Positions 1 to 64,000 of a stretch of DNA of 64,000 nucleotides are shown in pieces. The stretch spans positions 1-64,000 of the forward strand of contig NIVC01002623.1 in the NCBI GenBank assembly GCA_002269645.1. The letters are read 5' to 3'. Source of the stretch: Macrostomum lignano (Eukaryota). The notes under the pieces are model-generated. The model did not search any database. It worked only from the letters and a program-made list of their open reading frames with translations, and had not been told where the DNA came from. Positions within the stretch are counted from its first letter, which is position 1; each line of letters opens with the position of its first letter. The position numbers and the translations under genes are program-made.

Positions 1-803
1 AAGCCACGCAGGTGGGGGTACTGACTCATCTGGGTGTCGACATCCTCCTTTGTCAAAAACATGTTGATAGGTAAAGTGAAAGCCACGCACACTGTCTGAC
101 CGAATTTGCTACTTTGCTGAAGCAGTAGACGCGTGTTCTGGAGCAGTCCTCTACCGTACACATCGTCTCTGTGCACGATTCCTACCATGGTCCAGTTGAA
201 GTACTGCACAGAGGTGTACGACTGCCTTGGCCTGGTAGCTGTCGGAGCTACTTGACGGAACACGTTGGGGTAGAGCGTTTGTCCGAGCACAGATCGCTGT
301 GCACTCGTTTCCGACCTGCGCATGGAGTAGAGAGACAGCTGACGGGACACCAGCTGCGTCTCGCTGCTACGCCAGCCCGACACGACGGCATGAACGAAGT
401 AGAACTTTTCTCCGAGGCTGGACACTACCTGGTCGCAGAATCCGGCAGCCGCATCAAGGCCGGTCGGGTGTGTCCATGCGGCCTAATCCGCTTCAGCATG
501 TCCACCAGACGACGGTCCAGGTAGCACGGATCAAGATGGAGCAGACCGAGGCGGAGATTGCGACTGGTCCATTTCGCATTGATGAGTTTAGCAGCGTAGT
601 GCGGTGCCAGATTGCGCAGAAAAATTTGTTCGCTTATCATTGAATTGAGAGTGTCACAGTATTTATTCACACTTTGCAGAACGGCTAAGTTGATGAGGCC
701 GTTCGGGACGCATAGCACCTGTCCAGGGTGGTACTCACATTCTGGGCGCTGTAACTGTGTGTAAAAGATAAAGCGCAACAACTGTGGTTGCTGAGAGGGC
801 CAT
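1..803 (-). pseudogene. Class C GPCR (mGluR-like) copy 1, 5' part only (runs off window start); multiple indels
   Basis: 1-~622 is near-identical to 11772-~12393 (copy 2 Venus-flytrap region) but carries several 1-3 nt indels. ATG at 803 opens MALSATTVVALYLLHTVTA (signal-like), which must shift frame into EYHPGQVLC...FLRNLAPHY. Could be a pseudogene or low-quality consensus. Confidence 0.65.
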
Positions 804-3800
804 CGTTGCTAAAAATTTGCTAGTTTTTTTCCGTTAAGACAGAAGAAAGAGGCAGTCCGTTTGGCAGTTCAATTTTATGTTGAGCCCGAGACTGCCAGCA
901 ATTGGCTGCTGGCCAACCCGTGGGCGCCTTTCATCGGTTCAATTTTTATAGGCTCCTATTGTGCGACTCTGATGGAGATGGTTTCTGTCGTGGAACCGGA
1001 TAGAGCTGGCTGACGAAGGTTTTTAGCTGAGTGATGTATGCGATCTTGGCTTTTACCAGAGTGTCAAACAGTCTAAGAGAAATATAATTTACTAGCGTAT
1101 GCAACCCAATAGGTAGCTATAAATTTGTCTCTTCGTTTGCGGATACAGGGCCATAAGGTCTAACGCAAACACTCAACTCATGATCCTTCCGATCTCTCTC
1201 GGCCTCATCAACTCATCAGTCTCTGCGACAGTTAACCAGGTCCAACCAGCTACAGGTGAGAGCTCGCCAAAAGTAAACAGCCCTGTCCATTGTTCAAGTT
1301 TGGCCAGATAAAACAGAGGAAGAGAGCGAAAAAGATCTTTTAGCCTAAAACAGGAAAATTTAGTGAGCCAGCAAATATCGTATCAGCATGGCATTCCCCC
1401 TATTGGGCCTGAGCTCTAGCAGGCCGGTCATCAGGCCCTTTGCGCATGATGCAGCAGATTCGGACAATGAAGAGCAAAGGCTGGATGAATGCTCCTCTCA
1501 GTCATTGCTTCACCGGTGTCATTTGCTATGTCCCATTTAGAATAGAGCTTGGCCGAATGATTTTTGCTAGCCAAGTTTGCAGCTCATTGCGGGTGATTCT
1601 GAGTATTACTTGGATTAACTTGGATGTAAAAAGTCTGATATATGCCAACACTGATGACTTTGCGGCACCCAAAACAAAGCAACTCGAAAACCTACAAAAT
1701 GGTTTAATACAAACGACCAAATGCTTGTTCCTGTCTTAGCGGGTGTAGCTCGTACTCAAAGTTTTACTTTTACCTGTTTTAATTAGTTTAAAAAGTTACT
1801 CGAGACAATTGTGTCGCTTAGGCCACTCTATTGTGGGATCGTTTCGTGGTGTGGCAGTTCGGTCCTGTAACAGTTTTTTATATGACAGCTTGGTCATGTA
1901 ACCTTCTTTCGTGTGACATTTCGGTCATAACCCTTTTGTCGTGTGGCAATTTGGTCATGTACTCGTATATCACCAAAACTGCATCAGTCAGCGATATTTG
2001 AAAACTACACAATAACAAGAGTTTGAAAACTTATTGGTGAGAAAATATTTTGAACGCCTGTATGCAAGTTTCATGTGAACACTTAGCTAGATCAGAGCCG
2101 TGCGGCATTAGGCAGCTCCACCAGTATCGCAGCAGTACTGCTGTCGCAGATCTTGGGTGTTGATGTCAGCAGTTTTCGTGTGAGCTTGACGCTCTAAGTG
2201 CAAGCCAACTTCATCAGGCTGAATTTCTCCGTTTTTCGCTTGTGCATACCATTAGGCTGGCAAGCACAATGAACTTCCGTTTTGCACTGGTCTTGCTGTC
2301 CTGAGATGATCTGTTGATTGTCGATGTTCGTGCTGCTGAGATCGTTGATGCTGCTTCTGCTGCTGCTGTTGTTTTTGTTGTTATTGACGGGCCCAGCTGG
2401 GTCACCTGGTCATTGGGCCGACGGGGACGGTCTAGCTGCAACATGGCACAGCCAGTCGTCATTGTCCGCTCGCCTCTGGACAGGGGCCTTGCACCACCGC
2501 GTCGCCGCGCAAGTGTGCAGAGGGCATGTCGGCGAGCTTGCCACCAGGTCCACCAGGGTCAACCCCAGCGGAACCGTAATACCAGCTTTCGTGTCCGTAG
2601 CCAGCGGACCTTCCACGCCACGCCTGACAGTCCAGCACCGGCGGCCAGCCCCGATGGGGTCTAGCCAGTGTCTGGAGCTGCTCAGAGCCTGCTGGATGTG
2701 AGGCTGCTGCTGCTGCTGGTGTAAGCCGAACTAAGTTGGGTGTGCCTTAGACAGAGGCTAGCGTTCGCAACGTTGGCGCCTACTTTTTAACTTTGGTCCC
2801 CTCGCTCCAGGCTCACGTTGGGTCCTCTCGTTGCCGTCCAGCCTCGGCCAGGTTACACGACCAGGTGCCCTAGGCCTAGCCTAATTCCGGTTCCTAATCC
2901 TAATCCTATCAACATTTTCCTATGGCTCATAAGGCTATTCGTCATTTCGTAGGAAATTTTATTGTTCGCCAAAATACATTGAACAAAAGATCACTACAAG
3001 CTCGAATGTTTATTTTAGTTTATTTATTTGTCCGAGATTTCGTCAACCGGGGTAAAAAAGAGTCTGCTACAGCTTCTTGTAAATTGTTCTCTGGATTGTA
3101 CGAGGCGAGAATTCATATTTACTAGCCTCCCAAGTGAGTCGGGGCAGCAGTTGAAGCTGCGCTGAGTACATTGCACAAGGGGAGAGCGAGGTGCAGCGGA
3201 AAGCAAAGAGAGACGCGTCGTCAGAGTTGACGATGCCCCTTGGCGTTTGAAAAGCACGCACCTGCAGTACAATAGCAACCCCCAACCCCGATCTAGCGAC
3301 CAGTGTACACACGTACACTACAAAGGTTAGAGAGCAGATCAGTGTGCAAGACAACCCTAGCCACGTACACCCGATGGAAGGCGCCGCAGTTACACTTGTC
3401 CTCTTTTGAATGCATGACTTTCATACCGCATGTAGCGAGGGTAAAGAAAGCATTAATACATTTGCTAGTGTATTAATGTTTGCACGGTAGACGTTAGGAT
3501 TGGACCCAGTGTGATACCAACCTCTTGTACTAGAGGTCTCAGGCTCGATTTTCAGGCTCGAGGAGTGACATCGAGGGCCAGCTGGGCATGGAGTGAGTAA
3601 CGTCTCCATATTACTATATTTTGTTAGTCAAACTGACGTAAAGAAAAGCACGAATTACTTATTGCCATTTCATATTTATTTGTAACTCTCCGTTCGGCCC
3701 GTAGGATCGAAATCATGAGCGAGATTTTCTACCAGCAACGCGGACCCAAATTCCTCCAGAGCAATTTTGATGGTGCTTCATTCCACTACGAGGAAAATAG

Positions 3801-4439
3801 GGCAAAGCCAGGCGGCCCAACCCACCACTGGATAAGTGCCTCAGTGAGTGGTCGCCATCCAAAGCCGCATAAATCAACTGTTCAAAGCAGACGACGGTCA
3901 CTAACTACATGCGATCTCCGCTTTCTTCAGAACCGCATCGGTATTCAGCAAGGCGCGCGCCAGTCTGTCAATAGGCTTCAAGCTTTATTCACCATAATGC
4001 ACTTTTTCTCAGTTGACTTCTTGAAGACACTGTCCGTGAAGACGCCAATAAGTCATCAAGATTCATGAATAAAGTCATTTTTCAACGCAATACTGATGCA
4101 TAAAAATTGAGTCATAAAATCATTATCGATTCAATGTGCATTATGTTGAGCCGTGAGCCGAGCTACTCGTGTCAAAAGTTTATTACACTTAAATGAGAAT
4201 AAAATACACATTTCCACATGCAACCAGATAAACAACTGTAGGACGGTACGAGTACATCTGACGTACTCGCCACTAGCTGGTTTCGCGGGCAAAAGCACTC
4301 TGACTGTCCAAAGTTCTACTGGGCACCAATAGCTGCGACCAGCTGATGGAGTTGGCCAGCCGCGGCGACCGGGCGTCACGTTGACCCGCTGGCGAAGGAG
4401 ATGATGGAGCAGGGCGTGAAGCCTACATCGGAACACCCT

Positions 4440-5050
4440 TCCCGTGGAGTGGCGTCGCGGGGCGACCCGCTCCAATTGTTCCGGATCCACTCACACTTGT
4501 GAGAAGATAGCGCAATCACCAGAGACTCGGTCTACCGCTTCGGCCTAGATCTGAATGATAAATGTGCAGTGTGCGAGGAAACCCGATAGCGCTGTTCACC
4601 TCCTCATCGACTGCCCGGATTATCAACCGGCTCGTAGTCAGGTCTGGGGAGGTGGCTGCATCGACATAGACGACATCTTCAGAGACGCGAGCCTCATCTG
4701 CCGCTACCTTCGCAATGTGGGCCGCACGGACCCGCCCATTGACGATCTTGGCGGACGGACAGCCCCTGCCCCCTTGCCCGCGGGCGAGGACAGGCGGGAG
4801 TGAAGAGAGAAAGAGAGAGCAGGGTTTGAACTCAGAGTATCGGATGATTCCAGGCGAGATTCGGATCTTCCCATTTGGCAAGGCGTCAGATGGGGCCTGT
4901 AAGTTGGCTGGCAATTTACACCAGCTTTGCGCTTGATGTTGACCTTACAATCTGATCACGGATGCGAACAGTTCCATCAGGCGCTGTCAGCCGAGAATAC
5001 TGCCCTGGGTCGGCTATGAGGTGCCTCTGGTGACCTCACTCTGCAAAACA
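4440..5050 (+). mobile_element. 3' fragment of non-LTR retrotransposon (I/R1/LOA-type C-terminal CCHC knuckle)
   Basis: Frameshifted KCAVCEET/DSAVHLLIDCPDYQPAR...YLRNVGR at ~4560-4730 fits CxxC-x7-H-x4-C-x-x-Y-x3-R of ORF2 C-termini, followed by probable 3' UTR. Boundaries approximate. Confidence 0.6.
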
Positions 5051-5882
5051 CACGAGTCCCCCGAGTTTACTTAGGTGGAAACTTTCTTGGACCAAGAAAT
5101 TATGCCTGCCGCGTGAGTTCGTCAACCATTGCAACAGCTCATGTGAAAAGAAATGGGCTCAGTGCTGAGCGCTTCTCATCGCTGTCTTGACAGAAAACAG
5201 TTTTAATCAGCAAATTTTAAAACGAGTCAAATACATATTTAGCAAATATGAACGGATGCTAAGCTGTACAGTAGCTACAGCTGATTTCACGTTGATTTGG
5301 ATTGCTTAGGCTCATCTGAAACTATCAGCCAAACTGCGAACTTCCAAAATCTTTTGATTCAGCACGTACGCTCGTATTTTAGATTTTTTCTTACTCATTA
5401 CAGCAGTTTTTGCGCTTTCAGTTTCTCTCCAACAGCCACACTGGCTGCCTGAGAACCCTGCAAGCTTCATCTAATGACGATATGGGATTTAGCTGACCCT
5501 GATCACAGAATATACACAGAATAGCGATTCGGCAGTTCTCTATGAAAGCGAAAATAAATGCACTTGCACTACTAACGTTGTGAAGCTGATAAGTAGTTGC
5601 GATTTTTTTAACGCGAAGTTGAATGTAAAAGTCGAGCTCAAGATAGCCTTTGAAAGCTTTGAGTCGTCGTTTTGACGCTGCAGATGAATGCTGCGCTATC
5701 ATTGTAATTAATTTGTTCATAATGGTGCGTGCGCAAAGTCATGAGCAGTAGTAACAGTGTTATAACCTCATTGCCATATATATGTAAGCTAAAAAATAAA
5801 AGTAACAAACATATAACAACAGGTTAAGTTTTAGCCCTGCACGCAAGGCAGGAAATGCCAGGCGCAACAGAAATTGCAAATC

Positions 5883-7641
5883 TCATGCAATCACACTCAT
5901 CCTCTTGAACTTCCTTGATTGCTCACTGCAAAATGCTCGCCCGTGCTTTCTCTCCTGAGCCGCAATCCTGCGCCCATTGCAGCAATGGTGTAAGCGCAGC
6001 TTCGAAAACAGCCTCGCAATGCCCATCACGCATCTCTCTGAGTGCTCAGCGCAATGAGTCGCAATATGTTGCAATCGGCCAATAATTTGCTGATTCTGTG
6101 TGACACACCAGCAGGCATGAACTTTGTCACTTCCAGCAATTTGAATTGGCGTTCCATCTCAGTGACAGCTCTGATTGTAGAGTGTTCTACCTCCCTCAAA
6201 AAGTGATAAAATTGTTAACGTACTACTTACATAGTAGTAAGACAAGTAGCATGTATAAGAATAAGCGTTGAATCACATATATATTTTAATCAACCAATCA
6301 GAAGAGCGAAAAATCAGACATATTATTTTTAGCAACCAACCAATCACGTGTGACCTATATTTGTCAGTTCAAACCCCACCTACGATTCATCATTCGGCTT
6401 GCACCCGGATGAACCAATCAAAGGTATCTAAAAATAGCTCAGCTACGGTAACAATCATGCGCGCTTACACTCGACTAGTTGCTTAACTTTCTACCCTGTC
6501 ATGCTTGACAGCAACCAAAGCGTGACCCTTTGACATTTACGAAAAAGGTGATGGACGAGAGAGGTCCATTTGCCTATAAATACAAGTGGTCCGAAGCGGA
6601 CCCGGAGCCAACTCCGACGATAGGAGAAGCTCCGAAGAGGAGCCTTAGGAGGACTTCCTGATCACCAAGTCAATCGAGACTCGGTCGAGTTGTTGCGGTA
6701 AGCCTTGCTCATTTGCGCCCGTGGTTTGAGTCGACTCACCATTGTGATAGTGTTAGAGTCTGTTGAGACTTAAGGATCTATTAGAGGATCTAGATCTTAG
6801 ATTTAGAGGATCTAGATTAAGATTTAGAGGATTTAAATCTTAGAGGATCTATTAGAGATTACCGGAGCAATACCTAGAGTACATTGAGGCACTACTAGAA
6901 GGAGAAGGCTTAAGTGAAACCGCAGATCGGCGCAGGGTACCCATTGTTGGCACGAGGCCTCTGATTGGTCCTGACTGCAGATACCGGCCGGAAACAAATT
7001 CATCGGAAGTAAAAGAAGATACAGGACCAGATCGACCGATTCTAGACGTCTACACTTCCTGAAGGAAAGGAACGCAACAGATTGCGAGAACAACTCATTG
7101 GACGAGAACTACAAGGAGATCTCTCAAACCGGACTCAAGGTAACATATACCTTCATTTGATAACTGGGTTGCCTAGCAAAGTAGCTAGAAGTAATTGTTC
7201 CTTGATTACTGAGAGGGTCTTGGTAGTAAGGAACACATCATGATAACTGCTCGGCTTGGAATGACTAAGCTGTCATTGCACTTGCACTTCAGTCGCAGGA
7301 AGCGTGTCCGATCAAATTGCTCCCTTCAGTTCTTGCTGGCACACCTCACACTTGCACTCGGTTTCAAAGAAGCGGAACAGCAACCAACCGCCGACATATG
7401 CGTACTTCTCGTGATCTAAGTCATCCGATGTAGCAAAGAGCTCATCACCTGTGTCTGTGAGATCTGAGTCAAGTGTTGCTCTGAATGGTGGACTGGATCT
7501 GGAGCTTCTTGGCTCACTGCAGCCTTGGATGCTCTCTGGCTGCTGCAAACCGGTGAAATCTAGTGCCCGGCGGACACTTGTCGGCGTAGTTGAGGCATCC
7601 GTACGCAGCGCACACTGAAGCCTCGAAGCAGACGTAGTCAT
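5883..7641 (-). mobile_element. Decayed, internally deleted THAP/P-superfamily-like transposase relic, interrupted by an insertion
   Basis: CAAYGCLNYADKCPPGTRFHRF (THAP start, ~7545-7615) runs straight into YAYVGGW...CKCEVC...L, then FLRLK...SLVIPS (~7230-7300). After a gap come EMERQF (~6150) and HCAEH...LFSKLRLHH (5990-6070), motifs typical of P-element/THAP9 C-termini. Catalytic core absent; several frameshifts. Confidence 0.5.
6497..7145. mobile_element. Possible solo LTR
   Basis: Begins TGTCAT and ends GTAACA, with an internal TATAAATA (~6574). It sits inside the transposase relic. No clean target-site duplication (TACCC vs TATAC). Confidence 0.25.
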
Positions 7642-7684
7642 GCAAAACAGTATCACAATAAGCTGCGTATTCAAACTCTAGCAG

Positions 7685-8213
7685 GGGCCTATTTCATAAA
7701 GCACTTGTCGGACAAATTACAAGTGACAAGTGACAATTCCTCAAAATAATGCGTTTCATAAAAACAAGCTGCAACTTGACGAATCGACAAGTTACAAGTG
7801 ACAAGTGACAAGCGAAATTTGACAAATTACAAGCGCTCCTTCGGGGGTTTCGTCCATAGACATGCACTAAGCTGGATGCTTCTGTGAGAAAATACTTCCT
7901 CTTGTCTTGTGTTTTTGACAAGTCGCTGTGACACTTGTAGCTTTATTAAAGCTGTGTATTCAAGCCCGAAAAGAACGCAGAGGCCGTCTTGAAAGCAAGT
8001 CTGTCTAAAACTCAGATCCTAAAATTGTGGTCTGTGGTCTAAAGGCTGGATCGATTTCATATGGTATCTCAACCATAGACATAAAATTGAGTTATTTTTA
8101 ACACGAGCAAGGACCCATGTTTATGAAACCAAAATCGTTGACACTTGTCACTTGTCACTTGTCATTTGTCGACTTGTCACTTGTCACTTGTAGTTTCTTT
8201 GTGAAATCGGCCC
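7685..8213. mobile_element. PIF/Harbinger-type MITE, 529 bp
   Basis: TIRs GGGCCTATTTCATAAAG / CTTTGTGAAATCGGCCC, subterminal ACAAGTG/CACTTGT repeats, and a 3-bp TSD CAG at 7682-7684 and 8214-8216. Confidence 0.75.
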
Positions 8214-8949
8214 CAGATATGCCTTCGGTATTAGCACTTTTGTAGCCAAACCTAGCTTCAGCAGCACTAGCTTGTGCCATTAAGAATGCAATACAACAAA
8301 TGCAGTCTAGCGCGATCAAAAATGCATTTGACCTGCATGCTTTCATGCCACAAGCTCGTGCTAGAATACCCAAGGCATGCTGTCTATGGCACTAACTTAG
8401 AGCGCAGAGGCAGCAGAAGCCAGGGCCAGCCTTAAGGTAGTTTCTAAAAATAGAACAGTTGTCCGATGCGTTCCTATATTCTGTGGGACAAACCCGCAAT
8501 AAATGGCAAAGAATTGGTAAAGTGCCATTCAGCCTACTTAGTCTTTTTTCACAACAAGAGTAGCAAGTATAGAATATCATTCTTGTGCAAGAAATTTTCT
8601 CACAAGATTCGCCATTCTGGGTATATTCTGTGACCCTGATTGTGCCGCAGGCGAGATAAGTCAGCAAGGTGAATCGACAAACATTTGCTTGAATGCCTGT
8701 ATGAATCTGAGCAGACTGTTAACTGACTCCGTGACCTGTTGTGTTCTGCTTGAGTAAATCCAACATACTCATTTTCAACCTCTGGCATGCTTTCTGCTGT
8801 TGGCTGTCAGCTATCATGCACTAATGTAAAGAAAATGATTTTACGCTCGTAAACTTTATAATCATATTTATATAAATAAAGAAAAAATTATAAAGCTTTT
8901 ACTTGCAGCATTCTTTGAAACCAGCGGCGCAGCCAGGAATTCGGGTCTT

Positions 8950-9315
8950 CCGACCTTCCAGTCTTCCAGACTTTTAGTTTCCCAGTCTTCCAGCCTTCAA
9001 GTCTTCCGGTCTCCCAGTCTTCCAGCCTTCCAGTCTCCCCGTCTCCCAGTCTTCCTGCAATCAGGTCTTCCAGGCTAGTCACCCGGTCTTCCTGTCATCG
9101 ATTCTTCCAGTCGTACGGTTCTCCAGTCTTTTGATCTTTTTTCTGGTCTTCCAGTCTCCCGTTCTTCCAGTCGTACGGTTCTCCAGTCTTTTGATCTTCC
9201 TTCTGGTCTTCCAGTCTCCCGTTCTTCCAGTCGTACGGTTCTCCAGTCTTTTGATCTTCCTTCTGGTCTTCCAGTCTTCCATCTTCCAGTCTTCCATCTT
9301 ACAGTCTTCCGCTCT
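8950..9315. repeat. Pyrimidine-rich tandem repeat (~10-nt TCTTCCAGTC subunits forming a 60-bp unit x3)
   Basis: TCGTACGGTT recurs at 9111, 9171 and 9231. Confidence 0.85.
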
Positions 9316-9752
9316 TCCAAGTCGCGGTGCAGGTATTGCAATTAAAGCGGATCTGTCCAGCTCTGATAAATTTGTTCAGGAGCAAAGGCGTCGCCATGCT
9401 ATGACAATTATTAGGTTTTTAAGCTTCCTAGTAATATTAAAAAAAGTGTAGCCGACAAAACTCTTTAAACTAAATCATAAAAACTGTGACTTTGTGTGCA
9501 GGTTTAAAAATTACACAAGGCTAAAGTGCAGCGTCGGTTAAACAACTTTGAACAACTCAGAATAACTTTGCATGCTGGATAAAATATCACAATTAGGGGC
9601 GTTTAACTAAACAGCATACACTTCAGAATCCAAAAAAATCGATTAAACTAAAAACACGCTATTGTGCATACAAAACAAAATCAATGCTCAAAAACTATAC
9701 ATGTACGAGCGTAGTTGCAATGAGTCAAAGGTCCCTAGTCACTAAAGAGTCA

Positions 9753-12573
9753 CTAAGACCTTGATGCCATAACGGTAGTAGCAGGGTTATTGGTGTAGAA
9801 CTGGATGTTGTTCTCTGCCTCGGGCCTCGCGTACACTGCGTACAGCTTCGGAGCGAACAGGATCGACAGCAGCAGCGCGTGCGTGAGGCTGGACGAGAAC
9901 GCAAGCAGCAACATTGCGGTAGTCAGAGAGCTGGCCGAAAGAGCGGACGGAACGAACGCCGACCACAAGAAGAGGCCGGACACTCCGCAAGCCAGGATGC
10001 ACTTGGTGTCGTGAAAGTTGTCCGGAAGCGATCGGGTCTTCAGCGACAGGCCGCACGTGACAGTCAGGATCAGCAGGTTGCAGCACAGCGGAGTCCAGAA
10101 TGCCGTGGTCGCGATCACGCAGTTCTTCTCCACGACTGGTCGGACCGAAGGATCGGTCACAAGCTGCTTGAGCTCCGAGCTCAGTGGTCGGAACACGGTC
10201 ACTCCGCTAAGCAGCAGGCACTGCAATGCACCGCATGGATGGGTTCTAATCTCATTTGCTGGTGCGTGTCATATGCTCGTAGCTACACATTTGTCCTACA
10301 GCATGTCCTGCGTTTGTCCTACAGCATGTCCTGAATTTGTCCTACAGCATGTCCTGCATTAATCTTTAGAGCATGTCATGCATTTGTCCTACAGCATGTC
10401 CTGCATTTGTCCTACAGAATATCCTGCATTAATCTTTAAAGCATGTCCTGCATTTGTCCTACAGCATGTCCTGAATTTGTCCTACAGAATTTCCTCACCA
10501 TTCCGAAAATGACTGCGGCCAGCATCATCAGCATCGGCTTCTGTCGCGCGAGCCAAGGTACCGGACGACCCACTCTGGATGCAGAGAAGATCAGATGGAC
10601 GCGAAGGGTCTTCACCAACTGACTCGCGTAGCAAGCAGTCAGGCTGAGCTGGAATGCGCAGTTCAAAGCATTGCACATTACGTGCGAGCTGTCTACAGCG
10701 AACAGACCGAGACACGCTAGACCGAGGAGGTTCCCACACATGCACGTGACGGACAAGTGTATCGACGAGGCCTTGATGAGCTTGTGGTGTCGACGGTTGA
10801 TGAACAGAGCGAGCACGACGACCAGGAAGATCGAGAGTAGAGCGAGACATGCCAGCAGCACAGGAAACTGCAGTCCGTCTCTCCACGCGTACACCGGTAT
10901 CGACTCGCAGCTCAGCCGGTCTTGACTGGGCCAGTGAAACTCCGAACACGACAGACACGACTTGCCATCATCCGACACGATCTCCTGCTTGAAGCACGGC
11001 TTGCACGTAAAGCAGCAAGCATCTGTCTCCAACTTGATTTCGCCAGCACTGCACGGAGCACTGCAGAATGACTTTGGCAGTTCCGACTGAGCTGCATGCT
11101 GATCGGAGCTCGAGTTCTGCCACCATCGAATAGGTGTGAGGTCGCTCAACGTAAGACCGGCTGACTCCATCCACGTTCCGACCTTCACCAACTGACCGTC
11201 CGGCTGCTCCTGACGAATCTCGTAGGCCGGCGATCCGTCACCGCTCGAGTCGAAGCTCACGTTTCCGGTTCGCATGAAAGGGAAGCTGGAGTTCGCAAGC
11301 AGCTTCATCACCTTCGGACCTGTGACACATGCACTCACAGCCGTAACATTCGGCCACTTTGTCGCGCAATCGATCAGAGCGACACGCTCGATACACGAGA
11401 CCAGAATGTTGATTGAGTCCAGAAGTCTTGCGACAGGAGCCACCTCAGAGTCGATTGATAGACTCGACTTTGAGCCGACTCTACAACTGCCGTCAGAGCA
11501 GCACGATGCAGCGCTATCCAATGTGCAGTTGAACAGAAGTCGGAGCAGTTGTTCGCCGAACGGATAGCCGAGGACCTCAGATCCGTTCAGTGAGTGGTAG
11601 AACTGGATGAGGTCGGGCGTGGCGAACTTTGTAAACGAGGTATAGATGGCACCCGTGGTGAAATGTTTGTAGGCAACGGAATTCGCATCCGTTGTGATGA
11701 TAACTCCTTTTCTGCTACTTATCGCTTGGAGTAAGAATTCTGGAATGCTACTAAAGGTATCAAATACAAGAAAGCCACGCAGGTGGGGTACTGACTCATC
11801 TGGGTGTCAACATCCTCCTTTGTCAAAAACATGTTGATAGGTAAAGTGAAAGCCACGCACACTGTCTGACCGAATTTGCTACTTTGCTGAAGCAGTAGAC
11901 GCGTGTTCTGGAGCAGTCCTCTATCGTACACATCGTCTCTGTGCACGATTCCTACCATGGTCCAGTTGAAGTACTGCACGAGGTGTACGACTGCCTTGGC
12001 CTGGTAGCTGTCGGGAGCTACTTGACGGAACACGTTGGGGTAGAGCGTCTTGTCCGATAGAGCATCGCTGCTGCACTCGTTTCCGACCTGCGGCATGGAG
12101 TAGAGAGACAGCTGACGGGACACCAGCTGCGTCTCGCTGCTACGCCAGCCCGACACGACGGCATGAACGAAGTAGAACTTTTCTCCGAGGCTGGACACTA
12201 CCTGGTCGCAGAATCCGGCAGCCGCATCAGCGGTCGGGTGTGTCCATGCCGGCCTAATCCGCTTCAGCATGTCCACCAGACGACGGTCCAGGTAGCACGG
12301 ATCAAGATGGAGCAGACCGAGGCGGAGATTGCGACTGGTCCATTTCGCATTGATGAGTTTAGCAGCGTAGTGCGGTGCCAGATTGCGTAGAAAGATGGAT
12401 TCTGTGAGCTTCGCTCCAGGTGTGTCGCAGTAGAACTGTGTGCTCTCTAATACGGCTAAATTAATTATTCCGCTTGGGATGCACAGTTGCTGTCCGGGAA
12501 GGTACGTGACAGTTTGAGATGCAAGTCCAAGAACTAGAGTATAAGCAATTGCAGCTGCTGTCAGTGAAGTCAT
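9753..12573 (-). CDS. Class C GPCR (mGluR-like) copy 2; two exons, one 1-nt frameshift
   Basis: Exon 1 12573-10499, GT-AG intron 10498-10221, exon 2 10220-9753. Signal peptide, VFT (SSDALSDK, PDSYQAKA, FNWT), nine-Cys domain (CSAPC...CCFTC), 7TM with VKTLRV, KTRSLPDNFHDTK, FAPKLY. The G4 run at 11785-11788 is G5 in copy 1; restoring one G joins ORF 11719-12573 to 10436-11521. Confidence 0.85.
10280..10490. repeat. Intronic ~23-bp VNTR (GGACATGCTGTAGGACAAATGCA) in GPCR copy 2
   Basis: Same repeat occurs in the copy 3 intron (~20855-20990) with fewer units; intron lengths are 278 vs 219 nt. Confidence 0.85.
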
Positions 12574-13401
12574 ACTTACTGTCTCTGCTACGAAGGGCGG
12601 ATACTTAGCAGGATTTTTCTTATGACTTAAGTATCAAATCGGGAAGCCACGCCCATGCCCTCGGCAACCAATAAAGCGTGAGGCCTTAATCAGTGCAATC
12701 GATTGGCAACGTTTGGTTTCAATTTCTTCCGTCGTGCAAGCTCGATCTGCACAAGGAATTTCAGAGCAATTAAAATTTAAACTCATGGATTTTCGATAAA
12801 AGCCTTTAAGACTAGATTGATCGCAGCAGAGTATATTGATCGATGAGAATTATTGACTGTGCTCTCAAAACTCAATTTGTTTCTGCTTCATGCACGAGCT
12901 CGCATTATTGCAAGAAGTGAAATCGAGGAGCATCAAAAGAAGGAAATCGTTGGTAAATCTTTTAAAAACGTTTTTTGTTACATTTTTTAAAACCCACAGG
13001 GATCAGCTTTTCAGCTACCTTTGATAAACGAAAATAGTTGATAATTTTTCTCGTATTTTTTCTAGTCAGTCAATGTTTACGAAATCGATTCAGTGAGTTA
13101 AACCGACATATTCACAGGCCATTTGCTGTTGTCAACCCGAGGTTCTCGAAGTCAATGACATTTAAGAAATCATTGACTGTCGCTCAGCTCAGCTCAAGGT
13201 GACAAGGTGATAAGATAACACGATTGGCTCTGTCACTCTGACACGCAACTGATAACGACTGATTTCAACGTAAAATGCACCGCTATTGTTCTCACTTGGG
13301 AGTTCATGGTTGACAATATTTTGTTGAACCCTTTTTAATATGAGACGCTATGCCAGCCTTTAAGTACACGCTCTTCAGACAGTTCACGCATTCCACGATG
13401 C

Positions 13402-13696
13402 AATAATAATAATAATAAATAATTGGTTACACCTGCCCTAATGAGCAGATGTGCAACCGACAGCTCAGCCGCAGCTGAAGGCTGCTTACGGCTGTTCAGT
13501 CCAGGAACTGGGGGTCGCCACACACACCCTAAACTACCCCAGCGAGTTCTGGTGCCCATTTTACAGCTGGGTGAACTGAAGCAATGCAGAGTTCAGCGTC
13601 TTGCTCAAGGACACAAATTGTTCCGAGTGGGTCGAGAATCGAACCCCCGACCTTTCAGTCGTGAGTCCAACGCTCCAAAAACTAGACTAAAACCCC
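13402..13696 (-). mobile_element. tRNA-derived CORE-type SINE, near full length
   Basis: Minus strand: tRNA-like head with A box TAGTCTAGT..TGG and B box GGTTCGATTC, then TGTGTCCTTGAGCAAGACGCTGAACTC...CAGTT..CAGCTGTAAAATGGG matching the MIR/CORE consensus, and an (ATT)n tail at 13402-13420. Confidence 0.75.
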
Positions 13697-14196
13697 TCAC
13701 TAGGCTACAACCCCGGTGTAACTGTAGAAATTTTTTGTGAACATACGCTTGGGCTAAATTAACAAACAATTAAAATTAAGACTCCCAGTTCTCATCGACT
13801 ATTTTGAATGCGGTTTAGCTTTGAATTTTATAGAACAAAAAATTGTTATTAATTGTAATTTATACTTAATTTTTGCTTTTTCGACCACTAATTTCACTCT
13901 CTCTGACTAGAGGCTGTGGAGATATCAGGAGCTTCCTTCGCCAGGCAGTATAGCCCAGGGTTTTACCGAGAGCTGCATGATTTTATCACGACTCTACAAG
14001 CTGACTAAATCCATGTTGTAACAGCTGATTCAATTTTCGAGTTCACACGAGAAGAAAATGTAGCGGGCGTGGCTTGTACACGTATGCTGGAGTCGAATTT
14101 TAGGGAATTTTTTATACAGGATAATCTACTGTAAAATTGAGAGTTGCCCTCAAAGATGTCAAGAGGCAGATGGACATAAAAGAAGGGGGCTCCGAA

Positions 14197-14310
14197 CGGG
14201 TGACTACTGACAGACGGGTGACTACTGACAGACGGGTGACTACTGACAGACGGGTGACTACTGACAGACGGGTGACTACTGACAGACGGGTGACTACTGA
14301 CAGACGGGTG
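14197..14310. repeat. 18-bp tandem repeat x6 (CGGGTGACTACTGACAGA)
   Basis: Perfect units read directly. Confidence 0.95.
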
Positions 14311-14699
14311 ATGGACAGCGTCTGCAACCTTCTGACCGCCAAGCAGGAAATATCGAGTGACTTCCTTGAACCTCGAGAGCCAATTCAATCAATTTCAGCG
14401 TTGAAACAAGTTCAGTGAGTTTGTCACAAAATTGAGACATTGAGAGTATATTTTCATTCCAAGATGACTGAGCAGATGTCAGCAAGTACAAGATAAATTT
14501 TATTGCAATCGATTAGACTGATGGAGCCATCAAATCTTAAAGTCTATAAAGATATCTTTCTGGCAACGACAAACATTATCATTATTTCTTCGCGTGTTAA
14601 TGTCTTTTTGACCATGCGCCTAATTTACTTCAGTACCTCCTCAAGCTCTGAAGTTTGAGCCCTTTTCTTGGGGACGATAGATTTTGATAACTCCATTGC

Positions 14700-17120
14700 C
14701 CTACTTAATTACTTAACTCGTAGGTACTACTTAATTACTACTGACGAAGGGCACAGGCCCCAATCGCAACCCCAAGCTAACACAGAATTAAAGACGCTAA
14801 CCTCGGGCTGCGCCCACCCGGCGTCTGTAATCTTCATCCGGCCGGTGTCCCGGACGAATGCGCACAGGTCACGGATCCGGTCCAGGCTGTCCAGGGTGGC
14901 CAGCTCGTCCAGCCTTAGCGGGCATTCGAGATGGTGTCTCCGCGCTTCGTTGAAGTGCGGGCAGAAGGTGACGTGGTGCGCGGCAGTTCTGGGTTAAATG
15001 GGAGAGCAGCTTTTTTCTCTTTTGTTAAATATGTCTCTGGAAGAAGCCAAGGTCAGTGATGGCCATGGGCATCTTCCTGAGGTCAGTTTACTCAAGGAGA
15101 TTAGGTGTTTATGGCAGGCATCGCCGTTCGTGTTTGCCATTATTCCGAGCAGTGCAGCTGGTGTTGATGTCCTAAACATTTGTGAGTGGCGCAGTTGACG
15201 GATGATTTCGGGGCAGGCAGCTTGATCGACCGGTGCGCTCTACCCGGGATGCTGCCTCGTTTGGCGAGTTGATCCAACAGCTCACTGCCAAGGATGTTGC
15301 TGTGGCCTGGTTTCCTGAGCACGTTGATCTTTTTAAGGATCGCTAGCTTTAGCTTTGTACAGCTGCTTTTAACATTGATTTATGGTTATGACCGAGATGA
15401 AGGCTCTCTTGCAGGATCGCCTCACCCTTGTGGAAAACGGCGATGCCCGCACCGGCCATGCTATCGCACAGGATCCGTCAGTGAATCAGTGGGTGCCCTG
15501 ACTTCTTCCGGTTGACGCCCACATCCAGTGGGTGGCTACCTCGCGGCGGGATGGTGTACCTGAGTCTTTTCCTGGGATGAGCGAGGGGTTTACAGACCCA
15601 CCTACAGTACGTACAGGTTGAGGTGGATGTGTTGAAGATCGCAACGGATATAATCCAGGTAGGAAATAAGCGTCCTCTCAGGGATAAAGCCGGAGGGGGA
15701 GTTACGAGGGGTAGTAATGGCTTTATCACAGGTTAAGCGCGTGGCACCTCTTATCGTCTCAGCTCGGATAACCAGGTGCAGCGGAGGCATGTTGAGGATG
15801 GTTTTGAGCCCCTCGTAGGGGGTAGATGAGTTCGCATGAAGGCTCCGCAGATGCTACCTGTAGCTGATACAGCCGATCCCGCACCGTTTTCAGCTCCAAC
15901 GCGCTAGAACAAATGAAACATGCGTCAGTGATGCTGAGTCGGATGATGCCCGTGTAGATCCATCGGACCATCATGGAAGAGAGCCCCCAGGTAGGCCCGA
16001 TGGCTCTCTTCACTTGAGCAAAACATCGCTTAGCGCGCCCGATCATTGGCAACATACTTGGTCCAACGCAGATCATGCGAGAGTGTCGCCCTAGATATTT
16101 TATTTCCATGACTAGGGGGATGCCCCTGGCATAGATGGTAAATTTCCACATGCTCCACTTCCGCTTAGTGGTGAAGATAATGGCCACAGTCGTGGCGGTG
16201 CTAATATAGCTTCTTGCAAGCCATTTGATACTACGAGAAAGCAATTTAATAATCAGTTTCGTCCGGGTGACGGTGCCTTCCATCTGGGCGTCAGTCAGTG
16301 TCCCGCTGGCCGCGCGTACACAAATCTTATCGAGAGGCTCAGCCACCACCTTGGCGTAAGAGCTGGTTGTCTCTCTACCCATGGAGCGCTTCGGATCCAG
16401 AGGAGCAATGGTACGGTCTTCCGGCTGCTGGGCAGTGCTGGGTTTAAAAATGCTTTAAAAATCAGCTCGGCAGATTTTTCTGTTCTCGTTCGCGCCATCG
16501 CGCTGCCTAGGTCTCCACTGGTGGGAGTAGAAGTTTCCCTGCTTGGGGTAGCACCCGCGCGAGCTACGTGGAGAGAAAAGCCTCCGAGTTGGAGGTTTGG
16601 TGGATTTTCGAACCCCCCTCCCGTCCGCAGGAGCATTTAATTCAAAATCCACTTTGAAATGGGGAAGAGAATTGTTAGAAATTAATAAAAAAAAAGTTCG
16701 GCGCCCGGATATACCCCCAGTCAGCCAGAGGCTAACACCTGCGAACTCCGACGAACAGAAGGAAGGCTTTGGGTCACCGTCTTCAACCAGGGTTTCCTTC
16801 CTGGCCAAGCTCCGGAAGGCGCCCGGTCTACACTCTACAAGATGAGGGGCGGGTCGGGTGCAGGGTCGGGTTCACAATGCTAGGTCGGGTTGACTGTCAG
16901 CACTGTTTCCCCTCTTCCACAGGTCCGGCACTTGTGAACCCTTTCACTATTCACCTTGCAGCCTACCCCGAGAATAGGCAGCGGGGGGACCCCGTCGTCC
17001 ACCAGCAGAGAGCGAAAGGAAGGCGAGCTCGCCTTCGGAAAAGGCGAAAAGCTGGCAGATGTTACAGAGTCCCTCGGTTTGCAGGCGCCCTTAGCCCCCT
17101 TCATTACCCTAAGAGGTACT
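14700..17120 (-). mobile_element. Internally deleted LOA/R1-like non-LTR retrotransposon (ORF1 remnant + RT C-half + RNase H + CCHC tail)
   Basis: ORF 15759-16382 contains IKYLG and KRAIGPTWGL...WIYTGIIR (R1/LOA RT). FTDGS..GAGIAVF at ~15430-15485 (RNase H). [16 protein letters not shown]...FVRDTGR at ~14840-14990. The N-terminal RT and endonuclease are missing. Confidence 0.75.
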
Positions 17121-18735
17121 TTTGTACTTTGAAGTTGGATTCACAAAGGAAGATTTATCTAGTTCTTCTCTGTGTTAAAACTCGCCATAACTTTCGGCTT
17201 AAATACGCAGAAAACCGTTGCTCAAACGTATTTTGCTTTAGGAATAGCATGAAACATTGTACGGGCTAATATGGTAGCTCCTAGTTTTGATCCATCACAA
17301 AAAATCGCAATTTGATCCTCTTCGGAGTGTCATATATGTGAGATTATGGCTTAACAACTTCAGCTAATAACCCATCTTGTCGTGAATGTGGATGCATTGA
17401 CCTACTCGTAGTACTCGTAGATTTGAAATGCATCTTTAATCTCAAATACACATGGGAATTGCGACAGCTTAGCTCCTGGTTTAAATCCTGCAGCGCCCAT
17501 GACGATCAATTTCAAGCTTTTCCTGCTCGTCGAGGTCCACTGCGCTTGCATGCATGACATTTTATCACAGGCTTGAGTAGTTTAAGCTTAACTAACTCAA
17601 GTTTCTGGGCGCAACTGATAGATTTCTTGCTGCTTCACTTCATACGTGTATCAAGAAATTCAATCTGATAAATGGCTTGCAATAAGCCACCGTTAAAAGG
17701 TGGCGCTACTAGCGCTCACCACTGCACATTGCACAAGCATGGACTAAACTGAGGGAAGGACAATGTCAATATTTTAATAACTCATTCAGTGGTTATTCTC
17801 TCTCCCTTAGTCGCTATTCTCGCTAAATTTCTGTCAACTTTTAATGTCAATTGTGCAAAAATTTGTTCGCAATACACATAGGAGATCGATTCAATCACGG
17901 AAATGCTGCTCAGGAACACCACCTTGAGACAGTGATAGGCCGAAAGGGCTGATTGGATCTTCGGATGGTAAGATATTCTACGTTCATAAGTTATAAATCT
18001 CATATTGCAATATCAAGAATATTTCCTGCCATATCTGCTGCAGCAATTAACTTTTTTTACTAGATGTCTCTACCGAAGATTGCAGTGACGTGACACCACA
18101 TAGCAAAATCCAATATCCCTCAACTCTCAAACCCGTGATTGCTTAGTAAGGGTGGGGAAAATCTCTGATCGATAAGGCAAAATGTTACAAAGCATGGCTT
18201 TAGTTTTCGGATTCGTCCAGACCTAACAGCTGTGACTATTCAGCTGGAATCAGAAAGGAACGCTCGATAAATGAGAAATGCAAATTCATCTCTTTTATCT
18301 TTCATCAATTCACTCTACGCAGGGAGTAGACAGTCGAATTGCGCTGAAACTTTGCTCATTCTGCCTGGAATGCTGAGCCAGAACCGATGTTAGTCGCAAA
18401 TCTATTATTGCGAGCTGAAACTTGTGAACCAGCGCACGCTGTAGGAAACAGCGTTCTGACCATTACCGTAATGAAACTGCAGCGAAGCACGCGAATCAAT
18501 ATCCTGATAAAACCGTGCCCACGTTTCAGCTTTATCACAACCCGTTCCCCAATATTCTGGTCAAAAATCTGATTGGGTCAAAAAAGTTTCGACAGTATGA
18601 AGCCGGACAGACATCTCTTTAGGCCAAATATAAAAAACTGCACGACTTTACCGAGAAAAATGCTTTCTTGACGCCTCGTACAGGCTCGTGAAGCAGTTAA
18701 CCGTCTTGACAAAACGAGTCCAAAGTCCTACTAAC

Positions 18736-21534
18736 ATGGTATCTTGGGTAACCAGCCGCATCTTTGTATACACGTTTTTATTGAGCACTCTGGCAGCTCC
18801 ATCGTCTGAACAGCAACTGCAAAAGCAGCAGCTGAGCTGCCATTCAGGCAGCCTGTTCAGCTTGGCTGTGGTGCAGACCTCCCGATACCAGTGCAACTCG
18901 CCAGCGAATGTCCTGACGGAAGTCGAGTTTCTTCGGTCACTAACTCCGATCTATGCATTACGGTTGGCCAACAAGCGTCTTAAAGGCACTCTGCCGTCAA
19001 CGCTAGCAGCACATCCTGCCATTGGAATGGTGTTTTTGGATACCTGTCTTGACCAGCAGGCCACCGTGAGCCTCGCCAAGCACTTACGACCAGCTGGGCT
19101 ATCAGGAATTTCCTCCGCAAACCTCTGTAACCTGGTTATACCGCTCCTGGGTGCAAATTTCTACCCGGTGCATGCCGTGGCCGCTGGCTGGTACAGCAGC
19201 ACCACTCAGCTGGTGTCCACCTTGATTTCTGCGCACAGAATCCCGCAGCTTGCCACAGAGGCCAGCAGCGATGCCCTGTCGGATAAGGTCCAGTTCCCCA
19301 ATGTCTACCGGCTGGTTCCACCAGACAGCTACCAGGCAAAAGCTGCTGTCGATCTCATTCTACGACTCAATTGGACATACATTGGCATACTGTACCGAGA
19401 TGATGTGTATGGGCGAGGCTTGTTGCAGAGCACACGTCTGCTTCTGCAGTCGGCTCGGCTCTCTGGAAGTAACAAAAGCGTCTGCATCGCCTTTATGTCA
19501 GCCATCAACACTTTCACGCCCGTGTCTGAAGTTTTACAGACGATTCGGGAACGAAAACACCTGAAAGCTTTTTTGATTTATGAACTCTTCGAACATCTAC
19601 CTGAACCAATTCTTACTGAAGTTTTTAACGAGGGAGGAATTATTGTAACCTCAGACACAAATACAGTGCCCTACAAAAAGTTCACACAAGGTGCTCTCTA
19701 CATCTCCTTCCCATCATTTTCCACGCCCGACCTCATCCAGTTCTACCACTCGCTGAACGGATCTGAGGTCCTCGGCTATCCGTTCGGCGAACAACTGCTC
19801 CGACTTCTGTTCAACTGCACATTGGATAGCGCTGCATCGTGCTGCTCTGACGGCAGTTGCAGAGTCGGCTCAAAGTCGAGTCTATCAATCGACTCTGAGG
19901 TGGCTCCTGTCGCAAGACTTCTGGACTCAATCAACATTCTGGTCTCGTGTATCGAGCGGGTCGCTCTGGTCGATTGCGCGACAAAGTGGCCGAATGTTAC
20001 GGCTGTGAGTGCATGTGTCACAGGTCCGAAGGTGATGAAGCTGCTTGCGAACTCCAGCTTCCTTTTCATGCGAACCGGAAACGTGAGCTTCGACTCGAAC
20101 GGTGACGGGTCGCCGGCCTACGAGATTCGTCAGGAGCAGCCGGACGGTCAGCTGGTGAAGGTCGGAACGTGGATGGAGTCAGCCGGTCTTACGTTGAGCG
20201 ACCTCACACCTATTCGATGGTGGCAGAACTCGAGCTCCGATCAGCATGCAGCTCAGTCGGAACTGCCAAAGTCATTCTGCAGTGCTCCGTGCAGTGCTGG
20301 CGAAATCAAGTTGGAGACAGATGCTTGCTGCTTTACGTGCAAGCCGTGCTTCAAGCAGGAGATCGTGTCCGATGATGGCAAGTCGTGTCTGTCGTGTTCG
20401 GAGTTTCACTGGCCCAGTCAAGACCGGCTGAGCTGCGAGTCGATACCGGTGTACGCGTGGAGAGACGGACTGCAGTTTCCTGTGCTGCTGGCGTGTCTCG
20501 CTCTACTCTCGATCTTCCTGGTCGTCGTACTCGCTCTGTTCATCAACCGTCGACACCACAAGCTCATCAAGGCCTCGTCGATACACTTGTCCGTCACGTG
20601 CATGTGTGGGAACCTTCTCGGTCTAGCGTGTCTCGGTCTGTTCGTTGTAGACAGCTCGCACGTAATGTGCAATGCTTTGAACTGCGCATTCCAGCTCAGC
20701 CTGACTGCTTGCTACGCGAGTCAGTTGGTGAAGACCCTTCGCGTCCATCTGATCTTCTCTGCATCCAGAGTGGGTCGTCCGGTACCTTGGCTCGCGCGAC
20801 AGAAGCCGATGCTGATGATGCTGGCCGCAGTCATTTTCGGAATGGTGAGGAAATTCTGTAGGACAAATGCATGACATGCTGTAGGACAAATGCAGGACAT
20901 GCTGTAGGACAAATGCATTACATGCTTTAAAGACTAATGCAGAACAAATGTAGGACATGCTGTAGGACAAATGCAGGACATGCTGTAGGAAAAATGTGTA
21001 GCTACGAGCATATGACACGCACCAGCAAATGAGATTAGAACCCATCCATGCGGTGCATTGCAGTGCCTGCTGCTTAGCGGAGTGACCGTGTTCCGACCAC
21101 TAAGCTCGGAGCTCAAACAGATTGTGACCGATCCTTCGGTCCGACCAGTCGTGGAGAAGAACTGCGCGATCGCGACCACGGCGTTCTGGGCTCCGCTGTG
21201 CTGCAACCTGCTGATCCTGACTGTCACGTGCGGCCTGTCGCTGAAGACCCGATCGCTTCCGGACAACTTTCACGACACCAAGTGCATCCTGGCTTGCGGA
21301 GTGTCCGGCCTCTTCTTGTGGTCGGCGTTCGTTCCGTCCGCTCTTTCGGCCAGCTCTCTGACTACCGCAATGTTGCTGCTTGCGTTCTCGTCCAGCCTCA
21401 CGCACGCGCTGCTGCTGTCGATCCTGTTCGCTCCGAAGCTGTACGCAGTGTACGCGAGGCCCGAGGCAGAGAACAACATCCAGTTCTACACCAATAACCC
21501 TGCAACCATATCTACTACTCCAACTATGCAGTAG
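18736..21534 (+). CDS. Class C GPCR (mGluR-like) copy 3, intact, ~859 aa, two exons
   Basis: ATG 18736; exon 1 to 20844; intron GTGAGG...TTGCAG 20845-21063 (phase 0, FGM|CLL); exon 2 21064-21534. Signal peptide, VFT, nine-Cys domain and seven hydrophobic helices with class C motifs KTLRV, KTRSLPDNF, PKLY. Confidence 0.92.
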
Positions 21535-21799
21535 GAATTTAATGGTAAAGAATTCTTTGGATATGGATAAAAATATGAATGTAAGGAAGCCGGTTTTTTC
21601 AATTCGGTATTGCACTGTGCATGCAGAGTCAAGTAGCGGAATTGTGTTCTTTTGCTGTTGTGTAATTGACAGTTTAAAAATATCTTTCGCATCCATTGTT
21701 TCAGAGTATTAGTGTGTATCAATGCAAGTAATTCGTTACGAGAGTTAAATAGGAACGAAATATTTTAAGATTTCTTCTTGGGCCTTTGAGTTTATTTAC

Positions 21800-24080
21800 C
21801 ATTAGCTCTTTGAGTCCTACATGTAAAATATGCTCACTTTTGCTCTAAGAGTTCATGTAACATCTGCTCTATGAGTCCCATGTAGCGCATGCTCGACAAT
21901 GAGTCCTATGTACACGTAACACTTTGTGACGACGTCGTTAACATCTTAAATTTTTAGTTTCTATGTGAGTTTTTATTACTTAAAATTATTGTAGTTGATT
22001 AATTTGCAGGTTCCCCAGCTATTAATTTAATGTAATTTATTTAGAAAAAAATGTACTTTAAGTTTTATTTATTTAAGTCCAAGTTATTACTACTTTTTTG
22101 ATAGATATCTTAGGTTTAAATGAATCGGATTTCCCCGCCAATTTAAATGTTGCCTCGCGCTCGTTAATTGTACTTTCCTCTACTTGGCGTGTTGTCTCGT
22201 GCCCTGCGTGTCAACACTACTACTAATTGAACTAGCTAACGAATAAATAATTAAATAAATAATTAATTAAATAACCGCTTACTAAATCTCGAACTCGCTA
22301 CGTCTACGCCACAACTTGCTCTACTATGGGTCCCTTGACTTAGCAACAGGGCTGTCCCAGAGGGGGACACTATGAGCCCCATGTATCACCTGCTCTATGA
22401 ATCTTATGTAACCCTTTCTCTATGAGTCCCATGTAACAGATGCTCTATGAGTCTCATGTAGCCCTTTCTCTAAGAGTCCTATGTAACACTTGCTCTACTA
22501 TGATTCCCACGTAACACTTGCTCTACTATGAGTCTCATGTAATACTTGCTCTACTATGAGTCTCATGTAATATCATGTACATAATATCATAACATATTAC
22601 AATAACATAATATCATAACATATTGTAACATATTACAATAATAACAATATAAGTACACATAATATCACTTGCTCTACTATGAGTCCCACGTAACACTTGC
22701 TCTACTATGAGTCCCACGTAACACTTGCTCTACTATGAGTCCCACGTATCACTTGCTCTACTATGAGTCCCACGTAACACTTGCTCTACTATGAGTCCCA
22801 CGTATCACTTGCTCTACTATGAGTCCCATGTATCACCTGCTCTATGAATCTTATGTAACCCTTTCTCTATGAGTCCCATGTAACAGATGCTCTATGAGTC
22901 TCATGTAGCACTTTCTCTATGAGTCCTATGTACCTGGTAACACTTGCTCTACTATGAGTCCCACGTAACACTTGCTCTACCATGAGTCTCATGTAATACT
23001 TGCTCTACTATGAGTCCCATATATCACCTGCTCTATGAGTCCTATGTAACACTTGCTCTACTATGATTCCCACGTAACACTTGCTCTACTATGAGTCTCA
23101 TGTAATACTTGCTCTACTATGAGTCTCATGTAATATCATGTACATAATATCATAACATATTACAATAACATAATATCATAACATATTGTAACATATTACA
23201 ATAATAACAATATAAGTACACATAATATCACTTGCTCTACTATGAGTCCCACGTAACACTTGCTCTACTATGAGTCCCACGTAACACTTGCTCTACTATG
23301 AGTCCCACGTATCACTTGCTCTACTATGAGTCCCACGTAACACTTGCTCTACTATGAGTCCCACGTATCACTTGCTCTACTATGAGTCCCATGTATCACC
23401 TGCTCTATGAATCTTATGTAACCCTTTCTCTATGAGTCCCATGTAACAGATGCTCTATGAGTCTCATGTAGCACTTTCTCTATGAGTCCTATGTACCTGG
23501 TAACACTTGCTCTACTATGAGTCCCACGTAACACTTGCTCTACCATGAGTCTCATGTAATACTTGCTCTACTATGAGTCCCATATATCACCTGCTCTATG
23601 AGTCCTATGTAACACTTGCTCTACTATGATTCCCACGTAACACTTGCTCTACTATGAGTCTCATGTAATACTTGCTCTACTATGAGTCTCATGTAATATC
23701 ATGTACATAATATCATAACATATTACAATAACATAATATCATAACATATTGTAACATATTACAATAATAACAATATAAGTACACATAATATCACTTGCTC
23801 TACTATGAGTCCCACGTAACACTTGCTCTACTATGAGTCCCACGTAACACTTGCTCTACTATGAGTCCCACGTAACACTTGCTCTACTATGAGTCCCACG
23901 TAACACTTGCTCTACTATGAGTCCCACGTAACACTTGCTCTACCATGAGTCTCATGTAATACTTGCTCTACTATGAGTCCCATATATCACCTGCTCTATG
24001 AGTCCTATGTAACACTTGCTCTACTATGAATCCCATGTAACACTTGCTCCATGAGTCCTATGTAACTATTGCTTTATGAA
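21800..24080. repeat. 28-bp satellite (CACTTGCTCTACTATGAGTCCCACGTAA) with 563-bp higher-order repeat
   Basis: An AT-rich spacer AATATCATGTACATAATATC... recurs at 22569, 23132 and 23695. Confidence 0.9.
21925..22313 (+). mobile_element. Solo LTR (389 bp), Gypsy-like, inserted in the satellite
   Basis: TGTGACG...CGCCACA ends, 4-bp TSD ACTT (21921-21924, 22314-22317), AATAAA cluster ~22243-22270. Removing it restores the satellite unit GTAACACTTGCTCT. Confidence 0.75.
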
Positions 24081-24412
24081 TTATATCTAACACTAGTGTC
24101 AAGAGCTATATTTTTTTGTACCTTGTATTTATGGACTAATTTGTATTTTTAGCATACTACCACGATCTAGTATCTGTAAACATAAAATGTACCGCTTATT
24201 GGAAACATAACCTCCACCAAGAACCAAAAAGTGTTGCAAAATACGTGGACAGCCCAGTCTGTTCATTCTAATCCGCTTCAGTTTTCTATAGAAGAGAGTC
24301 TAATATCAGATAATGATGGGGCTAACAAGTACAACAATGACTACTGTGACAAGTGAGAAGTCAAATCCAATTCAAGTGAGAAGTGAGAAGTAGAGATGAA
24401 GATTCGTAACCG

Positions 24413-26085
24413 TCAAAAGCTGCCCACAATGACCCGTGCATCAGAGTCGCAGTTCTCCTCCGCTGGACTGTATGCGGGGTTTTCCACGCCTCCATTGCTG
24501 GATGTTGTCTGGTCGGTTGGATGGATTGAGGATGGCGGCAGTGGCGCCGGTTGAGGCGGCGATCGCGGCGGCAGCGGCGGTGGCTCCGGCTGTTCGCCGC
24601 TCGCTGGCGAAGGTTGCTCCCTCCTGCGAAAGAAACGTCGAGCCCGAGTCGGTAGTGGCATCGGCGGGGCTCGGTCAGCTCTTCGTAGGCGACCGTGCTG
24701 ACTCCGCCGCTTGGACTGGCAGGGTTGGGCCTCTCGTACTCGGCATAAACCTCGGTCTTTGTCGTGTCACTCGACACTGCTACAGAGAGGGCAGACAAGT
24801 TTGCAGCCATTCGGCGATAGTAAAGAAATACAGCAACGATGGCAATGGCAGCCATGACTGTCAGGCTTGTGACGACAGACGTAGCTATGATGAGTCCAGT
24901 ATGCGGCGGTTGAGATGGAGGCTGCTGTAGCTGCCGCGCCACTGTTGGTGTCGGTGTCGCCAGCTGACGCAGTGTCGGGCAGACATCCACCTTCGCTAGC
25001 AGCTTTTCCTCCAGGCTGGCACAAGCAGCCCCGGAAATGCCAGACGGTAGAACGAACGTCGGCGGTGAGCAGATGCAGACAAACGGGTTCGCCACAAGGC
25101 TGAGCTCCTGTAGATCCGGCAGAAGTTCGCTCCCCAGACTGGGTGGCGCTTTTCGCACACAGTTACCGTCTAAGCTGAGGCGTTGCAGCATCCGTAGCGG
25201 CCACACAGCCGGCCAAACGATGGAGTCCGTGAGTCCTCTCGCACCTCCGTCATCTTCGCTGCAGTTGAGCACATGAGGATCGGAGCCAAGCTGCAGCTCT
25301 TTTAAGTTTGGTAATCGGCGCAGAATCAGTTCCCAGCCTCCGCGTGACTCAGAGTCACCATCAACCACCAGCGTCTTGGCTAGAGTCGGGGCAGTAATCT
25401 CTAGCCGTCTAAGACTACCTCCTAGTTGATCAAATGCGGCAGCCTCAATTCTGTAGAGCTGCGTTCGAGTTAGCCGCAGTGATTCCAGGGCCTTTAAATT
25501 GTAGAAATCGCTCGCTCTGATTACAGATAGGCCACCGCCAGAGACGTCAAGCTCCTGAAGCATTTCCAAACCAGCAAGCTGGTTCGGTAACGAGTCCAGC
25601 TGTCTTAGTCCAGCCATCCGGAGACGGCGCAGACGTCTCAAACCTTCCAGACCGTCGCAGGTGGAGTCGGACAGCCCCGTGCCACTGAGGTCGAGCTCCA
25701 GAAGAGTTTCTGCCGCGCCAGTCAGACTGTCTGCGGCCAGGCTCGCCAGACGGGCGTTAGCTGACAAGTCTAGCTGGCGTAGTCCGCTGGCATTGACGAA
25801 TGCGCCGCGATTCAAGATGCGGATTTGATTGCCGGCCAACAGCAGAATATGCGGCCGGAGCTCCCGGTCTAGCAATGGCGGCAACGACAGATCACAGTTG
25901 GTGCAGTCAACCTGTCGGGCGCCGGAAGACTCCTTCAGGCGGCAGCATTGGCGACTGTCTCTAAGGTTTTCGAGTGTCAAGTAGACTGTCACATCAGAGG
26001 GTTGCTGCTGCAGTTGCACAGTTGTAGCGCAGGTAACGCAAATGATGAGGATAAGAGCACTGCGATGAAAGTTCGACGACGGCAT
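24413..26085 (-). CDS. Single-exon leucine-rich-repeat type I membrane receptor (no TIR); probable 1-nt frameshift in tail
   Basis: ATG 26085 (MPSSNFHRSALILIICV, signal; the 26151 start in the track is GTG). LRR-NT (CC...VDC), multiple LxxLxLxxN repeats, LRR-CT NPFVCIC, TM LIIATSVVTSLTVMAAIAIVAVFLYY. The tail most plausibly shifts at 24666-24669 into ORF 24413-24661. Confidence 0.85.
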
Positions 26086-27084
26086 AGTGAGGGCTGGGCA
26101 CTTTTTTGGACCCTCTATGTCTCTATTTTTTGCGGCTTGTTGGTCTGCCACTTTCTTTTTTTATTGGGTATCGAATTGCCTTTGCAGTTCGGGTTACCAG
26201 CAAAGTGTCACTAGGAGAGAGAAAATCCTTTCTAAATAGCGATGTCCAGCCAAAACAATGCAAATTAATGCTAAACATCCAATGCAAATCGACCCACCCT
26301 GAGCCTTGTTTTTACTTTTTGGTTGTGCTCACTGCTTACCCCGAATGCTAATTGATGAAGCCGTTTTCCGTGTTGCTTCCCCTTTCTTCTTCCATCTGCT
26401 GCCCTGCTGCAGGAACTCTTCTACAAAGTGTACGTTTACTGGTTGTTCTTTGTTGACACTCATGGCCTCGCAGACTTTACATTCCTAGAAAATACTGTAG
26501 TTGAGCCTGGAAAACCGTAAGAAGACAGGAAACACAAGAGGAGACAGAGAACACAGGGAGACGACAGGGAGGGAAGTAGACGAGGCCCCAAAATTATGCA
26601 TGGTCCTTCTTGTATTAAGTTTTCTGACGATGTGAAATTTCGGTCTTGTAAAGTCAGGTGTCTTTCGGTCTTATGAAAGCGACCCATCATATACTCTGTG
26701 TCAGTGCTTGGCAAGAAAAGCAAGCAGGGCTAATTTCTGACTAATTTCTTAAATTAAGTGTTGTATTCTCGCTTCCAGTCCAGTGATGCTATTTCTAGAA
26801 GTCCCTGCTAGAGACGTCTCAAAGTTTTTTCAGCCAGTGGCCGGTTGCATGAGAGAGCATGCAGCCAATCAAACCCTGCCAGCACTTCGATTTTTTCAAG
26901 CGTCGTGACTCAACAATTTTTATAAAACAATGCGTCCCTCTTTTTTAAACTTACTTCCTTAAGTTTTTATTAACTACTAAATATTTCGTATTCCATAAAT
27001 ATCCTTTTACGTTTCCCTTTGGAACAAAGTTCCGGAGAAAACGACTAAAAACTGTTTCAATTACAACGCTAAAAAAGCAAGAAT

Positions 27085-27709
27085 ATGAACGCAAAACTGC
27101 TGGCGTATTTCCTCATTTTTGTTCTGATCAGTGACGGCGAACGGGTGGCCGGTTTCGATGTGAACAACATCAATAGCGTCGATGTTGGCAGCGATGGAGT
27201 CAGCGTCACCTCGGACAATGGAAATCCGTTCTATTATGACGAGTGCAGCGGCTCGCTAAGCGGCTTGAGTATTCAAACTGGCTGTCACAGACGGTGGAAG
27301 CCGCTGTTCTACGTGTGCGCAGTGGTTGGCGGAATTGCGGGACTCTTCCTCGTCACAGGCTGCTGTTGTTGCTGCTGCTGCACCTGCTGCAGATCTAAGT
27401 CAGCGACGCCCGTGAGAACCATCAACAATGTGTCTGATGCAGGTTGACTTCGGAGCAGAATTTCTGATCTAGGGGGAGCTGAGGGGTATAAGTGAAAAAG
27501 GCAAATGAGTGAGAAAGGTCCAGCTTATCTATCCAGCTTACTCATTGAGGTAGGCTGAGCTCCAATAATTTCACTCGTGCATGCAGCCTAATCTTTCAAA
27601 ATTCCAGGCAGCAGCCCAACCTCCAGTAGTGGTGATGAGCAGCGTTGCAGCTCCGTCGCAGCCTCATCTGCAGCAGCAGCAGCAGCCACCGCCTCCTCCA
27701 AAGTACTGA
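27085..27709 (+). CDS. Small type I membrane protein A (142 aa): signal, Cys-loop ectodomain, TM, poly-Cys, C-terminal PPPPPKY
   Basis: Exon 1 27085-27411 (109 codons), intron GTGAGA...TTCCAG 27412-27607, exon 2 27608-27709 AAAQPPVVVMSSVAAPSQPHLQQQQQPPPPPKY*. Confidence 0.8.
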
Positions 27710-27903
27710 TTTGAACTGTTCTAAAAAAGCACTATTAGGCTATCCTGTGCAGCAGATATTAACGCTAAATTATAGCATGTACTTTAACCTATTTATTTTA
27801 AAGCTGCAGATGAACTTTACTGCCGTATCGAAATCGAGTCGCATGCGTCACCGTGGTACTTGAGTGCATGCACATTTGGCACCTCAGTTTATACAACCAA
27901 ATA

Positions 27904-28634
27904 CTGGACACCCTTCCTCTGGACACAATCTCCTTGGACACCCTTCCTCTGGACACAATCTCCTTGGACACCCTTCCTCTGGACACAATCTCCTTGGACA
28001 CCCTTCCTCTGGACACAATCTCCTTGGACACCCTTCCTCTGGACACAATCTCCTTGGACACCCTTCCTCTGGACACAATCTCCTTGGACACCCTTCCTCT
28101 GGACACAATCTCCTTGGACACCCTTCCTCTGGACACAATCTCCTTGGACACCCTTCCTCTGGACACAATCTCCTTGGACACCCTTCCTCTGGACACAATC
28201 TCCTTGGACACCCTTCCTCTGGACACAATCTCCTTGGACACCCTTCCTCTGGACACAATCTCCTTGGACACCCTTCCTCTGGACACAATCTCCTTGGACA
28301 CCCTTCCTCTGGACACAATCTCCTTGGACACCCTTCCTCTAGACACAATCTCCTTGGACACCCTTCCTCTGGACACAATCTCCTTGGACACCCTTCCTCT
28401 GGACACAATCTCCTTGGACACCCTTCCTCTGGACACAATCTCCTTGGACACCCTTCCTCTGGACACAATCTCCTTGGACACCCTTCCTCTGGACACAATC
28501 TCCTTGGACACCCTTCCTCTGGACACAATCTCCTTGGACACCCTTCCTCTGGACACAATCTCCTTGGACACCCTTCCTCTGGACACAATCTCCTTGGACA
28601 CCCTTCCTCTGGACACAATCTCCTTGGACACCCA
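27904..28634. repeat. 30-bp near-perfect tandem repeat x~24 (TCCTTGGACACCCTTCCTCTGGACACAATC)
   Basis: Identical 60-nt lines with a single variant near 28341; source of six spurious ORFs. Confidence 0.97.
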
Positions 28635-29469
28635 TCTTCCCTTTTCCGCCTTCTTTTGATTCCTGTGGTGGAAGTAGCTGGCACGATGTACGAGTATACC
28701 GAATCGCGATTTGCTAATGACTCTTTCTTCATTGAAAATCTTGAATGCTTTTCCTAGACAGAAAGCATACAAGTAACAGCCAATTTCATATTATCAGTTG
28801 TCAATTAGTTTCAAGGGCAAGGGCATGTATAATTATTGCTTATTAACAATCAGGAAAATGCAAAAACACTGCATGAGGTAATCGCTATAGTTGCCTTAGT
28901 AAAGTAGAGGTGAGATTCTGTCTGAGTTCACCCTTTCTCGTTCTGACGACTTTGAACAACTAACAGACTCCATACGGCGTGAATGCTTAGTGGAATCCGT
29001 TGGGTAGAAAAGAAAACTTTAGGCGAAATAGTGCGGTGCATATTTGAGGCTCAGTCCCAGTGAAACAAGCAGAGCCATTTCCAGGAAATTGAGTACGAGC
29101 GTACTGCAATACTGCTGAGTACTGGATTTCTATTTCGCGATTTTTACAATGCCGTTGTATTCTAGTGCCACGCGCGTTGCAATACTAAATATTAAATATA
29201 TCCGCGATATATGCTTCGTATATTCTAAATACAGTAACTTAAATGCCCTGCAGGTTTTAAAACATTCTTGCTACCGAAATCTTCCATGGCAAAAGCTAAA
29301 AATACAAAGCACAGGCAGTCAGACAGTTACAACCTTGCGTACTACCTTTGCTCCCTTTTATAAGATAGAATCAATAATACACCTATAAAGAACCACCGCG
29401 CCAGTTCAATTCGGATCCTTATAGATACTTACTGGCAGGTAGACTTTGCGGGACAAAACAATTCACAGT

Positions 29470-29735
29470 TGACAACACCTATTAGACAATTTACAGCCAC
29501 ACCCATTACGCAATTAACAGCCACACCCATTAGGCAATTTACAGCCACATCCATTACGCAATTTACAGCCACACCCATTAGGCAATTTACAGCCACATCC
29601 ATTACGCAATTTACAGCCACACCCATTAGGCAATTTACAGCCACACCCATTCGGCAATTTACAGCCACACTCATTAGGCAATTTACAGCCACACCCATTC
29701 GGCAATTTACAGACAAACCTATTAGACAGTTTACA
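29470..29735. repeat. 24-bp tandem repeat x~11 (ACAGCCACACCCATTAGGCAATTT)
   Basis: Read directly. Confidence 0.9.
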
Positions 29736-30915
29736 GCCAAGCTATCTCCTGTGTCTCAGGCATCTCTTCTACTGATCAATTTGAGAATACTCCTATCCAT
29801 CCGAGTCTCTCCTGTGCCTCAGGTCTCTCTCATTTTCTCCAGTTTCTTCAAATCTCTCCCAGTCTCTCCCGATCTCTCTTAATCTCCCCCAAGCTCTCCG
29901 CAGTCTCCCTCGCTTTCTCTAATTTTCTTCCAGTCTTTCCCAGTGTCTCAAGCCTAGCCCTAGCGGCTCTTCTTTTCAGAATTTTTCGCTTTGTCATTTA
30001 AAAAAATTCCAGCGAAGAAGCAGTTAGTAAAATCGAAAAGTAAAAAAAGTTATAGATAGACCATAGACAAAGCTGCTCTGACTCCGGGAAAAAGACACTA
30101 ATTAGATAGGAGAAAAACATTTTTCACCTTTTTACGAGTCTACTTAAATCGTAGACGTTAATAAAATTAGCCATATAATCGCTGAAAAATTTCCAATCGA
30201 ATGGTACAAAAATGATGCCAAAATTAGTAGGCATTCAAGCTGTAGGTGAAATTTTTTATAAGGTACAGTTTTAGTTAGATTTGTTGGGCTCTACTGTATA
30301 CAAACTTTAAACTCTCGTTTCTGCAGCAGAAAATTTTTGGCAAGGACCACTGTAGTCTTTGATTTTTTGGTAGCTAGGCCTACTCACAAAAGCACTATAA
30401 AATTCGACATAAAAATGTTTCCACTAATACAATAAGACTCAAGAGCTCAGCAAGTAACATGCATTAAAGTCAACCTCATATTTAACTTTTTTCGAAATTG
30501 CATCTTAATCAACTAAAAGGTGACATATATAACGGGGGTCTTTGTCTCAAATGCAGAGCATAAAATCAATCAACGCCACGTCACATGAGGTCTTTAAAAA
30601 ATCTCAATTTCTACCAAAAATTTGCTGATAGACTATTGATAGAATATTGCGGAAACGGAGATGATACTCGTATATTAATATGCGATTGTTAAGCTATTGC
30701 AATAATATTCTGTTACTATCCATTCTCCTTGGATCTGAGAACTGCATTTCTAAACAATCGCGCAAAGGCCCTTCCAGATCCCCTTACGAGAACCCTCTAT
30801 CAGGATAAGAGATTCGACATAAAAGTTGGCGATAAAGTTTGCAGTGTATCTTCAAATTTTCGTTGATCCCCATGCGACACGTATTGACGATTTTGAGCGA
30901 CGAACAGGCTGTAAG

Positions 30916-31677
30916 TTAGAACACGGACAGGCACTCGCAAATGTACTTCCGGTTGAAAGAGCATCCGGCATCATCGACGCCAATCTTGTGACTAGAGTGG
31001 ACAGCAGCGCAGCCCTCACCAGGCAATCCGTTATTCGGCCTCCCGGGCTCCCAGACGTCGGCCCGGATGCTCTCGTTGCAGGCGTCCCAGATCCAGCCTT
31101 CCGTCTTGCCCGCAGAGCCCAGAATCTGGTGGCCACCCAGGTACAAACTCTCCACAGGAATGTTCGACACGTTCTTGATCCACATCAGGTGACGGGACTC
31201 GTCCGAGTCCAGAGCGTCCGCGAACTTCGACAGTCCGGCCTCCTGTCCGCACCGGGAGAGAGCGTCAGCCCAATTGGTCACCAGTGAGGCCGACACCTTG
31301 TATGAGGATCCGAACTGAGAGTAGTCGTATCCGGGTGGGCACAGGCGACCCGGAGCTACTCCAGGTAGCGATCTCACGTACACGGTTACTCGGTGAGTGC
31401 AGTTGGCCACTGACTGCACTCGGTGGCTGCACTTGTCGAACAGGAACAGCTTGCAGAGGCAGTCGCCATCCGGCAGCGAGAAGGCCCGGCAGTTCGGCAT
31501 CTTGGCGCAGTGCAGGCTGCAGGACTGCGGATCGCACGAGCCCCACACGGTGTGGGTGAAGCTGGACGTCACGCAGTCAGCGCCAGAGATCGGGTGGAAA
31601 GTCGCTTTCAGAGAGCCGCAAGTTGGTTCACTTTTTACCACGACACTCAGCGTCAGCAGTAGCAGCAATAGCAGCAT
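30916..31677 (-). CDS. Secreted PAN/Apple + C-type lectin domain protein, 253 aa, intronless
   Basis: Signal MLLLLLLLTLSVVVKS; CSLHCAKMPNCRAFS...C (PAN); CPPGY...NWADALSRC...WEPGRPNN...EGCA...DDAGC...YICE (CTLD). Confidence 0.85.
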   Translation of the reverse strand: MLLLLLLLTLSVVVKSEPTCGSLKATFHPISGADCVTSSFTHTVWGSCDPQSCSLHCAKMPNCRAFSLPDGDCLCKLFLFDKCSHRVQSVANCTHRVTVYVRSLPGVAPGRLCPPGYDYSQFGSSYKVSASLVTNWADALSRCGQEAGLSKFADALDSDESRHLMWIKNVSNIPVESLYLGGHQILGSAGKTEGWIWDACNESIRADVWEPGRPNNGLPGEGCAAVHSSHKIGVDDAGCSFNRKYICECLSVF

Positions 31678-34600
31678 TTCAACTGGTTGTCTGGTGACAG
31701 GAAATTTAGTTTTCTGTCGTATTACTGAGTATGTACTCGCTATAGGTCTAATGCAATATGGAAAATATCAGGTTTGAGTCCGATCAGCAACTTACAATTC
31801 AGAGTAAATGATCCAATTAGAGCCAGCAGATTCAGACACTATCCAGTGGAAAAGTATTTGTGCTTTTGTCTTCTGTAGAAAAGTGGTGGAGGAATCTTTC
31901 AAATTTTTGCTTCTAGAGCAAGAGCTAGTAGATTTGGCATTTATTGAGTTCTGAGATGAGCCCTCTCTGCGCCAGAGGCAGCAGAGGCTCCTGCGTCGCA
32001 TTTCAAACAGCATTAGTAGCGTGAAACAGGATGGGAAGAGAAAAACCAATTAATAATTTGCATTACCGTTCCAAGCTGATTCGGAGCAACTTGTGTTACC
32101 CGCTCGCATCATATGGGCTTAGGGAGATGCTCTCGGATCCCTTTTGTTACGATGGCAACGGCGGGCTGGGAGGCGATTGGGAAAAAGCGGAGCATGAGTT
32201 TACATCCATTATCCACGCAAACACCGGTGGCTCAGAAAATTGCAAATTTCTCACCGCTTTTCGGTGAGGTTGCTGCCAGCTCTTGGCATTGCCGTCTGTT
32301 TCACTTCTCTTTTCCCCATCTGAGAAGCAGAAGCCGCTCGCTCCCCTTTCTTGAAATTCTTGTTTTCCAACTTTATTCACTCTGCCTTCCATCCTCATCA
32401 ATAGGCTTCTTTTAGAGCTAAATTTATTGCGGCTGGAACCAGTTTGCTTGCTTAATGATTAATTCAGCAAAGTAAGCACCTGAATCGCTAGTTTTTACAA
32501 GCGAAGCGCGCTAGATTCCGTGTAAGCAGTGTAGAGGCATGTCCCAAATGCAGAGAGCGATTTTAAATTAGCTAGCTACCAAAAATCAACTCTATTTTCT
32601 AAAAGTGACCTACAAGCCGTCTATGATACTATAATACAAATGCGAAAATAACGATTTGGCAACAATTGGGTAAAATGAACAGCACAGAGCTCATTAGCTG
32701 ACTCCGCGTTAATTGAAGAAATAAGGCTTTGATCCTGAATAATGCGAGCCAATCATTTTTGCAGGAGGGCTGCGCGGGCACCCTGGCGAAACGCTTTCAG
32801 CGACAAAGTCTCAAGAGCGGCACTGAAGCAATTCCTCTGACTCCTGAGCTCATTAAAGCACGCACTCATACACACGCTCGCACAGGGTGGCACAGCGGGT
32901 GAACAGAACATTTCTTTGAATAGTGTGAACTGAAGCAATGCAGAGTCAAGTCGGGCCACACACATCAATTACCGAATTCATTCAAAACCCAAAAATTTCA
33001 ACCAGCTCATGCGCTTACATTTGGCCCTGGCCTAGCTCCTCGTAGTATGGCTAGCAAGCCCCAGTAGCCAAGCATTATCGTACTGACTGCGAATTGTCTT
33101 TGTTCCAACCTGCAGCCTCTCCCCCGCGTCTCTGCTTGTCCTCTGCTTGTTATCGCCACTGGAACCCAGCTTAGATTCTTTAGGCCCGAGGCTCTCGAAC
33201 TCCTAGTAAATACATGCCACACATTCAATCCAACGTCTCGTCGCAGGGATTAGCCCACGCATTTTAAATGGTTGTCTGGAGGCCGTCGATAGCGTGCAGA
33301 GTGAATGTACTATATTAATTTTAATTCTCGAATATTTTTACTTGTTTGTTTATAATAGGATGGTTGTGTCGCTGACCAAACAGAAAAAATGTAGCGGCAA
33401 AATCCTGGTTATTACACAGGGAAACAGCGAATTCCAGCGCGCTGTTTTAGGTGGTCAATATGAAATCAGTTCCATGTCATTTTGTGACTTACCTTTGCCC
33501 GTCGAATTTGATTCTGTGAGCTAGAAGGCGTGAGGGCACAAGGCAGGCCCAATCAAAGATTTGGTTGGATCAGGATCCATGGAGGAGGTGCTACACAAGT
33601 GGGCGCAAGTTTTTAATCCGGTTTCGCATCATCTGATATTGTTTTCAATTGCCTCTTGCTAGGCCTGATACAGTTTCCAACATACGAGCGTAATACTGCA
33701 TGCACCTTAACATGTTCTTCATATCTAGCACTCCACTATCTAGGCTTAGAATAATCTTAAGAGTATGGAATGCTAAGGAATTAAGTGACTCGTACAGGGG
33801 CATTGTCCAAGTACCTTTGCTGCTTGCATTCAAGAACGTTTATTTACTGCCGTAAGATCAGGGGTAAATTCCAAGCTGATACTGTGTGAGCACAAATTGT
33901 CCACCGAAGCAGGGACATGAGCATGCAATTGCCAAGAGCGTACTCGTACTTTCAATTTAATTCTGATTTCTCATATTCTAAAAATCGAGTGAACCCCTAG
34001 AGATGCCAGCTGTTGCAGGAAGAACGGTTTATTATAGTTTAAACTAAGTTCAGTCTGAAGTTTCAGATCTTTAGAAACCGCATGTAGTACATGCATGTAT
34101 AGTGCGTGCCAGTAGGCTGAGTCAAGAGAGTGCTGTTCACCTTTAAGGTGAAATATACAGTTAAAATGCTTCCCAAAATTATATCCCACAAAAAGATCTC
34201 GATTTTTATTGAAGAATCTGTTCGATTTTACTGAGGAGTGAGGACAGCCTAATCAGAGTTAATGAGATGGTGCCAACCATGGAGCATAAAATTGTCCTAG
34301 ACTTTCCAGCCATAAAAATACTCGTAATAGAGGATATAGATGTTGCAGAATCCTCGGGATAATATACTGCAGGCATGATTTCCAATGGCTTCAAAAAACC
34401 GGTCTATGACGCCCGGCCAGTGTCCCTGGGTTTTAGGTAGGGCAAAGCAGAGAATTCAGAAACAGTTGTGGTACCACAAGTTTAACCTCAACTTTGATCT
34501 CCCATAATCTCAACTTGCTTTTTGATGCCTATAGACATCGACAAAGAGGAAACAGCTGAGGGACATGACTGATCACACAGAATTAACAGGGAAGTAAATG

Positions 34601-34689
34601 TACTTTCGTACAAGGAAATATAGAGATAGCAGGTGAGCACAAGGAGCGGATTGTAAAGGCCAAAAGATGAGAGAAGTACGAGCAACGTA

Positions 34690-35330
34690 CGAAAGCTGCT
34701 GTGTCAACAAGGATGGCCTATCGCCAATCGGACTTCTTCGAGAGAACTCTTCGGGTGTTCCAGGGAGATACGCCGGTTGCTGCTTGTTCTGGTGCTCGAC
34801 TGAATTCCGGACAGGCTGATTGCTGTTGCTGCGAGCGTCGGCCTGGTGGTAAACACGCACAAGACCGTCGCACTGCGTGTCGGACAACATAGAGGCTGTA
34901 CTATTGTGGTGAGGCGCTGACTGACAGGCGATGGAACTTCTGTGATGTCAACAGTTTGTCTACCTCGGTAGTCTGGTTCCCAACGTCTGCGAAGATCCGA
35001 GGCGTCCCATAGGCTGGCTTGCCTGGGCTGTTCTGCTAAGGTTGTCCTGCAGTCTGAAGCCCACCTAACCGCGGCGTTGTTCCGGAAGGTGGTCGAGACT
35101 GTCCTGCTGTACAATGTTGAGACTTTAACGCTGACAGACTCGCTGGAACAGAAAGTTGATGCCACGCACGCACGCCACCTTCAAGATCGGCGACGAGCCA
35201 GCACTCTGACGCTGCGATACCTGCCGTCTGAGCGACCTTCTGCGCCGAAAACACGTACTAACCACAGCCAGTGCAGCTGATGCGTCGACTGCCTGCCTGC
35301 TGGCTAACACCGGCGTCTGCTGCATTTGCA
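34690..35330 (+). mobile_element. Decayed RTE-clade LINE reverse transcriptase fragment
   Basis: Frameshifted motifs VFQGDT (~34755-34771), AASVGLVVNTHKT, FVYLGS (~34958), FRKVVETVLLYNVETLTLT (35080-35136). Confidence 0.65.
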
Positions 35331-35805
35331 TAACAGACCTAAGTTGCACCCTGACACGCTGATCTTGTTTTATAAGCCATAAACGACAGCGCATTTTGTT
35401 GCTTTGTTGCACAACAAAAACCAATCAATTATTCAGTTGGTAAAATAAAACAGATTGCGCTCGTAGAAAACAAAAACGCGCACTTGCAAAAGTTTGAAAA
35501 CAACTTGGTTGTTTATTAAAATTTTCCTCAATTGTGACGTATTTTTAGCCGCTCGTCTACGTATAGAACGGTAAGGAATTCCGGTTATGCAAGACTGCAC
35601 CAATCAATAACAGTAAAATTCACGTTACAGATAAAAAATAATGTTTAACTACGGGCTTCCGAGTAACAAGGATTATACCGGTACATTATGTTTTAGCTTG
35701 AAAAAAAGTACAATACGAGTATTTAATTAATTATAAACATTTTAAAGCTTGAATAAAGTGCAGTTGAGTAAAGTGCAGGATTCACCCAGTTCGGATGCCA
35801 TCAAT

Positions 35806-36937
35806 TCAGGCCTGCAGCATCGGAGCATCATAGCTGGGCCGAGTGACCACGACATGGCTGGTCTGGTTCATCACCTGGAATGAGGAGAGTGGAGCAGCCC
35901 GTTGTCTGACTGGTTCAGCATGTGATTGAGCTGGGTCTGGCAGTGACTGAGCTGGGTCTGTTTAGACAGTGACTGAGTAGGATCTGGTCTGACAGTGACT
36001 GAGTAGGGTCTGGTCTGACAGTGACTGAGTAGGATCTGGTCTGACAGTGACTGAGTAGGGTCTGGTCTGACAGTGACTGAGTAGGATCTGGTCTGACAGT
36101 GACTGAGTAGGGTCTGGTCTGACAGTGACTGAGTAGGGTCTGGTCTGACTGACTGAGTAGGATCTGGTCTGGCAGTTATTGAGTAGGGTCTGGTCTGGCA
36201 GTGACTGAGTATAGGGTCTGGTCTGACAGTGACTGAGTAGGGTCTGGTCTGGCAGTTATTGAGTAGGGCCTGGTCTGGCAGTGACTGAGTATAGGGTCTG
36301 GTCTGGCAGTGACTGAGTAGGGTCTGGTCTGGCAGTGACTGAGTATAGGGTCTGGTCTGGCAGTGACTGAGTATAGGGTCTGGTCTGACAGTGACTGAGT
36401 AGGGTCTGGTCTGACAGTGACTGAGTAGGGTCTGGCAATGACTGAATAGGGTCTGGCAATGACTGAATAGGGTCTGGCAATGACTGAATAGGGTCTGGCA
36501 ATGATTGAGTAGGGTCTGGTCTGGCAATGACCTGAGTAATTGGGTCTGGAAGTGACTGAGTAGGGGTTGGCAGTGACTAAGCGGAGGGGTGAAGCACCCC
36601 AGAGGCGCACCGGTCGGTAGACGGTGCGGTTCTTCCTGCAAGGCGCGCAGCAGCAGCAGCAGCAGCAGGAGAGCAGGAACAGGGCCAGGAGACCTCCGGC
36701 GGCGATGCACACGTAGAACAGCGCCTTCCAGACCCGACGGCAGCCGGTGTCGATGCCCTGCGTTGACACGCCGGCTTTGCACATCTCGTAATAAAACGGG
36801 TTGCCATCGTCTTTCTTAACCTCGATGCTGGCGCCGCTCTTGCCCATATTGAAGTTGATGCCGCTGCCATCGCTGGCGACACCGCTGGCCAGCAGGGCCA
36901 GGACAGCCAGGGCGCAGATATTGAGGCGGCAGAGCAT
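35806..36937 (-). CDS. Small type I membrane protein B (131 aa), paralogue of 27085-27709
   Basis: Exon 1 36937-36611 (109 codons), intron GTGCGC...CTCCTCATTCCAG 36610-35875, exon 2 35874-35806 VMNQTSHVVVTRPSYDAPMLQA*. Shares DxGNPFYYxxC...TGCxRxWKxLFYVC...GG...LFL..C7 with protein A. Confidence 0.8.
35930..36570. repeat. Intronic ~26-bp minisatellite (GAGTAGGGTCTGGTCTGACAGTGACT)
   Basis: Fills the intron of protein B. Confidence 0.9.
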
Positions 36938-37199
36938 GGCGTTTCAGACTGCCAGATGCGGGAGCGGTTATGCAAATATTTTTAGAATTTCAAATCGATT
37001 TTGGGCCAAACACTTAGCAACATAAATAGAACTTGGTACTAGGGCTGTGCACACACATCCCTCCCTCTCTTGCCATTTGCCACTTTTATTAGCGAGCACA
37101 ATTATTTTAACTCATTGATGCTATTTGGCTATTATGGTCTTGCTTTGCCACCAACCAGCGACAGACGAAATTATGCAGACTGTTATTAGGGGGGCCGTA

Positions 37200-37265
37200 G
37201 GCCCGTAGCCCAGTGGTCCAGCGCGGCGTCCGATGTGCCAGCGGCCCAGGCTCGATTTCAAGTGC
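37200..37265 (+). mobile_element. Possible tRNA-derived SINE head
   Basis: GGCCCGTAGCCCAGTGGT (A-box-like) ... GGCTCGATTTC (B-box-like); cloverleaf not complete. A similar B-box-like GGCTCGATTTT occurs near 3542. Confidence 0.3.
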
Positions 37266-38723
37266 AGTGTCACATTAATTTGGGGGATAAATTGGAATCT
37301 CAGCTGGATGCAATTAACGCCCCTGACTGACCCCAAGGCACAGGGTAGCGTACGGATCTGCCTCTTAAAGTGTGACTGACAGGGTGCGCACAGCACCGGC
37401 CTCTAAATAATGACGACTGTTATTAATGATAACGAGCAGGCTATACAGTTAAATAATGAATAAATCAGTCAATGAGTTAATGATTTAATTCTAAACACAA
37501 ACAAGTAAAAATGGACTATTTTATCAGGACTTACGGTGCTACAAAAGCAGGACAATTTGGTTGAACTTTTAACAGACGGTGCTGCGGCGCTAAGGGCGGT
37601 CCAAGTAATCCTTCCTTTCTTGCGACTGCGAGCTATTAATCTGCCTGCTGTTGCAACTCAATGCATTGTTGGGGGGCGGGGGTAAAGCGGAGCGCGGCCT
37701 TGGCCCGGCCCAGACCCCTCAAAGGGGAAGGGTTAGAAAACGACGGGCGGGGAGTGTACATTGGCTAATGTACATTCTATTCCGCCTCTAGAGCCCAGAC
37801 TTTGTCATAAAATTTCCTGGAAATCGTTAATGCACATATCAGATACGCTCGTGTCTATAGCATAGAGCAGACAGACACCCCTTTGCAATCCTTCCATAAC
37901 GTCTCGACTATCGACCAAAACCGAGACTGCAGAGTCTGCGTTCGTTCGTACCATTGTCAATTTTCATTCCTTTTTCTACGAGTGTGCCTACATTCCTACA
38001 TTTCTAACTGCCAATAGTGAGTGGCTCTAGGCCAGTGTCTGAGTCTACCGTCGCGTACAGTGTACAAATACATTTTTGATGCCTGCCTTCCAAACAAACA
38101 ATACGAAAAAAGAATGTCTCTCTTTCGTGTTTTTGCTCTTCACCTCAAAAAATAGCTCGTAACTCGCTAAAAAACAAAAAACAGTGTAAACGCCGAACTA
38201 AATGCGAGACTAAATGCGAAATGGCAGACACTGAGCAGCGATGGCTGGCTGTATGCCTAGATCTTAGTTAATTTGAATGGCACACTCACTACTACTACTA
38301 AATAGTATCTAACGCGAAGCAATCATTGCATTGAATACAGATTGCATTTGAAAAATTAGAGAAATAAAATTAAACACAACAACGCGAATTTTATGAATAT
38401 ATGCCTAATTACTTTCATGTAGACTTTAATCGCTCTTAAAAATAATAAATTTAGGTGAGCCATTACTATACGCAGAATCGAAGTCTGCTGCCTATTAATT
38501 TTATTTATTTGACACGGAAACATATTTTAATGCTACTTCCACTTTTGGCCAGCTAAAACAAAAAATAGTTTGTGAATGTGACTACATATACTACTAACAA
38601 CTCATAGCTTTTTAAATTTAGCTACAGTAATCCTACAGAGAAAGACCGGTCTGCGCAATCTAGTTAAACTAAAATACAACGCATTTCCCTAAAGCCTAAA
38701 ACAAAAGAAAAGATCGAACTAGC

Positions 38724-40503
38724 CTACTTATTAGAGTAGCATTGAAAGCGCGCCGGACCGGACGCAATTTCGTCATTCTTCATGTGCAGATAGAATGATA
38801 TAATGTAGCGATGCGGACCGCGCGGCAGCTGGAGAGGCGACATGAACTCGCCCGACACGATCTGGGTTGGCGAGTCGCCCTCCCGGTCGGGTAGGTACAC
38901 TTCGCAGCTCAGAGGCAAACTGCCGAACTTGCTGTGCGGCTCGACAAGGAGCTGCCTCTCGTTCAGGTGCAATCGGAGCGCCTTGCGGCCATTCTCATTG
39001 CCGCTGGACGAGTTCCCAGTCAGCAGAGAGAAAGAAAAAGTTCCTGCCGAATGGGGACGGGAGAATGCCGAATTATTGGCAGTTATGCAGTCATAAAGCT
39101 CTGTAGAGCTTTCAACTTGGTATACTTTGCCCTTATTTCTGATTATCCATTCTATTGTCCATTGTTCTCTGTTAATGATCCTCTGGTCTATTTTTCCCTG
39201 GTCATGATCCTGTGGTCCATTTTTCCCTGGTCATGATCAGGGACTACTCAAACACCGGGACGGGAAACTAGAATTTTTTTACGAGGCTGGTCTTCTATCA
39301 GCAGTAGAAAATAACCATAGACAATAAAGTAACACAGCATCTCTCTAATGAAAATAATTGCCAGCCAGCCTCGTAAAAAAAATTTAGTTTCCCGTCCCGG
39401 TTTTTGAGTAGTCCCTGGTCATGATCCTCTGGTCTATTTTTCCCTGGTCATGATCCTTTGGTCCATTTTTCCCTGGTCATGATCCTCTGGTCCATTTTTC
39501 CCTGGTCATGATCCTCTGGTCCATTTTTCCCTGATCAATTGTCCTCTGGCCCATTGTTTCCTGATCCGCTGTGTCTACGGATCACCCCTTGCTCGTCAAC
39601 TCTTGTCATGTTCCAACGCACCATTGAGTGGCAAATCTTGCATCTCTCTGCTAAGACGCCGCTTGAGCGACTCGGATCTCTGGCGCACCACAACATGCAT
39701 TGGCAGGCTGCTTTGGTTGACAGCCATTACTCGGTCTGGATGCACTCGCAGGGTGAGCAAACGGTGCCGTCTAGCCTCACTTGTGTTGCTCTGGCAGATG
39801 AAGGAGGCCAGGCGAGTTTGCGGTCCTCTGGTTGTTACCAAAAACCTTTAAAGTCGAGAAAGTATTTCCCTTAGCAAGATAAAGTAAGTTTATTTCTGGA
39901 ATTTGTTAAGAGCCACATCAAGAAAAAACAACAGAAGGCTCACTTGAAATACTTTCCCTGCGAGCGTTCGAAGTGCACTGTCTTCTGAAGAAATCCGCAG
40001 AAGACCTGCCGCTCCGCTAGCTGAGACTCCGTCCGGACTGTATACGGCTTCATCTTCCAGATAATAATCTCCATTCGTTGTTTGAGAAACTTGAGCACTG
40101 GCTTCACCTCGACAAATTCTGTTGACACTTTAATCTGCATAAACTGCTTGTCATCAGCTTCATCCTCGCCAGTTTCCATCGAATACATCCGGTACACGTT
40201 AACATCAGGCTGCAGAGTCAACTGCAGCTGGTCCTCAGTCACCAAGCGGAGTCCGCGGCCTAGGCCAGGTCCATCCAGCCGAATCTGCTGCTCATCCGTG
40301 TTGGTGATCTGCAGGTGGTCATCGAGGATCACAACCTCCACAGCGCAACTGAACGTTGGTACTTCCGCAGTTGAACCGTCGATTTGCGCGTCCGAGTTGC
40401 TGCTAAAGTACTTTTCCGCGACGAGCATGTACACCACGGTGCCTAGCAGGAACAGGAAGATTCCCACCGAGGCAGCGAACACCGCTATGGTCAGTGCGGA
40501 CAT
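38724..40503 (-). CDS. Uncharacterised N-terminally membrane-anchored protein, 3 predicted exons (~374 aa)
   Basis: Exon 1 40503-39944 (TM AVFAASVGIFLFLLGTVVYMLV, donor GTGAGC). Exon 2 39845-39601 (phase 2 in). Exon 3 39043-38724 (polypyrimidine CAG acceptor, phase 1). Phases add to 1125 nt with no stop. The second donor (GTTGAC) is weak. Confidence 0.55.
39175..39535. repeat. 29-bp minisatellite (CTCTGGTCCATTTTTCCCTGGTCATGATC), intronic
   Basis: Units on both sides of the hAT MITE. Confidence 0.85.
39238..39418. mobile_element. hAT-type MITE, 181 bp
   Basis: ~40-bp TIRs CAGGGACTACTCAAACACCGGGACGGGAAACTA / TAGTTTCCCGTCCCGGTTTTTGAGTAGTCCCTG; 8-bp TSD GTCATGAT at 39230-39237 and 39419-39426. 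Confidence 0.9.
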
Positions 40504-41119
40504 TCAGCTGGTGGCCGGCGGCCTGCAGCAGCAACCTGCTGACATGAGGTTGTCGTAGCTTCTTCCTTTCTTCTCCAACCTTCTCTAACCCCAAATTCGG
40601 TTTGAAATGAATAAAGCCAAAACTCTGTTGTTCATCACTTCCGTTTGTCAAGCAAGCCATCTTCTCAATTGAAGACTTGACAGCTAGTTGGCAAAGTCTA
40701 TGGTAAAAAGCTGTGTTCTACGTTTTGACGTCTAAATCTTCTTGATCTGTTCCACCATTTACTATATAGAATAGAACATGTTTATGCAACCCAAGCCAAG
40801 GGCCCGTGTGCAGCCCTCATTGTTTTCAATTTGTCCTAAAACCGAGTAAAAAGTAATACTTGATCGAAGCCATTGAAGAAAAAGTTTTCTAGGCTGCCAG
40901 TGCAATACAAATGTTAGGTAATGTAATTATTAAGCATCAAGTACGCAACATCTAAGCTTGTGAAAATATGTTAGAAAGAATGCAGAAAATTTTAGAGAAA
41001 TAATAATAAAAACTGGTTGTTTCTTTGACTACCTTTGGAATGCAAAGAAGTATCCCCGTAGCTGGAAAACTAAGAGAAAAACTTCACGTCATGATCACAA
41101 CTAAATATCATCTCAATCC

Positions 41120-41775
41120 CAACCACCTCACCTCTCTATCCCAGTATCATCACTCCCAACATCCTCAATCCCAACATCCTCAATCCCAACATCCTCACTC
41201 CCAACATCCTCAATCCCAACATCCTCACTCCCAACATCCTCACTCCCAACATCCTCACTCCCAACATCCTCACTCCCAACATCCTCACTCCCAACATCCT
41301 CACTCCCAACATCCTCACTCCCAACATCCTCACTCCCAACATCCTCACTCCTAATATCCTCACTCCCAACATCCTCACTCCCAAACATTCTCAATCCCAG
41401 CATCCTCTCACTCCCAACATACTCAATCCAAGCATCCTCACTCCCAACATCCTCACTCACAGCATCCTCTCTCCCAGCATCCTCAATCCCAGTGTAATAT
41501 TTTATTCCTTGCCTTAGAGGCAGTCTGAACTGTTAGCAATCGTGACAAATAATTAGCTGAATCATCGTATTGATTTAATGTACGTTCGCTCTCTATGTAC
41601 ATCGCAGGCTTAACTTCAACTTGCATAAATAAAGCGATCACGGCCTCACGGGGCCTTCGTGTTTTTGGGTGCTGCCAAATACCGCGTGTTACACCAGTAT
41701 CCTCACTCCCAACATACTCAATCCAAGCATCCTCACTCCCAACATCCTCAATCCAAGCATCCTCACTCCAATCCT
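41120..41775. repeat. 15-bp tandem repeat (CCCAACATCCTCACT) in two blocks (~41120-41490, ~41695-41775)
   Basis: Read directly; lies just downstream of the GT32 stop. Confidence 0.9.
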
Positions 41776-41824
41776 CAATTCTTAAATTCTCACTCTCCCT
41801 CAGGTGGCACTAAAGTCGCTACTG

Positions 41825-42794
41825 TCAGACAAGGCGACCAGATTTCCACACCTGAGTGTGGAACTGCAGCACGTAGGAGTGGCGATGCTTCCACTGGCAA
41901 AGTGCCTCCTCTTCGTCCGTCATCCGGTTGAGATCGCGGCACGGCCCAGCCGTGACATTGTCCACCACCCAGGAAAATGGATTAAACTCGCGGGCGGGGG
42001 CCAGGCAGATTCCGCTGGCTGGGTCCATGGCAGCTACCCTCAGTGCCCGCGTCAAAGCCACGGGGCCGCAGATCTCCTCGGGAATGCCGCCGCCGGCGCC
42101 AGCAGCCTCGGCAATCTCGGCGGCCATTACGTTCGCTTTGACGCCTCGCAGCAGGCGAAGCCAAAACGGATGTCCCGGCTCGGCCGAATAGAGGAACGAA
42201 TTCTCGTAGTAGCCGAAGCTGTCGCCTGGCCCGCGCAGGGTGCGCATCCGGCCGACCAGAACTCGGCAGTCGGCGAGCCGGTGCTCGAAGCTTCGCAGGC
42301 ACACGTTGTCCAGGTCGGTGTAGATGCCGCCGAATTTGTACATGTAGATATACCTGCGGCCATAGTGGGGGCAATCAAATTACGGTGTGGAGGTTGCATC
42401 CTACCTTGCTAAACAAGTCTACCTACCTTGCAACATCGGCACGGCAAATCGGGTGCCGTCGCAGACCCCGGATGTAGGTGTCGAGGAACCAGGGTGCCGC
42501 CCGCCGCACCAGCGACTCATTCATTTCATCCGTCCACAGCAGATGGCGCCAGGTTGGAAAGCACTGGCGCCAACTGTTTCGCCAGCGATCAAAGCGAGGC
42601 GTCAGAGTTGAAGTTTTCCAGCTCTGATGCACGATGCGACTCCCGTCGTGATGAGGCAACAGCGGCTGCTGAAGTTTTGGAGGCGCCGGCAGAGGATTTC
42701 GCGTGGCGATGAAGGTCAGAACCCCGACCACGGCAAGCAGCTCGGCGAAAACGCACGCAAACAGGCGCTGCCCAGAGACTTTCAGCAGTGCCAT
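41825..42794 (-). CDS. GT32-family (DXD, OCH1/SUR1/alpha-1,4-transferase-like) glycosyltransferase, 298 aa, two exons
   Basis: Exon 1 42794-42427, intron GTAGGT...CCGCAG 42426-42354 (73 nt), exon 2 42353-41825. N-terminal TM, IVHQSWK, LWTDE, RADVARYIYMYKFGGIYTDLD, ENSFLYSAEPGHPFW, CGPVALT. Confidence 0.9.
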
Positions 42795-42818
42795 GGCCAG
42801 AGCTGCGCCCGCGAACTC

Positions 42819-42820
<2 letters not shown>

Positions 42821-42857
<37 letters not shown>
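42821..42857. repeat. (CT)n microsatellite just upstream of the GT32 start
   Basis: Read directly. Confidence 0.9.
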
Positions 42858-42861
<4 letters not shown>

Positions 42862-44150
42862 ATCCTTCTCGTGCTTTATGGCTGCAGATTTTAAAATTCA
42901 TGAATTCCGGCCTCGCTGAAGAGTACCAGGGCCAGAAGAAACGCGGAAAGAAGGACGAATGAAGAAAGCTCCGACCACCGCCCCTATGATTCGGGAACCA
43001 AATCCCAGCTCCCTCCAGTTTTCATCTCTTCCCTTTTCATCTCGCCCTCTCCCATTTGCCTCGGCTTTATTTCTCTTCTGCACGCAAAGAGAATCGCATA
43101 AAAAGTAAGAGAAAGAGAGGGCGAGTGGCACAACCGCACTCAGTGAGAGATGAGCACCGAGGACGAACGAGTGAATGAGAGGGGCCGAGGAAGGAGCTGT
43201 CGCTCCTCCACCATTCCTATTCCATGCAGTTTTTGCGGGCTTCGACATCTATTGAGAGCAGGACAGGCCTGAGAGGATGCACCATTTCCCATCCATCCCA
43301 TAGTGAATGCAGGCTCACAATATTTCCCCGGAGACTGGGGATTTCGAGCTCGGAAGGATTATTTCCCTGATCCCCATCCCGTTGCACTCCTTTTTGGAGT
43401 GAAAGCCTAGTCGGCATCTTCAATAACATCTGCCGCGATCTGTTCTTGAATGGCTGTCTGATGCTAATCTGGACTATTCTTCTATTTTTCACTATGATTT
43501 GAAAGAGAATGCTTCGAGGTATTTTTTCTCTGCTTGATGCATGGCAATTAGGATATTTTCCCTGATAAGATCTGTTCAAAGCGATGTTGAAATGTCTTCT
43601 AAAAATGAAAAATGATGATTTTAGCATGCTTTTACAATTACGGAGCGTCATACCAAAACCGAAAGATATTTTTTATCAAAGCGCAAAATAAAATGCGCCT
43701 GTTTTAAAATTTCTACTGCAAGTAGACACCTGGCATATTTTTCTTCAAGTTTCAGATAGGAAAGAGCGGAGATGAAAGCAGATTGCGTATTTTTTAAACT
43801 CTGCCCCAGGTAACGGGCCTTTTTGAGTACTCTTTTGAATGGCCGAGTGGATTGGACAGACAGAAGTGTAGGGTGTCTGGGCTACAGGGTAAGGAGGGAT
43901 AGGGAGGTTTAGAAAAATTGTACTGGAAAGTGAACGAGGAGGTTGGGTTGTAAGAAAAGCAAGTTCGTTTTGTGTACCAAGAGGCTGAACATACAAGCGC
44001 TAATAAGGCGTTGCATGGCAACTGAGAGGGGGAGATAGTACAGCGATGCAGGCCAAGAGAGTATTTTTGCTTGCCCTCGACCAGCTCAGACCAGCTCAGA
44101 CTAGCCACACATCGGAACTATTCCTAGGCTTTTCTAATCAACGGTAAAAT

Positions 44151-45209
44151 ATGCTTTGTTTCCGGCTTATATTGTCGTTAGCCCTGCTTGCCACTTGGTT
44201 CGGATCTGGAAATGCAGCAAACAAACTCGAAATACTGCGCCAGAGGATTCGCAACGATGAGCGACGGCTGAGCAAGGACTTCAACGCGCTGCAGGCAATG
44301 ATGCTTTCAGGGACCATCAAAAATGCACCTGTGAGAAACTGGGGTCCGAGAGCGACTCAGCGTCCTTATTACAGGCCGCACCCTGTCCTGCCGACAAATG
44401 CACCTGTGAGAAACTGGGGTCCCAGAGCGACTCAGCGTCCTTATTACAGACCGCAGATTGCCATGCCGACAAATGCACCTGTGAGAAACTGGGGTCCCAG
44501 AGCGACTCAGCGTCCTTATTACAGGCCGCACCCTGTCCTGCCGACAAATGCACCTGTGAGAAATTGGGGTCCCAGAGCGACTCAGCGTCCTTATTACAGA
44601 CCGCAGATTGCCATGCCGACAAATGCACCTGTGAGAAACTGGGGTCCCAGAGCGACTCAGCGTCCTTATTACAGACCGCAGATTGCCATGCCGACAAATG
44701 CACCTGGCCCGTCCCAGCGAAAACCTAATTATAATTGGCAGTCTCGTAACAACCCGACCAAAATCACAAATACTAATGGACAAACCGACCGGAATGTCAA
44801 TCGTGTCAAAGCAGGCCGACCAAATGTCGCCAGCACGCCGAGCAGCAAAATCTTCATTCAAAAAACATACAATGTGCACGGCCGTTACCAAGTGACTCAA
44901 ACCGTTCGGAATAGTACAAGTACCAACAGCAGCATTTTTGTGCACTACGTCTGCAACAGTCGGGGCGTCTGCGTCCGCCACTACACCGTAGGCTTCTACT
45001 CCACTGTGTCCGTCGGTGGAGTTGTCCTGCTCATGCTCATTATCTGTGCTGCCGTCATCGTTCGCCGCAGGCGATTGGTTGTTCAGCAGTACTCTGTCCT
45101 GTCTGACACGGATGCTCAGCACATGATGGGTGGCACTATGAGAGTTGGCCCCCTGCCCGGCCAGGGGCTGTCCGTGCAGAGCGACCCGGTGATCGTGGGC
45201 CAAGTCTGA
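44151..45209 (+). CDS. Type I membrane protein C (352 aa) with five 25-aa R/P/Y-rich ectodomain repeats
   Basis: Signal MLCFRLILSLALLATWFGSG; NAPVRNWGPRATQRPYYRP[HPVL/QIAM]PT x5 (75 bp); S/T/N-rich stalk; FVHYVCNSRGVCVRHYTVGFY; TM; RRRR stop-transfer; AATAAA ~45265. Confidence 0.85.
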   Translation: MLCFRLILSLALLATWFGSGNAANKLEILRQRIRNDERRLSKDFNALQAMMLSGTIKNAPVRNWGPRATQRPYYRPHPVLPTNAPVRNWGPRATQRPYYRPQIAMPTNAPVRNWGPRATQRPYYRPHPVLPTNAPVRNWGPRATQRPYYRPQIAMPTNAPVRNWGPRATQRPYYRPQIAMPTNAPGPSQRKPNYNWQSRNNPTKITNTNGQTDRNVNRVKAGRPNVASTPSSKIFIQKTYNVHGRYQVTQTVRNSTSTNSSIFVHYVCNSRGVCVRHYTVGFYSTVSVGGVVLLMLIICAAVIVRRRRLVVQQYSVLSDTDAQHMMGGTMRVGPLPGQGLSVQSDPVIVGQV

Positions 45210-46276
45210 TGCAGCAGCTAGGCAGAGAAAGTGAGCCCCAAATATTTTCCATCCTATTTATTAGAATAAAAAAACTACATTACAATACACTCACCGTTCA
45301 TGACACTTTTCTTACCTTGTACTGTTTTAGAAAAGCACTAAAGGCGCTGACCAGCATGTTGAATTGCGTTCAAAAAGTTCAACGCGATCAAGAAACTTTT
45401 TCACTCGAGTATCTGATAGAGTTACGATTGGAGTTTTGAAGTAGACATGAGAGAATAACTATACTTTTTATATGTAGCATTATTAGTACTTTGTGCACTC
45501 AAAATGTACTTTTAAACGAATTTCGATTCCACAATAACAAATAGTGAATCTTAGTTGATGACTCCAATTTTGTACCTGCCCCTGAAAGAAAATCTTTCCC
45601 TGATGACGATGATAGCTTTTCCTGTTACAGGCCTTGCCATACTTTCTAACAAGTTTGAAATGTACTTTTTATCATTCTACTGCTGGAGTAGAACTTGCCA
45701 CCAACTTTTGAAAAAATAAATTAGTTAATTATCAAAATCAAAGCAAGCAAACCCTGAAATTGCGTCATTTATTTAAACTACTGTCCGCTATTTTTAGCTG
45801 CAACATTGTGAGAACTATCTGAGTACGGCTAACGGCGCAGGTCAGGCACCGAAGTACGCACCACCTGCAATGCGCCCCCCTCCCACCCTATAGGGCTCAG
45901 AAATTCAGAGGAATAAACCTGCAAGGAAGCAAAGTCTAATTAAGGGGCTGGAAGAGGTAAGGTAGAGGAAATTTGAGTAGGCACACGGGAAGAGCTAGAA
46001 CAATCGAAGTAGGCTGAGCCTATACAATTGCACACGCAATGCATGGCAAAGCTACAGTAGCTCCCATCCATTTCAGTCAGAAATCAAAGGCGAGGTGACA
46101 ATTTGACCTGGACGGCTGACAGGTGGAGAGGAGGCCCGCACAGGAGGACAGTAAACGAACGCAGAACTGCATTGAGCTCCCCCCAGATGCTCTAACGCAA
46201 CCAGAGCAAATCCGCTAAGTCAAACCGTCTAGCCCTTGGTCGCCCACGTAGTTACGGGCATGTCCAGTGCTGTTTT

Positions 46277-46445
46277 GTGTTAGGGAAGCGGTTCTCCACC
46301 TCATTGTTAGGGAAGCGGTTCTCCACCTCATTGTTAGGGAAGCGGTTCTCCACCTCATTGTTAGGGAAGTTAGGGAACCGCTTCCTCATTGTTAGGGAAG
46401 CGGTTCTCCACCTCATTGTTAGGGAAGCGGTTCTCCACCTCATCG
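46277..46445. repeat. 27-bp tandem repeat x~5-6 (GTTAGGGAAGCGGTTCTCCACCTCATT)
   Basis: Read directly. Confidence 0.85.
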
Positions 46446-48893
46446 GCGGCAGGGGATGAAATTGTAGGAAATCTATAAAGTGTACTGTTTTGAGCCCTAT
46501 AAAGCGGCAAATTCCCCGGTTTTGGTTAAGAGTTGCACTCAAAATCTTTCCGAGTGACTCAAGTTCTTTAAGGCGCTAGCAAAGACCAGCCTTAGGCGAT
46601 CTCTATTTTAAGTCTCTATAAGACCTAGGCAGAACTGCATCGAGATCTTATAAGAAGACAGAGCTTACACACCCTTTACCATCGCCTGACAACAGTACAA
46701 GTACAAAGTTGAATAGGCGAGTGAGAAAATCTTTCACACTTTTAAAGAGTGAAATAAAATGAATGATGCAGAGAAGACACTCTTGCCCTTTATTAATCCT
46801 GCCCGAGCTCGTCATGCAGCTGAGACCTGTTGCTGCAAGTGATGAAAGCCCATGCATGCAGTCAGAATTTGATACATGGGTCTTCTTCGAATTTAATTCA
46901 TTGTTTTTTTCTTAGAGGGCAGAAGGTGATAATGTCACAAAATAATCTCTCGTATTTAGTGGTTTACTAAAATTGCAAAATGCATTATCAAATTTTTGTG
47001 CGTAAAGCTAGTTAATAGTGCTAAAAATAGTTTGGTGAGGGGAAAAGACAAACGAGTGTGGTGATTCCATTATTTTCACTTATTCGATTGTTTTAAGGAA
47101 ACCTGCTCTAGCTTTGTGCCACAGAAGCTTTAAACAATTTTTCAATATTTGATCGTGCTACACTTACGTCCTGATACATGTAAAACGGCAACTTTTAGAT
47201 TTTCTAGGGTCCTTTTGACGGTTTTTACGAAGGAAAAATAGTGCAAAGGCTCATTTACACTACAATCACACTCTTGTATCTTGTACATCAATTTTGATTC
47301 CTTCATGCATTTCAAACGTCGTGAAATTATGTGGCTCATAGATATAGCAGACGTGTGAATGAGCCCTAAACGCACTTGAAATACATGGAATTGTAATATA
47401 AAATTCATTTGTCTAAAGTAAATGACGTTGGAATTTTTTCAAACGTTTCTATGTTTGTTGCAAAGGCTACAAAGACCGATTGTTTTTACTCTTTGGTTTA
47501 TTATAATTGCTAACGAAATTTTAAATTGTTTGTTTCGAGGAAAACTACGCAAAATTTTGTTAGAGTAAGCAAGCAAGCGTACTTAGCACAGAGAGTATTG
47601 TAATAATTTATGGAGTTATTAATTATAGTTATTAAGGCCTTACTAAATTACTAATCCATCAGGCTATTAAACTGTAAAACACACGGAGTTTTAAAATAAG
47701 AATAATAATATAAAATAAAAATAATAATAATAATAATAATAATGTCATATAATGCGTTCAGGATATCATAACATTCACGGGGTGCATGCATCCAAATCGA
47801 GAGAATTCTAGATTGGAGCGTTGGCCGTTGGAGGGTGGCAGAATTCTGAGAATTCTACAATACAAATTTAGAGGCTATAACTAACTGAATTGGGGGTTGA
47901 CCCATGGGGCATGGGCCCTGACCCGACACTTTTTTCCAGATTGGCATTAACATTCAACTAAATGAAGGTGCAAACTTGTGATTGTCTATCAGCATCACCT
48001 ATCTTTTCTTGAGATATAATCCTGTTCCTATAAGCTATCCTAAAATACAAATGCATGCTTTGCCTAGGAAAAAATATTTTAATGAAAAATGGTTTTATTC
48101 CTAATTTTATTTATAATCAGTGGCAGTGTGGCACAACCAGGGGATGGGGGTGGTTGCCCCCTTTTAGGCAGAGACTGGAAAAAAATTAAAGGGGGGACCA
48201 AGCAAATTTTCACCAAAACAGAGCCACCCCTCTGCCCCCCTCCCAGGTCTTTACTTTCCAGAATCTGCCCCCCCCTTAAAAATTTCTGGTTGTGTTACTA
48301 TCTTATAAATATAAGTTATATCTTTATCTTTTATATTTAATTTGTCTAAAAAATTCTATTTGTCATTTAAAATTGAAGGTTATTAGGAAAATTTTTATTT
48401 ATTTATTTCTTATTTATATTTAATTTAACCAATTCAATTTAATAAAAGCCTTTTTAATTATTTACAACATAATTATTATAAAAATGAGTAGTGCTAGGCT
48501 TTATTAAGCCATATATATATATGTATATTACTATTAGGTCTGTGTTAGTTTTGTGTTATGTGTATATATATTTATATTCTTATCTCTTAATGCTATAGGG
48601 CCTTTATTTATTTCCTATTTATAATTGAATTTTAATCAAAATTCTGAAATTATACAGATACATCTTCAATTTTGTTATTTATCCTTTGTTTATTACAAGT
48701 TATACTAGCTAGATAAATATAGCAATCACCCAATATATAATTAAAAGAAGTAGATTTAAAGAATGAAGGTAAAATAATAAAACTTTGAACCAATTTTTGT
48801 TAGATTTGTTTCTTTATTAGTGCTTTCTACTTAAAAAGAAATTTGATAATTTTTAGAATACATTTGAATTTTTTCTTAATTGCATGCAATGAA

Positions 48894-51800
48894 ATGCTTG
48901 CTCAACTTGTTGCACCAATGCTACGGCTTCAGTCTATCTGGAGTAGCCACACTATGATGGCTGCTCTTCCCTTTGCCTCTACTTGTGCCACATCTTTTTA
49001 CCAATCTGCACTCAGACAGAATTCACTTCTGTCTGCTGCGCCAGCATGTCTGAGCTTTGGGCACCAACAGATTAGAGGCCTTAAGTACTATGACAAGTGA
49101 GTTCGAAATTTGCAACTAATTAATTGCAGCAATATATACACTGAAATCTGCCAGAGATTCACCCTGAGATCCACCTTCCCACCCCAGAGATTCACTCTGA
49201 GATCCGCCCTCCCCACCCAGAGATTCACTTAGATCTACCCTCCCCACCCAGAAATTCACTCTGAAATTCGCCCTCCATGCCCTAGAGATTCACTCTGAGA
49301 TCCGCCCTCCCCACCCCAGAGATTCACCCTGAGATCCGCCCTCCACCCAGAGATTCACCGCTGAGATTCACCCTCCCCACCCCAGAGATTCACTCTGAGA
49401 TCCGCCCTCCCCACCCCAGAGATTCACTTAGATCTACCCTCCCCACCCCAGAAATTCACTCTGAAATTCGCCCTCCATGCCCTAGAGATTCACTCTGAGA
49501 TCCGCCCTCCCCACCCCAGAGATTCACCCTGAGATCCGCCCTCCACCCAGAGATTCACCGCTGAGATTCACCCTCCCCACCCCAGAGATTCACTCTGAGA
49601 TCCGCCCTCCCCACCCCAGAGATTCACCCTGAGATCCGCCCTCCCCACCCCAGAGATTCACCGCTGAGATTCACCCTCCCCACCCCAGAGATTCACTCTG
49701 AGATCCGCCCTCCCCACCCCAGAGATTTACTCTGAGATCCGCCCTCCCCACCCCAGAGATTTACTCTGAGATTCACCCTCCCCACCCCAGAGATTCACTC
49801 TGAGATCCGCCCTCCCCACCCCAGAGATTCACCCTGAGATCCGCCCTCCCCACCCCAGAGATTCACCGCTGAGATTCACCCTCCCCACCCCAGAGATTCA
49901 CTCTGAGATCCGCCCTCCCCACCCCAGAGATTTACTCTGAGATCCGCCCTCCCCACCCCAGAGATTTACTCTGAGATTCACCCTCCCCACCCCAGAGATT
50001 TACTCTGAGATCCGCCCTCCCCACCCCAGAGATTTACCCTGAGATCCGCCCTCCCCACCCCAGAGATTTACTCTGAGATCCGCCCTCCCCACCCCAGAGA
50101 TTTACTCTGAGATTCACCCTCCCCACCCCAGAGATTTACTCTGAGATCCGCCCTCCCCACCCCAGAGATTTACCCTGAGATCCGCCCTCCCCACCCCAGA
50201 GATTTACTCTGAGATCCGCCCTCCCCACCCCAGAGATTTACTCTGAGATCCGCCCTCCCCACCCCAGAGATTCACTCTGAGATCCGCCCTCCCCACCCAG
50301 AGATTCACCGCTGAGATTCACCCTCCCCACCCCAGAGATTCACTCTGAGATCCGCCCTCCCCACCCCAGAGATTTACTCTGAGATCCGCCCTCCCCACCC
50401 CAGAGATTTACTCTGAGATTCACCCTCCCCACCCCAGAGATTTACTCTGAGATCCGCCCTCCCCACCCCAGAGATTCACCGCTGAAATTCACCCTCCCCA
50501 CCCCAGAGATTCACTCTGAGATCCGCCCTCCCCACCCCAGAGATTCACCGCTGAAATTCACCCTCCCCACCCCAGAGATTCACTCTGAGATCCGCCCTCC
50601 CCACCCCAGAGATTCACTCTGAGATCCGCCCTCCCCACCCCAGAGATTCACCGCTGAAATTCACCCTCCCCACCCCAGAGATTCACTCTGAGATCCGCCC
50701 TCCCCACCCCAGAGATTCACCGCTGAAATTCACCCTCCCCACCCCAGAGATTCACTCTGAGATCCGCCCTCCCCACCCCAGAGATTCACCGCTGAAATTC
50801 ACCCTCCCCACCCTAGAGATTCACTCTGAGATCCGCCCTCCCCACCCCAGAGATTTACCCTGAGATCCGCCCTCCCCACCCCAGAGATTTACTCTGAGAT
50901 CCGCCCTCCCCACCTCAGAGATTCACTCTGAGATCCGCCCTCCCCACCCCAGAGATTCACTCTGAGATTCACCCTCCCCACCCCAGAGATTCACCGCTGA
51001 AATTCACCCTCCCCATCCCAGAGATTCACTCTGAGATCCGCCCTCCCCACCCCAGAGATTTACTCTGAGATCCGCCCTCCCCACCCCAGAGATTTACTCT
51101 GAGATCCGCCCTCCCCACCCAGAGATTTACTCTGAGATCCGCCCTCCCCACCCCAGAGATTTACTCTGAGATCCGCCCTCCACCCAGAGATTCACCGCTG
51201 AGATTCACCCTCCCCACCCCAGAGATTCACTCTGAGATCCGCCCTCCCCACCCCAGAGATTCACTCTGAGATCCGCCCTCCCCACCCCAGAGATTCACCG
51301 CTGAAATTCACCCTCCCCACCCCAGAGATTCACTCTGAGATCCGCCCTCCCCACCCCAGAGATTTACTCTGAGATCCGCCCTCCCCACCCAGAGATTTAC
51401 TCTGAGATCCGCCCTCCCCACCCCAGAGATTTACTCTGAGATCCGCCCTCCCCACCCTAGAGATTTACTCTGAGATCCGCCCTCCCCACCCCAGAGATTT
51501 ACCCTGAGATCCGCCCTCCCCACCCCAGAGATTTACTCTGAGATCCGCCCTCCCCACCTCAGAGATTCACTCTGAGATCCGCCCTCCCCACCCCAGAGAT
51601 TCACTCTGAGATCCGCCCTCCCCACCCCAGAGATTCACCGCTGAAATTCACCCTCCCCACCCCAGAGATTCACTCTGAGATCCGCCCTCCCCACCCCAGA
51701 GATTTACTCTGAGATCCGCCCTCCCCACCCCAGAGATTTACTCTGAGATCCGCCCTCCCCACCCCAGAGATTTACTCTGAGATCCGCCCTCCCCACCCCA

Positions 51801-52063
51801 GAGATTTACTCTGAGATCCGCCCTCCACCCAGAGATTCACCGCTGAGATTCACCCTCCCCACCCCAGAGATTCACTATGAGATCCGCCCTCCCCACCCAG
51901 GCTGCGCAAGCGCTGCCGGCACTGCTACTTCGAACGCAACCCGGCGGGCTTCCTGACCATCCAGTGCCCGATGCACCCGAGGCACAAGCAGCAGGAGAAG
52001 CCGCGGCCGCCCAGTCCCAAGTGGGCCTTCAAGCGGCACATTTACAAAAGCGTCAACTGGTGA
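48894..52063 (+). CDS. MRPL36: Mitochondrial ribosomal protein L36 (bL36m), 121 aa, two exons
   Basis: Exon 1 48894-49096 (transit-peptide-like, ends RGLKYYD-AA|gtgagt); exon 2 51901-52063 (cccag|G LRKRCRHCYFERNPAGFLTIQCPMHPRHKQQ...). Phase 2 matches; CxxC...C.xH zinc ribbon and HPRHKQ are diagnostic of bL36. Confidence 0.9.
49150..51900. repeat. ~34-bp satellite x~80 filling the MRPL36 intron (CTGAGATCCGCCCTCCCCACCCCAGAGATTCACT)
   Basis: Read directly; variants of 31-35 bp. Confidence 0.95.
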
Positions 52064-52265
52064 CCGAATTGCAGGCATCTTAGTCATCAACTGCTCATGA
52101 TTATAACTGAATTCAGCTTGCAGTTCTAGTTTATCATTATTATTTATTATGTTATAAAAAACTTAAATATAAATCGTACGAAAATGTACATTTCTTATAT
52201 AGATGCATTCACGCCTGAAAAAAACGTTCCCGTTTGACTTTGATGACTTGTTTTTTTATTTCAAA

Positions 52266-54629
52266 TTATTTATTATTGGCGAAACCGCCAGGTGGCTGTT
52301 TGTCATTGTCATTTGAAATGCTTTCAATATGGCTAACGGATAAGCTACATAAAACCAACACCACCACCAGCAGCCCATAGAGTGAACCCAACAACACCAC
52401 AACTAGCCCATAGAGTGAACCCAACACCACCACAACTAGCCCATAGAGTGAACCCAACACCACCACAACTAGCCCATCGAGTGAACCCAACACCACCACA
52501 ACTAGCCCATAGAGTGAACCCAACACCACCACAACTAGCCCATAGAGTGAACCCAACAACACCACAACTAGCCCATCGAGTGAACCCAACACCACCACAA
52601 CTAGCCCATAGAGTGAACCCAACACCACCACAACTAGCCCATCGAGTGAACCCAACAACACCACAACTAGCCCATAGAGTGAACCCAACAACACCACAAC
52701 TAGCCTATAGAGTGAACCCAACACCACCACAACTAGCCCATAGAGTGAACCCAACACCACCACAACTAGCCCATAGAGTGAACCCAACACCACCACAACT
52801 AGCCCATAGAGTGAACCCAACAACACCACAACTAGCCTATAGAGTGAACCCAACACCACCACAACTAGCTCATAGAGTGAACCCAACAACACCACAACTA
52901 GCCCATCGAGTGAACCCAACACCACCACAACTAGCCCATAGAGTGAACCCAACAACACCACAACTAGCCTATAGAGTGAACCCAACACCACCACAACTAG
53001 CTCATAGAGTGAACCCAACACCACCACCAGAGTTCATAGAGTGAACCCAACACCAACCAGCAGCCAGTAGAGTGAACCCAACACCACCACCAGAAGTCCA
53101 ACGAGTGAACCCAACACCACCACCAGAAGTCCAACGAGTGAACCCAACACCACCACCAGAAGTCCAACGAGTGAACCCAACAGCACCAGATCAAGTCCAA
53201 CGAGTGAACCCAACAGCACCAGATCAAGTCCAACGAGTGAACCCAACAGCACCAGATCAAGTCCAACGAGTGAACCCAACACCACCACCAGAAGTCCAAC
53301 GAGTGAACCCAACAGCACCAGATCAAGTCCAACGAGTGAACCCAACAGCACCAGATCAAGTCCAACGAGTGAACCCAACAGCACCAGATCAAGTCCAACG
53401 AGTGAACCCAACAGCACCAGATCAAGTCCAACGAGTGAACCCAACACCACCACCAGAAGTCCAACGAGTGAACCCAACAGCACCAGATCAAGTCCATCGA
53501 GTGAACCCAACAGCACCAGATCAAGTCCAACGAGTGAACCCAGCAGCACCAAAAGTCCAACGAGTGAACCCAACAGCACCAGATCAAGTCCAACGAGTGA
53601 ACCCAACACCACCACCAGAAGTCCAACGAGTGAACCCAACAGCACCAGATCAAGTCCAACGAGTGAACCCAACAGCACCAGATCAAGTCCAACGAGTGAA
53701 CCCAACAGCACCAGATCAAGTCCAACGAGTGAACCCAACAGCACCAGATCAAGTCCAACGAGTGAACCCAACACCACCACCAGAAGTCCAACGAGTGAAC
53801 CCAACAGCACCAGATCAAGTCCAACGAGTGAACCCAACAGCACCAGATCAAGTCCAACGAGTGAACCCAACAGCACCAGATCAAGTCCAACGAGTGAACC
53901 CAACAGCACCAGATCAAGTCCAACGAGTGAACCCAACAGCACCAGATCAAGTCCAACGAGTGAACCCAACACCACCACCAGAAGTCCAACGAGTGAACCC
54001 AACAGCACCAGATCAAGTCCATCGAGTGAACCCAACAGCACCAGATCAAGTCCAACGAGTGAACCCAGCAGCACCAAAAGTCCATCGAGTGAACCTAATG
54101 CCGTTCGTCATCTCTGCGTATCTCTCGGCCTTCTGTCGCTATCGCGGCGAGATCTTTAACTTGCTGATGCTTTTAGAATCGATTAAATTTTGTTAATTTG
54201 ATTCAATTCCTATAAAAAATAATGCGCAGCAAAGCTCTTTATGTTGGCATTTTGGCATTTTTGTCAGACTCAGACTTTATACTGGCATTTAGCTGTTTTC
54301 CATAGACAAAAAAGCTGTTCTCTGCTTTGAGCCAACTCTGTTCGTCCCCGTCTTTCTCGTCTCACTCGCAAGCCTAGTCGTGCATCAATTGATACTTACT
54401 TGCGTTCTAAACGATACGGACTTTGAAAACGATTCAGGCTGTGGGAATAAAGACAAAACAGACTCACCGTCTCGAAGATGCGCTATTGCGAGATGTCAGG
54501 TAAAGTGCAATTTTTGTCTGAGCCTAATCATATTCTAAACATTAATAAAAATTTTGGCCGTTTTAGCGCCCCAGGTACGAGTATAGTACACAGAAAACAT
54601 ACTTAGCAAAAAACGCTTTGAAACTACTT
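52266..54629 (-). other. Candidate 3' end of a spliced gene with micro-exons (27, 15, 39 nt) and a terminal exon
   Basis: Exons 54629-54603 (CAG/GTATGT), 54482-54468 (TAG/GTGAGT), 54438-54400 (CAG/GTAAGT), 52344-52266 (TAG acceptor, stop, AATAAA). All phase 2 and open only in that phase. No start codon found. Confidence 0.4.
52360..54095. repeat. 33-bp satellite, two sub-arrays (…CACAACTAGCCCATAG… to ~53040; …AGATCAAGTCCAACG… after ~53070)
   Basis: Shared core AGTGAACCCAACA; degenerate units at the junction. Confidence 0.95.
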
Positions 54630-54719
54630 CTGGGAGAAATCAGTCAGTAGTATAGAGATGGCCATAGACAATACATGTAAATACGGAGCCAGCCAGCTAA
54701 ATATGGTTCACAAGGCACA

Positions 54720-55172
54720 ATGTTTCCCGCGGCAGCCGTCACTGGCCTCCTGATGACGCTGCTGTGGGCCCAGCTGGCCGCCGCTGCTCCCATCTCCATC
54801 GAGATCGACAACCCGCCGCTGCTCTTGTCGCCCGGCAACAGCCAGCCGCTGAGTCCGAGCCGTCTGAAATCGTTGCGTCTGGTGCAGATGTACCGCAGCC
54901 GGGAAACGCTGTTCGTGAAGGAGATCTGCATCGGCTGCGGCCCCGACCGCATCTGCACCCGGCGCTTCCGGCCGGCCTTCTTCGGCCTGCTGGCCTCCAC
55001 GTCCATAGCGGTGTTCGTCATCGTCAGTCTCGTGCTGGCCACCCTGGTGAAGCGGCGGCGCCTGCAGGCCAAGCAGTTCGCCAGACCCGCTGCGTCCAAG
55101 CAGGCAGCTGAGCTCGTCTGCGGCGATGCGGCTGCTCAGGACTGCCCGGTGAAACCCGCGCTGAACTGCTGA
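54720..55172 (+). CDS. Small type I membrane protein D (150 aa)
   Basis: Signal MFPAAAVTGLLMTLLWAQLAAA; FVKEICIGCGPDRICTRRFRPAFF; TM GLLASTSIAVFVIVSLVLATLV; KRRR; GC-rich codon usage. Confidence 0.8.
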   Translation: MFPAAAVTGLLMTLLWAQLAAAAPISIEIDNPPLLLSPGNSQPLSPSRLKSLRLVQMYRSRETLFVKEICIGCGPDRICTRRFRPAFFGLLASTSIAVFVIVSLVLATLVKRRRLQAKQFARPAASKQAAELVCGDAAAQDCPVKPALNC

Positions 55173-55219
55173 GGCTGTCTGAGACTGGGACTGATTGGTG
55201 AGTTTGGTTTGACAGATTT

Positions 55220-55271
55220 GGTAGATAGATAGATAAATAGATAGATAGATAGATAGGTAGATGGATAGATG

Positions 55272-55304
<33 letters not shown>

Positions 55305-55305
55305 G

Positions 55306-55343
<38 letters not shown>

Positions 55344-55430
55344 TATAGATAGATAGATAGATAGATAGATAGATGGATAGATAGATAGATAGATAGATAG
55401 ACAGATATATAGATAGATAGATAGATAGAC

Positions 55431-55463
<33 letters not shown>

Positions 55464-55464
55464 T

Positions 55465-55561
<97 letters not shown>

Positions 55562-55584
55562 CAGATATATAGATAGATAGATAT

Positions 55585-55677
<93 letters not shown>

Positions 55678-55700
55678 CAGATATATAGATAGATAGATAT

Positions 55701-55749
<49 letters not shown>

Positions 55750-55756
55750 CAGATAT

Positions 55757-55793
<37 letters not shown>

Positions 55794-55889
55794 CAGATAT
55801 ATAGATAGATAGATAGATAGATAGACAGATATATAGATAGATAGATAGATAGATAGACAGATACATAGATAGATAGATAGATAGATAGA
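55220..55889. repeat. (GATA)n microsatellite, ~670 bp, with GACA/TATA interruptions
   Basis: Read directly. Confidence 0.97.
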
Positions 55890-56338
55890 CTGATGGATCT
55901 CCCTTAATTTAATTTCAGACCGCAAAGCCGTGAATTACTCAGCAAATTCTTCGTTCAAATTGCATCGACCCGGGACCGGCAGATCTGCGGGCGCATGACA
56001 CGAAAACGAGTTAAGAAACTGGGCAGCTCAGTCTGCCCCTATCGCAGCCCGTACTAACCATAAGCCTGTAACTACCCGCCCGAGACAAACCGCAAGCAGG
56101 CATTCCCGCGTTGTTTTTTTTCACTTTACTTTGCTTCCCAACCCGCGCCACCCGGCTGCTCTGAGCACTCAGAGCCTGGCCGTTCGACCTGACGTACTGA
56201 AGTAATTCAGACCAATACAAATATCCATACGTGTAAATACATAAATATGCTGGATGAAACTGAGTTCGGCTTACACTTATCAGTCTGGGTCTTTGTTGTT
56301 TTTTGCTACATATTGACAAAAGTTGAGTGCAATGTGAC

Positions 56339-56578
56339 CAACCCTGTGCAACCCTGTGCAGCCCTGTGCAACCCTGTGCAACCCTGTGCAACCCTGTGCA
56401 GCCCTGTGCAACCCTGTGCAACCCTGTGCAACCCTGTGCAGCCCTGTGCAACCCTGTGCAACCCTGTGCAGCCCTGTGCAGCCCTGTGCAACCCTGTGCA
56501 ACCCTGTGCAACCCTGTGCAGCCCTGTGCAACCCTGTGCAACCCTGTGCAGCCCTGTGCAACCCTGTGCAACCCTGTA
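56339..56578. repeat. 10-bp tandem repeat ([A/G]CCCTGTGCA) x~24
   Basis: Read directly. Confidence 0.95.
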
Positions 56579-56993
56579 CAAAAGGAGTGACCCCCTGCAC
56601 GCCCCTAGCACATCTGCAGACTTCACGGTATTTCGCACAACAGCCTACTGCCGGCCAAGTGAGTAGCATAATAAGTTGATAAAGCAGAAAGATCTCAAAG
56701 CCGATCAGCCCGAGTGTTTGGCCAACATCTGTCGCTCTCTCTGGGCGATTAAAACTTGCGATAAGCGGGAAATCCGACCACTGAGTGGCCGAGTTCAGCG
56801 TTTTTAAATGCCTGCTTGAGCACCTGAAGGAGATGGGAGCTGGGACTCCAGATTTCATTCAAAGATTTCCTACTATTGTTGGGAAATCTGTTTCTGGTTT
56901 TGTTGTTTGGTCCTGACCCTCGGCCTCAAGCTGGGCAAACTCACGTTTGGGACTCAAAATCAAATAAAAATGCTCCTTTTCTCTTTGTAGATC

Positions 56994-57755
56994 GTGCAGT
57001 GAGTAGATTGTGCAGTTTGTAGATTTTGCAGTTTGTAGATTGTGCAGTTTGTAGATTGTGCAGTTTGTAGATTGTGCAGTTTGTAGATTGTGCAGTTTGT
57101 AGATTGTGCAGTTTGTAGGCTGTGCAGTGAGTAGATTGTGCAGTTTGTAGGCTGTGCAGTGAGTAGATTGTGCAGTTTGTAGGCTGTGCAGTGAGTAGAT
57201 TGTGCAGTTTGTAGGCTGTGCAGTGAGTAGATTGTGCAGTTTGTAGGCTGTGCAGTGAGTAGATTGTGCAGTTTGTAAATTGTGCAATTTGTAGATTGTG
57301 CAGTGAGTAGATTGTGCAGTTTGTAGATTGTGCAGTGAGTAGATTGTGCAGTTTGTAGATTGTGCAGTGAGTAGATTGTGCAGTTTGTAGATTGTGCAGT
57401 TTGTAGATTGTGCAGTTTGTAGATTGTGCAGTTTGTAGGCTGTGCAGTGAGTAGATTGTGCAGTTTGTAGGCTGTGCAGTGAGTAGATTGTGCAGTTTGT
57501 AGGCTGTGCAGTGAGTAGATTGTGCAGTTTGTAGATTGTGCAGTTTGTAGATTGTGCAGTTTGTAGATTGTGCAGTTTGTAGATTGTGCAGTTTGTAGAT
57601 TGTGCAGTTTGTAGGCTGTGCAGTTTGTAGATTGTGCTGTTTGTAGGCTGTGCAGTTTGTAGGCTGTGCAGTTTGTAGGCTGTGCAGTTTGTAGGCTGTG
57701 CAGTTTGTAGGCTGTGCAGTTTGTAGGCTGTGCAGTTTGTAGGCTGTGCAGTTTT
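56994..57755. repeat. 16-bp tandem repeat (AG[AT/GC]TGTGCAGT[TT/GA]GT) x~47
   Basis: Read directly. Confidence 0.95.
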
Positions 57756-58819
57756 TAGCATGTGAAAGTGCCTTCTCTGCGCAATGAAATTTCAAGCTTG
57801 CAAAAGAAGCGCGGACTGCTTTCCTGCTTTGTGTGCAGAATATTTTTATTAATGAAAAGCAGGTGCTAAAATTCTGTGATTGAGTTCGCTACCTGCAGCG
57901 GAAAAAATCACAAAAATCACAAAAAATCGACCAATTTCTCTCGATATCAGCCCGCAGGCCGGGGCTGGGAATTCTGAGCAGCCTTCTCCAACCCGGCCGC
58001 CTCTTGAAGTGGCTCTGGTAGGTGGAGAGCAGGGCCGGTCTTTCGGCTCGCAGCTGGAAATTGAAACCAGCATTGAGTTTCACGCTGAGCAGAGTGCCTT
58101 GACTGGCTTTTGTCTGCTGCTGCTGCTACCTGCTCACTTTTGCTAATTAAAATTTCCTCTTTTTCTCCCATTGAAAACTGGCAGCAGACACAAAGGCAAA
58201 CGAGGAGTTGCTTTGTCAGTTTCAGCCATTGTCTGACTGCCAGAAGTGCCAATTTCTAAGAAACCACTTCCAATCTCGAGCTCGAGAATGAGCCAGATTA
58301 GAATTTCGAATTTTTTATTTTGATAATTTAATAAATTAATAATTCCCTGTTGATTCATTCGAGACGGAAAAGGTGTGTGAAAAATTTGTAGTCATTCAAA
58401 GCCAATTCATTGCCGGACTGATAACAAAGGGCCGGACTAAGTTTGCCGCGACTCCTTGAGTAGGCTCGGATTTCCCGTGTCTGGCTGACAGCTCCAGCCA
58501 AAATCTGCCCGCCTGTTTGCTGACTTGGATAACCCTCTGCGCCAGGACAGGACCAGCTCTCAAGCACTTGACATTGTCTATCTGACGAATCTGTTTTAAA
58601 GAGACTCGATGGCCCTCGTTGCTGGCCTGATGGTCGTTCAATCATTTGGCTGGACATTCCGCTGAAGGTGTCTTGCGTTGACAATGCCACCCCAAGCCGG
58701 TGTTTGCAGAAGAGATTGCCTGGACTGATTTTAGATTCTGTTATAGCGATTTGTAATGAGCCTGCTCAATCACAGCTCCGTTCAAGGCAAACTTGAAAGA
58801 AGATTCTCTCTCTCTTATC

Positions 58820-59080
58820 TCCTTGATGGAGATGGGAGGAAGTGAAAGGAGAGAGAGGAGAGAGAGGCAGGAGCAGAGGCGGGAGAGAGACACGGGAGAG
58901 GGAGAGGCGGGAGAGGGAGAGAGGCAAAACTAGGCGGTAGAGGGAGGCGGGAGAGGAAGAGACGGGAGAGAGAGGCGGGAGAGGAAGAGGCGGGAGAGGG
59001 AGAGGCGGGAGATGGAGAGGCGGGAAAGAGAGGCGGAAGAGAGAGAGAGGCGAAAGAAGGAGAGTGAGAAAGGTAGATGT
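58820..59080. repeat. GA-rich low-complexity tract
   Basis: GGAGAG/GAGGCGG motifs. Confidence 0.8.
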
Positions 59081-59736
59081 AGTGCAAGAGGCGCACATGT
59101 AGAAGCAGAGACTCAATTACGAAGCAAAAATATCCAATGCGGGAGACTTCAAGCGCAGTTGGGTCCCCAGCAAAGTTGATTAAAAAGAGATTGACCGGGG
59201 CCGCCCCCAGAGTTGGTTGGCAGTTGAAATTGAGAATAATTGGATCTCTTGAGAGGGAAATAAGACAGAAATTTCTTATTAATCAACTTCTTCTCGCGCC
59301 GGCGCGGCCCCCGCCCGCGGACCGCCCGCTGCTCGTTGAGTGGATGGCGGGAGGCTGCGGTGATGAAGCCGAGAGGCAGGCAGGCTGGGACAATGCGCGG
59401 CCGGTGACGGCTACGGGTCCCTGGCTGCTTCTCTCCGCGCTCTCGAAAAGCAAATTGGGGGTATCGGTTCCACAGCCTCATTCCAGGCTGGCGGGGGTCC
59501 CTTGAAGAGCTTCTCCGGGCGGGGGGGGGGCATCCTCCAGCTTGAGCAGCGGGCGAGCGAGCCCAGGACCTCAGGTGTCGCAACCCTGGCTGAAGAGGAC
59601 CGGAACTGCATGGGCGAGGGAGAAGCCTCAGCTGTTGCCACCCCGGGGAAGTCAGTCAGTTGCGTTTTGTTGCTGTCAGTCACTTGTGCTCTGTGTCTCG
59701 GTTTTGAGCTGTGAATTTGACGGCAATAAAATCCGT

Positions 59737-61285
59737 GTCTGAGCGCCAAACTGAGTGTCTGAGCGCCAAACTGAGTGCCTGAGCGCCACACTGAGTGCCT
59801 GAGCGCCAAACTGAGTGCCTGAGCGCCAAACTGAGTGCCTGAGCGCCAAACTGAGTGCCTGAGTGCCAAACTGAGTGTCTGAGCGCCAAACTGAGTGTCT
59901 GAGCGCCAAACTGAGAGTCTGAGCGCCAAACTGAGTGTCTGAGCGCCAATCTGAGTGTCTGAGCGCTAAACTGAGTGTCTGAGAGCTACAGTGAGAGTCT
60001 GAGAGCTACAGTGAGAGTCTGAGAGCTACAGTGAGAGTCTGAGAGCTACAGTGAGAGTCTGAGAGCTACAGTGAGAGTCTGAGAGCTACAGTGAGAGTCT
60101 GAGAGCTACAGTGAGAGTCTGAGAGCTACAGTGAGAGTCTGAGAGCTACAGTGAGAGTCTGAGAGCTACAATGAGAGTCTGAGAGCTACAGTGAGAGTCT
60201 GAGAGCTACAGTGAGAGTCTGAGAGCTACAATGAGAGTCTGAGAGCTACAGTGAGAGTCTGAGAGCTACAATGAGAGTCTGAGAGCTACAATGAGAGTCT
60301 GAGAGCTACAGTGAGAGTCTGAGAGCTACAATGAGAGTCTGAGAGCTACAATGAGAGTCTGAGAGCTACAGTGAGAGTCTGAGAGCTACAGTGAGAGTCT
60401 GAGAGCTACAATGAGAGTCTGAGAGCTACAATGAGTGTCTGAGAGCTGCAATGAGTGTCTGTGAGCTACAGTGAGAGTCTGAGAACTACAATGAGAGTCT
60501 GAGAGCTACAATGAGTGTCTGAGAGCTGCAATGAGAGTCTGTGAGCTACAATGAGAGTCTGAGAGCTACAGTGAGAGTCTGAGAACTACAGTGAGAGTCT
60601 GAGAGCTACAATGAGTGTCTGAGAGCTGCAATGAGAGTCTGTGAGCTACAGTGAGAGTCTGAGAGCTACAGTGAGAGTCTGTGAGCTACAGTGAGAGTCT
60701 GAGAACTACAATGAGAGTCTGAGAGCTACAATGAGTGTCTGAGAGCTGCAATGAGAGTCTGTGAGCTACAGTGAGAGTCTGAGAACTACAATGAGAGTCT
60801 GAGAGCTACAATGAGTGTCTGAGAGCTGCAATGAGAGTCTGTGAGCTACAGTGAGAGTCTGAGAGCTACAGTGAGAGTCTGAGAACTACAGTGAGAGTCT
60901 GAGAACTACAATGAGAGTCTGAGAGCTACAATGAGTGTCTGAGAGCTGCAATGAGAGTCTGTGAGCTACAGTGAGAGTCTGAGAGCTACAGTGAGAGTCT
61001 GAGAACTACAGTGAGAGTCTGAGAACTACAGTGAGAGTCTGAGAACTACAATGAGAGTCTGAGAGCTACAATGAGTGTCTGAGAGCTGCAATGAGAGTCT
61101 GTGAGCTACAGTGAGAGTCTGAGAACTACAATGAGAGTCTGAGAGCTACAATGAGTGTCTGAGAGCTACAGTGAGAGTCTGAGAGCTACAGTGAGAGTCT
61201 GAGAGCTACAATGAGAGTCTGAGAGCTACAATGAGAGTCTGAGAGCTACAATGAGAGTCTGGGAGCTACAGTGAGAGTCTGGGAG
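59737..61285. repeat. Compound 20-bp satellite: CTGAGCGCCAAACTGAGTGT (to ~59990) grading into GAGAGCTACA[G/A]TGAGAGTCT
   Basis: Same period and phase across the transition. Confidence 0.95.
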
Positions 61286-61769
61286 CTGCCACAATGAGTC
61301 TGTTTCACAGAAATGCCGTCACATAACCAAATGAATTTGTCTATTTAACGAGCGCTCTGTCTCAGCTTGAGGCGGGAATGGATGGGGATCTCAGCGGTGG
61401 ATCTCAATTACAAATTGCTCAAACTTTTTTGTTTCGCCCGCCTAACGACAATAAAATCGGTTTTTCCCCTTTCTCGATCCAGCAGAGCTTCAGCAGATCG
61501 AGTGAAGCAAGCGGAGGCCGCCTAGCAACCAGGTTGAGGACGCTTGCCGAGCCAGCGGGGCGCCCTCTTTGACCACCGACGAGGACGGGATCGCCTCACT
61601 GACCGGATTGTTTCCGCCGTTGGCCTCGGGGGGTTTCTTTGCGCTGCGGGCGATCCCGAAGTTTCCCTCATCAAAAAAATATTTGCTTTTCAATGTGCGT
61701 TTTTGTCTGTCTGTCTTGTTTATGGGTGCTCTTGCTAGATCTGGGACGGCACTTTCACCTCGTGAGAGA

Positions 61770-62110
61770 TCTCTAAATCCCAATGTCACTCCTAATGAGA
61801 TCTCTAGATCTCAATGTCACTCCTAATGAGATCTCTAGATCTCAATGTCACTCCTAATGAGATCTCCAAATCCCAATTTCACTCCTTATGAGATCTCTAA
61901 AGCCAAATGTCACTCCTTTTACAAGATCTCTAAGTCCCGATTTCACTCCTTACAAGACCTCTAAATTCCAATGTCACTCGTTATGAGATCTCTAAATCCA
62001 AATGTCACTCCTTACAAGACCTCTAAATTCCAATGTCACTCGTTATGAGATCTCTAAATCCAAATGTCACTCCTTACAAGATCTCCAAATCCCAATGTCA
62101 CCCCGTGCGA
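61770..62110. repeat. ~31-bp tandem repeat x~11 (AGATCTCTAAATCCCAATGTCACTCCTAATG)
   Basis: Read directly; degenerate units. Confidence 0.85.
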
Positions 62111-62654
62111 GATCTCACACCAAGGCAGGGATTCAGTTCATCTGAATATTCAGCTCGGGCTGTCATTATTGACTTTATCCGTAAATAACTCGATCCGTGC
62201 CGCGACAAGGACGCCGCTCTCAAGTGTCCTTGGCGCCGGCAAACAAAATTGAATCAGCCGCCACTTCAGGAAAATTTTTTTGCCAAATCCGTCTCTCGGC
62301 TGCCGGGAAAATTTTTGCAGAAACTGGGCGCCATACTTTATGCTAACCGAATTTGCTGCAGCCACTTCACCAGCCGCTAGCGATTGACAGGTTCTGGCCG
62401 CGTCCAGATCGAAAGTCGGGCTCGGCCGAGAAAAGCTTCGCCACAACAAGCCCCGTTCATTACGGAGCCAAACTCGATTTTCTGCCAACGCTTCATACTC
62501 GATGCTGTATCAGTCCCTCTGCTCATAATCCCCATCATGCTCTGCCTTAATGAGCTGCGAATACGGCATGCACTGGCTGGGTGGTCTTCTCTCTTCTCAC
62601 TGATGCTGCTCACTTGGATTTTCTGCTTTTATCCGTGACTTTCTCTTGCTTTCT

Positions 62655-63150
62655 CTGCCTCTCCCTCTCTACCCCTGCCTCTCTACCCCTGCCTCTCTAC
62701 CCCTGCCTCTCTACCCCTGCCTCTCTACCCCTGCCTCTCTACCCCTCCCTCTCTACCCCTCCCTCTCTAACCCTCCCTCTCTACCCCTGACTCTCTACCT
62801 CTCCCTCTCTACCTCTCCCTCTCTAACCCTCCCTCTCTACCCCTGACTCTCTACCCCTCCCTCTCTACCTCTCCCTCTCTACCCCTCCCTCTCTACCCCT
62901 CCCTCTCTGTCCGTGCCTCTCTACCCCTGCCTCTCTACCCCTGCCTCTCTACCCCTGCCTCTCTACCCCTCCTTCTCTATCCTTCCCTCTCTACCCCCTG
63001 CCTCTCTACCCCTACCTCTCTACCCCTCCCTCTCCACCCCTCCTTCTCTATCCCTCCTCTCCACCCCTCCTTCTCTATCCCTCCCTCTCCACCCCTCCTT
63101 CTCTACCCCTACCTCTCCACCCCTCCTTCTCTACCCCTCCCTCTCCATCC
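62655..63150. repeat. 14-bp CT-rich repeat (CCTCTCTACCCCT[G/C])
   Basis: Read directly. Confidence 0.9.
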
Positions 63151-64000
63151 CTCCTTTTTTACTCTCTTCATCAGCTTTGTGCTGCCCTATCTCCCCATTC
63201 TTATTCCTTATATCCCCAGTCTGCGCTCGCTGCACTCATTTAACTCCAATAAAAAAGCCATCAATACCTAGCAGTGAAGTTAACAAGGCAGCTCCATTTG
63301 GCAAAGGCGGATCTGCAGCGGGAACAAGCATCGCTCCATGTTTGCCGACTCAGCCCCTGCTCCTCTTGTCTTCAATGTTGCAGCTCGATTCTTCTCTTTT
63401 GCATCGAATTTTTTTCATTACAATGCAGCAAAATTGCATGCGAATTATTCTCCTCAAATTGCCTGGGTGAAGCCCCGCACTCCCCATCCCGCCCCAGCGT
63501 CTCCCCCCCCCCGGCCGCTGCGCAAACACTTCGGGAATGCAGTTTGTTTGAAATATATTTTTTCCAGCCTCCCCTCATCTGCAGAGTATCAGCAGCATCA
63601 GCAGCAGCAGCAGCAGCAGCAGCAGTATTCCCGTCTGTCATTAGCCAGGTAGCCACCTCGCAACTCCCCTCGGTGGCTCATCAGCTAAGGCAAACATTGC
63701 ACCAACGGGACGCTGCTCGAGGCCACTTCAGCTCGCCTCAATTCGGTCCAATTTTCCACCATCATCATCAGCATCCGGGGATTCCTCATCATCATGTTTA
63801 CCTGGCGCACTTCAGCCAGAGCGCACTGGGGGAGGCTGCGGGGATCTCATTTTGTCTTGTCTCGGCTCAGCCGGAACGCTGCTACTAGTAAACAGGCTTT
63901 GGGTAGCAGCTTGGCGGATACTTTTTCACCAGACCAGCTTCAATCCTTTTTCAATGTTTGATTATTCGGAGACAGCTGCCCTGAGAACTGCTCAAAATAT

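Follow-up and report, generated by a model that had tools for sequence, protein, structure and literature searches.

How can two neighbouring receptor genes be almost identical over their last two thirds when fewer than half of the residues in their front parts agree? In the 64 kb window, by which we mean the whole stretch of DNA analysed, three copies of a class C G-protein-coupled receptor (GPCR) family resembling metabotropic glutamate receptors (mGluRs) are visible, the first of them partial; copies 1 and 2 lie in tandem, and copy 3 stands head-to-head with copy 2. A sequence-only reading of the locus had proposed that gene conversion or recombination homogenises the signalling half of these genes and that the sensing half diversifies. 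Below, copy 2, on the minus strand, is called gene A and copy 3, on the plus strand, gene B.

Gene B begins with an ATG at 18736 and its first exon (18736..20844) remains open up to a GT donor at 20845, encoding a signal peptide, the Venus flytrap (VFT), the cysteine-rich domain and transmembrane helices TM1 to about TM4. A phase 0 GT..AG intron of 219 nt (20845..21063), which holds a 23-nt variable-number tandem repeat (VNTR; TRF rows 20848-20996), separates it from exon 2 (21064..21534), with the remaining helices, a short tail and the stop codon. Gene A has the same layout on the minus strand, with exon 1 at 10499..12573, its frame broken once as assembled, a GT..AG intron of 278 nt at 10221..10498 and exon 2, stop codon included, at 9753..10220. 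Copy 1 (1..781, minus strand) is the 5' part of a third paralogue, ends at the window edge and is frameshifted both in its signal-peptide region and in its VFT.

Domain searches bear out the assignment to head-to-head class C GPCRs. In the spliced product of gene B (859 aa), Pfam ANF_receptor matches residues 95-466 (E=1.9e-27), NCD3G (PF07562) residues 511-560 (E=3.7e-10, 40.0 bits against a cut-off of 38.9) and 7tm_3 (PF00003) residues 583-828 (E=2.3e-33). The last match spans the predicted splice junction and is restored across it by splicing, which supports the intron prediction. The head of gene A also matches ANF_receptor (E=1.9e-18). Among solved structures the nearest to gene B are mGluR5, mGluR2 and mGluR3 (E ~1e-54), followed by CaSR and T1R2, and residues 143-847 align to mGluR5 cryo-EM chains. 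Five conserved positions of mGluR1 (Ser165, Thr188, Asp208, Tyr236 and Asp318) are what we take to be its alpha-amino-acid contacts. In alignments to mGluR structures and to P0001, the closest relative, genes A and B both have the Ser (YSS/RSS), the first Asp (PPDSYQ/APDSYQ), the Tyr (DDVYG/DDVYD) and the second Asp (TSD/TTD), with Ser in both at the position equivalent to Thr188. By this alignment, all five equivalents fall within the diverged front part. The genes probably encode receptors that sense amino-acid-type ligands through the flytrap.

P0001 itself, found in an exhaustive search of representatives, is a fused model of 2024 aa held in UniParc only and is 48% identical; everything else is at most about 33% identical, the few examined being mGluR-like proteins of Owenia (annelid) and Tubulanus (nemertean). 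A word-index homologue search with full gene B or the P0001 ectodomain as query gave no match, P0001 itself also being missed, and with the gene B ectodomain gave a single match, P0151 (25% identical); a metagenome scan with gene B peptides found no relative, and five ORFs of the window queried for exact protein matches gave none.

The near-identity of genes A and B is confined to one sharply bounded block. A repeat finder returned two pairs of inverted arms, 10437-11708/19635-20906 (1272 nt, 96%) and 9778-10346/20938-21506 (569 nt, 98%), separated by the intronic VNTR alone. In 100-nt windows of a global alignment, identity is 97-100% from A 11618/B 19725 to A 9819/B 21465 and 29-65% outside. 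At base level, the arms are 9781..11622 in gene A (codons ~318-838 plus intron) and 19721..21503 in gene B (codons 330-850 plus intron): the first identical run begins at A 11622/B 19721, immediately 5' of the codons TPDLIQFYH, and the last stops at A 9781/B 21503, after NNPA, beyond which neither the final 9-10 codons nor the 3' flanks show any relationship. The inverted repeat, its abrupt edges and the differing last residues were thus all read correctly from the sequence alone. No intron lies at the 5' boundary, and block and head share an exon there.

Within the coding part of the block (gene A codons 318-838 against gene B), we counted 19 substitutions in 1564 nt, 16 of them transitions, and no indels, giving about 98.8% nucleotide identity. 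The longest identical run there, 313 nt, sits at the block end (p ~0.02 under a uniform rate). Amino acids differ at 8 of 522 codons when the boundary codon is included and at 7 inside the block (~521 codons), the number first noted by eye. Synonymous differences outnumber non-synonymous ones 13 to 8 (binomial p = 3e-4 against neutrality), and dS is 0.034. At the differing sites where P0001 agrees with one of the two copies, the residue departing from it is in gene B twice and in gene A once, so changes apparently arose in both copies. The two genes also share the intron. The 67 nt of its 3' part that lie outside the repeat are identical; of the 23-nt VNTR, A has about nine copies and B has fewer, TRF splitting the B array.

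In contrast to the block (Fisher p ~1e-200), the N-terminal parts of A and B are identical at 139 of 315 aligned residues (44%, close to the roughly 40% estimated by eye) and at 52% of nucleotides, with a saturated pS of 0.77, a pN of 0.39 and a pN/pS of about 0.5. These first ~330 residues had been equated with the Venus flytrap, a domain that in fact runs on to residue 466 of the ANF_receptor match. Nor do the rates agree with a diversifying sensing half, since pN lies below pS and the front is no faster than the rear when compared with P0001 (32-53% identity in the front, 38-54% in the rear); in the front part, the three proteins A, B and P0001 lie at about equal distances from one another. 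The heads of the paralogues appear to have diverged long ago, and the anomaly is the block, not the head.

Copy 1 adds a second and independent tract with a different partner. Positions 1-625 of the window are 97% identical in nucleotides, in direct orientation, to gene A 11772..12396 (minus strand, codons ~60-267), with a sharp 5' edge at codon ~60, at the motif FLRNLAP; the 625 nt contain 8 indel events and 11 substitutions. The closest relative of gene A is therefore copy 1 over codons ~60-267 and gene B over codons 318-838, so that copy 2 is pieced together from two or more donor types and conversion affects sensing parts too.

Copy 2 does not form an intact frame. As assembled, its N-terminal frame (12573..11719) ends in TAA and its C-terminal frame is open from ~11800 downwards, both colinear with gene B, and the frame is lost by 1 nt in a C4 run at 11785..11788 (minus strand), where a C5 would give QYPHLRGFL, comparable to HLKAFL in gene B and QYPHLRG in copy 1. 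A short rescuing intron was rejected, because GT..AG candidates are only 7-17 nt long, against 219-278 nt for the real introns, and one extra C restores colinearity. Depending on this single homopolymer C, copy 2 may be miscalled either as intact or as a pseudogene. With one frameshift in copy 2 and many in copy 1, the cluster may include pseudogenes. The copy 2 frameshift and copy 1 indels also cast some doubt on the local consensus quality.

Taken together, we consider it likely that this is a cluster of mGluR-like paralogues recently overwritten in stretches by interlocus gene conversion. Near-identity that includes synonymous sites and the intron argues for recombination or gene conversion and not for purifying selection, and colinear in-frame homology past the 5' edge (44-60% amino-acid identity) for homologous replacement and not insertion; on the same ground we rejected the idea that the tail was inserted non-homologously or brought in by a transposon. 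From this pattern we infer the mechanism, conversion as opposed to some other replacement, and its direction. Non-reciprocal homologous recombination between paralogues would have replaced parts of one gene by those of another. A tract of ~1.84 kb would account for the likeness of copies 2 and 3 over their last two thirds; it begins in the second lobe-1 segment of the flytrap, takes in the cysteine-rich domain, the 7TM region and the intron, and ends just short of the stop codon. Another, of at least 625 nt, would explain why codons ~60-267 of copy 2 resemble copy 1. Both would end at motifs conserved in the family (FLRxL, PDLxxFYHSLN and the end of the FAPKLYA...FYT region), presumably spots of remaining local homology between diverged paralogues, and the tail would have been under purifying selection since the event. 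The claim that recombination homogenised the signalling half is well supported as to homologous replacement, but the tract is not confined to that half.

The main difficulty for a single event is that 52% nucleotide identity outside the tracts makes a poor recombination substrate, so that a one-off conversion of 1.8 kb is mechanistically awkward unless the block never diverged. An alternative is that conversion and/or inversion between the arms has kept the tail homogeneous ever since the duplication, with the ligand-contacting head escaping conversion and diverging, as selectively maintained, long-term concerted evolution in a family-wide variable/constant design. A block more than 97% identical would always be a good substrate, removing the homology problem, and flanks of 52% identity would stop heteroduplex extension and keep the edges sharp and stable. 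The fully identical last 313 nt hint at more than one event, and the five ligand-contact equivalents fall in the part that diverged. GC3 is 0.68-0.77 in the block and 0.56-0.61 in the heads at equal GC12 (chi-square p = 7e-6), as expected from long GC-biased conversion; however, both heads have a GC3 peak in their conserved VFT core as well, leaving this evidence ambiguous, and the pattern may simply reflect constraint or codon bias. Against such a design, the block starts at residue 330, inside the flytrap fold and not at a module border, which puts over a third of this sensing domain into the "constant" part. Moreover, the copy 2 head has been homogenised with copy 1, so heads are not exempt, and they evolve no faster than tails relative to P0001; with saturated pS, the head pN/pS gives no signal of diversifying selection. 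We thus regard this alternative as unlikely, though not negligible, and the division into variable sensing and constant signalling halves proposed earlier is not supported.

In its boldest form, the 1.8-kb tail would be a duplicated "constant region", kept identical across many family members by continual conversion and perhaps by inversion of the spacer in head-to-head pairs, with its boundary fixed at the PDLIQFYH codons within the flytrap, which we judge distinctly unlikely. If it were true, ligand-contacting heads would diversify on a uniform chassis for dimerisation and signalling, a recombination-based counterpart, in a poorly sampled eukaryote lineage, of splice-based variable/constant clusters. 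Should the tail boundary recur family-wide, it would point to a modular class C constraint in which the second lobe-1 segment, the cysteine-rich domain and the 7TM region are co-adapted, plausibly for dimerisation and G-protein coupling. As to inversion, crossing over between the two arms would flip the spacer of ~8.1 kb (11623..19720), as suggested earlier, but the resulting swap of heads would be almost inconsequential, since all that distinguishes the two tails is 7 residues, the final 9-10 codons and the 3'UTR. This unique spacer consists of the two diverged gene heads and ~6.1 kb of intergenic DNA, in which no conserved ORF was found; an ORF at 15759-16382 resembles a LINE by eye, yet Pfam gave no match to it. 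The spacer also carries an 18-nt minisatellite at 14196-14311. No tRNA or Rfam matches were found in the analysed stretch.

The block could also be an assembly artefact, collapsed, duplicated or chimeric, for example a copy 3 tail haplotype mis-joined to a copy-1-type head. A divergence of 1.2% with a VNTR length difference would also fit two alleles, and the indel-rich differences of copy 1 and the homopolymer frameshift of copy 2 are typical of an imperfect repeat consensus. However, both arms are bordered by unique sequence on either side, to which they are joined in frame and at homologous codons, with weak homology continuing beyond, whereas a chimeric join is expected inside a shared repeat and not at its edge. 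Block differences are biased towards transitions and synonymous changes and lack indels, unlike sequencing error, and the other long ORFs of the window are intact, making an artefact very improbable. From the head-to-head layout and the chemoreceptor-like family it is also conceivable that an entire gene was duplicated in inverted orientation and that the heads alone then diverged very fast under positive selection. This scenario is barely credible and already contradicted, given a pS of 0.77 in heads against a dS of 0.034 in tails within one exon, which is beyond protein-level selection, a pN below pS in the heads and a 97% twin of the copy 2 head in copy 1.

Interlocus conversion, as we read it here, is a common process of evolution at work in an equally ordinary receptor family and not a new kind of system. 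The locus would illustrate very clearly how, in nature, conversion can be partial between paralogues that are saturated elsewhere, with base-resolved edges and a second tract in the same gene. Whole-protein trees of the family will be misleading, so its domains need to be analysed separately.

Gene conversion has been inferred in mouse V1R clusters (PMC2644715) and discussed for V2Rs (PMC3590772). Like conversion among clustered chemosensory GPCRs in general (olfactory, V1R, V2R and opsin L/M arrays), the present case involves neighbouring paralogues, abrupt-edged tracts from hundreds to thousands of bases long, mosaics and pseudogene partners. Unlike in those clusters, the partners here are extremely diverged outside the tract, with saturated silent sites, and stand inverted, head-to-head, and two thirds of an almost intron-less class C gene, intron included, lie within the tract. 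In domain architecture (VFT, nine-cysteine domain and 7tm_3) the genes resemble V2R/OlfC receptors, T1Rs and mGluRs, and they may retain the amino-acid-binding positions, with Ser for Thr188; they differ from vertebrate class C receptors in their ~25-30% identity, one intron instead of a multi-exon structure, a very short C-terminal tail and the lack of orthology to a named subtype.

Human Y-chromosome palindromes and the filamin/emerin repeats have inverted arms kept near-identical by intrachromosomal conversion, and a crossover between the arms would invert the spacer. The locus described here likewise has two inverted arms around a unique spacer that a crossover would invert, but its arms are 1.8 kb long, ~98.7% identical and parts of genes instead of whole genes, and the spacer was assembled in one orientation. 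In the clustered protocadherins and UGT1A, one physical constant region is joined to variable parts by splicing. The idea of many variable heads on a constant signalling tail is common to both, whereas here each gene has its own copy of the tail within the same exon as its head, and sameness, if any, would come from recombination.

The interval 9753-21534 holds a pair of divergently transcribed genes, A and B, in a window of eukaryotic appearance, with spliceosomal GT..AG introns, signal-peptide and transmembrane protein genes, and many minisatellites. By sequence reading, gene B on the plus strand consists of a first exon from the ATG at 18736 to 20844, a GT..AG intron of 219 nt (20845-21063), and a second exon at 21064-21534. 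Its spliced product of 859 aa carries the Pfam domains ANF_receptor (95-466), NCD3G (511-560), and 7tm_3 (583-828), and its closest relatives among solved structures are metabotropic glutamate receptors (mGluRs) 5, 2, and 3, matched along residues ~140-847 at E about 1e-54; CaSR and T1R2 come next. Gene A, on the minus strand, runs from 12573 to 9753 with a 278-nt intron at 10498-10221, and a third paralogue on the same strand, copy 1, begins near 781 and continues past the left edge of the window.

Repeat finding, BLAST, and global alignment alike recovered a near-identical inverted repeat (A 11622->9781, B 19721->21503), hereafter the block or tail, the diverged part upstream being the head. 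Identity between A and B in 100-nt windows is 97-100% within the block and 29-65% beyond it, with edges sharp to the base: identity opens just before the TPDLIQFYH codons and closes after NNPA, past which neither the final 9-10 codons nor the 3' flanks are related. The coding part of the block differs by 19 substitutions in 1564 nt, 16 of them transitions, and has no indels (dS 0.034, dN 0.007); its longest stretch free of differences measures 313 nt. The intron belongs to the block as well, its non-repetitive portion being identical and only its VNTR, a tandem repeat of 23-nt units, differing in copy number and arrangement. The inverted block described in the sequence-only reading, with these edges, seven amino-acid differences, and an intron shared except for the VNTR, is thus recovered in full. 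The head proteins align colinearly with 139 of 315 residues identical (44%), at a nucleotide identity of 52% and with saturated silent sites (pS 0.77), a contrast with the block much too large to be fortuitous (Fisher p about 1e-200). The 5' edge of the block falls at residue 330, within the flytrap domain (95-466) and not at a domain border. Judged by the lobe boundaries of mGluR1 and an alignment to mGluRs, this residue lies roughly 20 residues past the third lobe crossover, so that the shared part presumably takes in the second lobe-1 segment together with the last lobe-2 strand, as well as the cysteine-rich domain and the 7TM.

An exhaustive profile-free protein search of 1.84 billion representatives returned a single close relative of these receptors, P0001 (48% identical), a fused gene model of 2024 aa found only in UniParc, with the GPCR at residues 1210-2023. 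The remaining matches are at or below about 33% identity, and those among them that were traced to a source are mGluR-like proteins, from the annelid Owenia and the nemertean Tubulanus. The predicted proteins P0002-P0004, P0009, and P0025, of 2200-3900 aa, each have 6-13 separate flytrap-region matches and are probably fused tandem class C receptor gene arrays of other genomes. In a three-way alignment, the identity of A and of B to P0001 is 23-53% over head segments, with the minimum in the signal-peptide stretch, and 38-54% over tail segments, and the three heads are about equidistant. These similar values show that the head evolves no faster than the tail in this receptor family, which weakens the earlier proposal of a diversifying sensing half. 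The heads are simply old paralogues, and the anomaly is the identity of the A and B tails.

Since the junction leaves no seam and keeps the frame, at homologous codons, with intron and silent sites included, it must reflect homologous replacement, which is normally explained by interlocus gene conversion, here between inverted neighbours. The three tract ends that can be seen all lie at motifs kept even in P0001 (FLRxL, PDLxxFYHSLN, and the end of FAPKLYA..FYT), as would fit tracts that resolve in islands of local homology. The flanks of the block, only about 52% identical, are a poor substrate for recombination and pose a difficulty for one-off conversion, which could be circumvented if tracts started from short conserved islands or if repeated conversion had preserved the similarity of the block from the duplication onwards. 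We consider it likely that occasional recent conversion yielded mosaics, without a domain-targeted design. A constant tail maintained over the long term, held similar by repeated conversion since duplication as the sequence-only reading had it, seems unlikely to us. GC3 is 0.68-0.77 in the block versus 0.56-0.61 in the heads at equal GC12, and the final 313 nt contain no differences (p about 0.02), both of which hint weakly at repeated conversion; however, the conserved core of the Venus flytrap domain (VFT) shows a GC3 peak too. Much less probable still is a collapsed or chimeric block produced by assembly, given the unique flanks on both arms, edges that fall outside shared sequence, and A/B differences that are skewed to transitions and synonymous sites and lack indels. 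Whole-gene duplication followed by rapid adaptive divergence of the heads is excluded by the saturation of their silent sites.

Synonymous and non-synonymous changes in the block stand at 13:8, a ratio that rejects neutrality (p = 3e-4) and indicates that the tail has been kept under purifying selection since it was replaced; gene A is therefore unlikely to be a pseudogene that died long ago. At the differing block residues where P0001 agrees with one copy, B carries the change at two sites and A at one. It had also been proposed that recombination between the arms would flip the intervening segment of about 8 kb and swap N-termini and promoters between the tails. Inversion of this 8.1-kb segment by a crossover is topologically possible, but because the exchange would be confined to 7 residues, the 3'UTRs, and the final 9-10 codons, it would be no meaningful switch.

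The relationship of gene A to copy 1 points to a second tract. Positions 1-625 (copy 1) and 11772-12396 (gene A) are 97% identical in direct orientation, with a sharp edge at A codon ~60, at the FLRNLAP motif, and only loose similarity upstream. The two differ by 8 indel events and 11 substitutions, and the signal-peptide region of copy 1 is out of frame; either copy 1 is a pseudogene, or its consensus sequence was badly polished. Gene A reads as a patchwork, because its head has its twin in copy 1 while its codons 318-838 are B-like: codons 1-59 are unique, codons ~60-267 or more are copy-1-like (copy 1 leaves the window ahead of the next ~50 codons), and the last 9 codons are again unique. 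In the assembly, gene A is not intact: the N-terminal reading frame runs into a stop at 11719-11721, and the C-terminal one is shifted by a single base. Both can be aligned with B, and the point where they cross is a C4 run (11785-11788), the sole frame break. A fifth C there would give QYPHLRGFL, matching HLKAFL of B, and copy 1 carries exactly C5 at the equivalent place and reads in frame. The break could stem from a recent mutation that inactivated the gene, or from sequencing, as a consensus error in a homopolymer.

Elsewhere in the window, a leucine-rich-repeat transmembrane protein gene lies just downstream of the A/B pair (24361-26151, minus strand; Pfam LRR_8, E=8e-15), followed by a secreted 253-aa ORF (30916-31677, minus) whose match to C-type lectins is weak and does not reach the Pfam cut-off (E=0.008). 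A short reverse-transcriptase relic (34705-35038, plus; tblastn E=2e-5) has its match in the LINE-like stretch that precedes the GPCR in the fused P0001 model. Glycosyltransferase exons with a DXD motif (Gly_transf_sug) lie at ~41825-42600 on the minus strand, where an apparent intron splits RADVAR / YIYMYKFGGIYTDLD. The product of an ORF at 44151-45209 (plus) begins with a signal peptide and ends in a C-terminal transmembrane helix, and it has five repeats of 25 aa (NAPVRNWGPRATQRPYYRP...) that a 75-nt tandem repeat specifies; a Pfam search with it gave no match. Minisatellite arrays are unusually numerous and long, with units of 8-34 nt in up to 81 copies, and occupy a big share of the window (22369-24079, 27905-28633, 35934-36565, 41146-41491, 49151-51898, 52355-54095, 55222-55889, 56984-57758, 59737-61287, and 62652-63154). 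Several are over 90% homogeneous, and local GC skew is strong.

Both heads keep, in alignments, Ser, Ser replacing Thr, Asp, Tyr, and Asp at the positions that contact the alpha-amino-acid moiety in mGluRs, and receptors A and B probably sense amino-acid-like ligands. The heads differ at 56% of residues, which could be enough for distinct ligand specificities. Conversion from arm to arm is well known in palindromes. Interlocus conversion is likewise well known in clustered chemosensory GPCR genes, for example in V1R clusters (PMC2644715), and gene conversion has been discussed for V2Rs (PMC3590772). The A/B locus, in an mGluR-like family, represents not a novel kind of system but a clear, fresh instance of what is likely to be interlocus conversion.

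What the first reader, a model, noticed from the sequence alone, without database searches (positions are those of the whole stretch)
27085..55172. Four dispersed small membrane proteins share an unrecognised juxtamembrane Cys-loop signature: a candidate new cell-surface family
Seen: proteins A (27085+), B (36937-), C (44151+) and D (54720+) all have signal peptide + single TM and, directly before the TM, F-x4-C-loop-C-x-R-x-[WYF]-x3-F-[YF]. A: FYYDEC-x12-CHRRWKPLFY; B: FYYEMC-x12-CRRVWKALFY; C: FVHYVC-x5-CVRHYTVGFY; D: FVKEIC-x8-CTRRFRPAFF. A, B and C also have GG at the same distance into the TM. Everything else differs: the ectodomain ranges from a short beta-like segment to five R/P/Y repeats, and tails are poly-Cys + PY or RRRR/KRRR. 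Knowledge: Shisa/WBP1/VOPP1-like proteins have a Cys-rich ectodomain, TM, Cys cluster and PY tail but use six ectodomain cysteines, so this two-Cys module does not match them. Inference: a fixed disulfide-loop/TM module carrying variable ectodomains, clustered with an LRR receptor, a lectin and a glycosyltransferase, could be a lineage-specific recognition, adhesion or receptor-chaperone system.
Basis: partly seen in the sequence, partly recalled or inferred. Interest (0 to 1): 0.8.

Follow-up and report, generated by a model that had tools for sequence, protein, structure and literature searches.

The report
Flatworm-only family of small membrane proteins
Four neighbouring genes of the flatworm Macrostomum lignano encode small single-pass membrane proteins that share a two-cysteine hairpin motif directly above the membrane anchor; they look like an undescribed family found only in this lineage, two of them resemble known PY-motif trafficking adaptors, and their function is untested.

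Summary
The window is Macrostomum lignano contig NIVC01002623.1, positions 1-64000. All four ORFs exist at the stated starts, and all correspond to annotated genes.

- **Motif:** F-x4-C-loop-C-x-R-x-[WYF]-x3-F-[YF] occurs exactly four times in the six-frame translation, each time directly before a transmembrane (TM) segment.
- **A and B:** certain paralogues. They are 49% identical, share the intron position and are under purifying selection. Two further relatives turned up in public RNA-seq assemblies.
- **C and D:** related to each other (BLASTP E 4e-7).
- **The link between the two pairs:** weaker but not chance. An HMM built only from A/B-type proteins ranks C and D as the best non-self hits among 742 window ORF segments (E 0.002 and 0.02).
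- **Distribution:** an exhaustive HMMER search of 1.84 billion proteins found no members outside this group.
- **Known families:** Pfam, PDB and Foldseek assign none.
- **Structure:** AlphaFold models the A/B motif as a beta-hairpin with the two cysteines cross-strand, running into the TM helix.
- **Tails:** A/B-type tails carry a poly-Cys cluster and a PPxY or PSYD motif, as in Shisa-like, Comm and PRRG adaptors.

B's apparent repeat tail is an intron.

The parts
27085..27411 (+). Gene A (BOX15_Mlig034499g2), exon 1. Encodes the signal peptide, a short ectodomain, the Cys-hairpin motif (27229-27312), the TM (about 27301-27381), the poly-Cys cluster and RSK.
   Evidence: ORF. Splice model reproduces P0001 exactly. 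Motif.
27608..27709 (+). Gene A, exon 2. Encodes a Pro/Gln-rich cytoplasmic tail ending in PPPPPKY* (a PPxY motif). The intron is 27412-27607, after CDS nt 327.
36611..36937 (-). Gene B (BOX15_Mlig019594), exon 1. Encodes the signal peptide, ectodomain, Cys-hairpin motif (36713-36796), TM, CCCCCCCAPC and RKNR.
35806..35874 (-). Gene B, exon 2. Encodes the tail VMNQTSHVVVTRPSYDAPMLQA*. The intron is 35875-36610, after CDS nt 327 as in A, and contains a 26-nt tandem array at 35934-36565.
   Evidence: (P0009).
44151..45209 (+). Gene C (BOX15_Mlig029483g1), a single ORF of 352 aa. It has a signal peptide, five 25-aa Pro/Arg/Tyr repeats (44321-44706), NST and NSS sequons, the motif at 44937-44999, a TM (about 45003-45065), RRRR, and a tail containing YSVL.
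54478..54499 (+). Gene D (BOX15_Mlig027048g3), 22-nt first exon (MRYCEMS). The intron is 54500-54735.
54736..55172 (+). Gene D, exon 2. Encodes the signal peptide, a Pro/Leu/Ser-rich ectodomain, the motif at 54912-54983 (three Cys), the TM, KRRR and the tail.

Best explanation
A, B, C and D are products of local gene duplication. They form a small family of type I single-pass membrane proteins restricted to Macrostomum or close relatives.

**The shared part** is a membrane-anchoring module with four elements:
- a short beta-hairpin stapled by one disulfide (F-x4-C ... C-x-R);
- a second strand that runs through an aromatic/basic collar ([WYF]-x3-F-[YF]);
- a direct continuation into the TM helix, which carries GG in A, B and C;
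- a basic stop-transfer cluster.

Different N-terminal ectodomains and cytoplasmic tails have been attached to this module.

**A/B subfamily.** It adds a cytoplasmic run of 7-9 cysteines, probably palmitoylated, and a C-terminal PY-type motif (A PPKY; P0010 PPGYDVPML; B RPSYDAPML). I infer that these proteins work like the short PY-motif transmembrane adaptors (Shisa-like/WBP1/CYYR1, Comm, PRRG4). In that model the ecto/TM module contacts a membrane partner, and the tail recruits a Nedd4-type WW-domain ubiquitin ligase to control the partner's trafficking or degradation.

**C/D subfamily.** It lacks the poly-Cys and PY motifs. C carries a repeat-rich, probably glycosylated ectodomain and a YxxPhi sorting signal. 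These two are more likely surface or stalk proteins that re-use the same anchor.

**Shown:** the gene models, the motif, A/B paralogy, purifying selection, lineage restriction and the absence of any known-family match.

**Inferred:** the disulfide, the palmitoylation, WW-ligase binding, homology of the C/D pair with the A/B pair, and every functional statement.
For: **Organism and gene models:**

**A/B are paralogues**
- BLASTP gives 49% identity over 63 aa, E 3e-12.
- Both introns lie after CDS nt 327.
- Two further members, P0010 and P0011, come from Logan RNA-seq assemblies and keep the motif, the GG(G), the poly-Cys cluster and the tail Tyr.
- dN/dS for B vs P0010 is 0.37 at dS 0.83.

**C/D are related:** BLASTP E 4e-7 over 64 aa.

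**The link between the pairs**
- The A/B-only HMM ranks C and D top among non-self hits in the window (E 0.0023 and 0.022) and aligns from the second Cys through the TM.
- Leave-one-out HMMs give per-sequence P of 1e-5 to 1e-6.
- hhalign gives 68% probability, P 4.7e-5, in the same register.
- MAFFT recovers the motif unaided.
- The upstream F-x4-C is not used by the HMM alignment. By my estimate it adds roughly a further 1e-2 per protein.

**Synteny:** all four genes are present, in the same order where DNA was fetched, in the homeologous contig NIVC01000094.1.

**Structure:** the AlphaFold model of A has strands 50-59 and 62-71 (pLDDT about 75), so Cys54 and Cys67 are cross-strand partners, followed by helix 73-102.

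**PY-adaptor analogy**
- PPKY in A.
- The tail alignment has an invariant Tyr.
- Comm GLPSYDEAL and PRRG4 GLPSYEQAV are functional extended PY motifs that bind Nedd4 (PMC5578492).
Against: - The A/B-C/D link is short, and part of it is generic TM hydrophobicity.
- An HMM of the A/B ectodomain alone does not detect C or D, and BLASTP sees nothing.
- No orthologues of C or D are available to show that their motif is under constraint.
- D's ectodomain model is unusable.
- A canonical [PL]PxY is present in A and P0010 but not in B (RPSY) or P0011 (AKY).
- No expression, localisation or interaction data exist.
- A's model is only of moderate confidence (mean pLDDT 61) and comes from a 4-sequence alignment.
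Confidence: 0.5

Rival explanations
1. Only A/B and their two RNA-seq relatives form a family. C and D, whether or not they are related to each other, resemble A/B by chance or by convergence. The region just outside a TM is generally rich in aromatic and basic residues and in ectodomain cysteines, and the motif was defined after all four had been seen.
For: - No BLASTP similarity between C or D and B.
- The ectodomain-only HMM misses both.
- At proteome scale the cross-scores of 10-15 bits would not be significant.
- hhalign probability is only 68%.
- Loop lengths differ (5, 8 and 12-13 residues), and C/D have different tails and no shared intron.
Against: - C and D are the two best non-self hits of an A/B-only HMM among 742 ORF segments. 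They beat the TM segments of two GPCRs and other membrane proteins in the window.
- The register is identical, and the upstream F-x4-C also fits.
- All four lie within 28 kb and have the same topology.
- Shuffles reach the real score in 1% of trials or fewer for the module HMMs.
Confidence: 0.25
2. The A/B proteins are divergent true members of the Shisa-like (STMC6) superfamily (Shisa, WBP1, VOPP1, CYYR1, TMEM92) that have lost four of the six ectodomain cysteines.
For: The overall plan is the same: a short Cys-containing ectodomain, an aromatic-rich TM entry, membrane-proximal cysteines and a PY tail. The family is described in PMC5578492.
Against: - The defining C*C*CC*CC pattern is absent: there are two ectodomain Cys.
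- No Shisa, WBP-1 or CYYR1 Pfam hit even at E<=10, for any of the six proteins.
- The exhaustive profile search found no such relatives.
Confidence: 0.1
3. The A/B proteins are cellular counterparts of the orthoreovirus p10 FAST fusion proteins and act as small cell-cell fusogens or membrane-active proteins.
For: - PF07204 (Orthoreo_P10) is the top, and in two of three cases the only, Pfam hit for B, P0010 and P0011, at 15-17.7 bits and E 0.003-0.024.
- Eight of nine within-segment shuffles lose the hit.
- The architecture runs in parallel. p10 has a two-Cys ectodomain loop of 11 residues, a membrane-proximal region, a TM, palmitoylated cysteines next to the TM and a polybasic motif (PMC3961370; PMC7830690).
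Against: - All scores are below the gathering cut-off of 21.4, and A, C and D do not hit.
- The match is confined to the TM, Cys and basic core. Isolated ectodomains and tails give nothing.
- A similar 15-bit match to a signal peptide followed by Cys arises by chance in PDB.
- Foldseek against viral models gives nothing, and no relatives were found in IMG/VR.
- The proteins have signal peptides and longer ectodomains, unlike FAST proteins.
- The loops contain charged residues.
Confidence: 0.05
4. The A/B proteins are FXYD-like regulators of the Na,K-ATPase. The lead is NPFYYD in A followed by a GG-containing TM and membrane-proximal Cys and basic residues.
For: Only the resemblance of the PFYYD string in A and the general plan of a small type I protein. 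This is my own recollection of the FXYD signature, so it is a lead and not a test.
Against: - The Asp is not conserved: B has PFYYE, P0010 PFFYE and P0011 PFYTV.
- A 22-residue Cys hairpin separates the string from the TM.
- No PF02038 hit at E<=10.
- No FXYD chain appears in PDB sequence searches, although many are deposited.
Confidence: 0.02

Closest known systems
Shisa-like / STMC6 transmembrane adaptors (Shisa, WBP1, VOPP1, CYYR1, TMEM92)
   Same: Short type I single-pass proteins with a Cys-containing ectodomain directly above an aromatic-rich TM entry, cysteines at the cytoplasmic face, and a Pro-rich tail carrying a PPxY motif (seen in A and P0010).
   Different: The ectodomain has two cysteines forming one hairpin instead of the defining six-Cys C*C*CC*CC pattern. 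There is no Pfam or profile similarity. C and D lack PY motifs and the poly-Cys cluster.
Commissureless / PRRG4 PY-motif sorting adaptors
   Same: Short single-pass proteins whose function depends on an extended PY motif with an acidic and a hydrophobic residue (LPSYDEAL, LPSYEQAV). B has RPSYDAPML and P0010 has PPGYDVPML.
   Different: No sequence relationship outside the motif. Comm lacks ectodomain cysteines and PRRG proteins have a Gla domain. B and P0011 do not have the canonical [LP]P before x-Y.
Orthoreovirus p10 FAST proteins (Pfam PF07204)
   Same: About 100-160 aa. A two-Cys ectodomain loop of similar length (12-13 residues against 11), an aromatic membrane-proximal region, a Gly-rich TM, cysteines next to the TM, a polybasic cluster and a disordered tail. 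There is weak sub-threshold Pfam similarity over the TM/Cys/basic core.
   Different: Scores fall below the family cut-off. The ectodomain and loop sequences are unrelated. Here the loop abuts the TM, whereas in p10 it is N-terminal and separated from the TM by a conserved motif. These proteins have a signal peptide. There are 7-9 cysteines rather than two. This is a cellular, intron-containing gene.
FXYD ion-transport regulators
   Same: Small type I proteins. A carries a PFYYD string, and there are glycines in the TM and Cys/basic residues after it.
   Different: The signature is not conserved across the family and is separated from the TM by the Cys hairpin. No profile or PDB match.

Membership tests
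Shisa-like / STMC6 (Shisa, WBP1, VOPP1, CYYR1, TMEM92) | Six ectodomain cysteines in the pattern C*C*CC*CC (PMC5578492, citing Pei & Grishin 2012) | tested here: not met
   The mature ectodomains of A, B, P0010 and C have two Cys, and D has three.
Shisa-like / STMC6 (Shisa, WBP1, VOPP1, CYYR1, TMEM92) | Short single-pass type I topology | tested here: met
   An N-terminal hydrophobic segment plus one central TM, with basic residues after the TM. The model shows a TM helix at 73-102 in A and 87-122 in D.
Shisa-like / STMC6 (Shisa, WBP1, VOPP1, CYYR1, TMEM92) | Cytoplasmic PPxY/LPxY motifs | tested here: inconclusive
   A has PPKY and P0010 has PPGY. B has RPSY and P0011 has AKY, neither canonical. 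C and D have none.
Shisa-like / STMC6 (Shisa, WBP1, VOPP1, CYYR1, TMEM92) | Match to the family profiles (Pfam Shisa, WBP-1, CYYR1) | tested here: not met
   None listed at E<=10 for A, B, C, D, P0010 or P0011.
Orthoreovirus p10 FAST (PF07204) | Score at or above the Pfam gathering cut-off (21.4 bits) | tested here: not met
   B scores 15.0, P0010 17.4 and P0011 17.7 bits. A, C and D have no hit.
Orthoreovirus p10 FAST (PF07204) | N-terminal cystine-loop fusion peptide (two Cys, 11-residue hydrophobic patch) followed by a conserved motif/MPER before the TM (PMC3961370) | tested here: not met
   A two-Cys loop of 12-13 residues exists, but it abuts the TM, contains charged residues in B and P0011, and the isolated ectodomains give no PF07204 match.
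Orthoreovirus p10 FAST (PF07204) | No cleavable signal peptide, and an ectodomain of about 40 residues or fewer | tested here: not met
   An N-terminal hydrophobic signal-like segment is present, and the region between it and the TM is about 50-70 residues.
Orthoreovirus p10 FAST (PF07204) | Membrane-proximal cytoplasmic cysteines plus a polybasic motif | tested here: met
   CCCCCCC..C followed by RSK, RKNR, RKKR or RRK in the A/B-type proteins. Absent in C and D, which have a basic cluster only.
Orthoreovirus p10 FAST (PF07204) | Induces cell-cell fusion | not testable with these tools
   Needs expression in cells.
FXYD (PF02038) | Invariant PFxYD signature directly before the TM, with conserved TM glycines (signature recalled from my own knowledge) | tested here: not met
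   PFYYD occurs in A only, while B has PFYYE, P0010 PFFYE and P0011 PFYTV. The string lies about 22 residues upstream of the TM.
FXYD (PF02038) | Match to the family profile or to solved FXYD chains | tested here: not met
   No PF02038 hit at E<=10. No FXYD chain in the PDB searches.
Proposed new family (A-D) | Signal peptide, then F-x4-C-x(5-13)-C-x-R-x-[WYF]-x3-F-[YF], then the TM at once, then a basic cluster | tested here: met
   All four window proteins fit. P0010 and P0011 fit the C-x-R-x-W-x3-F-Y half and the F-x4-C half.
Proposed new family (A-D) | Statistically supported common ancestry of all members | tested here: inconclusive
   A/B is certain and C/D probable. The link between the pairs rests on in-window E 0.002 and 0.02, hhalign 68%, and no BLASTP signal.

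The most novel reading that the evidence does not exclude
A-D define an undescribed protein module, a disulfide-stapled beta-hairpin fused directly to a TM helix. It would act as an autonomous membrane-proximal unit for clustering or partner recognition. The poly-Cys/polybasic A/B members would be cellular analogues, or even relatives, of reovirus p10-type FAST proteins, meaning small membrane-active proteins able to promote cell-cell fusion in a flatworm.
Probability: 0.05. Interest if true: 0.75.

Novelty: new variant of a known kind. Interest (0 to 1): 0.3.

Why it matters
If the four genes are one family, they show a compact anchor (Cys hairpin, aromatic collar, TM) being re-used under very different ectodomains and tails within 28 kb of a recently duplicated flatworm genome.

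The A/B branch would add a two-Cys variant to the short PY-motif adaptors that set the surface levels of receptors (Shisa, Comm, PRRG4, WBP1L). M. lignano is open to transgenesis and RNAi, so this can be tested.

The practical weight is modest. The family is tiny, lineage-restricted and without functional data. Orphan families of small membrane proteins are common in flatworm genomes. Only the low-probability fusogen reading would interest people outside the field.

Tried and rejected
**Database and family searches**
- Word-indexed searches with A, C and D returned only M. lignano copies.
- The exhaustive profile search returned, beyond the family, only translated tandem repeats (P0012-P0016). 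I inspected P0012, P0014 and P0015 and discarded them.
- Pfam hits to TMEM52, TM_ErbB1, CcmD, TMEM119, PRD1_P5_C and DAP10 are all far below cut-off and confined to the TM, so I treat them as noise.
- PDB sequence searches gave only noise: alphavirus E2, Rh, SlyB, TniQ and TRAP-delta.
- Foldseek of the A model against BFVD and PDB gave no hit better than E 0.1.
- An IMG/VR scan for A/B relatives found none.

**Specific leads**
- FXYD: rejected. See the membership test.
- p10 FAST: kept only as a low-probability analogy, after the shuffle controls and the scans of separate segments.

**Analyses that could not deliver**
- The structure of D, for superposition on A, was unusable in the ectodomain.
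- Expression data: the gene IDs are absent from the searchable full texts and from the supplements of four M. lignano papers.
- The source organisms of SRR28338165 and SRR30276815 could not be identified.
- The ectodomain-only HMM cannot bridge to C or D, probably because the loop lengths differ.
- Pei & Grishin 2012 is not held in the library.

Full report
**Identity of the window and gene models.** A search with ORF A returned a 100%-identical Macrostomum lignano protein, BOX15_Mlig034499g2. The contig look-ups place the window at NIVC01002623.1:1-64000 of assembly GCA_002269645.1. All four ORFs correspond to annotated genes.
- **A** has two exons, 27085-27411 and 27608-27709, and encodes 142 aa.
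- **B** has two exons, 36937-36611 and 35874-35806 on the minus strand, and encodes 131 aa.
- Both introns follow CDS nucleotide 327.
- **C** is a single ORF of 352 aa, 44151-45209.
- **D** has a 22-nt first exon at 54478, and its main exon starts at 54736.

**Check of the observation.**
All are the stated ones, and each is followed directly by a hydrophobic segment.
- Hydropathy and the models give a signal-like N-terminus and one TM in each protein, with basic residues after the TM.
- MAFFT, unsupervised, aligns the four with invariant F, C, C, R, F.
- GG lies five residues after F-Y in A, B and C, but not in D.

**Relationships.**
- **A and B** are clear paralogues. They are 49% identical over 63 aa (E 3e-12) and share the intron position.
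- **Further A/B-type members.** The one exhaustive HMMER search was run with the four-sequence profile against 1.84 billion representatives. It found twelve proteins at E<=0.001. Seven are real: A, B, C, two D models, and two new A/B-type proteins from Logan assemblies of RNA-seq runs (P0010 and P0011). The other five are translated satellite repeats.
- **What the A/B-type members conserve**: D-x-x-N-P-F, C-x12/13-C-x-R-x-W-K-x-L-F-Y, GG(G), CCxCCCC..C-R, and a Tyr near the C-terminus.
- **Selection.** B against P0010 gives dS 0.83 and dN/dS 0.37, so the genes are under purifying selection.
- **C and D** resemble each other (BLASTP E 4e-7 over 64 aa). They show no BLASTP similarity to B.
- **Independent test of the link.** I built an HMM from the four A/B-type modules only and searched all 742 stop-to-stop segments of at least 40 aa in the window. 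C and D are the best non-self hits, at E 0.0023 and 0.022, with the next hit at 0.49.
- **Other support.** Leave-one-out HMMs give per-sequence P of about 1e-5 to 1e-6. hhalign of the A/B family against C+D gives 68% probability. For the module HMMs, shuffling the 35 juxtamembrane residues reaches the real score in 0.3-1% of trials.
- **Limits.** An ectodomain-only HMM fails, and at proteome scale the cross-scores alone would not be significant.

I conclude that the four-way relationship is probable, at about two in three, but not proven.

**Structure.**
- With the four-sequence alignment, AlphaFold models A at mean pLDDT 61, and about 75 over residues 40-90.
- The model has two beta-hairpins. 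The second has strands 50-59 and 62-71, which makes Cys54 and Cys67 direct cross-strand partners. It leads into helix 73-102.
- Foldseek finds nothing in BFVD or PDB.

**Comparison with known families.**
- No Pfam family reaches its threshold, and PDB sequence searches give noise.
- **Shisa-like.** These proteins are defined by six ectodomain cysteines in a C*C*CC*CC pattern plus PY motifs (PMC5578492). The cysteine pattern is not met here.
- **PY tails.** A ends in PPKY, P0010 has PPGYDVPML and B has RPSYDAPML. These resemble the extended PY motifs of Comm (LPSYDEAL) and PRRG4 that bind Nedd4.
- **Orthoreo_P10.** An unexpected sub-threshold Pfam hit appears in three of the four A/B-type proteins, at 15-17.7 bits against a cut-off of 21.4. 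It depends on residue order. It is confined to the TM/Cys/basic core, and the ectodomains and tails alone give nothing.
- **How p10 differs.** p10 also has a two-Cys ectodomain loop, palmitoylated cysteines and a polybasic motif (PMC3961370). But it lacks a signal peptide, and its loop is N-terminal and separated from the TM by a conserved motif. I treat this as an architectural analogy.
- **FXYD.** This lead (PFYYD in A) fails, because the Asp is not conserved and no profile or PDB match exists.

**Most likely mechanism.** The shared module is a disulfide-stapled hairpin sitting on the membrane surface. Its conserved Arg and aromatic residues lie at the interface, and it is fused rigidly to the TM helix.
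- In A/B, the cytoplasmic poly-Cys run is a likely multi-palmitoylation site, and the PY-type tail is a likely docking site for Nedd4-family WW domains. Together these give a trafficking or degradation adaptor of the Shisa/Comm/PRRG4 kind.
- C pairs the same anchor with a Pro/Arg/Tyr repeat ectodomain whose copy number differs between homeologues: 5 here, 11 in NIVC01000094.1 and 3 in the annotated model. It also has two N-glycosylation sequons and a YSVL sorting motif.
- D has a short Pro/Leu/Ser-rich ectodomain.
- All of these functional statements are inference.

**Context.** The neighbours are two class C GPCR genes, an LRR protein, a weak C-type lectin, a weak DXD glycosyltransferase and an ADP-ribosyl-cyclase-like ORF. 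These are ordinary eukaryotic genes separated by large tandem arrays. Nothing ties them functionally to A-D. The same four genes recur in the homeologous contig, as expected for this neopolyploid genome.

**Verdict.** The interpretation as a new small family is plausible and partly supported. The proposed functional system is not supported. This is a lineage-restricted variant of the short Cys-containing, PY-tailed single-pass adaptors, and of modest interest.

Noticed in passing
window 44321-44706; L002 1018-2529: The 75-nt coding repeat of gene C (25 aa, NAPVRNWGPRATQRPYYRP..PT) varies in copy number. There are 5 copies here, 11 in the homeologous contig NIVC01000094.1, and 3 in the annotated protein P0003, whose model skips 150 nt.
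   Followed up: partly
window 35934-36565: A 26-nt tandem array of about 25 copies fills most of B's intron. It is open in frame with exon 1, so the unspliced ORF mimics a long R-P-Y-S repeat tail.
   Followed up: yes
window 27905-28633, 29475-29739, 41146-41491, 49151-51898, 52355-54095, 55222-55889: Large, near-perfect tandem arrays with periods of 30, 24, 15, 34, 33/66/99 and 8 nt separate the genes. They produce long spurious ORFs in several frames and strong GC-skew excursions at 48-54 kb.
   Followed up: partly
window 10436-12573 (-) and 18688-20874 (+): Two divergently oriented class C (metabotropic-glutamate-type) GPCR genes, with ANF_receptor, NCD3G and 7tm_3 domains.
   Followed up: no
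window 39940-40503 (-): A 187-aa ORF with an N-terminal TM anchor (type II-like) and no Pfam match.
   Followed up: no
window 56859-57761 (-): A 300-aa ORF with a partial ADP-ribosyl cyclase (Rib_hydrolayse) match, E 2e-7 for the whole protein.
   Followed up: no
P0006, P0007, P0008 (UniProt models from the older M. lignano assembly): Several database models of gene D are frame-shifted or fused to translated satellite repeats. One of them is named 'Toxoplasma gondii family B protein', which is an annotation artefact.
   Followed up: partly
window 48891-52063 (+) (L003 4414-7586): An annotated 122-aa gene between C and D, with only a weak Ribosomal_L36 hit. Its span overlaps the 34-nt satellite at 49151-51898, so the model may be spurious.
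   Followed up: no
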